64,000 bases of DNA. Origin: an uncultured Bacteroidia bacterium (lineage in GTDB: Bacteria; Bacteroidota; Bacteroidia; Bacteroidales; UBA932). Each line of letters begins with the position of its first letter. Within the stretch, counting starts at the first letter, position 1. The stretch is from NCBI GenBank assembly GCA_902796555.1, contig CADBPR010000030.1:20-64019 (forward strand), given 5' to 3'. The position numbers and the translations under genes were made by a program. The notes below the pieces were generated by a model. That model saw only the letters and a program-made list of their open reading frames with translations. It did not search any database and was not told the DNA's origin. This document shows, piece after piece, positions 1 to 64,000 of the stretch.

Positions 1-346
<346 letters not shown>

Positions 347-372
347 TCATTTTTCTTTTGGTCAATTCTATG

Positions 373-380
373 CAAAGATA
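373..380 (-). promoter_or_regulatory. Bacteroidota -7 promoter box (TATCTTTG) for trpS
   Basis: Matches TAnnTTTG consensus 30 nt upstream of the trpS start. Confidence 0.65.
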
Positions 381-431
381 GTATATTTTCACGATATTCG
401 GCCCGTATTTTGAATTATTGAGAGATTTTAG

Positions 432-439
432 TAACTTTG
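432..439 (+). promoter_or_regulatory. -7 promoter box (TAACTTTG) for the phospholipid gene pair
   Basis: TAnnTTTG match upstream of ATG 463. Confidence 0.6.
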
Positions 440-462
440 ACGGATTAAAGAAAATAATTGAA

Positions 463-1173
463 ATGGAGCAACAGAAACAAGCTGTCCGTATACAGACCTC
501 CCTGCTGAATGCCACGGAGAAAAAGGTACTCATCTGGCTGGCCAATCATCTCCCCAAATGGGTCACGTCCGATATGATGACGTTCACCGGTTTCCTCGGT
601 GCCTGCATCATCTGTCTGGGCTGTATCCTGTCCAATCAGAACATCCTCTGGCTGTGGCTGTCCTGCTTCGGCCTGCTTGTCAATTGGTTCGGTGATTCCC
701 TGGACGGGACCATCGCCCGGGTCCGGCATCAGCAGCGTCCCCGATACGGCTTTTTCCTCGACCACAATATCGACTGCATCAACGAGGCCATCATGTTCAT
801 CGGCGTGGGACTTTCCCCTCTGATGAACCTGGAAATCGCCCTGATGGTCCTGGCCGTCTACCTGATGCTGTCTGTCTATGTGTATATCAACAGCCACCTC
901 AAAGGCGAATTCAAACTGACCTACGCCAAACTGGGTCCGACCGAGTTCCGGCTGATTATCTTCACGGCCCTGCTGCTCTTCATCTATGTACCCGGCATGC
1001 GGGCCTACAGCAAAGAGGTCATGTTCCTCGGCCACCCGGTGACCTTCCAGATTCTGGACTACATCGCCCTGGTCATCCTGGCCGTTCTGCTGGTCGCGTA
1101 TCTCGTCAGTCTGTACAAGGACGGACGTTATTTCGCCAAATTGGAACCCCTTCCCCACGAGGAGGACCGCTGA
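463..1173 (+). CDS. CDP-alcohol phosphatidyltransferase family protein
   Basis: DSLDGTIAR...GFFLDHNID signature (DG-x2-AR-x8-G-x3-D-x3-D) and several TM segments. Start moved to ATG 463 because the promoter box lies inside the longer ORF. Confidence 0.9.
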   Translation: MEQQKQAVRIQTSLLNATEKKVLIWLANHLPKWVTSDMMTFTGFLGACIICLGCILSNQNILWLWLSCFGLLVNWFGDSLDGTIARVRHQQRPRYGFFLDHNIDCINEAIMFIGVGLSPLMNLEIALMVLAVYLMLSVYVYINSHLKGEFKLTYAKLGPTEFRLIIFTALLLFIYVPGMRAYSKEVMFLGHPVTFQILDYIALVILAVLLVAYLVSLYKDGRYFAKLEPLPHEEDR

Positions 1174-2024
1174 TGCCCCTGCTGACCCAGGAAGACGCCG
1201 CCCGGCTGAGTCCGCTTTTCAAAGGAAAGGCCGGTGCCCTGCTGTACAAAGCGGTGATGCATATTGCGTCCCTGGACGACCTGACCGACGTGTATGACAG
1301 CCAGGCCATGTATGAAGGGCCGGACTTTGCGCTCGGGATTCTCAACCATACCGGTGCCGTCTATCATGTCGGCGGAAGCGAACATCTGAAAACGCTGCCG
1401 GAAGGCCCCTTCGTCACAATCAGCAACCACCCCTACGGCGGCATCGACGGACTGGTGCTGGTCGATTTGTTCGGGCACCTGCGTCCCGACTACAAGGTGA
1501 TGGTCAACAAGATACTGGGCTATCTGAAGGCGCTGGGGCCCAGTTTTATCACGGTGACCCCGACCGGCAATGAAAAGGCCGCCCCCACCCGCGAAAGCCT
1601 GAAGGGCATCCGCCTGTCCATGGAGCATGTCCGGGACGGCCATCCGCTGGGCATTTTCCCCTCCGGCGCCGTTTCCGACCTCAGCCTGAAGGACCGTTGC
1701 ATCCGGGACCGGGCGTGGCAGGAACCGGTCATCCGGATGATTCGCAAAATGAACGTTCCCGTTCTTCCTGTCCGCTTTTTCGACCGCAATTCGCTCTATT
1801 ATTACCTGCTGGGCCTCATCGACTGGCGGGTCCGTCTGCTGCGCCTCGCACGCGAAGGCATCAACAAACGCGGCAAACGAATCCGCGTGGGCATCGGACC
1901 GCTGATTGCAGCGGAAACCATCCAGTCCTTTTCCGATACTCAGGCCCTCGGCACCTTCCTGCGGGAGCAGGTCTACGGGATGCCGCTTCCCGACCATTTC
2001 GTGACCCGGGAAGAGATTCTGTAG
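1173..2024 (+). CDS. PlsC-superfamily lysophospholipid/glycerol acyltransferase
   Basis: SNHPYGGIDG (NHx4D) and IFPSG motifs; TGATG overlap with the upstream gene. Confidence 0.85.
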   Translation: MPLLTQEDAARLSPLFKGKAGALLYKAVMHIASLDDLTDVYDSQAMYEGPDFALGILNHTGAVYHVGGSEHLKTLPEGPFVTISNHPYGGIDGLVLVDLFGHLRPDYKVMVNKILGYLKALGPSFITVTPTGNEKAAPTRESLKGIRLSMEHVRDGHPLGIFPSGAVSDLSLKDRCIRDRAWQEPVIRMIRKMNVPVLPVRFFDRNSLYYYLLGLIDWRVRLLRLAREGINKRGKRIRVGIGPLIAAETIQSFSDTQALGTFLREQVYGMPLPDHFVTREEIL

Positions 2025-2058
2025 ATTCGGTGCAACTTTTCCCCCCGGATTTGCATCT

Positions 2059-2066
2059 TATCTTTG
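2059..2066 (+). promoter_or_regulatory. -7 promoter box (TATCTTTG) for the vWA lipoprotein
   Basis: TAnnTTTG match 43 nt upstream of ATG 2109. Confidence 0.6.
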
Positions 2067-2108
2067 GCGGGCGGAAAGTATCGCTTCGCCGTAGATAAAA
2101 TGTTTCCT

Positions 2109-3338
2109 ATGAAGCGTAAACTTTTCATATTCATCTCCCTGGCTGCCGTCGCAGCCCTTTCGTTATCCTGTTCAAAAGGCAATTACATGACTTCCCGCGA
2201 CAAAGGAATGGCCATGCCGGCCGAATCTGACGCCTACATGGGCGAAGGGTCGGGCAGCAATTACCCGGGTCCGGGCAGCGGCGTCGTAACGGCGGCCGAA
2301 TGGAGCGACCTCACGCATTGGAAAGAATGGGGCGAACTCGTTCAGGGCACTTTCCGGGATGCTGTCAACACCTGGGGTTTTTATACGGAAGGCCGTGTTT
2401 CCGTTCAGGTGGTGAATCCCGACGGAGACCCCGTCTGCGGCGTCAAGGTCGACCTGCTGCAGGACGGCAGCGTCGCTTGGACGGCCCGCACGGACAACCA
2501 CGGCATGGCAGAATGCTGGCCTTCCCTCTATGACGGAACCGTTATCGTCAATGCGGATGCCCTGCAGGTTTCCCTGGACGGCGTTCTGCAGGAGGAGCGT
2601 CCCAAGGTTACCTGGCTGCAGACGGACGAGGTACGGACCAATCGCTATGTCCTCGACGGGAAAAGCCTGCCGGAGTATGCGGCTGATATCGCTTTCATCG
2701 TGGACGCCACCGGTTCCATGGCAGACGAAATCGCCTTCCTGCAGAGCGACATGGCGGATATCATCAACCAGGTGATGGTCAGCCAGAGCGGCATGAAAAT
2801 CAGGACCGGAGCCGTTTTCTACCGGGATGAAGGCGACGATTATCTGACCAAGGTATCGAATTTCAACAGCGAACTGTCCGTGACCCGTGATTATATCCTG
2901 GAGCAGTATGCCGCCGGCGGCGGAGACTACCCCGAAGCGGTCCACTCGGCCTTGAGCGCCTCCCTCCAGGAGCTTTCCTGGAATGAAAACACCCGCACCC
3001 GCATCGCCTTCCTGCTGCTCGACGCCCCCCCGCACGACCAGGCCGACATCAAGGAGAGCGTCCGGAAGTCAGTCCAGACCTATGCACGGATGGGCATCAA
3101 ACTGATTCCGATTGCCGCCAGCGGAATTGACAAAGGAACGGAAGCCCTGTTGCGGATGATGGCCATCAGCACGGACGCGACCTATGTATTCATTACCAAT
3201 GACAGCGGCGTCGGCGGTGACCATATCGAGGCTTCCGTCGGAGAATACGAAGTCGAGAAACTGAATGAACTGATGATTCGGCTGATTAACTACTACACCG
3301 AGACGGTTCACGGAGACGAGAGCGACCAACAAGCGTAA
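2109..3338 (+). CDS. vWA-domain lipoprotein with an Ig/carboxypeptidase-regulatory-like domain
   Basis: Signal peptide with lipobox LSLSC; MIDAS-type DIAFIVDATGSM; GGGDYPEA and LLDAPPH vWA motifs. Confidence 0.85.
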   Translation: MKRKLFIFISLAAVAALSLSCSKGNYMTSRDKGMAMPAESDAYMGEGSGSNYPGPGSGVVTAAEWSDLTHWKEWGELVQGTFRDAVNTWGFYTEGRVSVQVVNPDGDPVCGVKVDLLQDGSVAWTARTDNHGMAECWPSLYDGTVIVNADALQVSLDGVLQEERPKVTWLQTDEVRTNRYVLDGKSLPEYAADIAFIVDATGSMADEIAFLQSDMADIINQVMVSQSGMKIRTGAVFYRDEGDDYLTKVSNFNSELSVTRDYILEQYAAGGGDYPEAVHSALSASLQELSWNENTRTRIAFLLLDAPPHDQADIKESVRKSVQTYARMGIKLIPIAASGIDKGTEALLRMMAISTDATYVFITNDSGVGGDHIEASVGEYEVEKLNELMIRLINYYTETVHGDESDQQA

Positions 3339-3389
3339 TACTCTCATGTTCTGGACTGTCTCGGACGTCGTCGTACGCCGGTAATACGC

Positions 3390-5186
3390 CTACGGGACCT
3401 GCAGTTCCAGTTCTACGATATCCTCAAAACCATTGACCAGTTTGATCCGGGCCTGCAGCAGATGCGACCCGGATTTCAATGTCAGGGAGTTGCCGCGGAC
3501 GGTATACCCGTCATGAATCCATTGGACGGACTTGGCCGCCTGACCGGAGGTACAGCGGACTTGCAGGTCGTACTGGGCGCCTGCCTCGCAGACAGTCGGC
3601 GGGACAATATAGTTGTAGCCGATATCAGGGGCCGCCGCTTTGAGGCCGGAGACGGTAAAACTGCCCCTGCCCCCCTGATAGCGGATATCGGAGAGAGAGA
3701 CCAGCGCCTTCCCGTCCCAATCCGCGAGGTCAATCTCGCGAATATCGTAATTGCCCGGAAAAATCATGTCGCCGGCCGCATCTGCTACCGTCCTGTACAT
3801 ATAACCGCCATCTTCAACAATTCCATAGCAGAAATTGCCGGGGTCGGGGGCCGCCAGCACGTAGTAACAGGGATGCTGGCCGTATTCGTTGATACAGTTG
3901 GTACTCCACCACTCATCCCACAGCGTCCGCGCGGACAGCGGATAATCATAGTACGCACCATCCGAATACTGAATCTGAATCGGAATGATACGGCCGGAGC
4001 GGTCGATGTGGTAGATGACCAACCCGCCGGGAAGATAGCTGTCCCAGCGGGTCTCGTCGCGGGACTCGAACAGGAAGTACTCCCCTTCCGTTCCGGCAGG
4101 CACAATCAGCGCCTTGTTGTCGGTCGGTGCTGGGGCGAAATACGACCCGTCCTGCTCAATCAGCGTCAGGTCAGCTTCTTTCAGCCAGCCCAACATGATT
4201 TTTTCTTCAACGCTCAGACTGGGCGGGGTCCGGGATTCATTCAGATAAGACCCCATGCACATCAGGGAAAAATCCTCCACACCGATGCAATAGCCGTTCT
4301 GGCCATAGTCCGTATCATAAAAATCCGGCAGGCCCAGGGAATGTCCGAACTCGTGGCAGGTCGTTCCGATGCCGCACATGACGGTACCGGAAGTGCCTTT
4401 CAACTCGGAGGTGCAGAAATACCGGCCGAGCTTTATCCCGTCAAACTGATCGGAGATCCAGCTCAGGTCGTACTGGTGCGGCCAGATGGTATTGGGGGCA
4501 CCTTCAGCCTGGTTGTAACCGGCATAATAGACCAGCACCATGTCCACGGCCCCGTCTCCGTCGTTGTCATAACGGGAGAAATCCACCGAGGCATCGGCCA
4601 GGCGTGCCGCATCCCGAATGGCCATCCAGGCGTTCTGCATACCGTCGGAGCCGGCATAATATGCAGCCGTGTTGCTGAGGGTAAAGGGGCCGTACACCTC
4701 GAATTCCGGTTCGAACCGGCGGTCCGAATTGTCCAGATAATAATCTTTGACAGAGCCGGTTGCGCCGTCTTTGGAATAACCGCTCTCGTTGAGCAGCCGG
4801 GTAAAAGCCTCCTGCGGCTGGGTGATGGAAAAATGCTTGTCTGAAAAATTGACCAGCAGCACCGGAATCCTTTTCTTTCCCGTATTGCCGGTGGCCGACC
4901 AACGGGCGTGATGGCGCTGGGCGGCAATCTGCCGGCGCATCCGGGCCAAGGTCGGAGAAGGCGCCGGCTTCCTCTCCGCGGACAAGCGGTAGAAGCCATC
5001 CGGGGAAGGTTCCAGCATCCGGCCTTTCAGGTCGGTCGCATAGTGATAGAACTCGTCTCCCCACATCCGAATCTGTATGGTCGTGCCGTCCGGCTGGAGA
5101 TAGGTAACCGGCCGGGGTATCGCAGGAACGGCCCTTGCGGGGAAAACAAGGGTCAAAAGAATCAGAATCAGGGAGAATCGTTTCAT
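3390..5186 (-). CDS. M6 family (immune inhibitor A-like) metalloprotease, copy 2
   Basis: Signal peptide, propeptide QPDG..GDE.YH, GSVKDYY.DNS, IWPHQ, HEFGHSLGLPDFY zinc motif. Confidence 0.9.
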   Translation of the reverse strand: MKRFSLILILLTLVFPARAVPAIPRPVTYLQPDGTTIQIRMWGDEFYHYATDLKGRMLEPSPDGFYRLSAERKPAPSPTLARMRRQIAAQRHHARWSATGNTGKKRIPVLLVNFSDKHFSITQPQEAFTRLLNESGYSKDGATGSVKDYYLDNSDRRFEPEFEVYGPFTLSNTAAYYAGSDGMQNAWMAIRDAARLADASVDFSRYDNDGDGAVDMVLVYYAGYNQAEGAPNTIWPHQYDLSWISDQFDGIKLGRYFCTSELKGTSGTVMCGIGTTCHEFGHSLGLPDFYDTDYGQNGYCIGVEDFSLMCMGSYLNESRTPPSLSVEEKIMLGWLKEADLTLIEQDGSYFAPAPTDNKALIVPAGTEGEYFLFESRDETRWDSYLPGGLVIYHIDRSGRIIPIQIQYSDGAYYDYPLSARTLWDEWWSTNCINEYGQHPCYYVLAAPDPGNFCYGIVEDGGYMYRTVADAAGDMIFPGNYDIREIDLADWDGKALVSLSDIRYQGGRGSFTVSGLKAAAPDIGYNYIVPPTVCEAGAQYDLQVRCTSGQAAKSVQWIHDGYTVRGNSLTLKSGSHLLQARIKLVNGFEDIVELELQVP

Positions 5187-6994
5187 TCAGCTTGGATTAC
5201 CAGGTCAATGACATCCTCTGTCCCGTTGGAAAATGCCAGACGGGCTGTCACCGTCTGGGTTCCCTTCTTCAAGATGAGGACATCATCGTTATACTTCGAA
5301 CCGTCGACATACCAGGTCACGGAACTCGGCTTTCTTCCTGCGGCTGTCGTATTGACTTTCAGGAAGAACCGTTCTCCGGCGACATAGCTTTCAGTCGGGA
5401 TGATGTAATTGTAGCCGAGGTCAGGATAGATCTCTTCCTCGGGGTCCTCGCCGCCGCTGACAGTGAAAGTCAGCACACCGTCGGCAATGGCGATATCAGA
5501 CAGTTGAATCGGGCTGCTGACGCCGTCCCAGTCCTTGGCCGTATATTTGGTAACACCGGACAGACCGGGAAAACTCATCCGATTTTCCAGATTGCCGCCA
5601 TAGATAACGGAATTGGCAACGGTATAGTTCAGGGTACCGGGGCTGGGTGCCGGGATGACATACCCGCAGGGATGGCTGCCGTTGGCATTGATGGAGTTGG
5701 ACTCTTCCCAGTTCTTCCACAAGGAAGATGCGGTATAGGTATACGTATTCCCGTAGTCGTCCGTGACTTTCACGGTGCGATTGGACATATCGATATGGTA
5801 AACCACCATACCGGGCTCAAGACCCCGGTCGCAACGGGTACCGTCCCGGAATTCATACAGGAAGAACTCCCCTTCCCGGGTGGTTTTCGTCCGCAGGCAA
5901 TGATTCTCATAGACGGGCGGCAGGGAGGTCACACCGTTGTAAACGATATCCTGAATGGCTTCGGATTCGGAAATCCAACCCAGCATCACCCTTTCCATGA
6001 CCGTAAAATGCACCGGCGAACGTCCAGCCTGCACATCGGCGCCGGAATCCATTACGGAAAAAGCCGACATCGCATGGGTGCTCCCGTTGGTGGAGTAATT
6101 GGTATCGTAAAAGTCCGGCAGTCCCAGGGAATGGCCGAACTCATGACAGGTCGTTCCGATGGAACACAGGGTCTTGCCGCTGGCGCCGGAAAATTCGGAA
6201 GTACAGAAGTAATTGCCCAGACGCACCCCGTCGTAGCGGGTCGACGTCTCGTATTCCAAGGTATACTGATGCGGCCAGATCGTGCCGGTCTGGCTGCTTT
6301 CGGCATAATTATAGCCCGGGTAGAAAAAGGCTATCAGGTCCACGAAACCGTCTCCGTCCTGGTCATAGCGGGCAAAATCCACATCGTCGTTGGCCGCTTT
6401 GCAAGCGGACACAAAACAGGCCTCCACGCCGGTCACGCCGTCTTCGAACTGCTTATAGCTGTAATTGACTTTGTAAGGGCCGTAGACATCGAACTCGGGG
6501 CGGAACTGTCCGTCGGAATTCTCCATATAGAAATCCCGAACCGAACCGTAGGCACCATTGACGGAATAACCTTCCTCATTCATCATCCGGGAAAGGTCCT
6601 GGGCCGAATATTTCCAGGTCAAATCCTTGTATTCCAGCATGATAACCAGTCCGCGCTTGACACCGATATTGTCCGAGCGGGTCGGGAAGTAACCGTTCGA
6701 AGCCATCGTAGCAGGGGCCTTCCGCGCCGCATGGGCGCGCTGCCGCATCTGCCGTACCCGGTCAGTGGGCGCGATTTCCGCGGCCGTTGCGGGACGCAGG
6801 TATCCCCGGACGTCCATCTTCAGCAGATTGCCGTCCAGGTCGGTCATCCAATGGTGGTATTCGTCACCGTGAAGACGGACCGTCACGACGCTGCCGTCAG
6901 GCTGGGTCAGTTGAATGGGCTGGCGTGTAGCCGGTCTGGCGCCGGCAATACGACAGGCAAGAAGGGTCAGCAGCAGGGTCAGTACTCTTTTCAT
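5183..6994 (-). CDS. M6 family metalloprotease, copy 1
   Basis: Same motifs (QPDGS..GDEYHH, GSVRDFY.ENS, IWPHQ, HEFGHSLGLPDFY); 4-nt overlap with copy 2. Confidence 0.9.
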   Translation of the reverse strand: MKRVLTLLLTLLACRIAGARPATRQPIQLTQPDGSVVTVRLHGDEYHHWMTDLDGNLLKMDVRGYLRPATAAEIAPTDRVRQMRQRAHAARKAPATMASNGYFPTRSDNIGVKRGLVIMLEYKDLTWKYSAQDLSRMMNEEGYSVNGAYGSVRDFYMENSDGQFRPEFDVYGPYKVNYSYKQFEDGVTGVEACFVSACKAANDDVDFARYDQDGDGFVDLIAFFYPGYNYAESSQTGTIWPHQYTLEYETSTRYDGVRLGNYFCTSEFSGASGKTLCSIGTTCHEFGHSLGLPDFYDTNYSTNGSTHAMSAFSVMDSGADVQAGRSPVHFTVMERVMLGWISESEAIQDIVYNGVTSLPPVYENHCLRTKTTREGEFFLYEFRDGTRCDRGLEPGMVVYHIDMSNRTVKVTDDYGNTYTYTASSLWKNWEESNSINANGSHPCGYVIPAPSPGTLNYTVANSVIYGGNLENRMSFPGLSGVTKYTAKDWDGVSSPIQLSDIAIADGVLTFTVSGGEDPEEEIYPDLGYNYIIPTESYVAGERFFLKVNTTAAGRKPSSVTWYVDGSKYNDDVLILKKGTQTVTARLAFSNGTEDVIDLVIQAE

Positions 6995-6999
6995 AGCCG

Positions 7000-8232
7000 T
7001 CAGATTTTAAGGATGAAACCTGTACCGTCAGTCGCCCGGAGCCAAGCAGTCTGCCCGTCGTCCTGCAGCAACACGGCCTCATACTCCCCTGCCGTCTTCC
7101 GGTCAATCACCAGGGTCAAGGTCACCGTCTCGCCTTCGCGAAGGTCGTTTCCGAAGCCGCGGACCTCGATAATGGAAGCCTGTTCCACATTCATCATGCG
7201 GAAGGACACGGAGGTATCGTCGTAATAGCGGCCCATCTGCATGGTCAGCGGGTCATAAAGGGTCTTACGACCGTCTGCATAGTAAACCCCGAACGCGGTT
7301 TCCCGCAGCAGCGGGTCGGTACCGGACTGGGTCAGCACCACGGTCTGGCTGAGTTTTCCGGAAGGCTGGCCGTCGGACAGGATGGAACCGTCCGCCGTGA
7401 AGACGATTTCGGCGCTGCGCTCCTCTTCTGCGGGATTCTCATCCACCGTAAAGACCAGTACATCCTGGTTGAGCGCCTTGGTCGGAGCCAGGCGGAGCCA
7501 ATCAGCGGAGCAAGATACTTCGTATTTCACATTGTACTGGGCCGTCAGGGAAAGGGACCCGCCGCGGCAGCCGATGGTCAGGACCTCCGGCGCGACCAGC
7601 AGCACATCGGTCTGGGACTGGACCAGGTTCAGGAGCAATTCGTCGGTGCCGGATTTGAAGACGACTTCCCCTGAGCGGGCATCGTAATCGTCCTGCCGGG
7701 CTTTGGCCGTAAAGGTCACCGTCGATTTGCCCGGCGCGCCGGTATCAGAAGACAGGGTGAACCAGTTGCCGGACACCGTCGTCATCTTCCAGGCCGAGAC
7801 CGCATTGATTTCCACCGTCTGTTCAAGCGTGCGGTCGAAAGATAGCGTGGTCGCCGATACGAAGGAAGCGATTCCCTTCTGGACAATCTCGGTTTCCAGC
7901 ACCTTGGAACCGCTGGTTATCACCAGGGTATCTTTGCGGACGGCTTGTTCGCTGTTCAGCCGGATATGCAGCTGAACGCTGCCGTTGAGGTTGTCCGTTC
8001 CAGGGTCTTCTTTCATGATAACGGCCCATTTTCCGCTCTTGAGACTGGCGGACCAGGCTTTGTCGCAGGTCAGCCCGATCGTGATATCCTGGGTGGCGGC
8101 CGTGAGTTCCACACTGGCGGGGCCGCTGCGTTCGAACTGCCGGGGGTCGTTCCCGAGAAGGCTACAGGACACGCACGCGAGCATCCCGGCAAAAGACAGT
8201 AATCCTGTCAGATAGTATTGTTTGATATACAT
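7000..8232 (-). CDS. BACON-domain lipoprotein (about three BACON repeats)
   Basis: Lipobox-like ACVSC; repeated W..../N....R.....F....V.Q.G BACON pattern. Confidence 0.8.
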   Translation of the reverse strand: MYIKQYYLTGLLSFAGMLACVSCSLLGNDPRQFERSGPASVELTAATQDITIGLTCDKAWSASLKSGKWAVIMKEDPGTDNLNGSVQLHIRLNSEQAVRKDTLVITSGSKVLETEIVQKGIASFVSATTLSFDRTLEQTVEINAVSAWKMTTVSGNWFTLSSDTGAPGKSTVTFTAKARQDDYDARSGEVVFKSGTDELLLNLVQSQTDVLLVAPEVLTIGCRGGSLSLTAQYNVKYEVSCSADWLRLAPTKALNQDVLVFTVDENPAEEERSAEIVFTADGSILSDGQPSGKLSQTVVLTQSGTDPLLRETAFGVYYADGRKTLYDPLTMQMGRYYDDTSVSFRMMNVEQASIIEVRGFGNDLREGETVTLTLVIDRKTAGEYEAVLLQDDGQTAWLRATDGTGFILKI

Positions 8233-8247
8233 GGTTAAAAAATAGAA

Positions 8248-9306
8248 TCAATCGTCATCCGGAAGGGTGATTTGCTTGTATTGTTTCTGGCGGCGCTGCC
8301 AGCGCTCACGCGCGTATTGCTGCATGTCCGTCACCGTATCGCTTTCGTCGATGATTTCCATGCCGAGCACCGTCTCGATGATATCTTCGAGGGTAATGAT
8401 TCCCTGGAAACAGCCGTATTCGTCGATAACCACGGAAATCTGGTCCTTGCTGCGGAGCAGTTCCTGCCAGATGTCGCTGACCGAGACTTCCTCATTGAAT
8501 GCGGCGATGTCGCGTTTGAGGTCGCCCAGGGTCATGCCGAACTGGTCGTCGGCCAAATGCTCCAGCACGGTGGACCGGAGCACGTATCCGGTAATGAATT
8601 CCGGCGAATCGGTATAGACGGGAATACGGGAATTATGGGAAAGGGAGCGGTCCTTGTAGAAGGATTTCAGCGTCATGGATTCCGGGGCGATGGCGCAGAC
8701 CACCCGCGGGGTCATGATGTCGTATGCCTTGATGCCGTCCTGTTTGATGATATTCTGAATCACCTTGTTCTCGCTCTGGTCGAACACGCCTTCTTCTTCG
8801 CCCATGTTGGCCATCGCGGAAACTTCCTCGCGGCTGATGGTCTGGTCGTCTTCATCGTCCGGGTTGACATGGCTGCTCAGCCACTCGCAAAGGATGACAA
8901 CCGGATAGAGAATGTAAATCAGGGCGTTCATGATACGGGAGAGCCACAGCAGATGCTTCCATTTCGAAGTGCCGATGCTCTTGGGGATGATTTCCGCGAA
9001 CACCAGAATCAGCAGCGTCGTCAGGGCGGAAACCAGGCCGAACCACTGGCTGCCGAACAACAGGGTCGCCTGCCGGCCGACACCGGCCGCTCCAATCGTA
9101 TTGGCGATGGTATTAAGGGACAGGATGGCAGCAATGGGACGGTCGATGTTCTGCTTCATTTTCATGAAAAGCGTGGCATTCCGGTCCCCTTCGTCCTCCT
9201 TCATCGTAAGATACGACAAAGGGGTCGACATCAGGGTCGATTCCAGCAGGGAGCACAAGAATGAGATCAGAACTGCGCCCAATAAAAATACAATCAGCAG
9301 AGCCAT
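8248..9306 (-). CDS. CNNM/DUF21 + CBS (CorC/HlyC-like) membrane protein
   Basis: SFLCSLLE, ILSLNTIANT, FAEIIPKSIG, tandem CBS domains with IMTPR, SRIPVY, DEYG..GIITLEDIIE. Confidence 0.9.
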   Translation of the reverse strand: MALLIVFLLGAVLISFLCSLLESTLMSTPLSYLTMKEDEGDRNATLFMKMKQNIDRPIAAILSLNTIANTIGAAGVGRQATLLFGSQWFGLVSALTTLLILVFAEIIPKSIGTSKWKHLLWLSRIMNALIYILYPVVILCEWLSSHVNPDDEDDQTISREEVSAMANMGEEEGVFDQSENKVIQNIIKQDGIKAYDIMTPRVVCAIAPESMTLKSFYKDRSLSHNSRIPVYTDSPEFITGYVLRSTVLEHLADDQFGMTLGDLKRDIAAFNEEVSVSDIWQELLRSKDQISVVIDEYGCFQGIITLEDIIETVLGMEIIDESDTVTDMQQYARERWQRRQKQYKQITLPDDD

Positions 9307-9331
9307 TGATTCTAAATCACAATATATTTCG

Positions 9332-9339
9332 CAAATATA
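9332..9339 (-). promoter_or_regulatory. -7 promoter box (TATATTTG) for the CNNM-BACON-M6-M6 operon
   Basis: TAnnTTTG match in the AT-rich divergent intergenic region. Confidence 0.6.
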
Positions 9340-9390
9340 GTTATAAATGTCGGATTTTTTTGTTAATTTCGCAAAAATTCCTTCTTATCC

Positions 9391-10260
9391 ATGACGACTC
9401 TCGGCATTGACCTCGGCGGCACCCAGATTCGCGCCGCGCGCATTCAACCGGACGGCCGCATTGACGGGCCGGTTCTCTCCTGCCCCACCCATGCAGACCG
9501 CCTCAGCGGCGAAGAACTGTACGGACGCATCCGTCAGCTGGCCCGTTCCGTGCGGGACGGCGGCGTGGCAGCCATCGGAATCGGCTCCACCGGTCCCATC
9601 GACATCGACCGCGGCATGACCCTGGACTGCAACAACCTGCCGTCCATGCAGTATTTTCCCATCTGCCGCCGTCTGCAGGAAGACCTCGGACTACGTGTGT
9701 TCCTGAACAATGATGCCAACGCCCTGATTCTGGGCGAAGCGGCCATCGGCGCCGCCAAAGGCTGTTCGCGCGTGCTGGGATTGACCCTGGGGACCGGTCT
9801 TGGCGCAGCCCTGGTGGTCGACCTGAAAGTCATCCGCGGCGCCAACGACAATGCCGGTGAAATCTGGACGGCCCCTTACGGCGACGGAATTATCGAAGAC
9901 ATCGTCTCCGGCCCCGGCATCCGGCGGATGTACCTCCAGGAGAGCGGAAAGGAGGCCGACGGCGCCGAAATCGCCCAACTGGCCCGCGAAGGAGACCCGG
10001 CTGCCGGCCGCGTCTGGGAACGTTTTGCCGATGCCCTTGGATTCGCGTTGAGCTGGACCGTCAACATGGTCGACCCTGAGATCGTGGTGCTGGGCGGTTC
10101 CGTGACCGAGTCCGCCGACCTGTTCCTCTCGCGCGCCGATGCTTTCATGCGGCGTTACATCTGCCAGTCTACCGCCGAAAAATTACGGGTCGTCCCGGCC
10201 ATGCTGGGGGCGAACGCCGGTGTCATCGGAGCGGGCATCGATGCCCATAAACGCCTGTGA
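9391..10260 (+). CDS. ROK family sugar kinase
   Basis: GIDLGGT, NNDANA, LGTGLG, VVLGGSV motifs; lacks the CxCGxxGCxE zinc motif. Confidence 0.9.
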   Translation: MTTLGIDLGGTQIRAARIQPDGRIDGPVLSCPTHADRLSGEELYGRIRQLARSVRDGGVAAIGIGSTGPIDIDRGMTLDCNNLPSMQYFPICRRLQEDLGLRVFLNNDANALILGEAAIGAAKGCSRVLGLTLGTGLGAALVVDLKVIRGANDNAGEIWTAPYGDGIIEDIVSGPGIRRMYLQESGKEADGAEIAQLAREGDPAAGRVWERFADALGFALSWTVNMVDPEIVVLGGSVTESADLFLSRADAFMRRYICQSTAEKLRVVPAMLGANAGVIGAGIDAHKRL

Positions 10261-11402
10261 TAAAGGTTATTCTGCTGATTGACTGCGCCAGCGAATTCGA
10301 CCGGAAGCTCCTGCGCGGGATTGTCCGTTATTCGAATGAAAACGGGCCCTGGCAGTTCTACCGTATGCCGTCCTGGTACCGCTGGGACGAGAACGGGGAG
10401 AAACATATCCTGGAATGGGCCGTCAAATGGAAGGCAGACGCCATTATCGGCCGCTGGAACAGCCGGAAGGCACCCCTGCTGAGCAAACTCGGCATCCCCA
10501 TCGTCCTGCAGAACTACCGCAGCCGCTCGACGGCCTATTCCACCCTGACCGGCGATTACATCGGGACCGGCCGGATGGCCGCCCGCTTCTTCATCCAGCG
10601 CCAGTTCACCCGTTTCGCCTTCTACGGCGTCCGGGGCATCGTCTGGTCCGAAGAACGCCTGCAGGGTTTCGCCCAGGAGGTGGAGCGTGCCGGCGGAAGC
10701 CTATCCACCCTGCTGATTGACGACCCGGAAAACGAGGTCCGCAAAGACGTCACCCGCTGGCTGCACAGCCTCCAGGGGCCGCTGGCCCTGTTCTGCTGCG
10801 ACGACGCCCACGCCCTGTTCATTTCCGAAATCTGCAAAATCGAAGGCATCCGCATCCCGGAAGACGTCGCCCTGCTGGGCGTGGACAACGACGACCTGTA
10901 CTGCGAGATTTCCGACCCGCCGATTTCTTCCATCGAACTGGATGTAGAACAGGGCGGCTACCAGACCTGCAGAATGTTGGACCGCTGCATCAGAGAGGGC
11001 AGCCACACGCCCTTCAGCGTGGTCATCCAGCCCCGGCAGATTGTCCAGCGCAAATCTACGGACCGGCACAATATCACCGACCCCCATGTCGGACGGCTGG
11101 TCAGTTATATCGAAGACCATTTCGCCGAGGATATCACGATGGATGATATTCTCGCGCAGGTGCCCATGTCCCGCCGCAGCATTGAACTGCGTTTCCGAAA
11201 GGCCCTGCATACCACCATCTACCAGTATCTGATTTCCTGCCGGATTGACTGTTTCACCCGCCTGCTGATTTCCACCGACCGTTCGCTGATGGATATCGCC
11301 ATGGCATCCGGCTTCCGGGACAGCAACAACCTCTCCCGGACCTTCCGCAAATTCCACGGCATGTCGCCCATGGAATACCGCGGGGCGCATTGCGGTATTT
11401 GA
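10257..11402 (+). CDS. XylR-type transcriptional regulator (LacI-like sugar-binding domain + AraC HTH)
   Basis: IPEDVALLGVDND..C..SDPPISSI sensor motif; C-terminal AraC double HTH (IAMASGF..SNNLSRTFRK..GMSP.EYR); GTG start overlaps the ROK stop. Confidence 0.9.
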   Translation: MIKVILLIDCASEFDRKLLRGIVRYSNENGPWQFYRMPSWYRWDENGEKHILEWAVKWKADAIIGRWNSRKAPLLSKLGIPIVLQNYRSRSTAYSTLTGDYIGTGRMAARFFIQRQFTRFAFYGVRGIVWSEERLQGFAQEVERAGGSLSTLLIDDPENEVRKDVTRWLHSLQGPLALFCCDDAHALFISEICKIEGIRIPEDVALLGVDNDDLYCEISDPPISSIELDVEQGGYQTCRMLDRCIREGSHTPFSVVIQPRQIVQRKSTDRHNITDPHVGRLVSYIEDHFAEDITMDDILAQVPMSRRSIELRFRKALHTTIYQYLISCRIDCFTRLLISTDRSLMDIAMASGFRDSNNLSRTFRKFHGMSPMEYRGAHCGI

Positions 11403-11421
11403 ATATATTTTTTCGATATTT
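11390..11421 (+). promoter_or_regulatory. Candidate AraC/XylR operator: 11-bp direct repeat at 21-bp period
   Basis: TTGCGGTATTT (11390-11400) and TTTCGATATTT (11411-11421), 9/11 identical, just upstream of the susC promoter. Confidence 0.5.
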
Positions 11422-11446
11422 CCGCAAAAAGATGGAACTTTTCCCG

Positions 11447-11454
11447 TATCTTTG
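11447..11454 (+). promoter_or_regulatory. -7 promoter box (TATCTTTG) of the PUL (susC) transcript
   Basis: Exact TAnnTTTG match 38 nt upstream of the susC ATG. Confidence 0.7.
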
Positions 11455-11491
11455 GGAAGAATATACATTGAACCACTAAAATTCTTTTCAC

Positions 11492-14400
11492 ATGGTACTT
11501 CAACAACAGGAACTTCACAGCAGGGGGCGCTCCTTCCTGGTCCTGCTGCTGTCCGTGTTGCTGCTGCTCCCCTCCTCCCTGTGGGCGCAGCAGACCGTCA
11601 AGGGTTCCGTCAAAGATGAGGACGGGAATCCCCTTCCGGGGGTCGGCGTCGTCGTCAGAGGAACCCGTACCGGTACGGTGACGGGAACGAACGGAACCTG
11701 GTCCCTGCGGATTCCCGAAGGGGGCCGCGAGTTGGAATTCTCCTGCCTGGGCATGAACACAGAAGTAGTGCCCATCGCCGGACGCAGTACGATTGACATC
11801 ACGATGAAAAACAACACCGACTATATCGACGAGGTGGTCATCGTGGGGTACGGCGCCCAGAAAAAGATTCACATGACCGGTTCCGTCGCCGCAGTATCCA
11901 ATGCCGAACTCAAAAAGGTCCCGGTCACGAATACCTCCCAGGCCCTGGTCGGCAAACTGCCGGGCCTGATTACCCAGCAGTCGCTCGGCCAGCCAGGTTC
12001 CGACCAGGTATCCATCCTCGTACGCGGGTATTCCTCTTATAATGATGCCGGTACGGTGCTGGTCCTGGTGGACGGCATCGAGCGCGACATGAACACCCTC
12101 AACCCCGGCGATATCGAAAGCATTTCAGTCCTGAAGGATGCGGCGTCCTGCTCCGTCTACGGTATGAAGGGCGCCAACGGCGTTATCCTCGTGACGACCA
12201 AACGGGGAGACGAAGGAACGGCGACGGTCAACTATTCCGGGCGTCTCATCCTCTCCACGCCGACCCGGCTGCCGCAGATGATGAACGGTGAACAGTATAT
12301 GAAATACTATAACCTCGGCTACCAGATGGACCAGATGTCCGGCGGCCTGGCCCAGGAAGACACCGTTCCTTTCTTCACGGCGGAAGACATCGCCAAGGTC
12401 AACAACGGAGACCTGTCCGACGGAATGGAAAACACCAGCTGGATAGACCCGATGCTCCGGACGACCCTCACCCACCAGCACAACCTGTCGGTGTCGGGCG
12501 GGTCCTCCAAGGTGAACTATTACATCAGCGGGGCCTTCCAACGCCAGAACGGCTTCCTGGACGACCACTACAACCAGCGCACCAATGTGCGTTCCAATGT
12601 AGACGCCCGTCCTACGAAGAACCTGAAAATCAGCCTCAACCTCGGATTTATGGTGCAGGACTACAACCAGCCCGGCGTCATGTCGTTCGCCAACGGCCAG
12701 CTGGGCGGTACGGTTCCGTTCTGTCTGATGTACGCCCTGCCTTTCGTACCGCAGACCTATGAAATGGACGTCGCGCCCGAATACAAGGGCATGCCTACTT
12801 CCGGTATGCGGACCAGCGGTGCTTTCGTGGCGAATGCGGTCTACGGCGCCGCCAACAGCGGCTATGCCAAAACCCGTACGCTCAAAATCGAGACGGCGGC
12901 GAGGGCCGAGTACTCCTTCCCCTTCCTCAAAGGTCTGAAGGCGGCCTTCAACTACAGCTGGGACTACCGGGACATCGATTCCAAGTCTTTCGCCTATGCC
13001 TACAAGGTCATGGCCTGGAACTTTATGGCGAAGACCTTCGACCCGGAGCCCTGGATGTGCTCCAACGCCCTGGAAACCGGCAACCTGGCCATGGGTTACC
13101 AGCGGTTCTACCAAACGATTCTCCGGCCGGAAATCTCCTACAGCGGCACCTTCGGCCGCCACGAGGTGTCCGCCCTGTTGCTGTATGAACAGAACACCCT
13201 CCGCAGCAAGAAACTGGACGGAAGCGGCATGAAGTTCGGCTTCTTCGACATCGTGGAAATCAGCCAGGCCGACCCTACCACCCTGAAATCGTCCAGTTCG
13301 TCCGGAATCAGCGCCTATGCCGGTTACGTGGGCCGTATCAATTATGCCTACGCTGACAAGTACCTGGTCGAGGTGGCGGCCCGTTACGACGGTTCTTATA
13401 AATTTGCAAAAGAGCACCGCTGGGGGTTCTTCCCCTCCATTTCTGCAGGCTGGGTCGTGTCCAACGAGGATTTCTTCAAGGACAACGTCTCCGCCATCAA
13501 CCTGCTGAAACTCCGCGGTTCACTCGGTGAAGTCGGTAACGACAATGTCGACCCCTGGCTGTACCGGAAGAGCTATGCCAGCAACCAGAATGCGGTCGCT
13601 TTCGGGCAGACAGCCCAGTCCAGCCTGTACAACACCGTTTCCTACCCGCGTTACGACCTGACCTGGGAACGGGTCCGGACCTATGACGTCGGTATGGAAC
13701 TCTCCGTCTGGAAAGGTCTCCTGAGCCTGGAATTCGACTGGTTCTACAAATACACCTACGATATTCTGAACAGTCTGGGCGCGGCCTATCCGGGTTCCCT
13801 GGGCGGCCATTACCCGACCAACCAGAACGACGGTAAGTTCGACAACCGCGGCTTCGAACTGTCCCTGCGGCACGAAAACCGCATCGGGGATGTCTATTAC
13901 CGGCTTGCCGGGAACATCTCTTGGGCCCGCAACCGCATCCTCAAAAAGACGGAAGCCGACAATGTCCTGCCTTGGCAGAGTACCATCGGCACGTCCATCG
14001 GGTCCATCTGGGGCTACAAGTCCGACGGCCTGTACCAAACCCAGGAAGACCTGGACAATGCCCCGCAGGGCGTGGACGTCCAGCTCGGCGACATCAAATA
14101 CGTGGACATCAACGGTGACGGCAAACTGGACGGGGACGACATGATTCAGATTGCCCGCAACATCCGGCCGGAACTCATGTTCGCCTTCCAGGCAGACCTG
14201 AGCTGGAAGGGGCTGGATGTCAACCTCCAGTTCCAGGGCGGCGCCCTGTGCGACAAGATGCTCCTCGGGAAATGGGCCAACGGCGTGACCGACGCCAACC
14301 CCCTCACCCGTCCTTTCTATGCCGGCTATGACAACGCGCCCCTCTACCTGGTGGAAAACAGCTGGCGGCCGGACAATCCGAACGCGGAGTATCCCCGCCT

Positions 14401-14680
14401 CTCCGTCAACGGCGGTTCCTATGCCAACAACTACCGCGTCTCCGATTTCTGGATGCGCGACGGGGCCTATCTCCGTCTGAAGAACGCCAGCCTGGGCTAT
14501 ACCCTGCCCGCCAAATGGACCCGGCGCATCAACATCCAGAACATCCGCCTTTCCGTCACAGGCAGCAACCTGCTGACATTCACCCAGTTCAAGTATCTTG
14601 ACCCGGAAAGTCCGAACGCCGTCACCGGTTACTACCCGCAGCAGCGTACCGTCACCTTCGGGCTGGACATCACCTTCTAA
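11492..14680 (+). CDS. susC: SusC/RagA TonB-dependent outer membrane transporter
   Basis: CarboxypepD-like N-domain, EVVIVGYG, DIESISVLKDAAS..YG..GANGVILVTTKRG plug, YLRLKN, C-terminal YP.QRT..FGLDITF. Confidence 0.97.
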   Translation: MVLQQQELHSRGRSFLVLLLSVLLLLPSSLWAQQTVKGSVKDEDGNPLPGVGVVVRGTRTGTVTGTNGTWSLRIPEGGRELEFSCLGMNTEVVPIAGRSTIDITMKNNTDYIDEVVIVGYGAQKKIHMTGSVAAVSNAELKKVPVTNTSQALVGKLPGLITQQSLGQPGSDQVSILVRGYSSYNDAGTVLVLVDGIERDMNTLNPGDIESISVLKDAASCSVYGMKGANGVILVTTKRGDEGTATVNYSGRLILSTPTRLPQMMNGEQYMKYYNLGYQMDQMSGGLAQEDTVPFFTAEDIAKVNNGDLSDGMENTSWIDPMLRTTLTHQHNLSVSGGSSKVNYYISGAFQRQNGFLDDHYNQRTNVRSNVDARPTKNLKISLNLGFMVQDYNQPGVMSFANGQLGGTVPFCLMYALPFVPQTYEMDVAPEYKGMPTSGMRTSGAFVANAVYGAANSGYAKTRTLKIETAARAEYSFPFLKGLKAAFNYSWDYRDIDSKSFAYAYKVMAWNFMAKTFDPEPWMCSNALETGNLAMGYQRFYQTILRPEISYSGTFGRHEVSALLLYEQNTLRSKKLDGSGMKFGFFDIVEISQADPTTLKSSSSSGISAYAGYVGRINYAYADKYLVEVAARYDGSYKFAKEHRWGFFPSISAGWVVSNEDFFKDNVSAINLLKLRGSLGEVGNDNVDPWLYRKSYASNQNAVAFGQTAQSSLYNTVSYPRYDLTWERVRTYDVGMELSVWKGLLSLEFDWFYKYTYDILNSLGAAYPGSLGGHYPTNQNDGKFDNRGFELSLRHENRIGDVYYRLAGNISWARNRILKKTEADNVLPWQSTIGTSIGSIWGYKSDGLYQTQEDLDNAPQGVDVQLGDIKYVDINGDGKLDGDDMIQIARNIRPELMFAFQADLSWKGLDVNLQFQGGALCDKMLLGKWANGVTDANPLTRPFYAGYDNAPLYLVENSWRPDNPNAEYPRLSVNGGSYANNYRVSDFWMRDGAYLRLKNASLGYTLPAKWTRRINIQNIRLSVTGSNLLTFTQFKYLDPESPNAVTGYYPQQRTVTFGLDITF

Positions 14681-14685
14681 TCCCC

Positions 14686-16386
14686 ATGGTCATGAAAGCA
14701 AGAAAACTTATCTATACGACAGCCGTCCTGCTGTGCGCTGCCGCCTGCCAGGACCCGCTGGAACTGGATCCGACCGGCTGGCACAGCGAATCGGTGGTCT
14801 ATGACTCGCCGGAACACATGGACCTCTATGTCAAGAGCCTCTATGCCGTCCTGTATGCCAACGCCGACATCACCGCCGGTTATATCTTCGACGACTGCAT
14901 CTCCGACCTGGTGAAGGAATCCTGGTACGGAACCGGCGGCGGCACGGTGAACAAGTTCTTCTATCAGAGCGACATCATCACGCCGGAAAGCAATTTCCGC
15001 TCCAACTGGGGCATGTACACCTACATCCGCCAGATCAACGAATTCTTCTTCGACAACCACTACGGCTATATCAAGGGCATCGACCCGGAGGTCCTGAAAG
15101 TCCGCCTGGCCGAAGCGCGTTTCCTGCGGGCCTTCGCCTACCAGGAACTGGTCCTGCGGCACGGCGGGGTTATCCTGCGGACGCGGGAGGACCACGTAGA
15201 CGGTCCCGAAGACAAGGCGAAAGCCCGTTCTTCGGCTTCGGACTGCTGGGATTTCATCATCTCCGAGTATGAGAAAGCGGCGGCCGACCTGCCCCTGAGC
15301 TGGGCCGGCACCGACTACGGCCGGATTACCAAGGGTGCCGCCATCGGTATGAAAGCCCGCGCCAACCTCTATGCCAAACGCTGGCAGAAAGCGGTCGACG
15401 CCTGCGACGAACTGTTTGAACTCGGTCAGTATGAACTGCTTCCGGGCAGCACCTACGCCGACTACTACAAGATTTTCACCTCTTTCCAGAACAAGGAGCT
15501 GATTCTGCCGGTCCTGTTCCAGCAGAGCACGGGCGGAGCCACGGGCAAACAGCACAACTTCAACTCCTATTTCTGCCCGCCCGGTGACGGAGCGCCTTTC
15601 AATGTCGCTGTCGGCGCCGCCGCTACCCCGACGGAGGAATATGCCTCCCGCTTCGACATCAAGGTCGGCGATACCTGGGAGACCTTCGACTGGGACCACC
15701 TCGCCACCTACGGCAACAAACCTTTCGACAACCGCGACCCGCGTTTCTATGCCTCCATCCTCTACAACGGAGCCTCCTGGAAGAGCCGGACGTTGGAAAT
15801 CTATGAAGAAGGAGCCGACGGGTTCATGCCCTACAAGAGCGAAGGACAGGACAACCAGCACAAATCCACGACCGGTTATCTGTTCCGCAAATTCATCAGC
15901 GACGATGCCGCGATGAACTTTACGTCCATCCTCAGCGGACAGTACTGGATTGAAATGCGCCTGGCGGAGATTTACCTGATTCGCTCCGAGGCCTATGCCC
16001 GCCTGGGCAAATGGAAGGAAGCCTATACCGACCTGAACGCCGTCCGCGGACGGGCCGGGCTGAACGAAGCGCCGCAAAAGGGCGACTGGGACGCCTACCA
16101 GAAAGACTTGGACAAGGAACGCGTCTGCGAACTCGGACTGGAGGGGCACCGCTTCTTCGACCTGATCCGCTGGGACAAAGCCCAGGAAGTGCTGGACGGC
16201 AAACGGCTGCACGGGGTCAAAGCCACCCCTGTGTCGGGCGGATTCACCTATGAGGTGATTGAGTGCGACCCGCAGGACCGGCATTTCCCTGCCAAGTACA
16301 ATATCTGGCCCATTCCTTATTCTGAAATGACCACCAACAAGCTATGCGAACAGAACGCAGCCTGGGGCGGGACCTGGACCGATTAA
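14686..16386 (+). CDS. susD: SusD/RagB glycan-binding lipoprotein
   Basis: Lipobox AAAC; EARFLRAF.Y, GRITKGAA, RDPRF, RLAEIYL..SEA, ER..ELGLEGHRFFDLIRW. Start may be 14692. Confidence 0.96.
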   Translation: MVMKARKLIYTTAVLLCAAACQDPLELDPTGWHSESVVYDSPEHMDLYVKSLYAVLYANADITAGYIFDDCISDLVKESWYGTGGGTVNKFFYQSDIITPESNFRSNWGMYTYIRQINEFFFDNHYGYIKGIDPEVLKVRLAEARFLRAFAYQELVLRHGGVILRTREDHVDGPEDKAKARSSASDCWDFIISEYEKAAADLPLSWAGTDYGRITKGAAIGMKARANLYAKRWQKAVDACDELFELGQYELLPGSTYADYYKIFTSFQNKELILPVLFQQSTGGATGKQHNFNSYFCPPGDGAPFNVAVGAAATPTEEYASRFDIKVGDTWETFDWDHLATYGNKPFDNRDPRFYASILYNGASWKSRTLEIYEEGADGFMPYKSEGQDNQHKSTTGYLFRKFISDDAAMNFTSILSGQYWIEMRLAEIYLIRSEAYARLGKWKEAYTDLNAVRGRAGLNEAPQKGDWDAYQKDLDKERVCELGLEGHRFFDLIRWDKAQEVLDGKRLHGVKATPVSGGFTYEVIECDPQDRHFPAKYNIWPIPYSEMTTNKLCEQNAAWGGTWTD

Positions 16387-16402
16387 CCGACGTATGCAAG
16401 GT

Positions 16403-18262
16403 ATGAAAAAAACAGTCATTTCCCTTCTGCTGCTGGCCCTCTGCCTGTCGGGGTGCCAGAAGCCTGAATACAACCATATCGTCATCAACGACGATACCAA
16501 GAACCTGATGACCCTGACCATACGGGGTCTGGTCGGAACGGACCGGATGACCGAATACCCCGCCGTCGTAGACGAGGAAAACGGGACCGTCACCCTCTCC
16601 ATTCCTTACTATCTCAGCAGCACGGAACCCGTCATGCCGGACCTGACCAAAATCCGCTTCTCCGCCACTCTGCCCCTGGGCGCTACCTTCGAGCCAGCCC
16701 TTTCCGGCTACAAAGACCTGAGCAGCGGCTGGAAGTCCACCCTGATTTATGCAGACGGCACGCGCAAGGAATATACCTTCCTGGTGGAACTGGTCAAATC
16801 CGATGCGGCCGTCCTGCTGGACGTGGTCCTGGAGAACCCGGATATCATCTATTCCATCGTTCACCCGACCGGCGAAGCCGATGGCAGCGTCACCCTTCCC
16901 CTGGATGACGATACCCGTCCCTTCCTGGCCAAGGCCAAAGCGAAGGTTTCCGCCTGGGCAACGGTCGAGAGCGAGGCACTGGACCCGGCCACCGGCCTGC
17001 TGGACCTGACGCAGGGGAAGGATATCAAGGTCATTTCCCACAGCGGCAAGGTTACGTCCGTTTACAAAATCATCCACCAGGTGCCGGAGCATCTGGAGGG
17101 CCTGCGGAAAGTCAAGCCGCTCTTTGCCTTCCAGGCGACGAACACCGACCCGCACGGCATGGTCCTGGACGCCAACCGTTCCATGGCCGTGGTCGGCGAC
17201 TACCTGATTCTGTCCAATGCGCTGGACTATACCAAGATGCCGGTATACAACCGTATGACCGGCGAATACCTGGGCGACGACCTCGTCGACACGTCCTCGC
17301 TGGCCAATGAGGATCTGACAGACAAGATGTATTTCTGGGCCATTGCATCCGACGATGCAGGCCATCTGGTTGCCGCCACGTTCGTAGACACCCGCAGTGA
17401 TACGGAGAACGGCACCGTCCGCATCTTTGTCTGGAAGGACGGCATCTCTTCCCCGCCTGTTTCCCGGGAATGGGCCGGATTCTACCACTGGGGCACCGGT
17501 GCGGCCTGGGCCTTCTCGAACATGAAAGTCGCCGGCGACGTGACGCAGAATGCCGTCATCGGGACCAGCGCATCCTCCGGCCGGGCCGTCTTTGCGACGA
17601 TTCGGGACGGGGCCAATGTAGCGACCCGTTTCAGCACCCAGATTCATGAAGGTTCGTCCTGGTGGAGTTCCAACGTCATCCCGACCAACGGAGAAGCCAA
17701 TTCGGCCGACGAAGTCACCTTTATCAGCGTATCCGGCAACTTCCGCCAGTACATTTCCTATGCCCCCGGCGCCATCTTCAACCTCAAGGATGTGAACAAC
17801 CCGGACGGCGGCGGTTACTGGTACATGGGCGGCGGACAGTACCAGAAGAATGCCATCGGCGGCGACTGGATTACCGCAGACGGACATTGCCTGCTGGGCG
17901 TGCTGAACGGCTGGTATGCCGGCAGTTCCGACGCCTTTACCAACAACCATTTCTACTACCAGTTAGTGGTCAGCGACATCACCGACAATCCGAATGAAGA
18001 ATCCCTTACCGATGGCTTGATTTTCGCCTCCCGCAGCAGCGAAAATGACAATATCCGCGAAGGAATGGGGTACGGCGTCAACGGCATGCTCTCCCCCTTC
18101 GCCTTCGAGACCGGTTCCACCGTCCTCGGGCCGAACGGATTTGCCGCCAACAAGAGCCAGATTGGCGATGTGGTGTTCGCCAAGAGTTCGGAAAAGCGCA
18201 TCCAGGTCTACGCCCTTGCGATGAACCTGGGCGTCATCGCTTATGAAATATCTTATTATTAA
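16403..18262 (+). CDS. PUL surface lipoprotein: DUF5018-like Ig stalk + ~380-aa C-terminal beta-rich domain
   Basis: Lipobox LSGC; position immediately after susD; C-terminal domain closely paralogous to that of the next gene. Confidence 0.7.
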   Translation: MKKTVISLLLLALCLSGCQKPEYNHIVINDDTKNLMTLTIRGLVGTDRMTEYPAVVDEENGTVTLSIPYYLSSTEPVMPDLTKIRFSATLPLGATFEPALSGYKDLSSGWKSTLIYADGTRKEYTFLVELVKSDAAVLLDVVLENPDIIYSIVHPTGEADGSVTLPLDDDTRPFLAKAKAKVSAWATVESEALDPATGLLDLTQGKDIKVISHSGKVTSVYKIIHQVPEHLEGLRKVKPLFAFQATNTDPHGMVLDANRSMAVVGDYLILSNALDYTKMPVYNRMTGEYLGDDLVDTSSLANEDLTDKMYFWAIASDDAGHLVAATFVDTRSDTENGTVRIFVWKDGISSPPVSREWAGFYHWGTGAAWAFSNMKVAGDVTQNAVIGTSASSGRAVFATIRDGANVATRFSTQIHEGSSWWSSNVIPTNGEANSADEVTFISVSGNFRQYISYAPGAIFNLKDVNNPDGGGYWYMGGGQYQKNAIGGDWITADGHCLLGVLNGWYAGSSDAFTNNHFYYQLVVSDITDNPNEESLTDGLIFASRSSENDNIREGMGYGVNGMLSPFAFETGSTVLGPNGFAANKSQIGDVVFAKSSEKRIQVYALAMNLGVIAYEISYY

Positions 18263-18274
18263 TGATTTAGAAAT

Positions 18275-20266
18275 ATGAAGAAAATTTGGATTCTGTTCAG
18301 CGCACTGGCCCTGACTTTCGGGGCATACAGTTGCCAAAAGACCCCGGAGCAGCCCGCTCCGGATAAACAGGACGAAACCTCGAAAGACCCTTCCAAGGAC
18401 GTTCCCGTCTCGGATGACCCGAGCGAGGAACCGCCGGTGGACAAACTTGTCATCTCGGAAATCTACCCCATCGGTGAAGCCCTTTCCTGGGGCTGGAGCA
18501 TTCCGGGCGCCGAGGGGATGACCGGAACGAACGGCATCTTCACATGGGAAGGCGAGCTGAAGGCCCATGCCGAATTCAAATTCCTGCTCCAGCAGCAGGA
18601 CAATGTCTGGTGGCCGGGCCTTGTGCGGGATCTCAACGCCGACGACCCCTTCGCCATCATCGTCGGGACGGACGACTCGATGGACAACAAGTTCCGCGTC
18701 GACGTACACGGCATCTACCTCATTACGATTGACGCGAAGGACAGCGAAGCCCTCTCGATGACCCTCCAGCTCAAGGAAGAAATCAAGGATGACGACATTG
18801 TCATTACCGAGTTGTATCTGCTGGGCGACGCGACCGCGTGGGGATGGAGCCTGGACGCCATGGAAGCATTCAGCACCTCCGGCGACGGCATCTTCACCTG
18901 GGAAGGCAAACTGCTCGCCGGCAAGGAACTCCGCTTCCCGCTCCAGAAGCAGTCCAACGTCTGGTGGCCCTGCCTGGTCAAAGGTGCGGAGGACGGCACC
19001 CTGGCCATCGGATACGGCGACGCGGACAAGAACAACATCGATGTCCCGGCCGACGGCTACTATCGCATCACGGTCAATGCCACTGAGATGACCTATACGA
19101 TGGAATCCTTCGAACTGCCGGCCATCCAGGTCAAGCCGCTCTTCGGCTTCCAGTCCACGATGGAAGACCCGCACGGAATGACCCTGAACGCCAACTATAC
19201 CCTGGCCGTCGTGGGCGACTACCTGATTCTGTCCAATGCCCTGGACTACACGAAAATGCCGGTTTACAACCGTTTCACGGGCGAATTCCTGGGCGACGAA
19301 TTCGTGGACACCTCCAACTTTGAAGCCGAGAGCATCGACGCGAACATGCACTTTATGGCCATCGCCAACGATGATGCCGACCACCTGGTCGCCGCCACCT
19401 TCGTCGACACGCGCGAAGGCAGCACAGAGAACGGAACGGTGCGGATTTTCACCTGGAACAACGGCATCGGCAGCGCTCCCGCTTCAAAGGAATGGGCCGG
19501 CTTTTACAACTGGGGTACCGGCGCGGCATGGGCCTTCTCGAACCTGAAGGTAGCGGGTGACGTCACAAAGAATGCCGTCATCGCCACCAGCAGCACCGCC
19601 GGACGGGCTGTTTTCGCCACCATCCGGGACGGTGCCTCGGTCAGCAACCGCTTTATCAAGGAAATCCACGAAGGTTCCGCCTGGTGGAGTTCCAACGTAA
19701 TTCCCACCGACGGGGACGCCACCGGAGCCGACGATGTCAAGTTCATGAGCGTATCCGGCAACTTCCGCCAGTACATTTCCTATGCGGCGGGCAGCGTTTT
19801 CGACCTGGCCGACAGCTATTGGTATATGGGCGGCGGTCAGTACCAGCACAATGCCATCGGCGGCGACTGGATCCAGGCGGCCGGGCACAACCTCTTCGGT
19901 GTGCTGAACGGCTGGTATGCCGGCAGCACGGACGCCTTTGCCAACAACCATTTCTACTACCAGCTGGTGGTCAGCGACATCACCGCCGCTCCGGGCGCAT
20001 CTTCGCTGACGGACGGGCTGATTTTCGCTTCCCGTTCTTCTGCCAACGGAAATGGTCTCGAAGGCATGGGCTACGGACAGCAGGGAATGTTCTCCCCCTT
20101 CGCCTTTGAAGCGGGGCAGACCGTCCTCGGACCGAACGGTGTGGCGGCGAACAAGAGCCAGATCGGCGACGTCGTCTTCGCTTCGAACGGTGGAAACAAA
20201 GTTCAGGTCTATGCCCTGGTCATGAACCTGGGCCTGATCGGCTACGAAATCACGTTCAACGAATAA
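18275..20266 (+). CDS. PUL surface lipoprotein: two SusE/SusF-like repeats + the same C-terminal domain
   Basis: Lipobox AYSC, acidic/Pro linker, two repeats Y..G.A..WGWS...GIFTWEG.L...NVWWP..., then the shared C-terminal domain. Confidence 0.75.
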   Translation: MKKIWILFSALALTFGAYSCQKTPEQPAPDKQDETSKDPSKDVPVSDDPSEEPPVDKLVISEIYPIGEALSWGWSIPGAEGMTGTNGIFTWEGELKAHAEFKFLLQQQDNVWWPGLVRDLNADDPFAIIVGTDDSMDNKFRVDVHGIYLITIDAKDSEALSMTLQLKEEIKDDDIVITELYLLGDATAWGWSLDAMEAFSTSGDGIFTWEGKLLAGKELRFPLQKQSNVWWPCLVKGAEDGTLAIGYGDADKNNIDVPADGYYRITVNATEMTYTMESFELPAIQVKPLFGFQSTMEDPHGMTLNANYTLAVVGDYLILSNALDYTKMPVYNRFTGEFLGDEFVDTSNFEAESIDANMHFMAIANDDADHLVAATFVDTREGSTENGTVRIFTWNNGIGSAPASKEWAGFYNWGTGAAWAFSNLKVAGDVTKNAVIATSSTAGRAVFATIRDGASVSNRFIKEIHEGSAWWSSNVIPTDGDATGADDVKFMSVSGNFRQYISYAAGSVFDLADSYWYMGGGQYQHNAIGGDWIQAAGHNLFGVLNGWYAGSTDAFANNHFYYQLVVSDITAAPGASSLTDGLIFASRSSANGNGLEGMGYGQQGMFSPFAFEAGQTVLGPNGVAANKSQIGDVVFASNGGNKVQVYALVMNLGLIGYEITFNE

Positions 20267-20272
20267 TGCACT

Positions 20273-20304
20273 TTGCGGCGGCATCCTGACCGGTGCCGCC
20301 GTAA
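20273..20304 (+). other. Intra-operon stem-loop without U-tract (mRNA stabilizer/attenuator candidate)
   Basis: TTGCGGCGGCATC-CTGACC-GGTGCCGCCGTAA, a 13-bp stem with 2 G-U pairs, at the junction of transport/binding genes and enzyme genes. Confidence 0.55.
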
Positions 20305-20320
20305 CCAAATACCCTTTTCC

Positions 20321-21337
20321 ATGAACGCTTTTCTGCAAGAAATATACGGCCAGCCGGCCGCGCTGCGAGATACGGCCGCCTTCCTGCCGGGCTCGGGCGC
20401 CTTGGAAGAAGCCGCCCGTCTGTGGCGGACCGGCCGCTATACGCGCATCCTGCTGACCGGGATGGGCAGTTCCGATTTCATCGCCTCCGCGGGTGCGCTG
20501 ATGCTGTCGGAAGCGGGACTGCCGGCCACCTTCCTCAACGCCGGGGAATGGCTGCACTATGGTCCGGCGCAGGCGGAGAATGCGCTGACCGTCTGCATCT
20601 CCCAGTCCGGAGAAAGCTATGAAATCGTTCAGCTGCTGCCCCGCCTGCAGACCGTCGTCGCCATCTGCAACACCCCGGACAGCACCCTGGCCCGTCGTGC
20701 AGACTGCCTGCTGCTGACCCGGGCCGGGAAGGAGGAAATGACCTCCACCAAGACCTTCATCACGTCCTGGCAGGCGATGCTGCTGCTGTGCGAAGCCCTA
20801 ACCGGCCGCAGCGCCAGCTACGACTGGGCGGCCCTGGCCGAAACCCTACAGCAGGGTCTGCAGACCGATATCCGGCCCGCCCTGGCGCTGGTCGGCGACG
20901 CCCCCTTCCTGCAGCTGGTCGGCCGCGGTCCCGTCATGGCCGCCGTCAGCCAGAGCGCGTTGATGTGGATGGAGGCGGCGCATATTCCCGCTTCCGCCAT
21001 GAACGGAGGCAACTTCCGCCACGGGCCCCTGGAAATGGTCCGGCGCGGCCTGACCGTCCTGCTTTTCACCCATTCCCGGTCCCGTACCCATAACCAAAGC
21101 CTGCGTCTGGCACAGGATGTGCTGCAATTCGGCGGGAAAGTCATTCTCCTGAGTGACACGCCGGCCCTGCCGCCGCGGGAGCATCTGGTACAGTTGTGTA
21201 TCCCTTGTCCCTGCGAAGAGCTGTCCCCGATAACGACGGTGCTGCCTGTTCAGCTGCTGGTCAATGCCTGGGCGGAGGCGCAGGGGCTGACGCCCGGAGA
21301 TTTTAGCCATGGTGCAAAAGTAACGGTAAGCGAATGA
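20321..21337 (+). CDS. Double-SIS domain protein (GlmS-isomerase-like; hexosamine-6-phosphate deaminase/deglycase candidate)
   Basis: EIYGQP, TGMGSS, ISQSGES, STKTF, GRG, E..., FRHGPLE motifs; no glutaminase domain. Confidence 0.88.
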   Translation: MNAFLQEIYGQPAALRDTAAFLPGSGALEEAARLWRTGRYTRILLTGMGSSDFIASAGALMLSEAGLPATFLNAGEWLHYGPAQAENALTVCISQSGESYEIVQLLPRLQTVVAICNTPDSTLARRADCLLLTRAGKEEMTSTKTFITSWQAMLLLCEALTGRSASYDWAALAETLQQGLQTDIRPALALVGDAPFLQLVGRGPVMAAVSQSALMWMEAAHIPASAMNGGNFRHGPLEMVRRGLTVLLFTHSRSRTHNQSLRLAQDVLQFGGKVILLSDTPALPPREHLVQLCIPCPCEELSPITTVLPVQLLVNAWAEAQGLTPGDFSHGAKVTVSE

Positions 21338-24036
21338 AAAAACGTATTCTCGGTATCCTGATTCTGCTGCTGCCCGGACTGCTGCCGGCCCAGACGGTGC
21401 TGAAGGACTGGCGGATGCAAAGCACGCTGAAAGTGTCGGAAAGTGATGCGATCGTATCATCTTCCGGCTTTTCCGCTGAAAAATGGTACCCTGTCACCGT
21501 CCCTTCCACGGTGCTGTCCGCCCTGGTCAAGGAAGGGGTATACCCCGACCCCCGGGAAGGCATGGCCAACTTCACGATTCCCGATGTGTCGGACGCTTTC
21601 AATGAACGGCTCGGCATCCCGGGAGAAAACCTGTGGAAAGACCCCTGGTGGTACCGGACCGAATTTACGCTGGATGACCGGCTGCGGGAAAAAGACTTTA
21701 TCTGGCTGCACCTGGACGGCATCAATTACCGGGCGGACATCTGGCTGAACGGCCGCCTGGTGGCCGGCCATGACGAAGTCGTCGGCATGTTCCGCCGTTT
21801 CCGCTTCAATATCACGCCCTACCTGCGCGCCGGGCGTAACGTCCTGGCTGTCAAGGTCTGGCAGACGGACCATCCGGGCACCCCTTCCCCCGGCACGCAG
21901 TTTATCCTCTTCGGGCCGAACCGGGGCAATGCAGGAGACATTTTCCGGGACGAGACCCTGAAGATGTCCGGCGGATGGGACTGCGCCCCCGTGGTCCGGG
22001 ACCGGAACATGGGCCTCTGGCAGAAAGTCTGGCTCAGCGGCAGCGACGCCGTAACAGTCGAAGACCCCTATGTCACGACCCGCGTCAAGGGCCGCCTGGC
22101 CCACGTCAGTTTCAGCGCCACGGTCCGCAACCACAGCCGGAAAACCGTCCGCGGGACTTTTTCCGTCCGGATGACCCACTGTGACAGCCTCGACATGGGC
22201 GGCTGGACCAAACGGATGCCGGCCGCGTTCACCCCAGTACTGCGCAGCACGCCCGTCGTGCTGAAAGCCGGGGAAAGCCGGGAGGTGGCTTTCTACCCGG
22301 TGGAAATCGCCGACCCCTTGCTGTGGTTTCCCAACGGCTATGGTGAGCAGCACCTGCACCATGTGGAGATGGCGTTTACGATTCGGGACGAACTATCTGA
22401 TAAACAGGAATTTGACGTAGGACTGCGGGAAATAGAAACCGAACTGCTGGATACCGGCGGCGAAAAGGGCCTGGTTTTCCGCGTCAACGGACAGCGCATC
22501 TTCTGCAAAGGCGGCTGGCTCCAGCCCGATATGCTGCTGGACAACAGCCGGCAGAATATCTTCGACCAGGCCCGGCTGCTCGCCCATGCCCATGTCAACC
22601 TGGTCGGCAGCGAAGACATGCCGGCACCGCAGGAGGACTGGCTGGACAGCTGGGACCGTTACGGTCTGATGGACTGGCATGTGTTCTACCAGTGTTACCG
22701 CATGTTCCCCGGACGGGCCAACGCCCACAACCCGGACGACCACTCCTTGGCCGTGGCCTGCGCCCGGGATGAACTGTACCGCTACCGCAACCATGCCTGC
22801 ATCGCAGCCTGGTGCGGCGTGAATGAAGTCATGGTGGACGAAGACATCTATGCGCCCACGAAGGCCGCCTGCCGGGAAATCGACCCGTCCCGCCCCTTCA
22901 TCCCGACAACCAGCATCAGCTGGAACGTGGCCGAGCTGACGCCCTGGATTGCGGAGGACCTGCCCACCGGAACGACGGACGACGGCGCACCGGATTACAA
23001 CTGGGCACCATCCGATTATTATTTCGACAAGGTGGAAGAAGGACATCTGCAGGCCTTCCGGAATGAACTGGGAATGCCGGCCATGCCGGTCTACAGCAGT
23101 CTGGAGCGCTTCATTCCGACCCTGGACAAACCTTTCGATATCCGGGACCGCCTCTTCCCGCTGGACAGCATCTGGGCGGAACACGGGGCCTGGGACGCCA
23201 ACAATTTCTGCTACCGTGCTTATGACAGCGCCATCCGCACCTTCTACAGCGACCCGGTCAGCGCCCGCGACTACGTGCGCAAAGGACAGATGGTCAGTGC
23301 GGAAGGATACCGGGCCATGTACGAAGCGGCCAACCACCGGATGTGGGAAGGCACCACCGGCGTCATGCTCTGGAAACTGAACGCCTGCTGGCCGGACGTA
23401 TGCTGGCAGATATACGACTGGTATCTGGAACCCAACGCCGCCTACTGGTTCGCCCGCAAGGCGATGGAACCGGTTCATATCCAATACAATGCCAACAGCC
23501 ATCAGGTCAGCGTCATCAATGCCTCGCCCCAGGCCCTTTCAGGCGTGACGGCCCGTGTGTCCGTCCTCGGCAACGACCTCCGGGAGCACTGGCGCTGGAG
23601 CGGCACCGTCGATGTGGCGGAAGGCAGTTTCCGCGAACTGGTCCGAGTCCCCTACCTGCCCGGCATCAACGCCGTACGGCTGCTTCGCCTGACCCTGGAA
23701 AACGCCGCAGGCGAACTTCTTTCCGAAAACCTGTACTGGCATTATACCCAGCACCAGAACTATTATTGGCTGACCACCCTGCCCCGGGTCGAGATGCTGG
23801 AAGGCATGGAACTGCGGACGGAGGACAGGGAAAACGTCCTGCGCATCACCCTGCACAACGGCAGCCGTCAGCTCAGTTTCTTCAACCATCTCGAATTGAA
23901 ATGTAACGGAAAACGGGTCACCCCTGTTTTTTGGAGCGATAATTTTGTAACTTTGTTCCCCGGTGAAACCCAAATCATTGAAGCACGTTTCTCCCGTGAA
24001 CAATGGCAAGGAAAAATAGAACTATGCATAGACTGA
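21334..24036 (+). CDS. Glycoside hydrolase family 2 (beta-mannosidase/exo-beta-glucosaminidase branch)
   Basis: Signal peptide; VPSTVL, DGINYRA, GWD..P..RDRNMGLW, WFPNGYG, RNHACIAAWCGVNE (acid/base), NELG (nucleophile), W..N..WP...WQIYDWY. Confidence 0.92.
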   Translation: MKKRILGILILLLPGLLPAQTVLKDWRMQSTLKVSESDAIVSSSGFSAEKWYPVTVPSTVLSALVKEGVYPDPREGMANFTIPDVSDAFNERLGIPGENLWKDPWWYRTEFTLDDRLREKDFIWLHLDGINYRADIWLNGRLVAGHDEVVGMFRRFRFNITPYLRAGRNVLAVKVWQTDHPGTPSPGTQFILFGPNRGNAGDIFRDETLKMSGGWDCAPVVRDRNMGLWQKVWLSGSDAVTVEDPYVTTRVKGRLAHVSFSATVRNHSRKTVRGTFSVRMTHCDSLDMGGWTKRMPAAFTPVLRSTPVVLKAGESREVAFYPVEIADPLLWFPNGYGEQHLHHVEMAFTIRDELSDKQEFDVGLREIETELLDTGGEKGLVFRVNGQRIFCKGGWLQPDMLLDNSRQNIFDQARLLAHAHVNLVGSEDMPAPQEDWLDSWDRYGLMDWHVFYQCYRMFPGRANAHNPDDHSLAVACARDELYRYRNHACIAAWCGVNEVMVDEDIYAPTKAACREIDPSRPFIPTTSISWNVAELTPWIAEDLPTGTTDDGAPDYNWAPSDYYFDKVEEGHLQAFRNELGMPAMPVYSSLERFIPTLDKPFDIRDRLFPLDSIWAEHGAWDANNFCYRAYDSAIRTFYSDPVSARDYVRKGQMVSAEGYRAMYEAANHRMWEGTTGVMLWKLNACWPDVCWQIYDWYLEPNAAYWFARKAMEPVHIQYNANSHQVSVINASPQALSGVTARVSVLGNDLREHWRWSGTVDVAEGSFRELVRVPYLPGINAVRLLRLTLENAAGELLSENLYWHYTQHQNYYWLTTLPRVEMLEGMELRTEDRENVLRITLHNGSRQLSFFNHLELKCNGKRVTPVFWSDNFVTLFPGETQIIEARFSREQWQGKIELCID

Positions 24037-25514
24037 GATACGCCTGTTCCCTGCTCCTGGTCCTGGCCTTGTCGGCCTGCCGCCAGAGCGTCGCCGACTT
24101 TGTCCCCGGCGTGATTCCACGCCCGCAGGAAGCCGTTTTTTATGCCGACACCTGCTTGCATCCGGACCGGATTCGCCGTGAAAAGGGCTTTCTGGGCCCC
24201 GAAGACTATACCCTTCGGATTCGCAGGAACGGAATCCTGATTGCAGCTTCCGGAGAGGCCGGCTATGCCTACGCCCTGCAGACCCTCGCCCAACTGCGGG
24301 AGGCCGGTCCGCTGCACGTCGGCACCATTACGGACCGTCCCCGCTACGGCTGGCGCGGCCTGATGCTGGATGAAGCCCGCCATTTTTCCGGCAAGGAAAG
24401 GGTCAAACTGCTGCTGGATGAAATGGCCCGGCTCAAGCTCAACCGTTTCCACTGGCACCTGACCGACGCACAAGGATGGCGCATCGAAATCAAGGCTTAT
24501 CCCAATCTGACCGGGACCGGAGCCGTCGGCAACCACAGCGACCCGGACGCCCCCGCCCTTTATTATACCCAGGAAGATATCCGCGAAATCGTGGCCTATG
24601 CAGCCGAGCGGCATATCGCGGTGATTCCCGAAATCGACATGCCGGGCCATGCCTCGGCCGCCTGCCGTTCCTATCCCCAATATGCCGGCGGCGATGCCTA
24701 CGGTTTCACCTTCAACCCGGGCAAAGAAGAAACCTACACCTTCCTGACGGACATTCTGCGGGAAGTGGCCGGCCTCTTCCCGGCGCCCTGGCTGCATATC
24801 GGCGGCGACGAAGTCAGCTACGGCAGCGAGGCCTGGACGGCGAATCCCGATATCCGCGCCCTGATGCAGCGCGAGGACCTCGCCGACATCAAAGCGGTGG
24901 AACGCTATTTCATGCACCGGATGGCGGATTCCGTCAAGGTACTCGGCAAGACCCTGATTGCCTGGGACGACGCCTATGACGTCGGCATCGGTCCGCAGGG
25001 CGAAATCATCGACTGGTGGCGGCATGACCGGCCCGACAAACTGCGCCGGCTCGCCGCGGCGGACATCAGCACCATCCTCTGCCCCCGCCGTCCCCTGTAT
25101 TTCGATTTCATCCAGGACAGCACCCATGTCGCCGGACGCGAATGGGACGGCTTCAACTCCCTGGACGATGTATACGGCTTCCCGGAGAACCGCTTTTCCC
25201 AGTGGGAACTGACCGACAACGACCTCGTCAGCGTACTGGGCATCCAAGCCAACCTGTGGACCGAGACCACCCAGAATACCGACCGGGTGGATTTCATGAT
25301 TTTCCCGCGCATCTGCGCCCTGGCCGAAGCGGCCTGGACCCTGCCCGAGCACAAGGATTTCCCGTCCTTCCGGCAGCGCCTGGACCGTGAATACGCCCGC
25401 TACGATGCCCTGGGCATCTATTATTTCGACGAACGCGACCCGGCCCGCCATCCTGAACCGGCCGGTCCGGTCGTGCTGCCGCAAAAACCCATCAGCCTGT
25501 ATCTCCATGAGTAA
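24024..25514 (+). CDS. GH20 beta-N-acetylhexosaminidase, lipoprotein
   Basis: Lipobox LSAC; RGLMLDEARHF, FHWHLTD.QGWR, PEIDMPGH, HIGGDE catalytic motif, LWTE. Confidence 0.95.
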   Translation: MHRLRYACSLLLVLALSACRQSVADFVPGVIPRPQEAVFYADTCLHPDRIRREKGFLGPEDYTLRIRRNGILIAASGEAGYAYALQTLAQLREAGPLHVGTITDRPRYGWRGLMLDEARHFSGKERVKLLLDEMARLKLNRFHWHLTDAQGWRIEIKAYPNLTGTGAVGNHSDPDAPALYYTQEDIREIVAYAAERHIAVIPEIDMPGHASAACRSYPQYAGGDAYGFTFNPGKEETYTFLTDILREVAGLFPAPWLHIGGDEVSYGSEAWTANPDIRALMQREDLADIKAVERYFMHRMADSVKVLGKTLIAWDDAYDVGIGPQGEIIDWWRHDRPDKLRRLAAADISTILCPRRPLYFDFIQDSTHVAGREWDGFNSLDDVYGFPENRFSQWELTDNDLVSVLGIQANLWTETTQNTDRVDFMIFPRICALAEAAWTLPEHKDFPSFRQRLDREYARYDALGIYYFDERDPARHPEPAGPVVLPQKPISLYLHE

Positions 25515-27642
25515 ACGGCTGACACTGGTCCTTCTGCTGCTGGCCGCCTTCACGGCGGTCCGCGCGCAGGTCGTCCTCGAAAACGCCACCATGCGGCTGA
25601 CGCTCGGGGAAGACGGACAGGTGTACAGTCTGCTGTGCAAAGATACCGGCGAAGAATGTCTGGAAGGACCCGTCCCGCTGTGTACCGTCACCCAGGAGCG
25701 GCCCTATGACAATGAGAACTTCCTGATGATGCCGGCCAAACCGGTCGTATTCCCGTCCAATCACTTGGAATACCGTGACGGTCAGCTGTTTGTGACATTT
25801 GAAGGGACCTATGACATTGCCGTCATCGATGTCCGGCTGGAAGATGCTTATATCGGCCTGCGCCTGGCCCGCCGCGACTACCGCATCGAGAACATGGGCG
25901 TCAAGCGCAAGACCGAGCTGGATGCCTTCGCCCTGGCACAGCTGGCGGTCCGCCGGCGGGCGCATTTCGGAGCCTGGCTGAATGTCACCTGGGACGACCG
26001 GACGGCTGTCTGCCTGATGGGCGTCGACCCGAAAACCCGCATCGACTGTCTGGGCAATACCTTTTATGCCGGGCTTGAAAGCGCGGTCGGCATGGACAGC
26101 CGGGGGGCGGTCCTGATTGCCGCCGCCACCGAACGTTTCCTGGACGTGGTCGACCGGGTGGAACGGGATTACGGCCTGCCGCTCGGCGTGGAAAGCCGTC
26201 GCCGCAAGGGGTACAGCGATTCCTATTATGAACTGCGGGACGTCACCCCGGAGAACCTGGACCGGCATATCGCCTATGCCCGGCAGGGCGGATTCCGGGC
26301 GATGGTCCTGTATTATACCGATTTTGCCGCGACCTGCGGCCATTACACCTGGAAAGCAGGCTTCGACCGGGAAACATTGGTGACGCTCTGCCGCCGCATC
26401 CGGGAGGCCGGCTTCGACCTGGGTTTCCACATCCACTATTCCAAAGTCTCCGTTACCGACCCGTATATCAATGACGGGGTACCGGACACGCGCCTGGCCT
26501 ATGTCAAGGACCTGGTCCTGGCGGAGCCGGTCGGACCGGAGGACAGCGAAATCCTGCTGGAGACCGCCCCGGAAGGGCTCCGGACCGAAGACGGCCGCCG
26601 GCTGGTCCACCTCGGGGACGAACTGATTGCCTATGACGCGTTCACTTCGCAGCGGCCCTACCGGCTGACCGGCTGCCGGCGCGGCATGTACAACAGCAAG
26701 GCAGCCCCGCATCCGAAAGGCAGTATTGCCCGGCAGCCCGATGTCGATGACTGGCCCCTGTTCATCCGAATCAGCCAGGACAACGGTCTGCAGGACGAAA
26801 TCGCGGAACGGCTGGCCGCCCTGTACCGGGACTGCGGTTTCAACTTCGTCTATTTCGACGGAGCGGAAGACGTACCGCCCCCCTATTGGTACAATGTCTC
26901 CCGTTCCCAAAAAAGAGTTTTCGACCGGCTCTCGCCTGCCCCCATCTATGCGGAAGGCGCCCTGAAATCCCATTTCGGCTGGCATATCCTGAGCCGGGGC
27001 AATGCTTTCGACCTGTTCCGGCCGGAACAGATACGCTCCGCCATGAAACGGTATACCCTGCGCTGCGCCCGGGAGATTGCCGATGATTTCACCTCGGTGG
27101 ATTTCGGATGGGTGGACAGCGTCGCCCCCGACAGTACGACGGCGGGCATGCAGCCGGACACCTACGACTACATCTGCAGCAAGGCCCTGGCCTGGAACGC
27201 CCCGATTTCCCTGATGGGCAAGCTGGATGTCCTGGATAAGCATCCCCGGACGGCGGACAACCTGCAGGTCATCCGGGCGTGGGAAGAAGCCAAACGGGAA
27301 GGCCGCTTCACCGAGGCTGAGAAGGCTCTGCTGCGGGATCCGGACCGGGAATGGACCCTGATCGGGGGCCGGCTCTATGAATGCCTTCACCTGCTGGACG
27401 ACGGTCCCGTCCGCGGAGTCGTCCTGTACCGGAACGGGCGCTACTGCCTGTTGTACTGGCATTTGTACGGAGAAGGGACCCTGGCGCTGCCACTGGAAGG
27501 GAATGTGCGGCTGACGGACCTGGACGGCCGGCGAATCCGCTGCAGGAAAGGCCTGTACCCCGCCGGGGAAAGACGGCTGCTGGAAACGGATGCCGGTGAA
27601 TCCGCATTGTTACACGCATGGAAAAACAAGACTGTCTTATGA
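25507..27642 (+). CDS. Secreted protein of unknown function, probable TIM-barrel glycoside hydrolase-like
   Basis: Signal peptide; GFHIH and FNFVYFDGAED segments resemble clan GH-D barrel strands; PUL context. Confidence 0.55.
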   Translation: MSKRLTLVLLLLAAFTAVRAQVVLENATMRLTLGEDGQVYSLLCKDTGEECLEGPVPLCTVTQERPYDNENFLMMPAKPVVFPSNHLEYRDGQLFVTFEGTYDIAVIDVRLEDAYIGLRLARRDYRIENMGVKRKTELDAFALAQLAVRRRAHFGAWLNVTWDDRTAVCLMGVDPKTRIDCLGNTFYAGLESAVGMDSRGAVLIAAATERFLDVVDRVERDYGLPLGVESRRRKGYSDSYYELRDVTPENLDRHIAYARQGGFRAMVLYYTDFAATCGHYTWKAGFDRETLVTLCRRIREAGFDLGFHIHYSKVSVTDPYINDGVPDTRLAYVKDLVLAEPVGPEDSEILLETAPEGLRTEDGRRLVHLGDELIAYDAFTSQRPYRLTGCRRGMYNSKAAPHPKGSIARQPDVDDWPLFIRISQDNGLQDEIAERLAALYRDCGFNFVYFDGAEDVPPPYWYNVSRSQKRVFDRLSPAPIYAEGALKSHFGWHILSRGNAFDLFRPEQIRSAMKRYTLRCAREIADDFTSVDFGWVDSVAPDSTTAGMQPDTYDYICSKALAWNAPISLMGKLDVLDKHPRTADNLQVIRAWEEAKREGRFTEAEKALLRDPDREWTLIGGRLYECLHLLDDGPVRGVVLYRNGRYCLLYWHLYGEGTLALPLEGNVRLTDLDGRRIRCRKGLYPAGERRLLETDAGESALLHAWKNKTVL

Positions 27643-29609
27643 TAAACGGAAAAAGAATCTTCCTCCTGCTGTCCGCCTGCCTGCTCTGTCTCAGTGCGCA
27701 GGCGGGAGAACTGATCCTGAAGAACGCCCATGCCGAACTTCGGTTCGACGATGGCAAACAATTCGTTTTCAAGAGCTTCCGGATGGAAGGCAAGGAATTG
27801 CTGCCCGCTGGCGGAAGCAGGGTGCATCCCTGGGAAATCACCCTGCTGGGGCCCAAAGGCGAAACACCGGCCCTGCAGCCCCGCTGGGCCTGGTATGACG
27901 GCGGCGTCCTGGAGGGCGATACGGCCGTTTTCTCCTGGCGCCTTTTCCTGAACGGTCGGGACAACTGGCCGCTCCGGGTCAAAGTCACGCTGGGCGCCGA
28001 CGCCGAATTGCCCCAATGGTCCATTGAAGCGCAACTACCTGAAGGATGGGTGGTTACAACGTTGGATTTTCCGCGCATCACCCTCTCCCAACCGACAGGC
28101 GGGAAAGCCGTCCTGCCCGTGGGATACGGAACCGAATACAACCTGGGCGGTACCTTGCGCTCCGACTACCCTTCCTGCACCGGTTCGATGCAGATGGTGC
28201 TGGTCCACAATGCCGAAGGCTGTCTCTATTATGCCGCGGAAGATCCGGATGCCAACCGGAAATCCTTCGTGGTCGCCTCAGACGGGCAGGGTGTGACCCT
28301 TTCCCAGCCCATTATCGCCTCCTATGCCTGGACCGCTCCGGACGGACACTTCGCCCTCCCCTGGCATACGGTTCTGGGATACCGGGCTGAAGACTGGACC
28401 CGGACCGCCTTGCACTGGTACCGGCCCTTCGCCCTGTCCACGCAGTGGGGCGCCCGCAACGTTAAGGACCGTAAGATTGTGTCCTGGGTGGAACATGCCG
28501 ACATGTGGCTGCGCCCCGGTGACGTCTCGGAAAAGACGATGAACGCCCTGCGGCAGGCCCTGGACCTGTATGGCCCCGGAACCGGCCTGCATTGGTATTA
28601 TTGGCACAAATACCCCTTCGATACGAATTATCCCGACTACCTGCCCGCGCAGCAAGGTTTCGCCGACATGGTGCGGGAAGCCCGTTCCCTGGGCGCCTAT
28701 GTCACCCCTTATATCAACGGCCGCCTCTGGGACCCGGCCAATGAGACCTATGATCGGTACAACGGTGCAGCCGCGTCCTGTCGCAAGACGGACGGCAGCC
28801 TGTATACCGAGGTATACGGTTCCAAAGCCGTCAATACCGTCACCTGCCCCGCCTCCCCGATCTGGCAGGAGCGGATGAAGGCCGTCTGCGGCGATATTCT
28901 CCGCGACCTGAAAACGGACGGCGTCTATATCGACCAGATCGGAGCCGCCATCGGCGAGCCCTGCTATGCCGACCATCACCCCCATCCCAAGGGTGCAGGT
29001 GCCTGGTGGCCCGCCGCCTACCGCCGGATGCTGAACGACATGCGCGCCGAGCTGTTTACCCGCAAGCAGGCCCTCACAACGGAAGAGAACGCCGAATGTT
29101 ACATCGACTTGTTTGACATGTTGCTGGTCGTCAACTCTCCGCACAATGCCTGGACCCGGATGGTCCCGCTGTTCCCGCTGATTTACTCGGACCGCTGCGT
29201 ATACAGCGGATATACCTATATCCCGGATGACCTGGGGCACCATGTGATGGACTTCATCTCCATGAAAAGCCTCCTGTGGGGCTCCCAGCTGGGCTGGGTG
29301 GCGCCGACCATCCTGATGAATTTCCCGCAGCAGGCCCGTTTCCTGAAGAATCTGACGGATTTCCGGAAATCCGCCCACGACCTCTTCTTCGGCGGACGAT
29401 TCCTCGGGGAACTCGTTCCCGGCGGCGACAACCCGCAGGTGGAGGTCCCCGGCTATGAACGCACGCCGGTTGTCATGGGTGCGACCTGGGCCGACGCCCG
29501 TGGCCGCCAGGCTGTCGTGCTGGTGAATATGGACGGCGCCGCCCATACGGTTTCCCTCCCTGACGGAAGAACGGTGGAAGTGCCGGGTTATAATGCTGTA
29601 AGATTATGA
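27639..29609 (+). CDS. DUF6259 family secreted GH-like protein
   Basis: Signal peptide; HWYYWH..PFDTNYPDY.P, PYINGRLWD, CPAS..W, DGVYIDQIGAA, TEENAE. Confidence 0.75.
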   Translation: MINGKRIFLLLSACLLCLSAQAGELILKNAHAELRFDDGKQFVFKSFRMEGKELLPAGGSRVHPWEITLLGPKGETPALQPRWAWYDGGVLEGDTAVFSWRLFLNGRDNWPLRVKVTLGADAELPQWSIEAQLPEGWVVTTLDFPRITLSQPTGGKAVLPVGYGTEYNLGGTLRSDYPSCTGSMQMVLVHNAEGCLYYAAEDPDANRKSFVVASDGQGVTLSQPIIASYAWTAPDGHFALPWHTVLGYRAEDWTRTALHWYRPFALSTQWGARNVKDRKIVSWVEHADMWLRPGDVSEKTMNALRQALDLYGPGTGLHWYYWHKYPFDTNYPDYLPAQQGFADMVREARSLGAYVTPYINGRLWDPANETYDRYNGAAASCRKTDGSLYTEVYGSKAVNTVTCPASPIWQERMKAVCGDILRDLKTDGVYIDQIGAAIGEPCYADHHPHPKGAGAWWPAAYRRMLNDMRAELFTRKQALTTEENAECYIDLFDMLLVVNSPHNAWTRMVPLFPLIYSDRCVYSGYTYIPDDLGHHVMDFISMKSLLWGSQLGWVAPTILMNFPQQARFLKNLTDFRKSAHDLFFGGRFLGELVPGGDNPQVEVPGYERTPVVMGATWADARGRQAVVLVNMDGAAHTVSLPDGRTVEVPGYNAVRL

Positions 29610-30994
29610 GATTCAAGTATTTCGTTATTTGCCTGATGGGGCTGGCCGCCTGTTCGCAGCCGCCCCGGGAGATTCCCCAGTGGAACATGGGCGACCCCTC
29701 GGAAGAGCCTGCGCAAACGCCTTCTGCCGAGCCGTCCGCCGAGCCTTCCGCCGAGCCCTCCCAGAATCCGCAGCCCCCGCAGCGGGAGTACCCGGAGACG
29801 GACCGCGTCACCCTCACCGGCTGCACGGCCGACGACTGCGGCATCAGCGCTGTCTATACGCTGGACGACGCTGCCGGTTATGCCTATGGCCTGTACTGGA
29901 CGAACGGCAGCCAAGAATACCGCCAGGCCGGTCCTGCCGAAAAGGACGGCCGCGTCTTCCAGCTGATTCCTGCCGCGCTGCTTAACCATGACGACACCTG
30001 GTCGGTGCGGGTCTATCTCAGCAAGGACGGCGAGGAAGTCTTCTCCCCCGCCCGCGAAGTAACCCTTCTCCCGGCGCCGGAACCGATTCAGCTGGAATGG
30101 AAGCGGCTGACCAAAGGGGTGCTGCCCGAGGCCATCCAGCTCTATGAGACCACCTCGCCCGTCAACGGACGGAACTTCCACGCCTGGTACGCCGTCGCCG
30201 ACCTGTCGGCCGTGGACGTAAAGGTCAATGTGCCGACGGAGGCGCAGACCATCGAAGACCAGGCCGCCGCGAACAAGAAATGCATCGTCCTCATCAACGG
30301 CGGTTATTTCTACAACGGCCGTCATACCGGACTGGCCGTCGTGGACGGACGGCAGACCGGAAGCGTCCCTTCCGTGCGCGGTTCCCTGCGTTCCGGAGAC
30401 CCGGAATACAATGAAATGTACACCGTTACGCGCGGTCTGTTCGGCGTGGATGCCGCCGGAAAGCCGGCCGTCTGCTGGGCCGGCAGCGCCAACAGCCAGT
30501 CCTGGTACTACGACCGTCCCCTGCCTTCCGTCCGCGGAGAAAACAAATACGGCCCCGTCAGCACGGTCAGCCCGGACGTACCGCTGAACTGGACGCCGGT
30601 CCAGGCCCTCAGCGCCGGGCCCGTCCTGCTCAAGAACGGACAGATTCTCGTCAATTTCAACGAAACGGACAAAGGAACGGAGTACTACCTGAACAATGTC
30701 GAAATCATGCCGTATGACATCTACGGGCCGGGGAGCATCTGTGACAGGACCGCCGTGGGGTGTCTGGATGACGGCCGCGTGGTCTTCTTCATCTGCGACG
30801 GACGCATCAGCGACAGCCCGGGTCTGAACCTGCAGGAACTGGCCAGCGTCCTCCTGGGAATCGGATGCACCGATGCCGTCAATTTCGACGGGGGCGGCTC
30901 CACCGGCATGATGGTGGGGACTTTGCACATCGGCGACCAGACCGCGGAAAAGAGCCGTAAAGTTGTATCAACCATAGGATTTTATCGAAAATGA
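29606..30994 (+). CDS. Phosphodiester glycosidase (NAGPA/DUF2233 family) lipoprotein
   Basis: Lipobox LAAC; INGGYF, AGP.LL.NG, RTAVG, DGR..S.G..L.ELA, GC.DAVNFDGGGST. Confidence 0.9.
   Translation: MRFKYFVICLMGLAACSQPPREIPQWNMGDPSEEPAQTPSAEPSAEPSAEPSQNPQPPQREYPETDRVTLTGCTADDCGISAVYTLDDAAGYAYGLYWTNGSQEYRQAGPAEKDGRVFQLIPAALLNHDDTWSVRVYLSKDGEEVFSPAREVTLLPAPEPIQLEWKRLTKGVLPEAIQLYETTSPVNGRNFHAWYAVADLSAVDVKVNVPTEAQTIEDQAAANKKCIVLINGGYFYNGRHTGLAVVDGRQTGSVPSVRGSLRSGDPEYNEMYTVTRGLFGVDAAGKPAVCWAGSANSQSWYYDRPLPSVRGENKYGPVSTVSPDVPLNWTPVQALSAGPVLLKNGQILVNFNETDKGTEYYLNNVEIMPYDIYGPGSICDRTAVGCLDDGRVVFFICDGRISDSPGLNLQELASVLLGIGCTDAVNFDGGGSTGMMVGTLHIGDQTAEKSRKVVSTIGFYRK
29720..29761 (+). repeat. 12-bp coding tandem repeat (PSAE x3) in the lipoprotein tether
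   Basis: ccttctgccgag-ccgtccgccgag-ccttccgccgag-ccctcc. Confidence 0.8.
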
Positions 30995-32217
30995 AATCAT
31001 TCCTCCTCTTCCTATTGACGGCTTTGCTGATGGCCGGATGCGGAAAGGCCCGGCCCAAAGAGATTCCCCAGTGGAACATGAACGAGCCTTCTGCCGAACC
31101 CGAACCGTCCGAAAGCCCGTCGGCCGACGCTTCTGCCGACCCTTCCCAGGATGCGCCGAACGGACGGACCGAGATTCCCGACTATACCGACATGGTTCTG
31201 ATGTATGGTTACAGCCACCACCGGAAGCCCTATGAATGGACCCGCGACATCATGAAAGACTATGTCCTGTACCAGGACCCGGACGGCCAATGGCACTGGC
31301 TTTTCGACGCTTTCCTCTGCCTGGAATTCATGTCGGTGGACGGGCCGAACGGCAATAAGACCTTCGTCTCCGGCTACAAGCACAACGGCAGCTACCTCGA
31401 ATCGGCCGCCAAGGACGACTGGGAAGGCCTGCTGGATTATTACTGCCAGGCCAATACCGGCATCGGCGCCATCGACGCCGCCGTCGCACAAGGGGCCAAG
31501 TCCCTGGGCGAACCGGAGCGCAAACGGCAGATTATCATCTGTATACCGGAACCGATTCCCTATCGATTCAACAACTACGGACAGGACCAGACCGGCGGCA
31601 CCACCTATTGGGGCGCCCTGGACGGGGAGCAACTGGACTTTTCCAAAACCGCCGACCGGCTGAAGGCGCTCAAATGGTACGTCGATACGGCCATCCGGAA
31701 ATTCGAGAAGCGGAAGTATGCCCATGTCGAACTGGGCGGTTTCTATATCACGGCGGAACGGGCCACCTTCATAACCGATATCCTCAAGCAGCTGGGCGAC
31801 TATGTCACCGGGATGAAGTATTCTTTCAACTGGATTCCCTACTTCAAGGCGGACGGGTTCCACACCTGGAAAAGTTTCGGTTTCTCCCACGCCTTCATGC
31901 AGCCCAACTATTTCTTCTCCGAGGATATCGGAAAAGACAGATTGGTGGACGCCTGCCAGACTGTACTCAAATACGGGATGGGCATGGAAATCGAATTCGA
32001 CGGAAAGGCCATGCAGTCCACCGGCTGGGGATACCGCCTGCGGGATTATATGAAATATGCACAGGACTACGGTGTCTGGGAGCAGTGCCGGCTGGCCTAT
32101 TACCAGGGCAGCTGGGCCGTCCGCTGGCTGAAAGATTCCGCCGTAGCCGAAGACCGCCAGCTCTATGACGATTTCTGCCAATTCGTCATCAGCCGGCCCA
32201 TCCGAGATACCCATTGA
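30991..32217 (+). CDS. DUF4855 family lipoprotein (GH-like barrel)
   Basis: Lipobox MAGC; DMVLMYG, WLFDAFL, LGGFY, WIPYF.A.G...WK.FGF..A.MQPNYFF, GMEIEFD. Confidence 0.85.
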   Translation: MKSFLLFLLTALLMAGCGKARPKEIPQWNMNEPSAEPEPSESPSADASADPSQDAPNGRTEIPDYTDMVLMYGYSHHRKPYEWTRDIMKDYVLYQDPDGQWHWLFDAFLCLEFMSVDGPNGNKTFVSGYKHNGSYLESAAKDDWEGLLDYYCQANTGIGAIDAAVAQGAKSLGEPERKRQIIICIPEPIPYRFNNYGQDQTGGTTYWGALDGEQLDFSKTADRLKALKWYVDTAIRKFEKRKYAHVELGGFYITAERATFITDILKQLGDYVTGMKYSFNWIPYFKADGFHTWKSFGFSHAFMQPNYFFSEDIGKDRLVDACQTVLKYGMGMEIEFDGKAMQSTGWGYRLRDYMKYAQDYGVWEQCRLAYYQGSWAVRWLKDSAVAEDRQLYDDFCQFVISRPIRDTH

Positions 32218-32222
32218 CGCTT

Positions 32223-33221
32223 ATGAAAAAATTCGCTCTCACAGCCTTGTCGCTGATTCTCTGCCTGAGCGCCGCCGCCCAAAACGTCCGGCGCATCGGC
32301 ATCATCGGCCTGGATACGTCCCATTCCACGGCCTTCACCGAACTCCTGAACGGAGACGGGGATGACCCTTTTGTCCGGTCTTTTGAAGTCGTGGCCGCCT
32401 ATCCGTACGGTTCCCGCACGATTCCTTCCAGCTACAACCGGATCGCCGGATACACGGAAGAGGTCAAAAAGCACGGCGTCGTCATCTGCGACTCCATCGA
32501 CCAGCTGCTGGAAATGGTTGATTTCGTGATGATTGAGACCAATGACGGACGGCTCCATCTGGAACAGGCCGAAGCGGTATTCCGCAGCGGAAAGGTCTGC
32601 TACATCGACAAGCCCGTCGGCGCCACCCTGGGGGAAGCGCTGGCCATCTATCAGCGGGCGGACCATTACGGAATTCCGATTTTTTCCTCCTCGGCCCTGC
32701 GCTTTTCCCCGGACAATGTCAAACTGCGTGAAGGCGCTTTCGGTCCCGTTCTCGGTGCCGACTGCTATTCACCGCACAAGACGGAACCGACCCATCCCGA
32801 CTTCGGATTCTACGGGATTCACGGCGTTGAAACGCTCTATACCCTGATGGGGACCGGCTGCGTGACCGTATCCCGCCTCGGAACCGCGATGGGTGACGTC
32901 GTCACCGGAACCTGGGCAGACGGCCGGATCGGGACCTTCCGGGCCATCGTAGAAGGGCCGGCCATCTATGGCGGTACGGCTTATACGGCCCAAGGGGCTG
33001 TTCCCGCCGGAGGCTATGCCGGATACAAGGTCCTGCTCGACCAGATTCTCACCTTCTTCGAAACCGGCGTGCCGCCCGTCAGCCGGGAGGAAACCCTGGA
33101 AATCTATGCCTTCATGAAGGCCTCCAACATGAGCAAAGCCCAAGGACGGCCGGTGACGATTGCCGAGGCTATGAAGGCCGGGAAGAAAGAAGCGGCCAAA
33201 CTGCTGAAAGCCTACCGATGA
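32223..33221 (+). CDS. Gfo/Idh/MocA oxidoreductase with Sec signal peptide
   Basis: MKKF..AAA signal; IGIIGLDTSH, YIDKP, SSSALRF, YGIHGVE. Confidence 0.85.
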   Translation: MKKFALTALSLILCLSAAAQNVRRIGIIGLDTSHSTAFTELLNGDGDDPFVRSFEVVAAYPYGSRTIPSSYNRIAGYTEEVKKHGVVICDSIDQLLEMVDFVMIETNDGRLHLEQAEAVFRSGKVCYIDKPVGATLGEALAIYQRADHYGIPIFSSSALRFSPDNVKLREGAFGPVLGADCYSPHKTEPTHPDFGFYGIHGVETLYTLMGTGCVTVSRLGTAMGDVVTGTWADGRIGTFRAIVEGPAIYGGTAYTAQGAVPAGGYAGYKVLLDQILTFFETGVPPVSREETLEIYAFMKASNMSKAQGRPVTIAEAMKAGKKEAAKLLKAYR

Positions 33222-34363
33222 ACGCGCGACTGACCCTTCTGCTGATGGCCATGACGGCTTTTGCCTGCACCCCCGCGCCCATTCGGCTCAGCGTACTGGA
33301 GCCGGGGCATTTCCATGCTTCGCTGGTCCAGAAATACGCCCTGGAAGGCGTGGATTCCACCGTCCGTGTCTATGCGGAAGACGGACCGGAGTTGCAGCAG
33401 TATCTGACGGCCATCGATGCCTTCAACCACCGGCAGGAGCAGCCGACCCATTGGCGGGAAGAGGTCCATATCGGTGATGCTGCGGCCCTGCTTCCCCCGG
33501 CCAAGGGACGGGAAGCCGTCATCCTGGCCGGAAACAACCGCCACAAGACCCGCCTGCTGCACCGGGCGGTATCGCAGGGATATAACGTACTGGCAGACAA
33601 ACCTTTGGCAATAACGCCCGAAGACTTGGACCTGCTGGAAGACGCCTACCGGACCGCTACGGAAAAAGGGCTGGTCATTCAGGAACTGATGACCGAGCGG
33701 ACCGTCGCCGGCAACCGGGCCCTGCAGGACTGGTATACAGCGCATCCCATCCCCTGCGGCAGCCCGGAGGAACCGGCCGTGCAAATGCGCAGCGTCCATC
33801 ATTTTTTCAAGCAGGTGGACGGAAATCCCCTGACCCGGCCGGTCTGGTATTATGACATCCGTTGCCAGGGCGAGGGCATCGCCGATGTCACCACCCATTA
33901 TATCGACATGATTTTCACCCAATGTTTTCCCGGGGAGACCCTGCAGGCGTCGGACATCCTTGTGGTGGAGGCCCGCCACTGGCCGACCCGCATTACGCGG
34001 GAGCAGTTCCGGCAGTCCACGGGAGCGGAAGATTTCCCGGCCGACCTGGTCCCCTACCTCCGGGACGGCGTTCTGGAAGTCATGGCCAACGGCAGCATGC
34101 TGCTCTGCATCAAGGGCGTTTATGCCCGGATTGAAGTAATCTGGGACTATGAAGGGACAGATTCCTTCACGGCGGATTATGCCGGTTTTTCCGGCAGCTT
34201 GCCGGCTGATACGCTCAGCCACGAAGACCATTTCCGGCTGGTGATGGAAGATTTTTTGGAATATGTAGAAGGGGCCCGGACCCAGCCTGCCCGCGAGCGG
34301 GTCAATACCCTGACCAAATACCGTATCATCGGCGAGGCCGTCCGACAAGCAGGTGGAGCGTGA
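33218..34363 (+). CDS. Gfo/Idh/MocA-related oxidoreductase lipoprotein (Oxidoreduct_C-type)
   Basis: Lipobox AFAC; PGHFHASLVQK, LAGNN..K, VLADKPLAI, MTER, SVHHFFK, QGEGIADVTTH. Confidence 0.75.
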   Translation: MNARLTLLLMAMTAFACTPAPIRLSVLEPGHFHASLVQKYALEGVDSTVRVYAEDGPELQQYLTAIDAFNHRQEQPTHWREEVHIGDAAALLPPAKGREAVILAGNNRHKTRLLHRAVSQGYNVLADKPLAITPEDLDLLEDAYRTATEKGLVIQELMTERTVAGNRALQDWYTAHPIPCGSPEEPAVQMRSVHHFFKQVDGNPLTRPVWYYDIRCQGEGIADVTTHYIDMIFTQCFPGETLQASDILVVEARHWPTRITREQFRQSTGAEDFPADLVPYLRDGVLEVMANGSMLLCIKGVYARIEVIWDYEGTDSFTADYAGFSGSLPADTLSHEDHFRLVMEDFLEYVEGARTQPARERVNTLTKYRIIGEAVRQAGGA

Positions 34364-35141
34364 ATCGACATATCTGACTGAGCAACAGGTCTTTCATGGC
34401 TGGATACCGCGCGTCATGGGGACCCGTTTCGACCTGCTGGTCTGTGCGGTGGGCGCACGAGCGGCGCAGGTGTTGTGGAGCAATATTTGCAACACCCTGG
34501 AACAGATGGACCGGATGTTGGACCGCTTCAACCCGGTCAGCGAAGTGGCGCGGCTCAATACGGGACGCATCCGCAGCCTGAGTGCTGAACTGCAGGAAGT
34601 GCTGGATATCTGCGCCGGCTATTGGCTGCGCACCGGCGGGCTGTTCGACATCACCCGCAAGGACTTCACCCGGCTGCACTGGCAGGTCGGGACGTTGGAT
34701 ACCGGCGGTGTGGACATGGACTTCGGCGGAATCGCCAAAGGGCTGGCGCTCAGGCAGATACAAGACATGCTGGAACGATGGGGCATCACCTCGGCCTTCG
34801 TGGATTTCGGAGGCAGTTCCATTCTGGCGGTGGGCCGGCACCCCTACGGTCCCTGCTGGAAGGTAAGCCTGCAGAACCCCTATACCGGGGAAAACCTGGC
34901 CGAAGTGCCGCTCCTGGACTGTTCCCTGTCCACATCGGGCAACCGGCCGGAATACAGTGGCCATATCATCCGGCCGGCGGATGGACAGCCATGTGAAGAA
35001 CGGCGGCTGGTGACCGTTACGGCGCCGGACCCGCTGGATGCGGAAGTCCTCAGCACCGCCCTTATGCTGGCGACGCCCCGGCAGCGGACCGCATTGAAAG
35101 AACAGTTTCCGCGCGCGGAAACACAGATATATGACGTATGA
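34353..35141 (+). CDS. apbE: ApbE-family FAD:protein FMN transferase (short, no signal peptide)
   Basis: MGT, SEVARLN, T.G.FDIT, DFGGIAKG, DFGGSS, STSG, HII.P..G, AEVLSTA. Confidence 0.85.
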   Translation: MERESTYLTEQQVFHGWIPRVMGTRFDLLVCAVGARAAQVLWSNICNTLEQMDRMLDRFNPVSEVARLNTGRIRSLSAELQEVLDICAGYWLRTGGLFDITRKDFTRLHWQVGTLDTGGVDMDFGGIAKGLALRQIQDMLERWGITSAFVDFGGSSILAVGRHPYGPCWKVSLQNPYTGENLAEVPLLDCSLSTSGNRPEYSGHIIRPADGQPCEERRLVTVTAPDPLDAEVLSTALMLATPRQRTALKEQFPRAETQIYDV

Positions 35142-36448
35142 GTAAGGAAGTTGACCTCGGACTGCGCCGGTTCCTGAAGAACCTGGGGCTGATGACCGGC
35201 GGTGCCGCCATTCTGACGACGGCCCCCTGGCTCCAGTCCTGTTCCCGCACGGCTGAGGAAAAAGAAAAGGAAACGGCCCGGCTGGCCCTGATTGGCTGCG
35301 GTTCGCGCGGACAGTACCACTTGGTGATGCTGCGCGGGATTTCCTGCGCCCGGGTCGTCGCGCTATGCGACGACTGGCAGCCCAACTTGGATGCCGCCCA
35401 TGCCATGGTGCCGACGGCCCGTACCTATACCGATTACCGGAAACTCCTGGAGGACCCGGACATCGACGGCGTCATCATCGCGACGCCCCTGGGGTTGCAT
35501 GCCCGTATGACCCTGGACGCCATGGCTGCCGGCAAGCATGTTTTCTGCGAGAAGGCCATGGCCTTGACCCTGGAAGAATGCAAGCAGGTCTATGAGGCGT
35601 ATCGCCGGGGGGACCGGGTCCTGTTTTACTGTATGCAGCGCATGTATGACGAGAAATACATCCAGGGTATCCGGCTCATTCGGGAAGGGCTCATCGGCGA
35701 TGTGGTCGGCATGCGCTGCCACTGGTTCCGGAACGCTGACTGGCGCCGGGAAGTGCCCTCCCCCGAACTGGAGCGACGGATCAACTGGCGTCTGTACAAG
35801 GAGTTCTCGGCCGGACTGATGACCGAGCTGGCCTGCCACCAGTTGGAAGTATGCAATTGGGCGGCGGACCGCATTCCTACCGAAATCATCGGCCTGGGAG
35901 ATATCGTCTATTGGAAGGACGGGCGGGAAGTCTACGACAGCGTCAATGTGACCTATCGCTATGCAGACGGGCGGAAAATCTGCTATGAATCGCTGATTTC
36001 CAACAAGTTCAACGGGATGGAAGACCAGATTCTCGGCAAGGACGGCACGATGGACCTCACCCGGGGCGTCTTCTATCTGGAGGAGGACCATCTGAATTCA
36101 GGCATGAAACAGTTGCTCGAACAAATCAAAACGAAGACGTTCGCCGCGATTCCGGCGGCCGGGCCTTCCTGGCGGCCGGAGTTGCGCTCCGCCTATACCC
36201 CGCATCCCATTCTGGAAGGCGCCGTCAGCGTCAATGCCGGCCAAAGCATGGTCGCGGCGGACAACGACGGCTCCGATATCATCCTGGAGGCTTTCTGCCG
36301 GTCCTGTCTCAACGGACAACGGGCGGAAAACGTCGTGGAGGAAGCCTACAGCGCCACCGTGCTCTGCCTGCTGGGCAACTTGGCCATGGAGGAGCAGCGG
36401 CTCATCACCTTCCCGGAGGAATACAAAATCCCATACATGAAATTCTGA
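35138..36448 (+). CDS. Tat-exported (lipo)protein Gfo/Idh/MocA oxidoreductase
   Basis: LRRFLK twin-arginine motif plus LQSC lipobox; IGCGSRG Rossmann motif, IATP..H, HVFCEKAMA, NWRLY..FSAGLMTELACHQ. Confidence 0.9.
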   Translation: MSKEVDLGLRRFLKNLGLMTGGAAILTTAPWLQSCSRTAEEKEKETARLALIGCGSRGQYHLVMLRGISCARVVALCDDWQPNLDAAHAMVPTARTYTDYRKLLEDPDIDGVIIATPLGLHARMTLDAMAAGKHVFCEKAMALTLEECKQVYEAYRRGDRVLFYCMQRMYDEKYIQGIRLIREGLIGDVVGMRCHWFRNADWRREVPSPELERRINWRLYKEFSAGLMTELACHQLEVCNWAADRIPTEIIGLGDIVYWKDGREVYDSVNVTYRYADGRKICYESLISNKFNGMEDQILGKDGTMDLTRGVFYLEEDHLNSGMKQLLEQIKTKTFAAIPAAGPSWRPELRSAYTPHPILEGAVSVNAGQSMVAADNDGSDIILEAFCRSCLNGQRAENVVEEAYSATVLCLLGNLAMEEQRLITFPEEYKIPYMKF

Positions 36449-36452
36449 TGCC

Positions 36453-36701
36453 ATGAAAGACCTTGTCATCCCCGCCAAAACCCTCCGACGGGAGTTGTGG
36501 ATACTCCTGGGCTGCCTGGGGGCCGCCATCCTGGTCAATGTCGGCGCCATCATCGCCTATGACAGGCCCTGGAAAGAATTGTTCACCCAAATCGGCTATA
36601 CCCTGACCGTAACCATATTGTTATATCTGGTCCTGCTCCTGGGAAGAGGACTTGTAGCAGGACTCATCCATATCATCCGAAAAATAAATCGACATGACTA
36701 G
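36453..36701 (+). CDS. Small two-TM membrane protein
   Basis: 82 aa, two hydrophobic helices around AYDRPWKELFTQ; tightly packed between two oxidoreductase genes. Confidence 0.75.
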   Translation: MKDLVIPAKTLRRELWILLGCLGAAILVNVGAIIAYDRPWKELFTQIGYTLTVTILLYLVLLLGRGLVAGLIHIIRKINRHD

Positions 36702-38031
36702 CAGACGTAACTTCCTGAAGACCGCCCTCGCCGGCGGAGCCGCACTGACCCTGGACGGCATGATGCCCCGGAGCGCCGCGGCCGCAATGCAACCCTCCCC
36801 GGCCCCCAGCGACCGCATCCGCGTCGGCGTCATCGGGGTCAATTCTCGCGGATTCGCCCTGGCGACCGGTTTTGCCAAAATGCCCGGATGCCGGGTAACG
36901 GCCTTGTGTGACTGCGACCTGCAGGCCCTGGAGCGGGCCCGCGTCCAGGTACGGAGCCTGACAGGGAAGAATCCCGACACTTTCCAGGATATACGGGAAT
37001 TCCTGGAATACAAAGAGATGGACGCAGTGGTCATCGCCATGCCCGATCATTGGCACGCCAAGGCCGCCATCATGGCGATGGAAGCCGGCAAACATGTCTA
37101 CCTGGAAAAACCGACCAGTTACTGTCCCGCTGAAAACGAGGCGTTGATGGCAGCCGCCCGCCGCACGGGCAAGGTCATTACCGCCGGCAACCAGCGCCGT
37201 TCCTGGCCGAATATTATCGCCGCCATCCAGGAGATCCGGGAAGGCAGCATCGGACGGGTCCGCTATGCCAAGACCTGGTACAGCGCCAACCGGCCGTCCA
37301 TCGGCCGCGGCAAGCCCGCGCCGGTGCCGGCCCACCTGGACTGGGACCTGTGGCAGGGACCGGCTCCGCGTACGGAATTCCATGACAACTATATCCATTA
37401 CAACTGGCATTGGTTCTACCGCTGGGGAACCGGAGAAGCCCTCAACAACGGGACCCATTTCGTCGATATCCTGCGCTGGGGACTGGACGTGGAATACCCG
37501 ACCCTCGTAACCTCCGTGGGCGGACGTTTCCGCTACGATGACGACTGGGAATTCCCTGACACGCAGATGATTACCTTCCAGTTCGGAGACAAGGCCTCCG
37601 GCTGGTGGGAGGGCCGCAGCTGTAACAGTACTCCCAGTGACGGGGCCGGACTGGGCGTCGCTTTCTACGGAGAGAACGGTGCGCTGTTCCTCAACGGCGG
37701 GGACGAGTACAAGATCGTCGACATGAAGGGCGGCGTCATCAAAGAGGTCAAGAGCGAATACCCTTTCGAGCCGGCCAATGTCATCAACCCGTGTGAGAAG
37801 CTGGACACCTTCCATTTCCGGAACTGGTTCGATGCCATCCGAACGGGGGCCCGGCTGAATTCCGACATCCGGAATGCCTGTATCAGCACCCAGCTGGTCC
37901 AGCTCGGCAATATTGCCCAGCGGGTCGGCCGGTCGCTGCGGATCAATCCCGAGAACGGACACATTCTGGACGACGCCGAGGCGATGCGTTATTACAGTCG
38001 CCACTACGAGCCCGGCTGGGAGGTTGAATAA
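36694..38031 (+). CDS. Tat-exported Gfo/Idh/MocA oxidoreductase
   Basis: MTSRRNFLK Tat motif; GVIGVNSRG, PDHWH, HVYLEKP, GNQRRS, LDWDLWQGPAP, HYNWHW, NNGTHFVD. Confidence 0.92.
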   Translation: MTSRRNFLKTALAGGAALTLDGMMPRSAAAAMQPSPAPSDRIRVGVIGVNSRGFALATGFAKMPGCRVTALCDCDLQALERARVQVRSLTGKNPDTFQDIREFLEYKEMDAVVIAMPDHWHAKAAIMAMEAGKHVYLEKPTSYCPAENEALMAAARRTGKVITAGNQRRSWPNIIAAIQEIREGSIGRVRYAKTWYSANRPSIGRGKPAPVPAHLDWDLWQGPAPRTEFHDNYIHYNWHWFYRWGTGEALNNGTHFVDILRWGLDVEYPTLVTSVGGRFRYDDDWEFPDTQMITFQFGDKASGWWEGRSCNSTPSDGAGLGVAFYGENGALFLNGGDEYKIVDMKGGVIKEVKSEYPFEPANVINPCEKLDTFHFRNWFDAIRTGARLNSDIRNACISTQLVQLGNIAQRVGRSLRINPENGHILDDAEAMRYYSRHYEPGWEVE

Positions 38032-38322
38032 CGGCCGTGCCTGTCCCTCTCATGATGTCGAGGGTGGCACAGGCGGCCGTAGACAAGCACCTGCATCCCT
38101 TTCGCTGCCGTCGCGCAAAGCGCGACCCCTCCCACCATATATACGGGGGAATAGGATTCCCCCGAACCCCCTGCGGCCGTTATTCCCTCCACGACTTGCC
38201 TCGTTGACGCGGAACCAGCGGCAAGTCACGGGTACGGCCGGCCGGCTGATGCCGGCATGTGGGCCCCTCCCTCTCATGATGCCGAGGGTGGCACAGGCGC
38301 TGAAAGGGATGCAGGTGCTTGT
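38031..38322. repeat. Structured intergenic element (REP/MITE-like): 21-bp perfect inverted repeats, 32-bp direct repeats and internal hairpins
   Basis: ACAAGCACCTGCATCCCTTTC 38083-38103 is the reverse complement of 38302-38322; TCCCTCTCATGATGYCGAGGGTGGCACAGGCG at 38044-38075 and 38268-38299; hairpins at 38110-38126, 38144-38164 and 38193-38227. Confidence 0.8.
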
Positions 38323-38490
38323 TAAATTGAGACGCGCCGTGCCAAAGCCCTCCGAAAAGGTAAAAGATTGTATATTTTTCGTTAAGAATCGTATTTTTCT
38401 GCTGGTAAAGAATTGTAATGCAGAAAGATACGATTCTTTCTTTTTGTTCCGGAAAAAGCCCTTACCTTGGCCGGCGTAAAAACATACGCC

Positions 38491-39570
38491 ATGAAGCCTT
38501 CTTCTTCCGGGGCCCTTGCCGCAGCGGCAATCCTCACCCTTACCCTGTCTTCCTGTGAAGCTCTTTTTCCGGAGCGCAAAGGCGAACTCCGGCTGCACTT
38601 TGCGGGCGGCGAATATACGGCCAGCAAAGCCACGGACGCCGCCTTGCCCGACACCAGTTCCTTTCTGCTGACGATTACCGATGAGCTGGGAGCGACCCTC
38701 TACGACGGCTCCTTCGGGGCCTCCCCCGGCACCCTGCTCGTCGACCCGGGCACCTATGACATCCGCGTGCGTTCCGCGCATTTTGACAAACCGCGCTTTT
38801 CCGCGCCTCTATTCGGGGACGACCAGTGCGTGGTCGTTCCGGCCGGGAAGGTAACGGATGTCCGGCTCCGCTGCCGGCAGGTCAATGCCGGCATCCGGCT
38901 GAACATTGCACCCGATTTCCTGACGGCATGTCCGGACGGGGTTCTGTATGTCGCCTCCGATGCGGGAAAGCTGCTCTACACCTACCGGGAAAAACGGATT
39001 GCCTACTTCCTGCCGGGTGCCGTGTCCATTCTGCTGAACCGGTCCGGGGTGGAAAAGCCGGTATTCACGCGCAACCTCGCGGAACAGGAGGTACTGACGG
39101 TCGCGGTGTCCGCCGTTGCAGCAAGCGATAACGGAACGGGCGGCCATCTGTCCATCGCTGTCGATACGACCCGCAACTGGACCAGCGACGCCGTCGTCAT
39201 CGGCCGGGACGGCGCCAGCGGGGCCGAGGCGGAAGGAGCCCTGGATATCGGACGGGCCCGGGAACATATCGGAGCGCAGGACGTCTGGGTCTACGGCTAT
39301 ATCGTCGGAGCCTTCAAAACCGGCGGCAGTCTGGTCTGCGAAGCTCCTTTCCCCTCCGCCACCAACCTGGCGATTGCCGCCAGGCCTTCCGTCTCGGCAA
39401 AAGAAGACTGCCTCTCTGTCGAACTGAAGAAAGGCAGTCTCCGTGATGAACTCAATCTCGCAGAACATCCCGCTTACAAAGGCCGGAAGGTCTTTCTCAA
39501 AGGGGACATCGTCGAGCTTTATTTCGGCGTTCCGGGCATCAAAAGCATCTCGGAATGGCAGTTGGAATAG
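38491..39570 (+). CDS. Lipoprotein with DUF4493-like N-terminus and DUF6359-like (OB-fold) C-terminus
   Basis: Lipobox LSSC; VWVYGYIVG...TNLAIA...CLSVEL...LRDELNL..HP...GRKV.LKG...YFG.PGIK. Confidence 0.7.
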   Translation: MKPSSSGALAAAAILTLTLSSCEALFPERKGELRLHFAGGEYTASKATDAALPDTSSFLLTITDELGATLYDGSFGASPGTLLVDPGTYDIRVRSAHFDKPRFSAPLFGDDQCVVVPAGKVTDVRLRCRQVNAGIRLNIAPDFLTACPDGVLYVASDAGKLLYTYREKRIAYFLPGAVSILLNRSGVEKPVFTRNLAEQEVLTVAVSAVAASDNGTGGHLSIAVDTTRNWTSDAVVIGRDGASGAEAEGALDIGRAREHIGAQDVWVYGYIVGAFKTGGSLVCEAPFPSATNLAIAARPSVSAKEDCLSVELKKGSLRDELNLAEHPAYKGRKVFLKGDIVELYFGVPGIKSISEWQLE

Positions 39571-39573
39571 ATA

Positions 39574-42474
39574 CTAATAGCCGAAAATCTCATCCAGGGT
39601 CAGGATTTTCACCGGGCCGAGGGTCCGGAGGAAGTCCATATCCAGGTCGGCGGTATCGCCCAGGATGCCATAACGGTACACCCGGTCCTTAATCCACTCT
39701 TCCTGGGTATCGGCCAGGTCCTCCAGCGTCAGGGACGGAAGTTGCTCGAACACCCGTTTGTCACGGTTCTCGTTCACACCCATTTCCCGGTCGGACAGAT
39801 AATTCATCAGGACGGAATAGCCGACGGTACGCTGGGTACGCAGCCGGGTGTCCAACGCGGTCTTGGCAATGGCGAAGGCCTTGTCGGAACGAGGCATGTC
39901 GTTGATAATCTCATCGAAGGCTTCCACCGCCTGGCGGAGCTTGTCATTCTGCGAACCGATGGAAGCGGTGAAGCTGTAGGTATCGCCGATAAAACGCGGC
40001 TTGTACAGATAGGCGCCGGCGCTGTATGCCAGGGCACGGGATTCGCGCATTTCCTGGAACACGATGGTATTCATGCCGCCGCCGAAGTATTCATTGAAAA
40101 GGTCGATGCGGGCGTCTTCGGCGATATCGAAGGTCTCGCCCCGGTTGGAATACTGTACGTAGTTGAACTGACGGGCCTCATAAGGGGCAATCAGCACTTC
40201 CGGACGCTCGACCTGCAGCCGGCGGGCATGCTTGCGCTCCAGGGGCTGGAGTACCTCCGGTACAGCATGGTGACCGGACAGGGTCAGACGCAGGCCTTCG
40301 CTGGAATCGGGACCGTAATACAGCACACGGTGGGCGCAATCCAGCAGTTCCCGTACCGATGCGAGCAGGGTCTCCCCGTCCAGGGCCGCCACCTGGTCAT
40401 TCCGCAAGGTGGTCTGCGCGATGTATTCCGGTCCGTACTGCAAGTATTGCTGCAGGGCGCGCTGACAGGCCCGCTGGTTGAACTTGTTGTCCATACGTGC
40501 CTTCAGTTCATCCGCCTTCATGGCTGCCAGAATCTCCGAATCCGGGCTGGCATTGCGCAGCAGGTCCTCCACGATATCCAGCGCTTCTCCCAGGTGCTCA
40601 TTCAATCCGGAAACCGTAATCCGGGTCTGGTTTTCACCGACACCGGCTCCCCAGCTGCAGGCCAGGCCATACATCTGGCGGGCAATCTCTTCTGCGCTGC
40701 GGTTCGCCGTTCCCAGATAGTCGATATAGCGGAAGGCGAAGGACAGCGCCGGATTGTCCAGCAGGCCTTTGTCGAAGACAAAACTCAGGTACGCAATGTC
40801 ATTGTTTTCATTCTGCTTATACAGGACTTCCAGTCCGTTCTGGCTGAATACGGACATTTCTTTGTCATAATCGACGAAGACCGGCTCAATCGGCGCAACC
40901 GGGGTCTCTTTGACGGCGGAGAGGAAGGCGCTTTCCTTGTCGCGGTTGGTGACAATCGGCGTAATCTTCGGCGCGTCAATCTTATAGATATTCTTGTCTT
41001 CGCCGATATGCTTGTAGACGAGGGCATAATTGTTTTCGCCCAGATAGGTGTTGGCCCAGCGGACCACATCTTCCTTCGTCACTTTTTCCAGGCGGGCCAT
41101 CTGATCCACGTCATATTTCCAGTCATGACGGGCGATGAAGGACTCGACGAACTTCATGGCCCGGCTGCGATTGCTTTCCAGGGCATTCATTTCGGCGAGC
41201 TTGAGGTTGGCGACGGCGGCATTCACCAGCGAAGCGTCAAAATCGCCGGCGCGCAACTTGGCCACTTCGGCCAGAATCAGGTCGCGCACTTCGGTCAGGC
41301 TCTGACCGTCCTGCGGCATACCTTCCAAAATCAGGGTACCATGGTCGGTGCGGCCATAATCAAAACCATAGGCGCCGAGCACCTGCTGCTGTTGGTTCAG
41401 GTCCAGGTCCATCAGGCCGGCCATGCCGTTGTACAGGATGGAATTGACAATACCGGACAGTTCGCTGTCGGGATGATTTACGCCGGGATAGCGCCATGCC
41501 AGCATGACGAATTCCGCTTCAGTGCCGTACACGTCCTTTTCAACGGGTGCAGTCAGCGGGGCCTCTTCCTTGATGTCCAATACCGGGACCGCCGGATTGG
41601 GCTGCCAGTCACCGAAGTACTTTTCAATGATGGAGACAAAGGTGTCGGGGTCGAAATCGCCCGAGACGCAGATGGCGCAGTTGTTCGGGACATACCAGGT
41701 TTCTTTCTGCTTCAGAATCGCGGTGATGGAGGGATTCTTCAGGTGGTCCTGGGTACCGATAACGGTCTGCGTACCATAAGGATGGCTGGGGAACAGCACC
41801 GACGATATCATATCCATCGCCTTCTCGCCGTCGTCGTTCAGGCCGCGGTTCTTCTCCTCATAGACAGCTTCCAATTCGGTATGGAACCCCCTGACCACCA
41901 TGTTTTTAAAGCGGTCGGACTGGATTTTGGCCCAGTTCTCCACCTGGTTGGAAGGAATGTCTTCGGTGTAGCAGGTAACGTCGTCGGAGGTGAAGGCATT
42001 GGAACCTTCGCTCCCAATCAGCGACATCAGCTTGTCGTATTCGTTGGGTATGGCGATTTTGGAAGCCTCATAACTGACGGAATCAATCTGACGGTAGATA
42101 GCTTCGCGTTCGGCCGGGTCGGTCTTGGTGCGATAGACATCGTACAGGGCTTGAATCTGGTCCAGAAGGGGCTTTTCGGCAGCATAATCCGAGGTGCCGT
42201 ACTGCTGCGTTCCTTTGAACATGATATGCTCCAGATAATGCGCCAGGCCGGTGTTGTCGGCCGGGTCGTTCTTGCCGCCGACACGGACGGCAATATAGGT
42301 TTGCAGACGCGGGGTCTCTTTGTTGACGGTCATATAGACCTTGAGCCCGTTGTCCAGGGTGTAGATTTTCGTACCCATCGGGTCCCCTGCAACCGTTTCG
42401 TAATGATATCGGCCGCAAGCTGCAGCGGTCAGCATCGTCAGCACCACTACAGCAGTTTTCAAAATTCTGCTCAT
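39574..42474 (-). CDS. M16 family (insulinase-like) zinc peptidase, lipoprotein
   Basis: Lipobox AAAC; TGLAHYLEHIMFKGT (HxxEH), NAFTS, YVPNN, RESRALAY; ends EIFGY. Confidence 0.93.
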   Translation of the reverse strand: MSRILKTAVVVLTMLTAAACGRYHYETVAGDPMGTKIYTLDNGLKVYMTVNKETPRLQTYIAVRVGGKNDPADNTGLAHYLEHIMFKGTQQYGTSDYAAEKPLLDQIQALYDVYRTKTDPAEREAIYRQIDSVSYEASKIAIPNEYDKLMSLIGSEGSNAFTSDDVTCYTEDIPSNQVENWAKIQSDRFKNMVVRGFHTELEAVYEEKNRGLNDDGEKAMDMISSVLFPSHPYGTQTVIGTQDHLKNPSITAILKQKETWYVPNNCAICVSGDFDPDTFVSIIEKYFGDWQPNPAVPVLDIKEEAPLTAPVEKDVYGTEAEFVMLAWRYPGVNHPDSELSGIVNSILYNGMAGLMDLDLNQQQQVLGAYGFDYGRTDHGTLILEGMPQDGQSLTEVRDLILAEVAKLRAGDFDASLVNAAVANLKLAEMNALESNRSRAMKFVESFIARHDWKYDVDQMARLEKVTKEDVVRWANTYLGENNYALVYKHIGEDKNIYKIDAPKITPIVTNRDKESAFLSAVKETPVAPIEPVFVDYDKEMSVFSQNGLEVLYKQNENNDIAYLSFVFDKGLLDNPALSFAFRYIDYLGTANRSAEEIARQMYGLACSWGAGVGENQTRITVSGLNEHLGEALDIVEDLLRNASPDSEILAAMKADELKARMDNKFNQRACQRALQQYLQYGPEYIAQTTLRNDQVAALDGETLLASVRELLDCAHRVLYYGPDSSEGLRLTLSGHHAVPEVLQPLERKHARRLQVERPEVLIAPYEARQFNYVQYSNRGETFDIAEDARIDLFNEYFGGGMNTIVFQEMRESRALAYSAGAYLYKPRFIGDTYSFTASIGSQNDKLRQAVEAFDEIINDMPRSDKAFAIAKTALDTRLRTQRTVGYSVLMNYLSDREMGVNENRDKRVFEQLPSLTLEDLADTQEEWIKDRVYRYGILGDTADLDMDFLRTLGPVKILTLDEIFGY

Positions 42475-42492
42475 GGAAAATAAAATAAAGAA

Positions 42493-42568
42493 TGGAGCGG
42501 AATGCGAGGTTCGAACTCGTGACCTGCGGCTTGGGAAGCCGCCGCTCTACCAACTGAGCTAATTCCGC
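42493..42568 (-). tRNA. tRNA-Gly (anticodon CCC)
   Basis: GCGGAATTAGCTCAGTTGGTAGAGCGGCGGCTTCCCAAGCCGCAGGTCACGAGTTCGAACCTCGCATTCCGCTCCA: 76 nt, cloverleaf, encoded CCA. Confidence 0.97.
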
Positions 42569-42585
42569 ATTTTTTTCAAAAATGC

Positions 42586-42725
42586 GCTATTCTTGGCTGC
42601 GCTCGGAAGAGTAAACAAGTTTCCTCTTCGCTCTCTTGCACAAGAATTCCGCAAGTATGGTACCTGCTATTCTTGGCTGCGCTCGGAAGAGTAAACAAGT
42701 TCCCCCCCTCTCCCTTGCACCAAAA
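42586..42725. repeat. Two tandem copies (80-bp period) of a REP-like hairpin unit with a 36-bp identical core
   Basis: GCTATTCTTGGCTGCGCTCGGAAGAGTAAACAAGTT at 42586-42621 and 42666-42701, followed by homologous tails (..CTTGCAC..). Copy 1 folds ATTCTTG..GAAGAG..CTCTTC..CAAGAAT. Confidence 0.85.
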
Positions 42726-42741
42726 GCGGCATTTTGTTCTG

Positions 42742-42749
42742 CAAATATA
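42742..42749 (-). promoter_or_regulatory. -7 promoter box (TATATTTG) for the tRNA-Gly/M16 transcript
   Basis: TAnnTTTG match upstream of the repeats and tRNA. Confidence 0.65.
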
Positions 42750-42770
42750 ATATATTTTACCTAGAATCCC

Positions 42771-42812
42771 AAAATAAAAGCGGGAAAATCGCAATCCCTG
42801 CGAATTCCCCGC
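42771..42812 (-). terminator. Intrinsic terminator (sRNA, and probably uvrD read-through)
   Basis: GCGGGGAATTCGCA-GGGAT-TGCGATTTTCCCGC followed by TTTTATTTT; the G-U pair works only on the minus strand. Confidence 0.8.
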
Positions 42813-42845
42813 ACTTAACCTAAACTTAAACTATGAAAAACTTCG
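42771..42845 (-). ncRNA. Candidate ~75-nt trans-acting small RNA
   Basis: Own -7 box TACATTTG (42850-42857), single-stranded U-rich 5' part TTTTTCATAGTTTAAGTTTAGGTTAA, then a strand-specific terminator; no ORF on that strand. Confidence 0.7.
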
Positions 42846-42849
42846 AGGG

Positions 42850-42857
42850 CAAATGTA
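42850..42857 (-). promoter_or_regulatory. -7 promoter box (TACATTTG) of the candidate sRNA
   Basis: TAnnTTTG match. Confidence 0.65.
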
Positions 42858-42909
42858 GCGACTTTTTTTCACAAAGTCAACTCCTTTTGACAATCACCCA
42901 AAAAAATCG

Positions 42910-45321
42910 TCATTTTAGCCGGATTTTGGCATATTTGAGCAAAAGTATCTTCTCTCCGTAGCGGTCGAAATCAATCGTAGCCTTCAAATCGGCCGCCTCG
43001 CCGGTGATTTTCCGGATGCGCCCCAAGCCGAAACGGTTGTGTTCTATCCGCTGGCCCTCCTTAAGTTCGAGCACGGAAACCGGAACAAAGTCCGGGTCTG
43101 CCGGCGGGAGCGGAGGCGTCGGGACACGGGCGGGCGTGGGAATGCGGGGCCCCTGTGAAACAGGCCGGTGAACAGGTTGGGTGTCAGGCCGGACCTTCGG
43201 CTGGGTTTTCGGCGGAAAACGCCGGATGCCGGAAGCGCCAAACGAACTGCCGAAACCGCTCCCGAAAGCTTCTTCCTTGGGCAGCGGTCGGTCCAGATAC
43301 GCATCCCCGATTTCCCGGATAAAACGGCTGGGCGGATTGCTCTCGTGTTTGCCGTTGCGCATCCGAGTCGTCGCAAATGTGAGGGTAACAGCCTTCTCGG
43401 CCCGGGTCATGGCCACGTAGAACAGACGCCGCTCCTCCTCGATATCGGTCGGAGACGCCAGGAGGCCGCCGCTGGGGAAAAGGTTCTCTTCCAGTCCCGT
43501 CACGAAAACATAGGGAAACTCCAGGCCTTTGGCGCTATGGACGGTCATCAACGCAATTTTATTCGCGCTGTCTTCATCGTCCACGTCCACGGCGCTGAGC
43601 AGGGAAATATCCTCCAGGAACTCCCCGAGGGTTACGACGGGCAGATTGGCTTCGTCTATCGCGGCGCCGTCCTGGAGCTGGCCTTCCGCCATCAGGTCCT
43701 CCACATAGTCATTGTGCCGGTTCTCCACAAAAGTCTTGACACTGTTGATCAGTTCTTCGATGTTGGCGGCACGCGACTGGCTTTCGATGCTGTTGTCTTC
43801 CTTATACGAACGATGCAGACCGGCCGCCGTATTCAGCCAGGATGCGAGCAGAAAGGCATCCTCCCTGTCCGTGCGTGCATGGGCGTCCAAAATCATTTTG
43901 GCAAAGGCTTTCAACCGTTCCTGTGCAGCGTTTTTCAGCCCGAAACGGTCCAGCCCTTCCAGGAAAATCGTCTCCATCAAGGGTTTACCGGCTTCCTTGG
44001 CCGCAGCAGACAAGGCTTCCACGGTGGTGTCGCCGATACCGCGGACCGGCTTGTTGACCACCCGGCGGAAAGACTCGTCGTCGGCAGGATTGACAGCCAG
44101 TTTCAGATAGGCCATCATATCCTTGACTTCCGCACGGTCGAAGAAAGAATTGCCGGAATAAATCATATAGGGGAGGTTCCGTTTCCGGAGCGCCTCCTCC
44201 AGGGCGCGGGACTGGGCATTGGTCCTGTACAGGATAGCGAAATCCTGGTATTTGGCATGGTCGGACTGCATTCGTGCCACGATGGCGGAGGCCACCAACA
44301 AGGCTTCCTCCATCTCCGTATACGCCTGCACCAGATGAATCGGGTCTCCCGTTTCCCCGGCCGAAAAGCACCGCTTCGGAATACGGCCGATATTCTTGGC
44401 TATCAATGAATTGGCCGCCTCGACAATCGTCTTCGTCGAACGGTAATTCTGCTCCAGGCGGAAAACCTTGCTTTCGGGATAGTCCCGCTGGAAATTGAGG
44501 ATGTTCTCAATCTTGGCCCCGCGGAAGGCATAGATGGACTGGGAATCGTCCCCCACCACACAGAGATTCCGGTGGGGCTGGGCCAGTTTCTTCAGAATCA
44601 GATACTGAGCGAAATTGGTATCCTGGTATTCATCCACGAGGATGGCGTCAAAACGGGCTGCAATATCCGTCAGAGCATCCGGTACATATTGCAGCAAGAT
44701 ATTCATATTCAAGAGAATATCGTCGAAGTCCATGACCCCTGCCTGCTTCATCAGCCCCTGATAGGCGGCGTAGATGTCCACGATGTGCGGTTTTTTCGCG
44801 GCGCTGTCGTTTTTCAGCGCTTCCGGATTGGCCCGGTAGGCTTGTACCGTCACCAGGTTGTTCTTGGCCATCGATATGCGCGAAAGGACATCCTTGGGCT
44901 TGTAGACTTTGTCGTCCAGGTTCATTTCCTTGATGATGCGCTTGATGGCGCTGACCGAATCGGACGTGTCATATACCGTAAACGCGGCCGGGTAGTCCAG
45001 CCGGTCGGCATATTCCCGCAGAAAACGGATGAATACGGAATGGAAGGTTCCCATCCGCAGCCGGCGGGCCTTCCGCTCCCCTACCATCAGCGCGATTCGT
45101 TCCTTCATCTCGCCGGCCGCTTTCTTGGTAAACGTCAGCGCCAGGATGCGGTCCGGCTCCGTCCCCTGTTCCAGCAGCAGGGCTATCCTGCTGGTCAATA
45201 CCCTCGTCTTTCCGGATCCCGCACCGGCGACAATCAGCACCGGTCCCCTCGTGCAGCGCACCGCTTCCGCCTGTCGGCTGTCCAATCCTCCTAAAATCGC
45301 GTTAACATTCTCCATATTCAT
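42910..45321 (-). CDS. uvrD: UvrD/PcrA superfamily 1 DNA helicase
   Basis: AGAGSGKT, TFTKKAA, VDEYQDTN, VGDDSQSIY.FRGA, LEQNYRST, LYRTNAQ, HSAKGLEF, EERRLFYVAMTRA. Confidence 0.96.
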   Translation of the reverse strand: MNMENVNAILGGLDSRQAEAVRCTRGPVLIVAGAGSGKTRVLTSRIALLLEQGTEPDRILALTFTKKAAGEMKERIALMVGERKARRLRMGTFHSVFIRFLREYADRLDYPAAFTVYDTSDSVSAIKRIIKEMNLDDKVYKPKDVLSRISMAKNNLVTVQAYRANPEALKNDSAAKKPHIVDIYAAYQGLMKQAGVMDFDDILLNMNILLQYVPDALTDIAARFDAILVDEYQDTNFAQYLILKKLAQPHRNLCVVGDDSQSIYAFRGAKIENILNFQRDYPESKVFRLEQNYRSTKTIVEAANSLIAKNIGRIPKRCFSAGETGDPIHLVQAYTEMEEALLVASAIVARMQSDHAKYQDFAILYRTNAQSRALEEALRKRNLPYMIYSGNSFFDRAEVKDMMAYLKLAVNPADDESFRRVVNKPVRGIGDTTVEALSAAAKEAGKPLMETIFLEGLDRFGLKNAAQERLKAFAKMILDAHARTDREDAFLLASWLNTAAGLHRSYKEDNSIESQSRAANIEELINSVKTFVENRHNDYVEDLMAEGQLQDGAAIDEANLPVVTLGEFLEDISLLSAVDVDDEDSANKIALMTVHSAKGLEFPYVFVTGLEENLFPSGGLLASPTDIEEERRLFYVAMTRAEKAVTLTFATTRMRNGKHESNPPSRFIREIGDAYLDRPLPKEEAFGSGFGSSFGASGIRRFPPKTQPKVRPDTQPVHRPVSQGPRIPTPARVPTPPLPPADPDFVPVSVLELKEGQRIEHNRFGLGRIRKITGEAADLKATIDFDRYGEKILLLKYAKIRLK

Positions 45322-45345
45322 AGCGCGAAATTACTAAAAATTGCG

Positions 45346-45353
45346 TAACTTTG
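45346..45353 (+). promoter_or_regulatory. -7 promoter box (TAACTTTG) of the nqr operon
   Basis: TAnnTTTG match 39 nt upstream of nqrA. Confidence 0.7.
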
Positions 45354-45391
45354 CATGTTTTAACAGAAACAATTTTTAGTTATTTTCAATA

Positions 45392-46750
45392 ATGTCAAAC
45401 AACATCAGATTAAAAGGAGGGCTGAATATCCCGATTCAGGGAGAAGCAGCTCTGAAGACCCGTGCGTCCATCCAGCCTGACGTTGTCGCCATCCGTCCCG
45501 ACGATTTCAAGGGCCTCGTTCCGAGGCTGCTCGTGCGCGAAGGTGACAAAGTGCTTGCCGGATCCCCCGTACTGGCCGACAAGAATTGCCCGGAGATTCT
45601 GATTACCGCGCCCGTCAGCGGCACGGTAGCAGGTGTGGTCCGGGGAGACAAGAGAAAGTTGCTTGCCGTACTGATTCAGGCCGACGCCGTTCAGGAATAC
45701 GTTGATTTCGGCGCGAAGAAAGCCGACGGTCTGCAGGCGGAACAAGTCCGGGAACAGCTGCTCAAGAGCGGGCTGTGGGCCGCTATCATCCAGCGCCCTT
45801 ACGGCATCCTCGCAGACCCGTCCGTCCAGCCGAAAGCCATTTTCGTATCCGGCTTCTCGACCGCCCCGCTGGCTGCCGACCCCGACTATGCCCTCGGCAA
45901 CGAAGTGGAGGATATCCAGGCAGGCGTAAACGCACTGGCCAAACTGTCCGCAGGCGGCGTCCATCTTTCGCTTTGCGCGGACAATTACAGCGGCACTGCG
46001 TTCCACAAGATTGAAAACGTCATCCTGCACACCTTTACCGGCAAACACCCCGCCGGCAATGTCGGCGTGCAGATCAGCCACATCGCCCCCATCCGCAAAG
46101 GCGAGACCGTCTGGACGGTTTCCCTGCTCATGCTGGCGGCTATCGGCCGGCTTTTCAACACCGGAAAAGTCAACCTCGCCCGCAAGGTGGCGGTGACCGG
46201 ACCGGTTGCAAAAGATCCCGCCTATGTGGATGCCTTCCCCGGCATGCCGATGAAGGCCCTTTCCGCCTTCTACGACAATTCCAAGGGTGACATCCGTTTC
46301 GTCAGCGGTGACGCGCTCACGGGCCGCAACGCCGGTGAAAACGGCTTCCTGGGTTTCTTCGACAACCAGGTCACCCTGCTGCATGAAGGAACGGAACGCG
46401 AACTGCTCGGTTGGGCCAAACCCTTCCGCTTCAACCAGTTCAGTTCTTCCCGCGCCTATTTCTCCTGGCTCTGCCCGAAGAAGAAATATGCAATGGATAC
46501 CAACACCCACGGCGGTCCGCGCGCATTCGTCGTATCCGACGTTTACAGCAAAGTCCTGCCGATGGATATCTTCCCCGTCTACCTGATCAAGGCCTGCCTG
46601 GCCGGAGATATCGAGAAGATGGAAAATTTCGGCATCTACGAAGTGCTTCCCGAAGACCTCGCCCTGTGCGAATACGTAGATCCTTCCAAGAACGACATCC
46701 AGGCCATCATCGCTTCGGGTATCGACCAGATGATCAAGGAAATGGCATAA
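45392..46750 (+). CDS. nqrA: Na+-translocating NADH:quinone reductase subunit A
   Basis: GLNIPI.G, APVSG, HPAGNVG, PEDLALCEYVDPSK; operon order. Confidence 0.96.
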   Translation: MSNNIRLKGGLNIPIQGEAALKTRASIQPDVVAIRPDDFKGLVPRLLVREGDKVLAGSPVLADKNCPEILITAPVSGTVAGVVRGDKRKLLAVLIQADAVQEYVDFGAKKADGLQAEQVREQLLKSGLWAAIIQRPYGILADPSVQPKAIFVSGFSTAPLAADPDYALGNEVEDIQAGVNALAKLSAGGVHLSLCADNYSGTAFHKIENVILHTFTGKHPAGNVGVQISHIAPIRKGETVWTVSLLMLAAIGRLFNTGKVNLARKVAVTGPVAKDPAYVDAFPGMPMKALSAFYDNSKGDIRFVSGDALTGRNAGENGFLGFFDNQVTLLHEGTERELLGWAKPFRFNQFSSSRAYFSWLCPKKKYAMDTNTHGGPRAFVVSDVYSKVLPMDIFPVYLIKACLAGDIEKMENFGIYEVLPEDLALCEYVDPSKNDIQAIIASGIDQMIKEMA

Positions 46751-46762
46751 AGGAGAAAGATT

Positions 46763-47902
46763 ATGGAAGAAAACAAGAACAAACCCGGCCTTTTTGAGAA
46801 AGGCGGAAAAATGGGCTTCCTCCATTCCACGGTCGATGCCTTTGACACGTTCCTGCGCGTCCCCGCTTCGGTGACCCGCACCGGCGCCCATGTCCGCGAT
46901 GCCGTTGACCTGAAGCGCGTGATGATTCTCGTGGTGATTGCCTTGATTCCGGCCGCCCTGTTCGGCATGTGGAACGTCGGCTATCAGCACTACCTGGCTA
47001 TCGGCGAGTCCGCCGGATTCTGGGCCACTTTCTGGTACGGATTCCTGAAGGTACTCCCCCTCTATATCGTATCCTATGCCGTCGGCCTTTTCATTGAATT
47101 CGCCGGCGCCCAGATCAAAGGTGAGGAAGTAAACGAGGGCTACCTCGTGTCCGGCTTCCTGATTCCGCTGATCATGCCGGTGGACGTCCCCCTGTGGATG
47201 CTGGCCATCGCCGTCGCCTTCGCCGTTCTTTTCGGCAAGGAAGTGTTCGGCGGCACCGGTATGAACTTCCTGAACCCCGCCCTGCTCGCCCGCGCGTTCC
47301 TTTTCTTTGCTTACCCGAGCAAGATGTCCGGTTCCGACGTATGGGTCAGCCTGGGCAAGGATACCGCTGTTGACGGATTCTCCGGCGCCACCCCGCTCGG
47401 ACACCTTTCCGAAGGGATGGACGGCATCACCGCCGCCGGATATGACTGGCTGAACCTGTTCACCGGTACCGTCCCCGGCTCCGTCGGTGAGACCTCCATC
47501 ATCGCCATCCTCCTGGGTGCCGTCCTGCTGCTCTGGACCGGTATCGCCAGCTGGAAAATCATGTGCTCCTCCATCCTGGGCGCCCTGTTTGTGGGCTGGC
47601 TCGGCACCGCTTTCGGTGTGACCGACGTCCCGGCCTGGATGCAGCTGCTGATGGGCGGCTTCGCCTTCGGTACGGTCTTCATGGCCACCGACCCTGTCAC
47701 CTCCGCCCAGACGGAGACCGGCAAATGGATTTACGGTTTCCTGATCGGTGCGCTGTGCATCACCGTGCGCCTCTTCAACCCGGGCTATGCCGAGGGTATG
47801 ATGCTGGCCATTCTGCTGATGAACACCTTCGCTCCGCTGATTGACTACTGCGTCGTCAGCGCCGCCATCCGCAGGAAGAACAAAACTGTCAAAACCGCAT
47901 AA
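46763..47902 (+). CDS. nqrB: Na+-NQR subunit B
   Basis: HVRDAVDLKR, KEVFGGTG.N.LNPAL, flavinylation motif SGATPL, FMATDPV. Confidence 0.97.
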   Translation: MEENKNKPGLFEKGGKMGFLHSTVDAFDTFLRVPASVTRTGAHVRDAVDLKRVMILVVIALIPAALFGMWNVGYQHYLAIGESAGFWATFWYGFLKVLPLYIVSYAVGLFIEFAGAQIKGEEVNEGYLVSGFLIPLIMPVDVPLWMLAIAVAFAVLFGKEVFGGTGMNFLNPALLARAFLFFAYPSKMSGSDVWVSLGKDTAVDGFSGATPLGHLSEGMDGITAAGYDWLNLFTGTVPGSVGETSIIAILLGAVLLLWTGIASWKIMCSSILGALFVGWLGTAFGVTDVPAWMQLLMGGFAFGTVFMATDPVTSAQTETGKWIYGFLIGALCITVRLFNPGYAEGMMLAILLMNTFAPLIDYCVVSAAIRRKNKTVKTA

Positions 47903-47913
47903 ACGCACAGGAT

Positions 47914-48738
47914 ATGAATACCAACAGCAACGTATACACAGTAGTCTATACTACAGTCATCGTGGTCCTGGTCGCAGCGATTCTTGCGGTTGTTTCGCAG
48001 TCGCTCAAGAGCCGGCAGGAAGCCAACGAGAAGGCAGATACCATCTCGCAGATGCTGACCGCCGCCGGCTTCGGCACCAAGGCCGAATTCCAGCAGATCG
48101 GCAACGCAGCCGTCATTGCCAAGTATAAAGAGGAAATCGCTTCCGCCTACACGGTGGACACCGACAACCAGAAAATCAACGATTTGAGCATCGAGAACGC
48201 GGAAATCTACACCCCTGCCAAGCTGAAGAAGCAGAACTACCTGATCAAAGGCATGCAGGAGGGACAGATTGAACTGCCGGTCTTCGAGTTCAAGAACGGT
48301 ATCACCGTCGTGCCCATTTACGGAGCCGGTCTCTGGGGCCCGATTTGGGGCTATATCGCTTTCAATCAGCCTGTTGACGGAAGCATTACCATCAAGGGCG
48401 CGTACTTCGACCATGAGTCCGAGACCGCCGGCCTCGGTTCCAAAATCAAGGACGACCCGCAATTCCAGGCGGAATTCGTGGGCGAAAAGCCTGATTTCTC
48501 GCAAAGCAACATTTTCGAGATTGTCAAGGGCGGTTCTCCCAAGAACGCCGACAACAGCGAGGTCATCGACAACAAAATCGATGCTATCACCGGTGCGACC
48601 ATGACATCCCAGGGTCTGGACAAAGCCATCGATACCTGGCTGAGCGCGTATGCCAAGCATTTCAACGCCCCTTGCCCCGTAGCGGAAGAGGTGATTGCCG
48701 CGGCCGAAACGGAAGAAACCAAAGCAGAGGAGGAATAA
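47914..48738 (+). CDS. nqrC: Na+-NQR subunit C
   Basis: GAGLWGPIWG, HESETAGLG, flavinylation motif DAITGATMTS. Confidence 0.96.
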   Translation: MNTNSNVYTVVYTTVIVVLVAAILAVVSQSLKSRQEANEKADTISQMLTAAGFGTKAEFQQIGNAAVIAKYKEEIASAYTVDTDNQKINDLSIENAEIYTPAKLKKQNYLIKGMQEGQIELPVFEFKNGITVVPIYGAGLWGPIWGYIAFNQPVDGSITIKGAYFDHESETAGLGSKIKDDPQFQAEFVGEKPDFSQSNIFEIVKGGSPKNADNSEVIDNKIDAITGATMTSQGLDKAIDTWLSAYAKHFNAPCPVAEEVIAAAETEETKAEEE

Positions 48739-48741
48739 ACG

Positions 48742-49356
48742 ATGGACGCAAAACTTAAAGAAACCATATTCAACCCCATTTTCAAGGGGAACCCGATTAC
48801 CGTCCTGGTGCTCGGTATCTGCTCTTCACTGGCCGTTACCGTCACGATGAAAGGCGCGCTCGTCATGGCGCTGTCCGTCATCGTCGTGACCGGTATTTCC
48901 AGTCTGATTCTTTCCCTGCTGCGGAACACGATTCCGAGCCGGGTCCGTATTATCGTGCAGCTCGTGGTCGTGGCCATGATGGTGATTCTCGTGGACCAGA
49001 TTCTGAAGTCCTTCGAGGCCACCTATGCCATTGACAAACAGCTGAGCGTCTATATCGGCCTGATTATCACCAACTGTATCGTGATGGGTCGTATCGAAGC
49101 CTTCGCCCTCGGCAACAAACCGATTCCTTCCCTGCTGGACGGTATCGCCAACGGCGCCGGTTACGGAATGATTCTGCTGATTGTCGCCTTCTTCCGGGAA
49201 CTGCTCGGCAGCGGCACGCTCTTCGGATTCGATATCCTGAACCGCTTCGGATACGTCGCCAACAACCTGGTGATTCTGCCGCCCTTCGCCCTCATCCTCC
49301 TGGGATGTATCGTGTGGGTCCAGCGGAGCATCCAGAAAGACCTTCAGGAGAAATAA
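48742..49356 (+). CDS. nqrD: Na+-NQR subunit D
   Basis: NPI...LGICSSLAVT, GLIITNCIVMGR.EAFA, RELLGSG. Confidence 0.97.
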   Translation: MDAKLKETIFNPIFKGNPITVLVLGICSSLAVTVTMKGALVMALSVIVVTGISSLILSLLRNTIPSRVRIIVQLVVVAMMVILVDQILKSFEATYAIDKQLSVYIGLIITNCIVMGRIEAFALGNKPIPSLLDGIANGAGYGMILLIVAFFRELLGSGTLFGFDILNRFGYVANNLVILPPFALILLGCIVWVQRSIQKDLQEK

Positions 49357-49373
49357 CCTAACACATCAGGATT

Positions 49374-49988
49374 ATGGAATATTTAAGCTTATTCGTAAAG
49401 TCAATTTTCGTTGACAATATGATTTTTGCATACTTCCTCGGTATGTGCTCATACCTGGCGGTATCCAAAAACGTGAAGACAGCTGCCGGTCTTGGTGTCG
49501 CTGTTATCTTTGTCCTTCTCGTGACCCTCCCGATCAACTACCTGTTGAACGAGTACGTCCTCAAGCCGGGCGCCCTGTCCTGGCTGGGCGAAGGCTTTGC
49601 ACAGGTGGACCTGAGCTTCCTCAGTTTCATCATCTTCATTGCCGTCATCGCCGCCATCGTACAGATTGTGGAGATGGTCGTCGAGAAATTCTCCCCTTCC
49701 CTGTATTCCGCGCTGGGTATTTTCCTGCCGCTGATTGCCGTGAACTGCGCCATCCTGGGCGCCTCCCTGTTCATGCAGCAGCGCGACTTCGTAAACGTCG
49801 GTGAATCTGCCGTTTACGCCCTGGGTAGCGGTCTGGGCTGGTTCCTGGCCATCGTCTCTCTCGCGGCCATCCGCGAGAAAATGGCGTACAGCAAGGTTCC
49901 CGCTGCGCTCAAGGGTCTGGGCATCACATTCATCACCGTCGGTCTGATGGCCCTGGCCTTCATGACCTTCATGGGTATTTCACTGTAA
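49374..49988 (+). CDS. nqrE: Na+-NQR subunit E
   Basis: [34 protein letters not shown]. Confidence 0.97.
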
Positions 49989-50004
49989 AATAGGAGGAGC
50001 GTAT

Positions 50005-51276
50005 ATGAGTTCAACGATTTTATCAGCCATCTGTGTCATCACGATTGTGACACTTCTGCTCGTTGCCCTTCTCTTGATTATCAAGGCGAAGCTGACTCCT
50101 TCGGGAACCGTCAAAATCGATATCAACAACGGTAAGAAAGTGCTGGACGTCCAGCAGGGCGGCGATTTGCTCCACACCCTCGCAGACGAAAAGATTTTCC
50201 TCCCCTCCGCTTGCGGCGGCAAGGCCAACTGCGGCCAGTGCAAAGTCCGCGTTCTGGAAGGCGGCGGCAGCATCCTGCCGACCGAAGAAGGTTTCTTCTC
50301 CCGCAAACAGATTAAGGACGGCTGGCGGCTGGGCTGCCAGGTGAAGGTGAAAGACAACCTCCAGATTGCCGTTCCGGATTCTGCCCTCAGCGTGAAGAAA
50401 CTTGAGTGCGAAGTCATTTCCAACAAGAACGTGGCCACCTTCATCAAGGAATTCACGGTCCGTCTCCCCGAAGGCGAGAACATCGAGTTCAAGTCCGGCG
50501 AATACATCCAGATTGACATCCCGGCCTACGATGTCTGGTTCAAGGACATCGACGTGGATCCCGAGTACCGGGCCGACTGGGAGAAGTACGGTTTCTTCGA
50601 CCTCCACGCTGTGAATGCCGAACCGACAATCCGTGCCTATTCCATGGCCTCCTACCCGGCCGAGAAGAACATAATCAAGCTCAACGTCCGTATCGCGACC
50701 CCTCCGTTCGACCGGAGCCAGCCGCGTGGCGTGTTCAAGATGCTGCCGGTGCCTCCGGGCATTGCGTCCAGCTACGTGTTTACCCGCTAGCCGGGTGACA
50801 AGGTGACCATTTCCGGTCCTTACGGTGAGTTTCTCCTGCCGGAGAACGACCCGGACAGCCAGGAATACATCTTCGTCGGCGGCGGTGCCGGTATGGCCCC
50901 TCTGCGCAGCCATATCATGCACCTGTTCAAGACCCTCCGGACCCGTCGCGAGGTGCACTTCTTCTATGGTGCACGCGCCCTGGTCGAAGCCTTCTACCTG
51001 GAAGACTTCGCCGAACTGGAAGCCGAATTCCCGAACTTCCACTTCCACCTGGCCCTCGACCGTCCGGACCCGGCAGCCGATGCTGCAGGCGTGAAGTACA
51101 CGGCAGGCTTCGTTCACAACGTGATGAACGAGACCTATCTGAAGAACCACGAGGCCCCCGAGGATATCAAGTATTTCATGTGCGGCCCGCCTATGATGGT
51201 CGGAGCGGTGAACAACCTGCTCGACAGCCTGGGCGTCGCACCCGAAAGCATCCTGTACGACAACTTCGGTGCATAA
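50005..51276 (+). pseudogene. nqrF: Na+-NQR subunit F interrupted by one in-frame TAG (50788-50790); 423 aa if read through
   Basis: ORFs 50005-50790 and 50803-51276 are in the same frame: SACGGKANCGQC (2Fe-2S), RAYSMA, GIASSYVFTR*PGDKVTISGPYG, GGGAGMAP, MCGPP. Gene identity is certain; whether it is truly non-functional is not. Confidence 0.75.
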
Positions 51277-51293
51277 CGGCACCGTTCCAGATG

Positions 51294-51328
51294 AATCCCG
51301 GATTTCGCAAGAATCCGGGATTTTTTTT
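51294..51328 (+). terminator. Intrinsic terminator of the nqr operon
   Basis: AATCCCGGATT-TCGCAAG-AATCCGGGATT followed by a T-run. Confidence 0.9.
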
Positions 51329-51409
51329 CATTCTTGACGAAAAAAGATAAACATCGTATATTTCTTGCTTACATTTTTTTACCTGTGTTGACCGTTTGAA
51401 AAAGCCCGC

Positions 51410-51417
51410 TATCTTTG
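51410..51417 (+). promoter_or_regulatory. -7 promoter box (TATCTTTG)
   Basis: TAnnTTTG match upstream of ATG 51433. Confidence 0.6.
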
Positions 51418-51432
51418 CCGAAAAATGATGAT

Positions 51433-52506
51433 ATGGTCGTATTTCAGCATAGAACAGCCAGCGGCGGGAACTTCCTCTCAACCTTGTGGAACTCTGCCCT
51501 CATTTCTCATATTTACTGTGCAATCTGCCATTCTGGCCGCCGCCTGCTTGCGGCATCTTCAGTTCCCGCCCTCCTGTGCTGTTGTACGGGCTCCTTCACG
51601 GCCGAAGAAGCAGTCCGCATCCGGCTGCACGCTCCCGGGGGACAGCCGTCCGGATGCCTGGATATCTTTTATTTCAATGACGACTCGCTCGGAAGGCTGG
51701 ATGCCTACCAGCGGATTGACCGCTACCGGAACGAAGGGGAAATCACCGGCCTCTCCACCCGGGGCGGCAAGCGGATGGTCATCCTGGCCAATTCCGCCGA
51801 CGACCGGTACACCTGGGCGGACATCAATGCATACGAAGGGCTGATGGGGCTGGTCTGCGAACTCAAAAACGAAGACCCCGTCTTCCCTGTCATGAGCGGT
51901 CAGCGCAGGCTTCAGGCCGGAGAAGAAAGCCGCATCGATGTCACCCTGTCCCCGGTGCTCAGTGAAATCGTCGTGGCCTCGCTGAGCTGCGATTTTCACG
52001 GGAAGCCCTATGAAGGGGCGCAGCTGGAGGATATCCGCATCTATCTGACCAATGTCAACAGCCGCTGCTCCCCTTTCTGTGAGCAGGTTCCCCTGCCGGG
52101 CGGGATTGTCAACGAAGCCGGCCTCCGGGAGGAAGAACTGCACACATTCCGCCACCCCCAGATGCTGCTGGCCAACTGGCCGGAACCTGTCGGAGAAACG
52201 GTCGTGTTCACCAACCTGCATTTCTACTGTTATCCCAACCAGGCGGTCCGGGAAGGCTTCGGCACCCCTTTCACCCGACTGGTCATCGAAGGGAAACTCG
52301 GCGGAGAAACCTGGTACTGGCCCTTGAACCTCAACCGGCAGGAAGACGGCGGCGGAATCGCCCGCAACCGCAGTTACCGCCTGGACATTACCCTGACCCA
52401 ACGGGGCGTCAAAGACCCGGACACGCCCATCGAGGGCGTCGCGGCAAAGCTGGAGCTGCAACTGGAAAACTGGGTGGAATGTCCGCCCGTATATATACCT
52501 TTCTGA
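51433..52506 (+). CDS. Putative type V pilus (FimB/Mfa2-like) lipoprotein
   Basis: LDIFYF....G.L, .VILAN, P.MSG, FYCYPN, T.LVI.G...G..WYWP..L, RN..Y..DITL...G resemble the two-domain type V pilin fold; start uncertain. Confidence 0.5.
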   Translation: MVVFQHRTASGGNFLSTLWNSALISHIYCAICHSGRRLLAASSVPALLCCCTGSFTAEEAVRIRLHAPGGQPSGCLDIFYFNDDSLGRLDAYQRIDRYRNEGEITGLSTRGGKRMVILANSADDRYTWADINAYEGLMGLVCELKNEDPVFPVMSGQRRLQAGEESRIDVTLSPVLSEIVVASLSCDFHGKPYEGAQLEDIRIYLTNVNSRCSPFCEQVPLPGGIVNEAGLREEELHTFRHPQMLLANWPEPVGETVVFTNLHFYCYPNQAVREGFGTPFTRLVIEGKLGGETWYWPLNLNRQEDGGGIARNRSYRLDITLTQRGVKDPDTPIEGVAAKLELQLENWVECPPVYIPF

Positions 52507-52507
52507 T

Positions 52508-53401
52508 ATGCGTACCCCTTGGATTTACCTGCTTTTCATCCTGCTGGCCGTCGCCTGCCGCCGTGAGGACGCGGTCCGGCCTGTGGAAGTGACCCTCCGG
52601 GTGACCGTCTCCAAATCGGAGGACCCGCCAGAAGATTTGCTCACGGATATCAACCTGCTGGTTTTCAATGCAGAAGGGCAGCTGGAAGAACGGCGCTACG
52701 TCCGTGCGAGGGACCCCGCCTCCCGCGAATCGTTCCGCCTGCGGCTGCTCGGCGGGTCGCAGCTGACCCTGGTGGCCTGCGCCAACCTGGGCCGCGCCGT
52801 GCAGGCCACGACCCTTGCCCAGCTCGCCGAAGAGCGTCTGTATTTGGCCTATCCTGACGCGTACAGCCAGGGGATGCCCCTCTGCGGCATGCTCACCACG
52901 GAGCTTTCGCCGGGTCAACAAAGCCTGACCCTTCCCCTGACCCGCATGATGGCCCGGGTCGGCATCACCCTGGACCGGACCCGGCTGGACGGGGACGTGT
53001 CCTTGAAAATCCAAAGCGTCCGGGTGGGCGACAGCCCCCGCTCGGTCAGCCTGCTGGGCCCCAGTTACGCACGCAATGCACAGGATGTATTCGACCCGGG
53101 CTTCGGGAAAAGCTGGGGGGATGCGGATGCCCTGAATCGGGAGGCCCGGCCAGGCGTCAGCGAAGAGCTCTTTCTCTATCTGTTGGAAAACTGCCCGGAA
53201 GACGGTGCGGGCATTCGCTCGTACATAGAGCTCAAGGCGGAATATGCCTCTCCCCGCTTCCGTACGCAGGCCGGGAGTTATGTCACCTATCGGTTTTATC
53301 CGGGAGAAGCCCTCTGCCGGGGGAAAAGCTACCACTTTATTCTCCGGCCGGAAGGCACGGCCCTGCCGGAGCCGTCCTGGAGCGTTGACTATGCGGAATA
53401 A
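52508..53401 (+). CDS. Putative type V pilin-like (DUF4906/Fim-like) lipoprotein
   Basis: Lipobox LAVAC; DINLLVFN.EG.LE, ACANLG, L.LTRMMARV, YLLEN, SYIELKA, YRFY.G. Confidence 0.55.
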   Translation: MRTPWIYLLFILLAVACRREDAVRPVEVTLRVTVSKSEDPPEDLLTDINLLVFNAEGQLEERRYVRARDPASRESFRLRLLGGSQLTLVACANLGRAVQATTLAQLAEERLYLAYPDAYSQGMPLCGMLTTELSPGQQSLTLPLTRMMARVGITLDRTRLDGDVSLKIQSVRVGDSPRSVSLLGPSYARNAQDVFDPGFGKSWGDADALNREARPGVSEELFLYLLENCPEDGAGIRSYIELKAEYASPRFRTQAGSYVTYRFYPGEALCRGKSYHFILRPEGTALPEPSWSVDYAE

Positions 53402-54309
53402 TCCTGCAGGCAGGCCTGCAGTGCATCGGTCCAGTATGGAATCCGTGTGCCGAAGACAGTCTTGATTTTCGTTTTGTCCAGGACCGAATACGGCGGACGC
53501 TGCACTTGCGAAGGGAATTCATCGCTGTGGCAGGGCTGGATGTCGCACCGGGTATGGCCGGAACAACGGGCGATGGCCTTGGCGAAATCATACCAGCTGC
53601 ACACGCCCTCGTTGCTGTAATGGTAAATGCCGCTATGGCCCTTGTACAGGCCTTCTTCCAGGATGCGGATGATTTCTCCGGCCAAATCGCCGGCGAAAGT
53701 CGGCGTGCCGACCTGGTCGAAAACGACCTTCAGCGACGGTTTCGAGGCCGTCAGGTCCAGCATCGTTTTCAGGAAGTTCCGGCCATACAGGCTGTACAGC
53801 CAGGCGGTGCGCAGGATGACATAGTGGCAACCGGAAGCCAGGACAGCCTGTTCTCCGCGGAGCTTGGTAGCCCCGTAAACGCCTGTCGGACAAGAATCTG
53901 CATCCTCTTGACGAGGCGTATTGCCGGTCTGTCCCCCAAAGACATAATCCGTAGAGATATGTATCAGCAATCCCCCGGTGGCGGCCATGGCTTCGGCCAG
54001 GTATTCCACGGCCTTCGCATTCAGCAGTTCCGCCTTCTCGGGCTGGCTTTCAGCGCCCTCCACATCGGTAAAGGCAGCGCAGTTGACGATGGCGTCAATT
54101 TCTTCATCCTGCACGAAACGGCCGATATCCTCGGGGTCCGTCACGTCGACATGATAGACGGGATAGCCCTCCCGCCGCGTGACGTCGCTCAGGTAATAAT
54201 AATGCCCGTTGTGGGGAATGCAGGCCTTCTTTTCATCACCGCCTGCCGCCAGTATCCGGCGAAGGGTACAACCCAATTGGCCGTTGGCACCTGTAATCAA
54301 TACTTTCAT
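53389..54309 (-). CDS. rmlD: dTDP-4-dehydrorhamnose reductase
   Basis: LITGANGQLG, NCAAFT.V, HISTDYVF, YGATKL.GE, DQVGTPT, RP.YSVLD; start corrected to 54309. Confidence 0.96.
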   Translation of the reverse strand: MKVLITGANGQLGCTLRRILAAGGDEKKACIPHNGHYYYLSDVTRREGYPVYHVDVTDPEDIGRFVQDEEIDAIVNCAAFTDVEGAESQPEKAELLNAKAVEYLAEAMAATGGLLIHISTDYVFGGQTGNTPRQEDADSCPTGVYGATKLRGEQAVLASGCHYVILRTAWLYSLYGRNFLKTMLDLTASKPSLKVVFDQVGTPTFAGDLAGEIIRILEEGLYKGHSGIYHYSNEGVCSWYDFAKAIARCSGHTRCDIQPCHSDEFPSQVQRPPYSVLDKTKIKTVFGTRIPYWTDALQACLQDYSA

Positions 54310-54872
54310 ATCTGTCCGTAAACAAAATGCACCGGAGCCGTCGCCAGCGTCGGATTCTCCCGGTCCTTGGGACTCAGCACCGCCGCTTCGGCCGACACCT
54401 GCCAATCAATGCCCAGCGCAGGGTCGAAAAGGTCGATTCCGGCTTCGGAATCCCGCTGGTAGAAGTTGTCGCATTTATACTGGAAGACAGCCTTTTCGCT
54501 CAGCACGGAAAAGCCGTGGGCAAAGCCCTTGGGAATCAGCAACTGGGTGTGGTTGTCGGCAGACAGTTCCACGGCCACGTGACGGCCATAGGTGGGACTC
54601 CCCTTCCGGATGTCGACCACGACATCCAGCACACGGCCCAGCACGCAACGCACCAGCTTGGTCTGGGTATAGGGCGGACGCTGATAATGCAGTCCCCGGA
54701 TAACTCCGAAGGATGACATACTCTCGTTATCCTGCACGAAATGCAGTTCCAAACCTGTTTCCCGGGCAAATTCCCGCGCATTGAAACTCTCAAAAAAATA
54801 CCCGCGGGCATCTTCGAACACACGCGGCCGAATCACCAGAACGTCTTGTATCGCTGTCCGGACAATCTCCAT
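54306..54872 (-). CDS. rmlC: dTDP-4-dehydrorhamnose 3,5-epimerase
   Basis: D.RGYFFE, FVQDNES.S, RGLHYQ, KLVRC, DIRKGSPT, GFAHGF, YKCD. Confidence 0.97.
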   Translation of the reverse strand: MEIVRTAIQDVLVIRPRVFEDARGYFFESFNAREFARETGLELHFVQDNESMSSFGVIRGLHYQRPPYTQTKLVRCVLGRVLDVVVDIRKGSPTYGRHVAVELSADNHTQLLIPKGFAHGFSVLSEKAVFQYKCDNFYQRDSEAGIDLFDPALGIDWQVSAEAAVLSPKDRENPTLATAPVHFVYGQI

Positions 54873-54895
54873 ACTGCTCCTTTGAATAAGTCTTG

Positions 54896-54903
54896 CAAAA
54901 ATA
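54896..54903 (-). promoter_or_regulatory. -7 promoter box (TATTTTTG) for rmlC-rmlD
   Basis: TAnnTTTG match 24 nt upstream of the rmlC start. Confidence 0.55.
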
Positions 54904-54957
54904 ACCATAATATCCGACAAAAGCGCATTTTTGCACCATTTTTATACGAAGAATGCT

Positions 54958-54965
54958 TATCTTTG
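54958..54965 (+). promoter_or_regulatory. -7 promoter box (TATCTTTG) for the tagD-like/GT4 genes
   Basis: TAnnTTTG followed by only 4 nt before ATG 54970. Confidence 0.65.
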
Positions 54966-54969
54966 CAAC

Positions 54970-55374
54970 ATGAAAACCGTATTGACAGTCGGCGTTTTCG
55001 ACCTCCTGCACCTCGGTCATGTGGAATTGTTCCGCAAGGCCAGGGCGCTGGGAGACCGTCTCGTCGTTGCCGTTCAGGACGGCGACTGGGTCGCCAAATA
55101 CAAGCCCGGAGCCCGCACCGTCGGCAGCACGGAAGAACGCGCCTATATGGTCAAGGCCATCAAATACGTGGATGACATCGTCATCTACCGGGACGTGGAA
55201 ACCATCGTGGACGAAGTCGATTTCGACATCTTCGCCGCCGGCCCCGACCAAAGGCATGCGGGCTTCCGGAAAGTGTTCGACTGGTGTCGGGACCATGACA
55301 AACAAGTTGTGATTCTGCCGCGTACCGAAGGGATATCCACGACTGAACTGAAAGAACACATCAAACAACTCTAA
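54970..55374 (+). CDS. TagD-like (glycerol-3-phosphate) cytidylyltransferase family protein
   Basis: GVFDLLHLGH (HxGH), LPRTEGISTT. Confidence 0.88.
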   Translation: MKTVLTVGVFDLLHLGHVELFRKARALGDRLVVAVQDGDWVAKYKPGARTVGSTEERAYMVKAIKYVDDIVIYRDVETIVDEVDFDIFAAGPDQRHAGFRKVFDWCRDHDKQVVILPRTEGISTTELKEHIKQL

Positions 55375-55378
55375 GCGC

Positions 55379-56515
55379 ATGCCTACCGTTGCTTTTATCA
55401 ATAACGGGTTCCCCGAAGGCGGCGTCGCCCGCGTTACCCTGGATATCGCCCGCTATGCCCGTACGGCTGCGCCTTCCTACCGCATCATCGTCCTGGCAAG
55501 CCGGATTGTCGAGAGCATGATGAACGACGAAATCCGCAGCCTGGTCCAACTGATCCAGACCGACGACCCGGTGCGGAAAGCCCGTGAAATCCACGCCGAC
55601 ATCCTGGTGGAGTGTTCCTGGATTTTCAAAGGCACGGAGAAAACCCGCGCCGCCGGGACCAAAATCGTCTTCGCCAACCACGGCGAGGCCTTCCATGAAA
55701 TGTATTCCATCCTGGACCACCGGCAGGGCGGGCACAAACGCCATTGGTGGAACCGGGTCCTGTGGAATCTCTATCAAAAAAAGCTGTATACGGACGGCGG
55801 CAAAGCGCTGCGCCTGGCCCAGGAACGGGCGGCCCGCAACTATGCCGCCAGCGATGCCTACGTTGTCCTGTGCGAAGGGTACCGCCGCCAGACCGAAGCC
55901 ATACTCGCCGGCCAGGATTCCGGCCGGCTGTGGGTTATCAACAACCCGGAGTATCCGGTGGAGCATCCGACCCTGCAGAAGGAGAAACTGATTCTCTTCT
56001 GCGGACGCCTGTGTGACTACGACAAAAAACCGGAACGGCTGCTGCGCATCTGGAGGCAGGTACAGCATCAGCTGCCGGACTATCGGCTCGCCCTGGTCGG
56101 AGACGGAGATGAACGCCCCCGGCTGGAAGCCCTGGCCCGGGAATGGAAACTGGAGCGCTGCTCATTCGAGGGACGCACCTCTCATCCCGAAACCTGGTAC
56201 CGGAAAGCCGATATCCTCTGCCTGGTATCCCAGACAGAAGGCTGGCCGCTCTGTCTGACGGAGGCGCTGGCTCATGGGGTGATTCCCATCGCATTCAACT
56301 GTTCCGCCGGAGTGGAAGAAATCCTCTCCCGAACCGGATTCCTGGTTCCGCACCCGGACGAGGAGGCTTTCGCCCGCACCCTGGTGGATGTCGCCCGCCG
56401 GTCCGATGAAGAAAAGATGATGCTCCGCCAGGCGGGAATCGAAAGGGTTGCAGAACTGGCGCCGGACCGCATCGGGGCCCGCTGGATAGCACTTTTCAAC
56501 GCATTGCTCGCTTGA
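55379..56515 (+). CDS. GT4 family glycosyltransferase
   Basis: GGVAR, GRL...K...LL..W, VGDG, S.TEGWP..L.EA...G. Confidence 0.88.
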   Translation: MPTVAFINNGFPEGGVARVTLDIARYARTAAPSYRIIVLASRIVESMMNDEIRSLVQLIQTDDPVRKAREIHADILVECSWIFKGTEKTRAAGTKIVFANHGEAFHEMYSILDHRQGGHKRHWWNRVLWNLYQKKLYTDGGKALRLAQERAARNYAASDAYVVLCEGYRRQTEAILAGQDSGRLWVINNPEYPVEHPTLQKEKLILFCGRLCDYDKKPERLLRIWRQVQHQLPDYRLALVGDGDERPRLEALAREWKLERCSFEGRTSHPETWYRKADILCLVSQTEGWPLCLTEALAHGVIPIAFNCSAGVEEILSRTGFLVPHPDEEAFARTLVDVARRSDEEKMMLRQAGIERVAELAPDRIGARWIALFNALLA

Positions 56516-57407
56516 GCAGCACCTGCCGGAACCACTTCAACGAGCAGTGCCGCTGCAGCGGTATGGCGGCGGCCTTATCTTTCAGAGAGGGATATTCTGT
56601 AAACAGCTCAGGAGCAGCGCGATAAGCCGTCCATGCGGCCCGCAGCAGCATGCCGTCCCGGATGCCGGCTACGGGCGAAGGCTCTTTTCCTTCACTGAAT
56701 GCGATGAAATCCAAGAAGTTGCGGGCAGTCTGCGCATCTCGCAAACGGCTGTCGGATTGGGAAATAGAGGTCCCGGTTCCCCGACGGTAATGATAGAGGG
56801 CCTGCGGCAGATGCGCCATCCGCCGGCAGCGCTGCAACAACTGCGCGCTGACCACCATATCCTCGCTCATCCCGAAACGCGGCCAGAAAAAGTCCGCATA
56901 CAGTTCCCGGCGCGCAAATTTGTTGACGGTATAGCCGCCGGCCCGGAAACGGTAGATGTCCTGCAGATACCGCTGCATCCCGTCCGGACCGTAGTCCCGC
57001 TCCCGAAAGACCTGTGTATAACGGCCATACTCTTTTTTCACATCGAAATACACCAGGTCCGCCGCCGATTCCCGCGCCTTTTCCAGCAGCAGCCGGATGG
57101 CGTCCGCTTCCAGCCAATCGTCGGAATCCACATGCAGAATCCATTCCCCGCGGGCCGCAGCGACGCCGTCCCGACGGGCGGCCGGCAGCCCTTCGTTCAC
57201 CTTGTCCAGAATCCGGACCCGGTCCCGCAGGGAGGGGAATTCTTCCTTCAGCACCGCACACAAACGCTCCCGGGAACGGTCCGTACAACCGTCCTGGACA
57301 AAAATAAACTCCGTATCCTCCCAGGTCTGGGAAAACAGCGACCGGGCGCAATCCGCGATATAGGATTCCACCTGATAAACGGGTACGACTACGGAAACGA
57401 GACTCAT
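56496..57407 (-). CDS. GT2 family glycosyltransferase
   Basis: VSVVVPVY, DG.TD, GL..AR..G, HVDSDDW, ED motif. Confidence 0.92.
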   Translation of the reverse strand: MSLVSVVVPVYQVESYIADCARSLFSQTWEDTEFIFVQDGCTDRSRERLCAVLKEEFPSLRDRVRILDKVNEGLPAARRDGVAAARGEWILHVDSDDWLEADAIRLLLEKARESAADLVYFDVKKEYGRYTQVFRERDYGPDGMQRYLQDIYRFRAGGYTVNKFARRELYADFFWPRFGMSEDMVVSAQLLQRCRRMAHLPQALYHYRRGTGTSISQSDSRLRDAQTARNFLDFIAFSEGKEPSPVAGIRDGMLLRAAWTAYRAAPELFTEYPSLKDKAAAIPLQRHCSLKWFRQVLLKRAMR

Positions 57408-58333
57408 CGCAAAAACACGTTCGTGGCCACTTTCAGCACACATTGGGAAACCAAGGGAATCCGGTGGAACGGAATGAAAGGCAGATGGCGGGCCATCTCC
57501 AACAGGTAAGGCCGTTCGCGGAAAAGGTCCCGGTCCAGCGTATAAGCCACCCAGGCGGCACGCAGAATCAAATCCGAAAGGACCGGTTCTACGGGCGACC
57601 CGGGCAGGCGGTCCCGGTAAAACTCATAGAAATCCAAATAGTTACGGGCCATCTGGCCCCGGCGCTTCTTCTTGGCCACGCGGGTGGAAGCGGAGGGATT
57701 GTTCCGCCGGTAATGCACCAGGGGCACATTCAGATGCACCAGGCTCCCGGCCTTATAAAGCATCTGGGTAGCCATCACCACATCCTCGTGCATGTTGTAC
57801 GAAGGGATGAACATGTCTTCATACAGGCGCCGGCGAGCAAACTTATTCCACAGATACCCGTAGGCTTTGTCCCGATACAGGCGTTTCATATAGGTGAGCC
57901 GGGTCCGGGCACTGTATTCCCGTTCCACATCCAGTTTGGACCGGTAAGAGTATTCTTTCCAGAAATCGTGGTACACCAGGTCGGCGCCCGTTTCCAGGGC
58001 CTTGTTCACCAGCTTTTCGACAGCGTCAGGTTCTATCCAGTCATCAGAATCCAGATGCATGATGTATTCCCCTTCCGCCAGTGCCAGACCGGCGGCACGC
58101 GCCTTCGGCAGTCCCACATTGGACTGTCTGTGTATCAGGACATTCCGTTCCGGATAATCGGCCAAAACGCCTTCCAGCACCTCCACCGCCCGGTCCGGAC
58201 TTCCGTCGTCGACGAAGATATACTGGATGTGCGGCCAGGTCTGCGCCATCAGGGAGCGGGCACACTGGGCGATATAATCCTGCGTTCCGTAAATCGGGAC
58301 GATAATCGAGACAAGGGGACGGGACGTATTCAT
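57404..58333 (-). CDS. GT2 family glycosyltransferase (paralog of the neighbour)
   Basis: VSIIVPIY, VDDGSPD, GL.KAR..G, HLDSDDW, WNKFARR.LY, HED. Confidence 0.92.
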   Translation of the reverse strand: MNTSRPLVSIIVPIYGTQDYIAQCARSLMAQTWPHIQYIFVDDGSPDRAVEVLEGVLADYPERNVLIHRQSNVGLPKARAAGLALAEGEYIMHLDSDDWIEPDAVEKLVNKALETGADLVYHDFWKEYSYRSKLDVEREYSARTRLTYMKRLYRDKAYGYLWNKFARRRLYEDMFIPSYNMHEDVVMATQMLYKAGSLVHLNVPLVHYRRNNPSASTRVAKKKRRGQMARNYLDFYEFYRDRLPGSPVEPVLSDLILRAAWVAYTLDRDLFRERPYLLEMARHLPFIPFHRIPLVSQCVLKVATNVFLR

Positions 58334-59163
58334 ATCACGGAAGAAAAACGGTCCGGAATCCGGACAATCAGTTTCAGCTCAAACATAGCCGGTTTGTTCC
58401 AGGCATAGGGCGGCCGGCACCAGGTCTGGACCCGGCGGGCGAAACGGACGCTGCGGTCCCAGTCCCGCACCGGAAGGGTCGAACACAGCCGGATGGTTTC
58501 CGAACGCTTCTCCAGGTGGCGTTGCCAACCGGCGGCCAGACGGTCCTGGTCGCTGAAACGGGCCCGGATGCGCGCCTGGTCAAAGTAGCCGAAGTGGAAA
58601 AGATACAAATCTTTGGCTATATGGAAGTTATGACCCTTTATCCGATGGAAGCCGCTTCCCCACTCCAGCGGACGGGCCATCACGGAAGCCTTGGTATAGC
58701 GGGTGCAGAGCCGGGCGTAATGCCGCTGCGACAGGAACGGGGCATCCGTCGTAATGTCTCCCTCTTCGCCCAGCCGCTGGCCGACGTCCACGCCCAGGCC
58801 GGAAACACTCGTGCGGATATCCAGCCCGGACAGATATTGGGCAAGCGACAGCCCCAGCGCAGGGTCCACCGCCAAAATCTCGTCGGCATCCGTCCCGATT
58901 ACCAGGTCGTAGCGGTCAAACAGTTCCCGGGCCTTGGCGGAAATCAGGCGAATCCGCCCCTTGTCTGCGGCGGCCACCTGCCCCTGCACCCGTTCACAGG
59001 GAATGACATGGGCCTTGGGGCACCAGTCCGGCAGCGGGTCATCCAAGCCGTCTACCAGGATATAGAGGTTCTCCTCACCCAGTTCCCGGCCATAATATTC
59101 GGTCCACTTGCGGAGGTAGAAATGGTCGTTTCGGACCATCGTGATGGCTGCTATCTTTTTCAT
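58330..59163 (-). CDS. GT2-like (Glyco_tranf_2_4) glycosyltransferase
   Basis: ITMVRND..YL.KW..YY, TDADE, W..GFH, LFHF. Confidence 0.8.
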   Translation of the reverse strand: MKKIAAITMVRNDHFYLRKWTEYYGRELGEENLYILVDGLDDPLPDWCPKAHVIPCERVQGQVAAADKGRIRLISAKARELFDRYDLVIGTDADEILAVDPALGLSLAQYLSGLDIRTSVSGLGVDVGQRLGEEGDITTDAPFLSQRHYARLCTRYTKASVMARPLEWGSGFHRIKGHNFHIAKDLYLFHFGYFDQARIRARFSDQDRLAAGWQRHLEKRSETIRLCSTLPVRDWDRSVRFARRVQTWCRPPYAWNKPAMFELKLIVRIPDRFSSVI

Positions 59164-61967
59164 ATCCGAAGGAATTCCGCCGTCCGGGAACGGCTGTCAT
59201 GAACGAGGTCTTCCGGCGTGCCGGCAAAGACCACTTCCCCGCCGCCGTCACCTGCTTCCGGCCCGAGGTCAATCACCCAGTCCGCGGCCCGGATGACATC
59301 CAGGTTATGCTCCACGACCACGATGGTGTGGCCCTTGGCCAGCAGCATATCGAAGGATTTCAGCAGTTTTTCCACATCGTAGAAATGCAGGCCCGTGGTC
59401 GGTTCGTCAAAAATAAAGAGGATTTTCTTGCGGGTGTCGTCCTCCGCCGCAGACAGGAAGGAGGCCAGTTTCACGCGCTGGCTTTCGCCGCCGGAAAGCG
59501 TGCTGCTGCTCTGCCCCAATTTGATATAGGACAGTCCCACATCCACCAGCGGCTGCAATCTCTTCGCAATCAGCTGTGCTTCCGGCTCCGGCTGCGCACC
59601 GAAGAAGGCAATGGCCTCGTCCACCCCCATGTTTAGGATATCGTCGATATTCTTCTCCCGGTAGCGCACTTCCAGGATATCCGGTTTGAAGCGTTTGCCG
59701 CCGCAGGACTCGCAGACCATCGTCACGTCGGCCATGAACTGCATCCCGATCCGGACGAATCCGTCGCCCTGGCACTCGGGGCAGCGTCCGCCGTCCTGAT
59801 TGAAAGAAAAGAACGAGGGGGTATAGCCGTTCAGTTTGGCATATTGCTGGGCCGCCATCAATTTCCGGATGTCGTCATAGACTTTCAGATAGGTGACGGC
59901 ATTGGAACGGCTGCTCTTGCCGATTGGATTCTGGTCGACATATTCCACCTGCGCGATGCGGTCCAGGTTGCCGGACAGGCCCCGGAACAGGCCGGGCAGC
60001 GGGCCGGACTCATTGATGCGCCGGTACAGGGCCGGATAGAGGATGTCGCCGACCAGGGAAGACTTTCCGCTTCCACTCACGCCGGACACGACCGTCAGCA
60101 CCCCCAGCGGAAAACGGACGTTGATATCCTTGAGGTTGTGTTCCATGGCCCCGTCTACACCGATGCTGTAGTTCCAGCGGCGCTTTTCCCGCCGGTAGCG
60201 GGGCCGTTGCCCGTCCAGATACTGAAGGGTCAGGGAGCGCTGGATGACCTCGGGCGGATAGGAAGCCGACAACGGCCCCTGGAACATGACTTCTCCGCCG
60301 TAGATACCGGCCCGCGGTCCCATATCGATAATTTCGTCGGCCGCCCGCATAATCTCCTCATCGTGCTCCACGACGATAACGGTGTTGCCGATATCCCGCA
60401 GTTTGCGCAGGACGCGGATCAGCCGCTGGGTATCGCGGGGATGCAGGCCGATGCTGGGTTCGTCCAGGATATACATGGAGCCGACCAGGGAACTGCCCAG
60501 TGCGGTCACCAGGTTCACGCGCTGGCTTTCACCGCCGGACAGGGTGTTGGTCGCCCGGTCCAGGGTCAGGTAGCCCAGACCGACATCTTCGATATAGCGC
60601 AGGCGGGACGTCACTTCCTCGACGGCCTTCCGGACAATCCGCCGCTCATATTCGGAAAGCTGCAGCCGGCCGAAAAAGTCCAGCAGGTCCTCGACCGTCA
60701 TCTGCAGCAGCTCGTGGATGTTCTTGCCGCCCACGCGTACGTAGAGGGCGTCCGGACGAAGCCGGCTGCCATGACAGACCGGACAGGTGGTCCGCCCGGA
60801 AAAGCGGCTCAGCATGTATTTGTACTGAATCTTATAGCGGTTGGCTTCGACCCATTCAAAAAATTCATTCAGGCCGAAAAAGGTATTCGGGTCCTGCTCG
60901 TCGCCCCGTGTTTCCCATACCAGGCGGCGCTGGGCCTCCGTCAGTTCGCACCAGGGCGCGAAAACGGGGATGCCGTAGTTGCCGGCCACCTTGACCAGCT
61001 GGTCTTTGAACCAGCCCATTTTTTCGCCGCGCCAGCAGAGGATGGCCCCGTCGTAGATGCTCTTGGTCTTGTCCGGGATGACCAGGTCCTCGCTGATGCC
61101 GATGATTTTGCCCAATCCCCCGCACTCCGGGCAGGCGCCCAGCGGGCTGTTGAAACTGAACATATACTCGTCGGGCTCCCGGAAGGTCATGCCGTCCGCT
61201 TCGAAATGGGACGAAAACTTCTGCAGGATGCCGTCGCGGACCAGGTACATCGTTCCGCGGCCGATGCTGAAGCAGTTTTCCACCGAGGAATGGAGCCGGG
61301 CAAGCAGGTCCTCGTCCGGGTCGGCCGTGACCTTGGCCCGGTCGACCAGCAGATACAAGGATTCCGGCCAGTCGCCGTGTTCCGAACGTTGCATCACCTC
61401 TTCAATCCGAATCATCGACTGCCCGTCCCAGAAGCGGGAATACCCCTGCTCTTTGAGGTCCAGCATCAGTTCCACCTTGTCGGCGCGCTCCGACCAGCCG
61501 ATTTCGGCCAGCAGCAGGACAGCGCTGTCCCCGCCGGAAAGGAGCGCGTCCATCACGTCATTGACATGATGGCATTTGACTTCTTCGCCGCTGACCGGAG
61601 AAAAGGTCCGGCCAATCCGTGCGAAAATCAGGCGGATATAGTCGTAGATTTCCGTTGTCGTAGCAACTGTGGACCGGGGATTGCGGACATTGACTTTCTG
61701 CTCGATGGCGATGGCCGGGGGAACGCCTTCAATCTTCTCCACATCCGGCTTGGACATCCGTCCGAGGAACTGCCGCGCATAGGAAGAAAGGCTTTCGGCA
61801 AAACGGCGCTGCCCTTCGGCAAAAAGGGTATCGAAGGCCAGTGAGGACTTCCCGGACCCGGAAATGCCGGTAATCACGACAAAACGGTTCCGGGGTATCG
61901 AAACCGTGATATCCTTCAAATTATTGACTTTCGCCCTTTTGATGACAATATTCCCTTCCTGCGGCAT
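59160..61967 (-). CDS. uvrA: Excinuclease ABC subunit A
   Basis: Two ABC domains (GISGSGKSS, GVSGSGKSS), LSGGE.QR, LDEPSIGLH, zinc-finger CxxC pairs; start placed at MPQEG. Confidence 0.97.
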   Translation of the reverse strand: MPQEGNIVIKRAKVNNLKDITVSIPRNRFVVITGISGSGKSSLAFDTLFAEGQRRFAESLSSYARQFLGRMSKPDVEKIEGVPPAIAIEQKVNVRNPRSTVATTTEIYDYIRLIFARIGRTFSPVSGEEVKCHHVNDVMDALLSGGDSAVLLLAEIGWSERADKVELMLDLKEQGYSRFWDGQSMIRIEEVMQRSEHGDWPESLYLLVDRAKVTADPDEDLLARLHSSVENCFSIGRGTMYLVRDGILQKFSSHFEADGMTFREPDEYMFSFNSPLGACPECGGLGKIIGISEDLVIPDKTKSIYDGAILCWRGEKMGWFKDQLVKVAGNYGIPVFAPWCELTEAQRRLVWETRGDEQDPNTFFGLNEFFEWVEANRYKIQYKYMLSRFSGRTTCPVCHGSRLRPDALYVRVGGKNIHELLQMTVEDLLDFFGRLQLSEYERRIVRKAVEEVTSRLRYIEDVGLGYLTLDRATNTLSGGESQRVNLVTALGSSLVGSMYILDEPSIGLHPRDTQRLIRVLRKLRDIGNTVIVVEHDEEIMRAADEIIDMGPRAGIYGGEVMFQGPLSASYPPEVIQRSLTLQYLDGQRPRYRREKRRWNYSIGVDGAMEHNLKDINVRFPLGVLTVVSGVSGSGKSSLVGDILYPALYRRINESGPLPGLFRGLSGNLDRIAQVEYVDQNPIGKSSRSNAVTYLKVYDDIRKLMAAQQYAKLNGYTPSFFSFNQDGGRCPECQGDGFVRIGMQFMADVTMVCESCGGKRFKPDILEVRYREKNIDDILNMGVDEAIAFFGAQPEPEAQLIAKRLQPLVDVGLSYIKLGQSSSTLSGGESQRVKLASFLSAAEDDTRKKILFIFDEPTTGLHFYDVEKLLKSFDMLLAKGHTIVVVEHNLDVIRAADWVIDLGPEAGDGGGEVVFAGTPEDLVHDSRSRTAEFLRI

Positions 61968-62079
61968 ATGCAAATCCAAATAAGTTTGTAAAGATACGCA
62001 TAATTTGGCACTTTTCCGCATGGGACGCGCTTGGGAATAACTTTTGCAATAAAATCATGCTGATACCCGCAAAAATGAT

Positions 62080-62087
62080 TAACTTTG
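62080..62087 (+). promoter_or_regulatory. -7 promoter box (TAACTTTG)
   Basis: TAnnTTTG match upstream of ATG 62111. Confidence 0.6.
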
Positions 62088-62110
62088 TTATTCGTTTCGA
62101 TTGAATCGGG

Positions 62111-64000
62111 ATGAAAAAGTGGCTCTTCATATGCGCAACATTGCTGCTGCCCCTGCTTCTTGATGCCCAGAGCACCAAGGTGCGGGGTCGTGTAACGGAT
62201 GCCGATACGGGGGAAGGCATTCCCTTCGTCGGGGTCTATTACAAAGGGACCACCATCGGTATTTCCACCGACCTGAACGGTAATTACAGCATCGAGACGC
62301 GCGACCCGGCCGCCAAGATTCTGACGGCGGCGATTCTGGGATACGACACCCAGGAGGCCGAAGTCCAGCAACATGCCTTCCAGGTCATCAATTTCCAGCT
62401 CAAGACAACGACCAACCACCTCAACGCCAGCCTGGTCAAACCGGACAACCGGCGCATGAAGAAGATGCTGCGGCTGATCAACGAGCGGAAGGAATTCAAC
62501 GACCCGGAACGGAAAGCCGCCTATAACTGTGACGTTTACACCCGGATGGAACTGGACCTGACCGACCCGCAGTCGCAGATTCCTTCCAACGCCTTCTGGC
62601 GCGACTTCGACTTTACGCTCGCCTATATGGACACCTCCGTAGTGTCCGGGCAGCCGTGCCTGCCGGTCATGATTTCGGAGACCAAGTCGCGCAAATTCCA
62701 CGGCCGCAACCCCTACGTCAACAAAGAAATCATCGAAGCCAACCGGATTTCCGGCATCGAAGACGAGAACTTCGTTTCGCAGTTCACCGGCACGATGCAC
62801 CTCAAGACCAATTTCTACCAGGATTTCATCAATGTCTTCGAGCAGCGCATCCCCTCCCCGCTGATCAGCACCGGTTTCCTGTATTACGACTACTACCTCA
62901 TCGACAGCCTCAAGATAGACGGACGCAAGACCTATTACATCCGTTTCCACCCCGCCAAGATGGTGTCCAGCCCTGTCTTTGACGGAGAAATGAAGATTGA
63001 CGCCGAGGATTACGCCCTGCGGGAAATCCACGCGAAACTGGCCCGGACCGGCACCATCAACTGGGTCCGCGACCTGGTTCTGGACAGCGAGAATCAGCGG
63101 GTGGACAGCACCTGGTTCTACAAGAACGACAAGATGTACATCGATATGTGCGTCTTCCTGACCGACTCGACCAACCTGACTTCCATCATCGGCAACCGGC
63201 AGATGTCTTTCGGCACCCCGGAATTCTCCCTGCCGAAGGACAACCGGACCCTGAATGAGATGAACGGCATGGTCCTGGTCGATTTCAAGGCCGACAAAGA
63301 CGAAGCGTACTGGCAGGCAGCCCGTCCCTTCCCGCTGTCGAAAAAAGAAGCCGGCATCTATGAGATGGTGGATAAAGTCAAGACGGTCCCCTTCTACAAC
63401 GCCGCCTATGCCGTCGTCAACATTTTCCTGAACAGTTACCTGGATATCGGCAAAATCGGCTTCGGCCCCATCGACCAGATTATCAGCAAAAACGGCATGG
63501 AGGGCATTCGCACCGTGCTGGGCGTACACACCTCCCCGAAGTTCAGCAAGCAGGTCCGATTTACCCTGTACGGAGCCTTGGGATTCAAAGATATCAAGGA
63601 ACACGGCGTGAAATTCGGCGGCACCTTCGAATACCTTTTCAGCAAGGATCCGACACGGAAACTGACCGTTTTCGCCCGCCACGATTCCGAACAGTTCGGC
63701 CGTGGCACGAACCTGTCCACCTCCGGCAACATCTTCTCTTCCGTGCTCTCCCGCGGCGGCGACAAGCGCTGCATGATCAACGAGTACCAAATCAAGTACG
63801 AGCATGAGAGCAGCATGAACTTCAACCAGACCTTCGAGGTGGTCGGGCGCATGATATACGGGAACGAGCAGTTTGTACCGTTGAAGCGGTACATCCCGCA
63901 GCAGGTGCTCGCCGACGGGGTGGAGCGCCAGATGGAAAACGTCCCCTGGTTCGGCTATACCCAGTTCCATTACGGAGCCCGCCTGTCCTGGGAAGAGACC
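62111..64000 (+). CDS. Outer membrane protein, CarboxypepD_reg-like + DUF5686 (partial, runs off window end)
   Basis: Hand translation MKKWLFICATLLLPLLLDAQSTKVRGRVTDADTGEGIPFVGVYYKGTTIGISTDLNGNYSI..., LPVMISET, SPL..YDYYLIDS, YWQAARP.PL. Not in the ORF track because no stop falls within the window. Confidence 0.85.
   Translation, partial: MKKWLFICATLLLPLLLDAQSTKVRGRVTDADTGEGIPFVGVYYKGTTIGISTDLNGNYSIETRDPAAKILTAAILGYDTQEAEVQQHAFQVINFQLKTTTNHLNASLVKPDNRRMKKMLRLINERKEFNDPERKAAYNCDVYTRMELDLTDPQSQIPSNAFWRDFDFTLAYMDTSVVSGQPCLPVMISETKSRKFHGRNPYVNKEIIEANRISGIEDENFVSQFTGTMHLKTNFYQDFINVFEQRIPSPLISTGFLYYDYYLIDSLKIDGRKTYYIRFHPAKMVSSPVFDGEMKIDAEDYALREIHAKLARTGTINWVRDLVLDSENQRVDSTWFYKNDKMYIDMCVFLTDSTNLTSIIGNRQMSFGTPEFSLPKDNRTLNEMNGMVLVDFKADKDEAYWQAARPFPLSKKEAGIYEMVDKVKTVPFYNAAYAVVNIFLNSYLDIGKIGFGPIDQIISKNGMEGIRTVLGVHTSPKFSKQVRFTLYGALGFKDIKEHGVKFGGTFEYLFSKDPTRKLTVFARHDSEQFGRGTNLSTSGNIFSSVLSRGGDKRCMINEYQIKYEHESSMNFNQTFEVVGRMIYGNEQFVPLKRYIPQQVLADGVERQMENVPWFGYTQFHYGARLSWEET

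Follow-up and report, generated by a model that had tools for sequence, protein, structure and literature searches.

The question raised by this locus is which glycan is harvested by a set of genes that joins amino-sugar enzymes and a phosphodiester glycosidase family member to a group of exported oxidoreductases. It was examined in a window of 64,000 nucleotides (the whole stretch of DNA analysed) and is a genuine, tightly packed SusC/SusD polysaccharide utilisation locus (PUL) of a ruminant gut Bacteroidales bacterium. The ORF map and Pfam/NCBIfam scans place all locus genes (9391-38031) on the + strand, with 17 genes in a row from susC up to the final oxidoreductase gene (11492-38031) and a ROK kinase and regulator preceding them at 9391-11402. 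The source organism is ruminant-associated. The features are as follows.

9327, 9367, 11343 and 11420: TTYCGCAAA repeats, candidate operator (read from sequence)
9391-10260, +: ROK-family sugar kinase without HTH domain, cytoplasmic (PF00480, 157 bits)
10257-11402, +: XylR-like hybrid regulator, sugar-binding Peripla_BP_3 plus AraC HTH (PF13377, 111 bits; PF12833, 69 bits)
11447-11454, +: Bacteroidetes-type -7 box TATCTTTG, candidate promoter element ahead of susC (read from sequence)
11492-14680, +: SusC-like TonB-dependent transporter (CarboxypepD_reg and Plug domains)
14686-16386, +: SusD-like lipoprotein (PF07980, 176 bits)
16394-18262, +: DUF5018 surface lipoprotein (PF16410)
18275-20266, +: another surface lipoprotein, which shares its C-terminal head domain with the DUF5018 protein (BLASTP)
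20273(20321)-21337, +: two-SIS-domain GlmS-isomerase-like protein, cytoplasmic (PF01380 twice)
21334-24036, +: GH2, exo-beta-D-glucosaminidase (CsxA)-like, predicted periplasmic (Ig_GlcNase domain, 68 bits)
24003-25514, +: GH20 beta-N-acetylhexosaminidase lipoprotein (PF00728, 354 bits)
25507-27642, +: 711-aa secreted protein with clan GH-D-like architecture (AF2 model)
27618-29609, +: DUF6259 secreted protein (PF19773, 287 bits)
29606-30994, +: NAGPA-family phosphodiester glycosidase lipoprotein (PF09992, 88 bits)
30991-32217, +: DUF4855 lipoprotein, (beta/alpha)8 glycosidase-like barrel (PF16147, 299 bits)
32214-33221, +: degenerate Gfo/Idh/MocA-like protein, Sec-exported (PF01408, 25.8 bits)
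33218-34363, +: lipoprotein with Oxidoreduct_C domain (PF16490, 201 bits)
34353-35141, +: compact ApbE-family protein (PF02424, 134 bits), without signal peptide as read from its N-terminus
35138-36448, +: Gfo/Idh/MocA oxidoreductase with Tat motif and lipobox (PF01408, 82 bits; RRF...LQSC N-terminus)
36453-36701, +: conserved 82-aa protein, two membrane helices predicted (ORF with two hydrophobic segments)
36694-38031, +: Tat-exported Gfo/Idh/MocA oxidoreductase, GFO445 (TAT_signal and GFO domains)

An earlier note on this DNA had described the genes from 20321 to 38031 as overlapping or at most 5 nt apart, which is so provided that the 82-aa ORF is counted; junctions from the SIS gene onward then range from -34 to +4 nt. 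It had also seen no terminator between susC and 38031, and + strand terminator-like matches in this stretch are indeed weak, lie within coding sequence and do not exceed those in shuffled sequences (13 against 18.0 expected and 9 against 9.8 expected). The sole well-placed hairpin with a T-run, at 11373-11400, separates the regulator gene from susC, so the kinase and regulator genes, which overlap by 4 nt, probably form a transcription unit of their own. TTYCGCAAA occurs 5 times against 1.45 expected, a count reached by 0 of 100 shuffles. The proposal of a single conserved unit under its own regulator stands: in four of five other carriers the regulator occupies the equivalent place and is 53-76% identical. 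RNA-library contigs of cattle gut origin span the operon.

The combination of genes, previously taken to be unusual, proved to be widespread: synteny is common to ~25-35 species of gut and rumen Bacteroidales, and the locus is a member of a conserved, never characterised gut PUL family, with no characterised syntenic PUL in the literature searched, as had been supposed. SusC shares 49-55% identity with its counterparts in syntenic loci, the Bacteroides short variant among them. These short variants add GH89, GH3 and SGNH esterases to the same SusCD pair and DUF4855, and they too have a NAGPA gene. Related locus L040, which is distant, adjoins a gene for a YkfC-like NlpC/P60 murein-peptide peptidase.

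At the surface, the DUF5018 lipoprotein is probably a glycan-binding protein, and it is 73% identical by BLASTP to the second lipoprotein over the C-terminal 384 aa. The latter has no match in the Pfam scan; DUF4623/DUF5018-type clusters in the Atlas provide a lead.

The amino-sugar enzyme set read from the sequence earlier was upheld, comprising GH20, a CsxA-like GH2 and the ROK and SIS pair here, with MFS-NagA-NagB found in 17-21 of 35 relatives. The GH2 had been assigned to the mannosidase/glucosaminidase branch; the glucosaminidase side of this assignment holds, with CsxA structures matched at 239 bits over residues 21-892, whereas beta-mannosidases reach only 113-117 bits and that identity was rejected. 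The SIS protein matches the C-terminal half of glmS (113 bits), NagB-II (58 bits) and GlmD (51 bits), all below the NCBIfam cut-offs, with the MurQ model not among the matches in that scan, and is probably an amino-sugar-6-phosphate deaminase/isomerase. The ROK kinase scores below every NCBIfam equivalog cut-off. Together, the two proteins fit with GlcN catabolism.

Fold models support a GH-like nature for two of the three unassigned proteins noted previously, the 711-aa protein and DUF4855; the third is DUF6259. The 711-aa protein gave no Pfam, NCBIfam or PDB sequence match, but its AF2 model (pLDDT 80) best matches GH36/GH27/GH31 structures (Z ~14 over 400-450 residues), which makes it a candidate new family of GH36/GH27/GH31-like alpha-glycosidases. 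It has 1716 clusters in the representative library, and natural fusions with GH20 exist. DUF6259 has no PDB sequence match and is possibly glycosidase-like; its neighbours in the Atlas include a 'putative alpha-galactosidase', a lead only. The AF2 model of DUF4855 (pLDDT 83.5) is a TIM barrel of general glycosidase type, with PgaB GH153 (Z 15.6), BT_0435 (Z 15.4), Cwp19 (Z 15.2) and GH5/GH18 (Z 14-15) effectively tied among many TIM-barrel families at Z 13-15.6.

The NAGPA gene was confirmed as a genuine family member with its motif intact and with DUF4855 as its recurrent partner. The protein matches vertebrate NAGPA structures (E 1e-10), carries at residues 428-432 the DGGGS motif, which 21 of 21 orthologues retain, and keeps a conserved Arg ~23 residues downstream. 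DGGGS has been described as an invariant motif that binds the sugar phosphate (PMC13474241). The N-acetyl-recognising residues of human NAGPA have no reliable alignment to the bacterial protein, and in the literature searched the animal enzyme is the only family member with a demonstrated substrate. In 20 of 54 loci, DUF4855 has a NAGPA domain no more than 10 kb away; in the minimal variants (L018, L019 and L022), which consist only of SusCD, a DUF5018-like protein, NAGPA and DUF4855, these two are the sole enzymes. The 2.1-Mb genome itself has seven NAGPA and four DUF4855 genes, among them a second DUF4855-NAGPA-MFS-ROK module (contig C100) and a SusCD-DUF4855-DUF6259 module (contig C56). This recurrent pairing, the minimal variant and the copy numbers support a target containing both amino sugars and glycosyl-phosphate bridges.

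Downstream, the four exported oxidoreductase-like proteins of the earlier note have the N-termini expected of exported proteins (one Sec, one lipoprotein, one Tat plus lipobox and one Tat). The degenerate Gfo-like protein (65-87% identity across relatives) is fused with the following Oxidoreduct_C gene in relatives L009 and L017, and the Oxidoreduct_C lipoprotein matches a PDB 'hypothetical protein' (4oo3, 257 bits). The Gfo/Idh/MocA protein with the lipobox is 66-90% identical across relatives, and tblastn matches to the 82-aa ORF occupy the identical position in 17 syntenic loci. GFO445 appears distantly related to glycoside 3-dehydrogenases: it scores 153 bits against BT_2158_fam, for which the cut-off is 750, and its best solved relatives are 8tdf (92 bits) and 8tdh (85 bits), with GH109 structures at 33-39 bits. 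The flavinylation target motif [ST]GA[ST] was found in no PUL protein.

Taken together, we consider it about an even chance that the PUL serves to obtain a glycan in which N-acetylhexosamine and free hexosamine abound and which carries sugar-1-phosphate diester bridges. The bacterial cell-wall origin put forward earlier gained no support from the locus; in a gut, wall or capsular glycopolymers of other bacteria would be the most likely source, but this is the weakest link in the proposal. In the scheme, drawn throughout from family membership, the polymer would be bound by SusD and the two twin-headed lipoproteins, and the defining cuts would be made by the adjacent lipoproteins NAGPA, cleaving the glycosidic C1-O-P bond of a terminal alpha-HexNAc-1-phosphate diester, and DUF4855, acting as a glycosidase on a neighbouring linkage. 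Fragments imported through SusC would lose beta-HexNAc to GH20, beta-GlcN to the CsxA-like GH2 and alpha-linked residues to the 711-aa GH36/31-like protein and DUF6259 in the periplasm. The ROK kinase and SIS protein would convert hexosamine to fructose-6-phosphate in the cytoplasm, a task that MFS-NagA-NagB may perform for GlcNAc in most relatives, and the Peripla_BP_3/AraC regulator would detect a degradation product in the cytoplasm. The Tat/Sec-exported Gfo/Idh/MocA cassette, with ApbE and the small membrane protein, most likely oxidises sugars or glycosides using tightly bound NAD(P), as in the proposal for BT2158, and may handle a linkage or sugar beyond the hydrolases.

This reading is favoured by the gene content and close packing, the conserved synteny and regulator, the NAGPA-DUF4855 pairing, MFS-NagA-NagB in relatives, the NAGPA DGGGS motif and Arg, the CsxA-like GH2, the ROK and SIS pair, the GH20/711-aa fusions, the Bacteroides short variants, the YkfC-like neighbour of L040 and the cattle-gut RNA contigs. 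It is weakened by the absence of NAGPA from L003-L011 and other full-length relatives (about one-third of the full-length set), by the generic DUF4855 fold match, and by a cassette lacking DUF1080 and IolE-like partners and a recognisable flavinylation target. The study cited for the B. thetaiotaomicron relative reportedly used mice colonised with that species alone; if so, foreign cell walls cannot be the sole inducer of that relative. The Pfam scan of the locus revealed neither a phosphatase nor a glycerophosphodiester phosphodiesterase; a phosphate-bridged polymer would apparently require such an enzyme, and this counts against such a target.

That missing phosphatase fits a very unlikely alternative in which NAGPA does not act on phosphodiesters in this locus, the target being a HexNAc/HexN exopolysaccharide without phosphate, for example partly deacetylated PNAG or a Pel/galactosaminogalactan-like polymer. 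PgaB GH153 is the top, though effectively tied, structural neighbour of DUF4855, the GH36-type fold includes galactosaminidases and relatives have SGNH esterases; the strict conservation of the described sugar-phosphate recognition loop and the expansion of NAGPA genes in this genome speak against it. There is a slim chance that chitin/chitosan-type beta-GlcNAc/GlcN chains of rumen fungi, ciliates or dietary yeast, possibly with phosphoglycan decorations, are the target. A ruminant-associated organism with a CsxA-like exo-beta-glucosaminidase, GH20, GlcN catabolism and a DUF4855 barrel resembling GH18 and GH153 among others would suit such chains, but no endo-chitinase or chitosanase family is recognisable, the accessory GH2, SIS and ROK genes are absent from most relatives, and plain chitosan would leave NAGPA and the alpha-glycosidase-like proteins without a role.

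A host glycan has a small but real chance: alpha-GlcNAc-capped mucin O-glycans, heparan/heparosan-type chains or, on N-glycans of shed lysosomal enzymes, GlcNAc-1-P-6-Man, the substrate of animal NAGPA. The window locus lacks any sialidase, fucosidase, beta-galactosidase, alpha-mannosidase, endo-beta-GlcNAcase, sulfatase or lyase, its GH2 is not a beta-mannosidase, and gastric mucin alpha-GlcNAc caps are not cleaved by BT0438. In its favour, carriers are all gut or rumen Bacteroidales, and the Bacteroides variant couples DUF4855 with the NAGLU homologue GH89. BT0438 shows activation on both keratan sulfate and colonic mucin O-glycans, and the SusC protein BT_0439 was detected following growth on GOS and on human milk oligosaccharides. 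It is also rather unlikely that the redox cassette merely shares the operon while serving a separate function outside glycan depolymerisation, such as periplasmic oxidation of free sugars or polyols. The cassette is missing from L029-L033, where the glycosidase block is kept, and has neither a lyase/hydratase partner nor a flavinylation target, yet its first gene and that of DUF4855 overlap by 4 nt, it stays with the PUL in ~20 species at 62-90% identity, and a GFO445-like gene accompanies DUF4855 in L040 too.

Several known systems resemble parts of this locus. BT2158 is a Tat-exported Gfo/Idh/MocA dehydrogenase, probably with bound NAD(P) cofactor (PMC8121099). The BT2156-BT2160 3-keto-glycoside pathway of B. 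thetaiotaomicron and the present cassette have such a dehydrogenase in common, but the latter lacks the DUF1080 hydrolase and IolE-like protein and adds Oxidoreduct_C, ApbE and the 82-aa membrane protein. Vertebrate NAGPA, the mannose-6-phosphate uncovering enzyme (PDB 6pku and related entries), shares PF09992, NGG(Y/F)F, RTA(V/I)G and DGGGS with the locus protein, with alignment limited to residues ~214-255 and 332-440 (35-44 bits), whereas the latter is a lipoprotein, has a long extension at its N-terminus and lacks the EGF stalk and propeptide. CsxA (PDB 2vzs and related entries) aligns over the full length of the locus GH2, Ig_GlcNase included, but the C-terminal extension of its 1032-aa chain is missing here, and the locus enzyme is set in a PUL rather than a chitosanase system. 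A related layout is seen in BT0438-BT0443 of B. thetaiotaomicron and in the corresponding loci of B. finegoldii, B. faecis and B. xylanisolvens (SusC and SusD 53-58% identical in Bacteroides relatives), where SusCD is followed by a DUF5018-type lipoprotein and a DUF4855 protein 39% identical to that of the locus (BT0442 is annotated DUF4855), with a NAGPA-family gene and SGNH esterases nearby; GH89 and GH3 replace GH20, the 711-aa protein, DUF6259 and GH2, and the redox cassette is absent. The chitin utilisation locus of Flavobacterium johnsoniae, which consists of SusCD, GH18 and GH20, likewise pairs SusCD with GH20 for a HexNAc polymer, and its ChiB structure (6xyz) is a fold neighbour of DUF4855; the present locus has no GH18 by sequence and adds NAGPA, the alpha-glycosidase-like proteins and the redox cassette.

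Nineteen genes, all on the forward strand, were identified within 9391-38031 of the window by an ORF map combined with Pfam and NCBIfam scans. The window comes from contig C30 of a source assembly of 2.13 Mb that is 83% complete. The features are ordered as follows.

Features of the locus, 5' to 3' (window coordinates)
Start of locus, 5' of susC, +: ROK kinase, then Peripla_BP_3/AraC regulator
11373-11400, +: terminator-like hairpin; regulator and SusC are 89 nt apart
11447-11454, +: candidate -7 box TATCTTTG, read in the sequence upstream of SusC
11492-14680, +: SusC, with Plug and CarboxypepD_reg domains
14686-16386, +: SusD lipoprotein (SusD_RagB, 176 bits), 5 nt from susC
16394-20266, +: two lipoproteins 3' of SusD, their C-terminal 384 residues 73% identical
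3' of the twin lipoproteins, +: protein with two SIS domains
21334-24036, +: GH2
24003-25514, +: GH20
25507-27642, +: 711-aa protein
27618-29609, +: DUF6259 protein
29606-30994, +: NAGPA protein
30991-32217, +: DUF4855 protein
32214-38031, +: redox block of six genes, namely Ox335 (weakly GFO-like, 32214-33221), Oxidoreduct_C, ApbE, GFO436 (35138-36448), an 82-aa two-helix membrane ORF, and the Tat protein GFO445 (36694-38031)

From the SIS gene through the last gene, junctions measure -34 to +4 nt, and the terminator-like sites within the string are weak, lie inside coding sequence and are not commoner than in shuffles, in agreement with the tight gene string that the earlier note had described. 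The locus has the adjacent susC-like and susD-like genes of a SusC/SusD-type PUL, together with GH2, GH20, NAGPA, three GH-like proteins and a regulator, conserved as a unit. Judged by their N-termini, SusD, both twin lipoproteins, GH20, NAGPA, DUF4855, Oxidoreduct_C and GFO436 are predicted lipoproteins; GH2, the 711-aa protein, DUF6259 and Ox335 carry Sec signals; GFO436 and GFO445 have Tat motifs; and ROK, SIS, the regulator and ApbE show no signal. The four exported oxidoreductases of the earlier note are matched to export signals (Sec for Ox335, lipoprotein for Oxidoreduct_C, Tat plus lipobox for GFO436 and Tat for GFO445). An EIPQWNM peptide is common to NAGPA (29669-29689) and DUF4855 (31060-31080) just past the lipidated Cys, with Pro/Glu/Ser-rich linkers next to it; peptide and linker may serve both proteins as a common tether or for sorting.

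Several features were noted at the borders and in the lipoproteins. The window holds five copies of the motif TTYCGCAAA against 1.45 expected, a count reached by none of the shuffles; since four of the five (9327-9335, 9367-9375, 11343-11351, and 11420-11428) fall in the PUL's two promoter regions, the Peripla_BP_3/AraC regulator may use the motif as its operator. In the twin lipoproteins, the shared C-terminal domain sits atop unrelated N-terminal stalks, and the Atlas points to clusters of the DUF4623/DUF5018 type. Within 38031-38322, a GC-rich hairpin lies immediately 3' of the last stop codon, a direct repeat of ~31 nt occupies 38045-38075 and 38268-38299, and the contigs of one sheep gut DNA run break off at 38073-38083. 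This pattern points to a repeated element, or else a variable junction, where the PUL ends. Upstream, on the reverse strand (3390-8232), two M6 (immune inhibitor A-like) peptidase genes and a BACON-domain protein are found, for which no link to the PUL was established.

To collect relatives, one genome per species was scanned with the DUF4855 profile, yielding 80 loci, all with Bacteroidales-type content, from which synteny was derived by a tblastn matrix and HMM scans. The order SusCD, DUF5018, second lipoprotein, GH20, 711-aa protein, DUF6259, (NAGPA), DUF4855 and redox block is conserved in ~25 species from Alistipes, Cryptobacteroides, Rikenellaceae, Muribaculaceae and uncultured rumen, chicken, and human gut Bacteroidales, with the closest locus (71-90% amino-acid identity) in a roe-deer rumen MAG. 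The locus is a conserved PUL family and is not unique to the window genome. GH2, SIS and ROK are accessory across the relatives, and the regulator is kept 13-20 kb upstream in four of the five carriers tested. MFS-NagA-NagB stands between DUF4855 and the redox block in 17-21 of 35 relatives; it is missing from that place in the window, and the NagA and NagB genes of the same genome are on contig C14. In 300 genomes sampled evenly across the order, no further complete copy of the PUL turned up, only one 36%-identical homologue in another context and 19 distant paralogues, and the 711-aa gene is absent from two complete genomes of the same genus; the distribution is patchy, in a sample that does not establish absence. 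Near-identical DNA was found in sheep, goat, cattle and rumen metagenomes from 13 studies. The operon is also covered by contigs of three RNA libraries, as would be expected if it is expressed, though these are contigs only, open to DNA carry-over, and no proof of one transcript. Six loci (L003-L008), in records titled Oscillibacter, Treponemataceae, Firmicutes or Lachnospiraceae, carry a SusCD PUL with proteins ~30-68% identical to those of the window; these bins are probably mislabelled or contaminated.

The NAGPA protein matches PF09992 with 87.7 bits (cut-off 25) and aligns with the vertebrate uncovering-enzyme structures in the core only, where NGGYFY, RTAVG, and DGGGS are retained. Its NFDGGGST aligns with NLDGGGSA of 6pku, the catalytic Asp corresponding to human D286, and DGGGS is conserved at ≥90% in 21 orthologues. 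This loop is invariant and recognises the sugar-phosphate, its Asp being essential, according to a 2026 structural study (PMC13474241). A conserved Arg ~23 residues past the DGGGS Asp is a candidate counterpart of the phosphate-binding R316 of the human enzyme; the phmmer alignment ends before it. The region of the N-acetyl-recognising human residues E226/T227 falls in a gapped alignment, with the Glu kept and the Thr replaced by Ile. By sequence, the protein is a PF09992 family member with an intact DGGGS motif, and hydrolysis of HexNAc-alpha-1-phosphate diesters is predicted.

Among the 54 loci of at least 15 kb, 20 have a NAGPA domain within 10 kb of DUF4855, mostly directly upstream, and in three relatives (L018, L019, and L022) the entire PUL consists of SusC, SusD, a DUF5018-like protein, NAGPA and DUF4855, followed by carAB. 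The window's own genome has seven NAGPA genes (contigs C99, C58, C20, C19, C33, C100, and C30) and four DUF4855 genes (C96, C56, C100, and C30), a striking expansion in 2.1 Mb; the C100 module reads DUF4855-BACON-NAGPA(fn3)-MFS-ROK and the C56 module SusCD-BT_3987N-DUF4855-DUF6259. It is above all the repeated occurrence of this pair that argues for a central, not an incidental, role of sugar-1-phosphate chemistry.

For the hydrolases, GH2 aligns over its full length (residues 21-892) with the exo-beta-D-glucosaminidase CsxA at 239 bits and carries an Ig_GlcNase domain (PF18368, 68 bits), which places it by sequence in the CsxA branch, closest to exo-beta-D-glucosaminidase; at 113-117 bits, the beta-mannosidases fall well short of the CsxA score, and a beta-mannosidase/N-glycan reading was rejected on these scores. 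GH20 has a profile match for its catalytic domain (PF00728, 354 bits; PF02838, 36 bits). By NCBIfam models, the SIS protein is similar to the isomerase half of GlmS and less so to the NagB-II and GlmD deaminases, and alongside the ROK kinase this fits catabolism of free glucosamine; a MurQ-type etherase was dropped, as no such model is among the matches.

The AF2 model of DUF4855 (pLDDT 83.5) is a (beta/alpha)8 barrel whose structural neighbours, PgaB GH153 (Z 15.6), BT_0435 (15.4), Cwp19 (15.2) and GH5/GH18 chains (Z 14-15), are effectively tied, so that only "glycosidase-like barrel" is a safe description of the model. The 711-aa protein, like distant members of its family, has no sequence match in Pfam, NCBIfam or the PDB. 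Its model (pLDDT 80) comprises a beta-sandwich, a (beta/alpha)8 barrel and a C-terminal beta-sandwich and best matches GH36, GH27 and GH31 (Z 13-14.4 over 400-450 aligned residues; Foldseek E 4e-12), with GH13 chains close behind in score; as modelled, it has the architecture of clan GH-D (GH27/GH31/GH36). The strand with the candidate YFDGAED motif adjoins a low-confidence stretch of the model. The family lacks a Pfam model, numbers 1716 clusters in a library of 1.8 billion proteins, and is fused elsewhere to GH20 and to GH28+GDSL. Profile-profile comparison gave DUF6259 no significant relation to the 711-aa family (14% probability) or to DUF4855 (6%), and its Atlas neighbours are clusters of the same family plus one labelled "putative alpha-galactosidase." The earlier description of all three as unassigned GH-like proteins is backed by fold models for two of them, DUF4855 and the 711-aa protein.

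No part of the locus is better conserved than the redox block (62-90% identity), whose 82-aa membrane ORF is kept in 17 loci. Two Cryptobacteroides relatives (L009:14314-16548 and L017:4979-7117) have Ox335 and Oxidoreduct_C joined in a single ORF of 712-744 aa, an indication that both work as one unit. The best solved relatives of GFO445 are 8tdf (92 bits) and 8tdh (85 bits), both deposited simply as dehydrogenases. Against the NCBIfam BT_2158_fam model (glycoside 3-dehydrogenase; cut-off 750), GFO445 scores 153 bits and GFO436 78 bits, neither reaching equivalog level. The GH109 structures 6t2b and 2ixa match the Tat proteins at 33-48 bits, no better than many dehydrogenases and below the 92 and 85 bits above, so a GH109 assignment is unsupported by sequence; a redox-neutral glycosidase mechanism is possible for these proteins. 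ApbE has a family match of 134 bits and no signal peptide, and no [ST]GA[ST] flavinylation motif is found in any protein of the PUL. Our best guess for the block is NAD-dependent oxidation of sugars or glycosides, substituting for or complementing a hydrolytic step. Five relatives (L029-L033) have GH2 and lack the block, and most block-bearing loci lack GH2; the window and L002 carry both.

Gene content, the NAGPA-DUF4855 pairing and the catabolic modules together point to a target glycan built of amino sugars, with HexNAc/HexN in alpha and beta linkage and with glycosyl-phosphate bridges, a proposal to which we give roughly even chances. An origin of this polymer in the walls or capsules of other bacteria, as the earlier note supposed, is plausible because O-acyl esterases occur in relatives, because a murein-peptide peptidase lies beside one distant relative (L040), and because wall and capsular polymers are abundant in guts. 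That peptidase, a YkfC-like NlpC/P60 protein with SH3b domains of murein-peptide hydrolase type, is encoded at L040:19552-20739 in Anaerorudis cellulosivorans, just 3' of a distant PUL with DUF4855 and a GFO445-like gene. Against a bacterial origin stand the lack of any encoded phosphatase or phosphodiesterase in the locus and the dispensability of NAGPA, and host glycans, fungal walls, and phosphate-free exopolysaccharides are live alternatives. Head groups of plant GIPC or GPI anchors (alpha-GlcN-inositol-phosphate), raised by the inositol-dehydrogenase-like proteins, misfit GH20 and the beta-glucosaminidase and were set aside.

The locus family might be the first uptake system dedicated to polymers with glycosyl-phosphate bridges, such as teichoic-acid-type or capsular glycans of other bacteria. 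It would then hold three undescribed GH families (DUF4855, DUF6259, and the 711-aa protein) and a new periplasmic NAD/flavin redox module in place of a hydrolytic step, possibly that of the CsxA-like GH2, given that block and GH2 tend to alternate across relatives; we regard this whole as tentative and less likely than not. The locus is in any case a real, conserved, uncharacterised PUL family with several candidate new enzyme families, and computation cannot settle its substrate. Little is known of how gut Bacteroidales recycle phosphorylated host glycans or the polymers that make up the walls and capsules of neighbouring bacteria. The family can be approached through a bacterial NAGPA homologue whose active-site loop is intact, through two or three candidate new glycosidase families (one without a Pfam model and with ~1700 sequence clusters) and through an exported redox cassette that is strongly conserved. 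Carriers are available in culture (Parabacteroides bouchesdurhonensis and Alistipes species, with the short form in Bacteroides finegoldii and B. faecis), so the substrate question is directly testable.

In the literature searched, no paper gives a substrate to any member of the family, and no PUL is described for a phosphodiester-linked glycan; searches for DUF4855 (one incidental mention), DUF6259, phosphodiester glycosidase, and exo-beta-D-glucosaminidase gave no characterised PUL, and teichoic acid with phosphodiester gave one review. No characterised syntenic PUL emerged there, in line with the earlier note, which did not recognise the combination as a characterised PUL. The closest described redox system is that of BT2158, a Tat-exported protein with tightly bound NAD(P) proposed to oxidise disaccharides in the periplasm alongside a DUF1080 hydrolase (PMC8121099). 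Unlike this BT2156-BT2160 3-keto-glycoside pathway, which has the DUF1080 hydrolase and an IolE-like partner (PMC8121099), the window locus has neither domain among its 19 gene products in domain scans. Both B. finegoldii and B. faecis have a SusCD pair of the window's type (53-58% identity), behind which come DUF5018, DUF4855, GH89, GH3 and an SGNH esterase, with a second esterase and a NAGPA gene divergently downstream. The DUF4855 protein of B. thetaiotaomicron, BT0442, adjoins a GH89 enzyme (BT0438) and SusCD (BT0439/0440), and BT0438, termed an orphan gene, cleaved pNP-alpha-GlcNAc only and not gastric mucin caps (bioRxiv 2026.03.26.714468).

Follow-up and report, generated by a model that had tools for sequence, protein, structure and literature searches.

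In Bacteroides thetaiotaomicron, BT2156–BT2160 form a 3-keto-glycoside pathway in which BT2158 is a periplasmic glycoside 3-dehydrogenase and BT2157 a DUF1080 hydrolase. The available text of Liu et al. 2021 (PMC8121099) states that the electron outlet of the periplasmic BT2158 is unknown, and no flavin partner of BT2158 was found described in the accessible portions of the literature. A precedent for a signal-less FMN transferase of the ApbE type exists in Klebsiella pneumoniae, where, according to the available portion of a review (PMC12052999), a cytoplasmic ApbE modifies a soluble fumarate reductase. As set out in the accessible sections of a survey (PMC8238504), gene clusters were retained only if a signal peptide or lipidation site was present on ApbE or on a known flavinylated domain; a module of the type considered here would therefore have been missed. 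No publication that connects ApbE with proteins of the Gfo/Idh/MocA type was found.

The cassette lies within a 64,000 nt stretch of DNA (the window), where it forms the end of a rumen bacterium's sugar-harvesting gene cluster (PUL). It is read here, with somewhat better than even confidence, as a putative extracytoplasmic sugar-oxidising module whose special part would be a flavin-tagged Gfo/Idh/MocA protein. An ORF scan of the window confirmed six genes at the coordinates given below, all on the + strand and in a tight operon. The genes are co-oriented and overlapping, with junction spacings of −4, −11, −4, +4 and −8 bases in gene order, and sequences resembling promoters or terminators are no more frequent within the cassette than the shuffled expectation. 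Contigs from bovine-gut RNA libraries (n=3) cover the cassette, three of its gene junctions being crossed, which is a weak sign of expression; the contigs may be of DNA origin.

The third gene (34353..35141, + strand) encodes an ApbE-type FAD:protein FMN transferase of 262 aa, with a PF02424 match of 133.7 bits (gathering score 25.6) and a score below the cut-off of the NCBIfam equivalog PRK10461 (53.1 vs 498 bits). Its GGIAKG125, STSGN193, H204-IIRP and E231-VLST segments line up with ligand-binding and catalytic motifs in the solved ApbE/Ftp chains 5mgy, 4xgw and 2o18. The FAD/Mg-binding and catalytic motifs of the family (GG-x-AKG, [ST]SG, H-[IL]-[IV]-x-P and [DE]-x-L-S-T), the catalytic His included, show no variation among the 17 aligned members of its clade. 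Compared with solved ApbEs, approximately 35 residues between FDIT and DFGG are missing. The lipoprotein or secretion signal that is typical of ApbE, although not universal, is also absent, and the protein is predicted to be cytoplasmic. There is no room for such a signal, because the stop-to-stop frame is 275 codons, only 13 of which precede the GTG start, and the domain starts at about residue 22. Within the clade, a hydrophobic N-terminus is seen in 1 of 120 homologues, and the domain starts at residues 22–24 in 90 of the 120. The genome has a second ApbE, on contig C59, which is canonical and carries a lipoprotein signal.

Directly downstream, Gfo436 (35138..36448, + strand) matches PF01408 at 82 bits (cut-off 24) and has an intact NAD-type Rossmann loop, GCGSRG, together with an EKA motif (CEKA) and H234; G53, G55, G58, E138, K139 and H234 are invariant in 50 sequences. 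Cassette-type ApbE genes are present in 12 of 151 genomes from the same taxonomic family, and in all 12 a Gfo436 orthologue and TM82 adjoin. When loci are divided by the flavinylation motif of the Gfo436 homologue, 37 of 38 non-canonical-motif loci and 0 of 7 canonical-motif loci have an ApbE within 4 kb. Loci L018–L108 were retrieved via ApbE, so the unbiased test of linkage consists only of the 20 loci retrieved with Gfo436 alone. There, in genomes that are related rather than independent, ApbE lies within 4 kb of 12 of 13 non-canonical-motif proteins, the exception (L113) being at a contig end, and near none of the seven shorter canonical-motif paralogues. In all five canonical-motif genomes that were checked, every ApbE is of the long kind and lies at a great distance. 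Of the 37 linked ApbEs in a quick tree of 106 sequences, 28 group in a single clade (SH-aLRT 99), along with two unlinked ones, one of them at a contig end. The pairing of Gfo436 with a dedicated ApbE paralogue extends over Bacteroidota, Balneolota and Acidobacteriota.

These data bear on the idea that ApbE serves a nearby Nqr complex, or other standard targets, and occupies its cassette position by chance. An Nqr operon does start about 7 kb downstream (nqrA from 45392). However, the canonical lipoprotein ApbE exists on another contig, the cassette ApbE overlaps both neighbouring genes and, lacking a signal peptide, presumably could not reach the extracytoplasmic sites of NqrB/NqrC. Its association with Gfo436 orthologues, moreover, holds in several phyla whatever other genes are nearby, and service to Nqr is thus considered highly improbable.

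Between Gfo436 and the last gene lies TM82 (36453..36701, + strand), a small two-helix membrane protein with a conserved W-x-E-[LI]-F-[ST]-Q-I-G loop and no Pfam or NCBIfam match. It is predicted to be a membrane partner or anchor, and it lacks conserved His or Cys residues that could point to a redox cofactor. TM82 is present in all 12 family-level modules and in 22 of the 38 non-canonical loci (missing from 16), and is absent from all 7 canonical-motif loci. The conserved core consists of the signal-less ApbE and Gfo436, a predicted Tat-lipoprotein; TM82 and a BT2158-like Tat enzyme, of which the last gene product, Gfo445, is an example, are usually present as well.

A candidate flavinylation site is located in an inserted loop of Gfo436 that solved Gfo/Idh/MocA enzymes lack. 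In the window this loop reads I-P-A-A-G-P-S344-W (Ser344 codon 36167..36169, + strand), the residue at −1 being Pro and that at −6 not Asp; the window Gfo436 does not have the canonical D-x-x-[ST]-G-A-[ST], and [ST]G[AS][ST] is conserved in no cassette protein. Position 344 is nevertheless S or T in all 25 ApbE-linked homologues, with G342 kept in 24, and across homologues the motif forms a series: GGATW, GGASW, GGPSW, AGTSW and AGPSW. The ApbE-less paralogues carry a canonical D-G-V-[SA]-G-A-T in the same loop in 7 of 7 loci, and Ser344 aligns with the T of D-G-V-S-G-A-T, an assignment uncertain to the extent that a second MAFFT alignment shifts the register by two columns. Among homologues of the paralogue Gfo396, 116 of 120 have D-x-x-[STA]-G-[AS]-[ST], which is exactly DGVSGAT in 97. 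Gfo436 is accordingly our predicted recipient of covalent FMN, which the dedicated cytoplasmic ApbE would attach before Tat export.

The departure of the window clade from D-x-x-[ST]-G-A-[ST] also fits a different history, in which the transferase function of this ApbE was lost or altered and the protein acts as a flavin/nucleotide chaperone, a pyrophosphatase similar to Treponema Ftp or a Tat-export assembly factor, the Ser/Thr of Gfo436 being structural or catalytic. The shortened FDIT–DFGG interval and the low equivalog score of the cassette ApbE point in the same direction, and FAD pyrophosphatase activity is reported for Ftp in the available part of PMC4767422. Such a change of role is nonetheless judged improbable, given the invariance of the Mg/FAD and catalytic His motifs throughout the clade, the intermediate GGAT-W motifs that bridge the AGPS-W of the window and the canonical SGAT, and the canonical-motif paralogues, which do without a dedicated gene, as expected if ApbE modifies that site. 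Flavinylation of Gfo436 remains the preferred reading, and the sequences suggest that one exported enzyme probably has a built-in flavin electron outlet for work outside the cytoplasm. The flavin relay re-oxidising the cofactor, raised in the original prediction, gains support from the dedicated ApbE tied to Gfo436 across phyla and from the conserved hydroxyl residue where ApbE-less paralogues have the canonical motif.

Export signals were judged by eye from N-terminal sequences, and by this means all four oxidoreductase-like proteins look exported, in agreement with the earlier claim that none is cytoplasmic. HMM backing is available for Gfo445, whose Tat signal SRRNFLK scores above the cut-offs of Pfam TAT_signal (PF10518; 24.0 vs 22.7) and TIGR01409 (20.2 vs 16.7). 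The N-terminus of Gfo436 (LRRFLK...WLQSC) combines a Tat-type signal with a lipobox; no Tat HMM reaches its cut-off (TIGR02811 is sub-threshold, 18.7 vs 48.45) and two orthologues have RQ in place of RR. The lipobox, PW-x-x-[SA]-C, is kept in all 12 family-level orthologues. OxC381 has the lipobox AFAC (VSC in orthologues), and GfoA332 has a hydrophobic, Sec-type N-terminus ending in AAAQ.

The cassette had been described as encoding four Gfo/Idh/MocA-type enzymes. This is clear for Gfo436 and Gfo445, but the four are not equivalent, as GfoA332 and OxC381 have conserved loops that are not of the GxGxxG type; none of the four reaches any NCBIfam equivalog cut-off. Gfo445 (36694..38031, + strand) is a Tat-exported NAD-type enzyme (PF01408, 60 bits vs a cut-off of 24; loop GVNSRG, LEKP) that also matches PF19051 and PDB 8tdf (E 2.9e-25). 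It is a distant relative of BT2158-type glycoside 3-dehydrogenases: against BT_2158_fam (NF058561, equivalog cut-off 750 bits) it scores 153 bits and Gfo436 78 bits, while the partner Tat enzymes in related loci all match below the cut-off, at 141–288 bits. In all seven canonical-motif loci, the gene immediately upstream of the Gfo396 paralogue is a Gfo445 orthologue.

GfoA332 (32223..33221, + strand) is a Gfo-fold-like protein with a marginal PF01408 score (25.8 bits, cut-off 24) and a best PDB match of only E 0.0016. In place of the GxGxxG dinucleotide loop it has GIIGLDTSH, and it carries a DKP motif; G[IV][IV]GLD[TS]SH is found in 120 of 120 homologues and DKP in 118 of 120, and a 334-aa B. 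thetaiotaomicron protein is 69–70 % identical. OxC381 (33218..34363, + strand) is a lipoprotein of family PF16490 (Oxidoreduct_C; 201 bits) with a sub-threshold PF01408 match (20.1 bits, cut-off 24) and EPGHFH (LEPGHFHA) at the loop position. It matches PDB 4oo3, a ‘hypothetical protein’, at E 3.7e-75 with chain residues 312–386 unmatched, and its profile match is limited to positions 18–154 and 232–277. At about 75 residues below the family norm it is short, typical members being 457–480 aa. In other Bacteroidales, OxC-family genes are co-located with ThuA and a Tat-exported Gfo protein. GfoA332 orthologues adjoin those of Gfo445 in two genomes (loci L147 and L148), and Gfo436/Gfo396-type proteins adjoin Gfo445 orthologues in many, which makes heteromeric working plausible.

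Profile searches bore out the absence of the usual partners from the window, with no match to PF06439 (DUF1080) or PF01261 (AP_endonuc_2, the xylose-isomerase-like TIM-barrel family). Elsewhere in the genome, DUF1080 is encoded on C40 and at C30:81310-82479, some 17 kb beyond the end of the window, and AP_endonuc_2 has one weak match, on C14; the genome, 83% complete, yielded no DUF1080 orthologue of the module-linked type. In contrast, DUF1080 3-keto-disaccharide hydrolase genes adjoin the module in 15 of 45 loci (8 of 38 non-canonical and 7 of 7 canonical), an arrangement that implies release of a keto product and hence net oxidation. This weighs against redox neutrality, in which the enzymes would be NAD-dependent glycosidases or epimerases (resembling GH4/GH109, or GFOR with its ping-pong cycle) that keep their NAD and return the hydride in their own cycle or to a second sugar; an electron outlet would then be unneeded, and the roles of ApbE and of the conserved Ser/Thr would lie elsewhere. 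In favour of redox neutrality, Gfo445 and Gfo436 match GFOR (1ofg, 1h6a) and GH109 (2ixa, 6t2b) chains in the Rossmann domain, and reduction of an unidentified second sugar by BT2158 is proposed in the available text of Liu et al. 2021 (PMC8121099). Additionally, one locus (G655) combines Gfo445 and GfoA with NagA/NagB and has no ApbE or Gfo436 in the 10 kb covered, so the flavin partner is not always present. Yet the GFOR and GH109 matches extend over the N-terminal domain only and fall short of the dehydrogenase matches in strength, and redox neutrality would not account for the strict linkage to ApbE or for the canonical motif that paralogues carry; a redox-neutral cassette is therefore regarded as unlikely, though less so than the alternatives above. 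GH109 membership is not supported, as the chains 2ixa and 6t2b match in the Rossmann domain alone.

Under the favoured reading of a flavin-linked oxidising module, the dedicated cytoplasmic ApbE would move FMN from FAD onto Ser344 of folded Gfo436. Carrying NAD and FMN, Gfo436 would then leave the cytoplasm by the Tat route, receive its lipid anchor and stay attached to the inner membrane, where TM82 may hold it. Gfo445, and possibly Gfo436 too, would use tightly bound NAD to oxidise a sugar hydroxyl of imported glycosides, at C3 by analogy with BT2158. The tethered FMN could accept reducing equivalents from the bound NADH and pass them to the membrane quinone pool, an outlet through which the enzymes could turn over where free NAD is absent. 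The exported GfoA332 and OxC381, with their conserved non-NAD-type loops, may process keto intermediates or act as further partners, taking the place of the DUF1080 enzyme found with the module elsewhere; that PUL proteins might supply missing steps, as the original prediction proposed, is speculative. The substrates are likely amino-sugar glycosides released by the PUL. In keeping with the amino-sugar theme of the original prediction, NagA/NagB/MFS genes lie beside the cassette in one genome (G079) and, in G655, beside Gfo445-GfoA; the link to substrate is by inference, and linkage of the cassette to the PUL proved not to be conserved in other genomes.

GH109 NAD-dependent glycosidases, which are exported Bacteroidota enzymes acting on HexNAc glycosides, resemble the cassette enzymes in the Rossmann domain. 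The glucoside 3-dehydrogenases ThuAB and LacABC, as covered in the available text of PMC8121099, likewise oxidise disaccharides to 3-keto sugars in the periplasm with an external electron outlet. That outlet is cytochrome c-dependent, whereas the cassette has no cytochrome gene and the window region scanned has no ThuA gene. GFOR of Zymomonas mobilis, whose PDB chains match both Gfo436 and Gfo445, is also a Tat-exported Gfo/Idh/MocA enzyme that takes tightly bound NADP to the periplasm (as cited in the accessible part of PMC8121099), but it regenerates the cofactor by reducing a second sugar and is without a flavin site, ApbE or membrane partner. With known ApbE flavinylation systems (NqrC/NqrB, RnfG/D, NosR, PceC, PplA) the cassette shares the transferase family and its motifs, and the canonical D-x-x-[ST]-G-A-[ST] is present in paralogues. 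It differs in that the predicted target has a Gfo/Idh/MocA fold rather than an FMN_bind, NqrB/RnfD, DUF2271 or DUF3570 domain, would be Tat-exported after modification and, in the window clade, has a non-canonical motif. The BT2158 pathway is similar in its Tat-exported Gfo/Idh/MocA enzymes in Bacteroidota, in the matches to BT_2158_fam and to PDB 8tdf/8tdh, and in the DUF1080 gene that adjoins the module in related loci. The enzymes are not equivalogs (153–288 bits vs 750) and the cassette is without a DUF1080 or TIM-barrel gene; what it adds to that pathway is ApbE, the Gfo protein with the predicted flavin site, TM82, GfoA332 and OxC381.

The six genes of the cassette lie on the + strand in the order GfoA332 (window 32223–33221), OxC381 (33218–34363), ApbE (34353–35141), Gfo436 (35138–36448), TM82 (36453–36701) and Gfo445 (36694–38031). 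Gene junctions measure −4, −11, −4, +4 and −8 bases, and promoter-like or terminator-like sites within the cassette show no excess over the shuffled expectation. ORF analysis and Pfam/NCBIfam searches upheld the gene coordinates and N-terminal readings of the original prediction, with signals judged partly by eye. The cassette forms the 3′ end of a long PUL (9391–38031, + strand) in a Bacteroidales MAG of 2.13 Mb and 83 % completeness. Among the products of the PUL are a ROK kinase, an AraC-type regulator that includes a periplasmic-binding domain, SusC, SusD and a DUF5018 protein. It also encodes a SIS protein, a GH2 bearing an exo-glucosaminidase Ig domain, a GH20, a DUF6259 protein, a NAGPA phosphodiester glycosidase and a DUF4855 protein. 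Two further large proteins of 663 and 751 aa (18275–20266 and 25387–27642) have no Pfam match at E ≤ 0.01. Literature on DUF and PF accessions yielded a passing mention of DUF4855 only, and no prior description. The proposal of an extracytoplasmic non-hydrolytic redox cassette remains a reasonable general picture, and the observation behind it is real; linkage of the cassette to this PUL was not found in other genomes, the 16-kb cassette locus of G079 (a relative of the same genus) having no match to the PUL genes. What is said here beyond co-occurrence and motif conservation we infer from sequence.

The conserved core of the cassette is ApbE with Gfo436, a Tat-type lipoprotein of the Gfo/Idh/MocA family, often joined by TM82 and a Tat-Gfo. 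A cassette-type ApbE (E ≤ 1e-20) occurs in 12 of 151 genomes of the same family, the window's own counted. In all 12 it adjoins a Gfo436 orthologue (43–69 % identity) and a TM82 homologue, and a second Tat-Gfo is present in 11. GfoA332 and OxC381 join this core only in G079 and in a rumen MAG (L029); an Acidobacteriota contig carries an OxC fragment behind the ApbE/Gfo436 pair. When the ApbE alignment was scanned against 185,579 species genomes and 80 loci were kept, mostly generic ApbEs were returned because the search pattern was generic. A Gfo436-type gene adjoins ApbE in 13 of these 80 loci, from Bacteroidales, Lentimicrobiaceae, Balneolaceae, Acidobacteriota, Gemmatimonadota and Hydrogenedentes.

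Loci found through ApbE are biased for linkage, and the search was therefore reversed with Gfo436 as the query. Matches at E ≤ 1e-40 were present in 46 of 401 Bacteroidota genomes, and 20 of the 51 places outside the window's own were taken. These 20 loci fall into two classes. Thirteen encode long proteins (419–448 aa, or inside longer ORFs of high-GC genomes), and an ApbE lies within 4 kb in 12 of them; the exception, L113, ends 363 bases short of its contig end on the side expected for ApbE. Seven encode short proteins of 392–396 aa, with ApbE and TM82 absent within about 5.8 kb in every case. Every short-class gene is directly downstream of a Gfo445 orthologue (37–46 % identity) and a double-DUF1080 gene, and in all five short-form genomes checked the only ApbEs are long and high-scoring, either distant or on another contig. 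Over all 45 loci, an ApbE is nearby for 37 of the 38 proteins with a non-canonical loop motif, versus none of the 7 with a canonical one; 25 of the 45 were gathered through ApbE and carry no weight in this linkage test. TM82, a two-helix protein with basic termini, a conserved loop and no conserved His or Cys, is missing from 16 of the 38 non-canonical loci. With low confidence, it may be a docking or anchoring part.

The linked ApbE of the cassette is itself distinctive. It is 262 aa long with a GTG start and just 13 open codons upstream in frame; it retains the motifs for ligand binding and catalysis seen in solved ApbE/Ftp enzymes, and the stretch between FDIT and DFGG is about 35 residues shorter than in those enzymes. 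A search of a large protein collection gave 477 homologues at E ≤ 1e-10. Among the best 120 of these 477, lengths are 237–294 aa, the ApbE domain starts at residues 22–24 in 90, and a hydrophobic N-terminus is found in 1. A second ApbE of the source genome, on contig C59, is of the canonical kind and bears a lipoprotein signal. A quick maximum-likelihood tree of 106 ApbEs places 28 of the 37 linked ApbEs in a single clade (SH-aLRT 99), which also includes two unlinked rows, one of them 143 bases from a contig end; the remaining 9 linked ApbEs, with N-terminal extensions or signals, fall elsewhere. The cassette ApbE is predicted to be a dedicated, cytoplasmic-type paralogue.

Among the 150 best family representatives, four (P0444, P0448, P0463 and P0475) are annotated as one polypeptide of 652–717 aa each, ApbE forming the N-terminal domain and a Gfo436-type protein the C-terminal part. 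These represent either genuine fusions or gene calls that read through. The Tat-like motif between the halves of P0444 means that such polypeptides may be adjacent genes read through. They were set aside as Rosetta-stone evidence and counted as adjacency only.

A candidate target of the linked ApbE is found in a family-specific loop, an extra segment relative to solved Gfo/Idh/MocA enzymes, placed where their C-terminal sheet gives way to the last helices. In this loop the seven short proteins all carry D-G-V-[SA]-G-A-T, the canonical ApbE flavinylation motif, which the review PMC12052999 gives as D-x-x-[ST]-G-A-[ST]. In an L-INS-i alignment the last Thr of the short-form motif aligns with Ser344 of Gfo436 (A-A-G-P-S-W), the predicted flavinylation site. 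All 25 ApbE-linked homologues have S or T at this position, 24 of them keep the glycine at −2, and the loop motifs grade from GGAT-W through GGAS-W, GGPS-W and AGTS-W to AGPS-W. A second, automatic alignment places the loop register off by two columns; the first register is preferred because of the GGAT/SGAT identity, although the uncertainty in register is real. Among 120 short-form homologues, a canonical-type motif is present in 116, at 78–92 % of the length and exactly DGVSGAT in 97, and an RR-x-F-L-like N-terminus in 95. The canonical motif also appears in records of cultured Flavobacteriia, e.g. Flagellimonas, Maribacter, Fulvivirga and Galbibacter.

Within the cassette proteins no conserved canonical flavinylation motif was found, and an STGAT in two relatives was dismissed as a site, lying in a variable loop absent from most orthologues. 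The family is large, with 3,580 representative clusters at E ≤ 1e-30, more distant Gfo proteins included. A broad census of 116 full-length rows on the profile gave 17 canonical loops, 34 of the x-G-x-[ST] type, 59 with another S/T, many of which read A-[ST]-K, and 6 empty; taken apart from genome context, this census can neither establish nor refute the site beyond the sampled loci.

The four oxidoreductase-like proteins of the cassette differ in kind, and none of the cassette proteins reaches an NCBIfam equivalog cut-off. Gfo436 and Gfo445 are regular NAD-type Gfo/Idh/MocA proteins with a GxGxxG loop, an EK[AP] motif and a conserved His. Gfo445 scores 153 bits against the BT2158 glycoside 3-dehydrogenase model (cut-off 750) and matches PDB 8tdf at E 2.9e-25; it is a distant relative of the BT2158-type enzymes. 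In GfoA332 the NAD glycine loop is replaced by GIIGLDTSH, common to all 120 homologues listed, a possible sign that the ligand is something other than a dinucleotide bound in the classical way. GfoA332 is unusually conserved, being 69–70 % identical to a 334-aa protein of B. thetaiotaomicron, a member of another family of the order. OxC381 is a PF16490 member with an EPGHFH loop and matches the unannotated structure 4oo3 at E 3.7e-75. At 381 aa, versus 457–480 aa for other PF16490 proteins, it is about 75 residues short in the family's C-terminal domain (profile positions 155–231; 4oo3 chain residues 312–386), with the frame intact. Pairwise comparison of GfoA332 with OxC381 detected no homology.

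Counting the window's own, 4 of the 151 genomes from the order carry a GfoA332 orthologue, and the three other genomes each have an OxC gene elsewhere. In G655 the order is MFS, NagA-like, NagB-like, Gfo445 (52 %), GfoA (48 %) and an AraC regulator 40 % identical to that of the window. The GfoA of G670 bears a Tat signal and adjoins a Gfo445-like gene and DUF6807. In G079 MFS, NagA-like and NagB-like genes precede the whole cassette. The amino-sugar theme thus recurs in three separate contexts. In other Bacteroidales the OxC gene adjoins a Tat-Gfo in 4 of 8 loci (L139, L140, L143 and L146), where full-length OxC genes lie next to Tat-Gfos of 457–471 aa. L139, the sole such locus annotated, also has ThuA, DUF6807, a URO-D-like gene and a TRAP transporter. 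OxC with Tat-Gfo is a recurrent, apparently uncharacterised locus type. From these neighbour contexts, GfoA332 and OxC381 therefore belong to a wider accessory set of periplasmic sugar oxidation; as a guess, they may replace DUF1080 in this cassette.

The DUF1080 genes of the source genome are not orthologues of the module-linked ones. A stand-alone lipoprotein of two DUF1080 domains lies about 17 kb beyond the window end (C30:81225–82508; L129 7206–8489). It was rejected as the missing partner, being non-orthologous, 31–41 % identical to linked DUF1080 proteins and swapped in domain order. On contig C40, PF01408 matches at 907–1260 and 4845–5207 flank a 909-aa protein that ends in a DUF1080 domain; this region (C40:500–6100, L130) looks like a second periplasmic sugar-oxidation locus of the genome.

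The window stretch is present at 0.59–0.71 of sampled words in 14 sequencing runs, of which those with a readable label are sheep, goat or bovine gut or rumen metagenomes. One DNA run (X5) and three RNA libraries (X15, X16, X17) were compared at the contig level. In the three RNA libraries, contigs reach 30, 27 and 13 of the 30 bins and span the GfoA/OxC, ApbE/Gfo436 and TM82/Gfo445 junctions. They may derive from DNA, and are therefore only a weak sign of cassette expression.

Right behind the Gfo445 stop codon is a 302-base element (38034–38335), MITE-like in form, with 37-nt direct repeats as borders (38039–38075 and 38263–38299, 92 % identical) and perfect 21-nt inverted repeats (38083–38103 and 38302–38322). 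It is skipped (joint 38033>38336) in one X5 DNA contig and one X15 RNA-library contig, both from other samples, and is therefore an insertion/deletion polymorphism between strains.

The simplest account would be that the family of Gfo436 and its shorter canonical-motif paralogue Gfo396 constitutes one class of ApbE substrates. A housekeeping exported ApbE would suffice for a canonical motif; for a motif that has drifted, a dedicated ApbE would travel with its Gfo436 gene. The dedicated ApbE lacks a signal peptide and the protein it would modify bears a twin-arginine-type signal; modification before Tat export would fit both. Gfo436 retains all NAD-type residues and so would carry NAD and FMN together. 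We infer a flavin function in Gfo436, in which FMN tethered at the surface of the membrane, with the lipid anchor and perhaps TM82 keeping it in place, could act as an electron outlet to menaquinone. A flavin relay had been among the alternatives in the original prediction, and is the part that ApbE linkage and the canonical motif in paralogues favour. The joint reading is tentative, its chances somewhat short of even: a new class of ApbE substrates would consist of extracytoplasmic flavo-NAD sugar dehydrogenases on the Gfo/Idh/MocA fold; in one branch a signal-less ApbE would have co-evolved with a non-canonical motif, FMN being installed in the cytoplasm before Tat export; and the flavin would be the outlet of BT2158-type enzymes to the quinone pool in anaerobic Bacteroidota.

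A literature search returned no paper linking ApbE, flavinylation or covalent FMN with Gfo/Idh/MocA proteins or 3-dehydrogenases; the supplements of PMC8238504, outside its scope, may list such clusters. A term search of the main texts of PMC8238504, PMC11334425 and PMC12052999 gave no mention of Gfo or related dehydrogenases. If the joint reading is correct, the list of ApbE substrates is extended by one protein fold and one motif variant new to it, together with a case of flavinylation before Tat export, and published surveys that filter on ApbE signal peptides have missed the whole class.

Periplasmic Gfo/Idh/MocA glycoside dehydrogenases provide a route of non-hydrolytic glycan breakdown in gut Bacteroidota. 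The partner enzymes of the core module are BT2158-like, and 15 of the 45 loci have a DUF1080 3-keto-disaccharide hydrolase gene next to the module. According to Liu et al. 2021 (PMC8121099), BT2158 needs an acceptor yet to be named, as B. thetaiotaomicron is without cytochrome-c-dependent systems, and how periplasmic glycoside dehydrogenases re-oxidise NAD with neither an NAD pool nor cytochrome c is unknown. FMN attached covalently to a Gfo protein that is a partner or paralogue would be a concrete answer to that question, and would make 3-keto-glycoside catabolism by BT2158-type enzymes a respiration-linked periplasmic oxidation.
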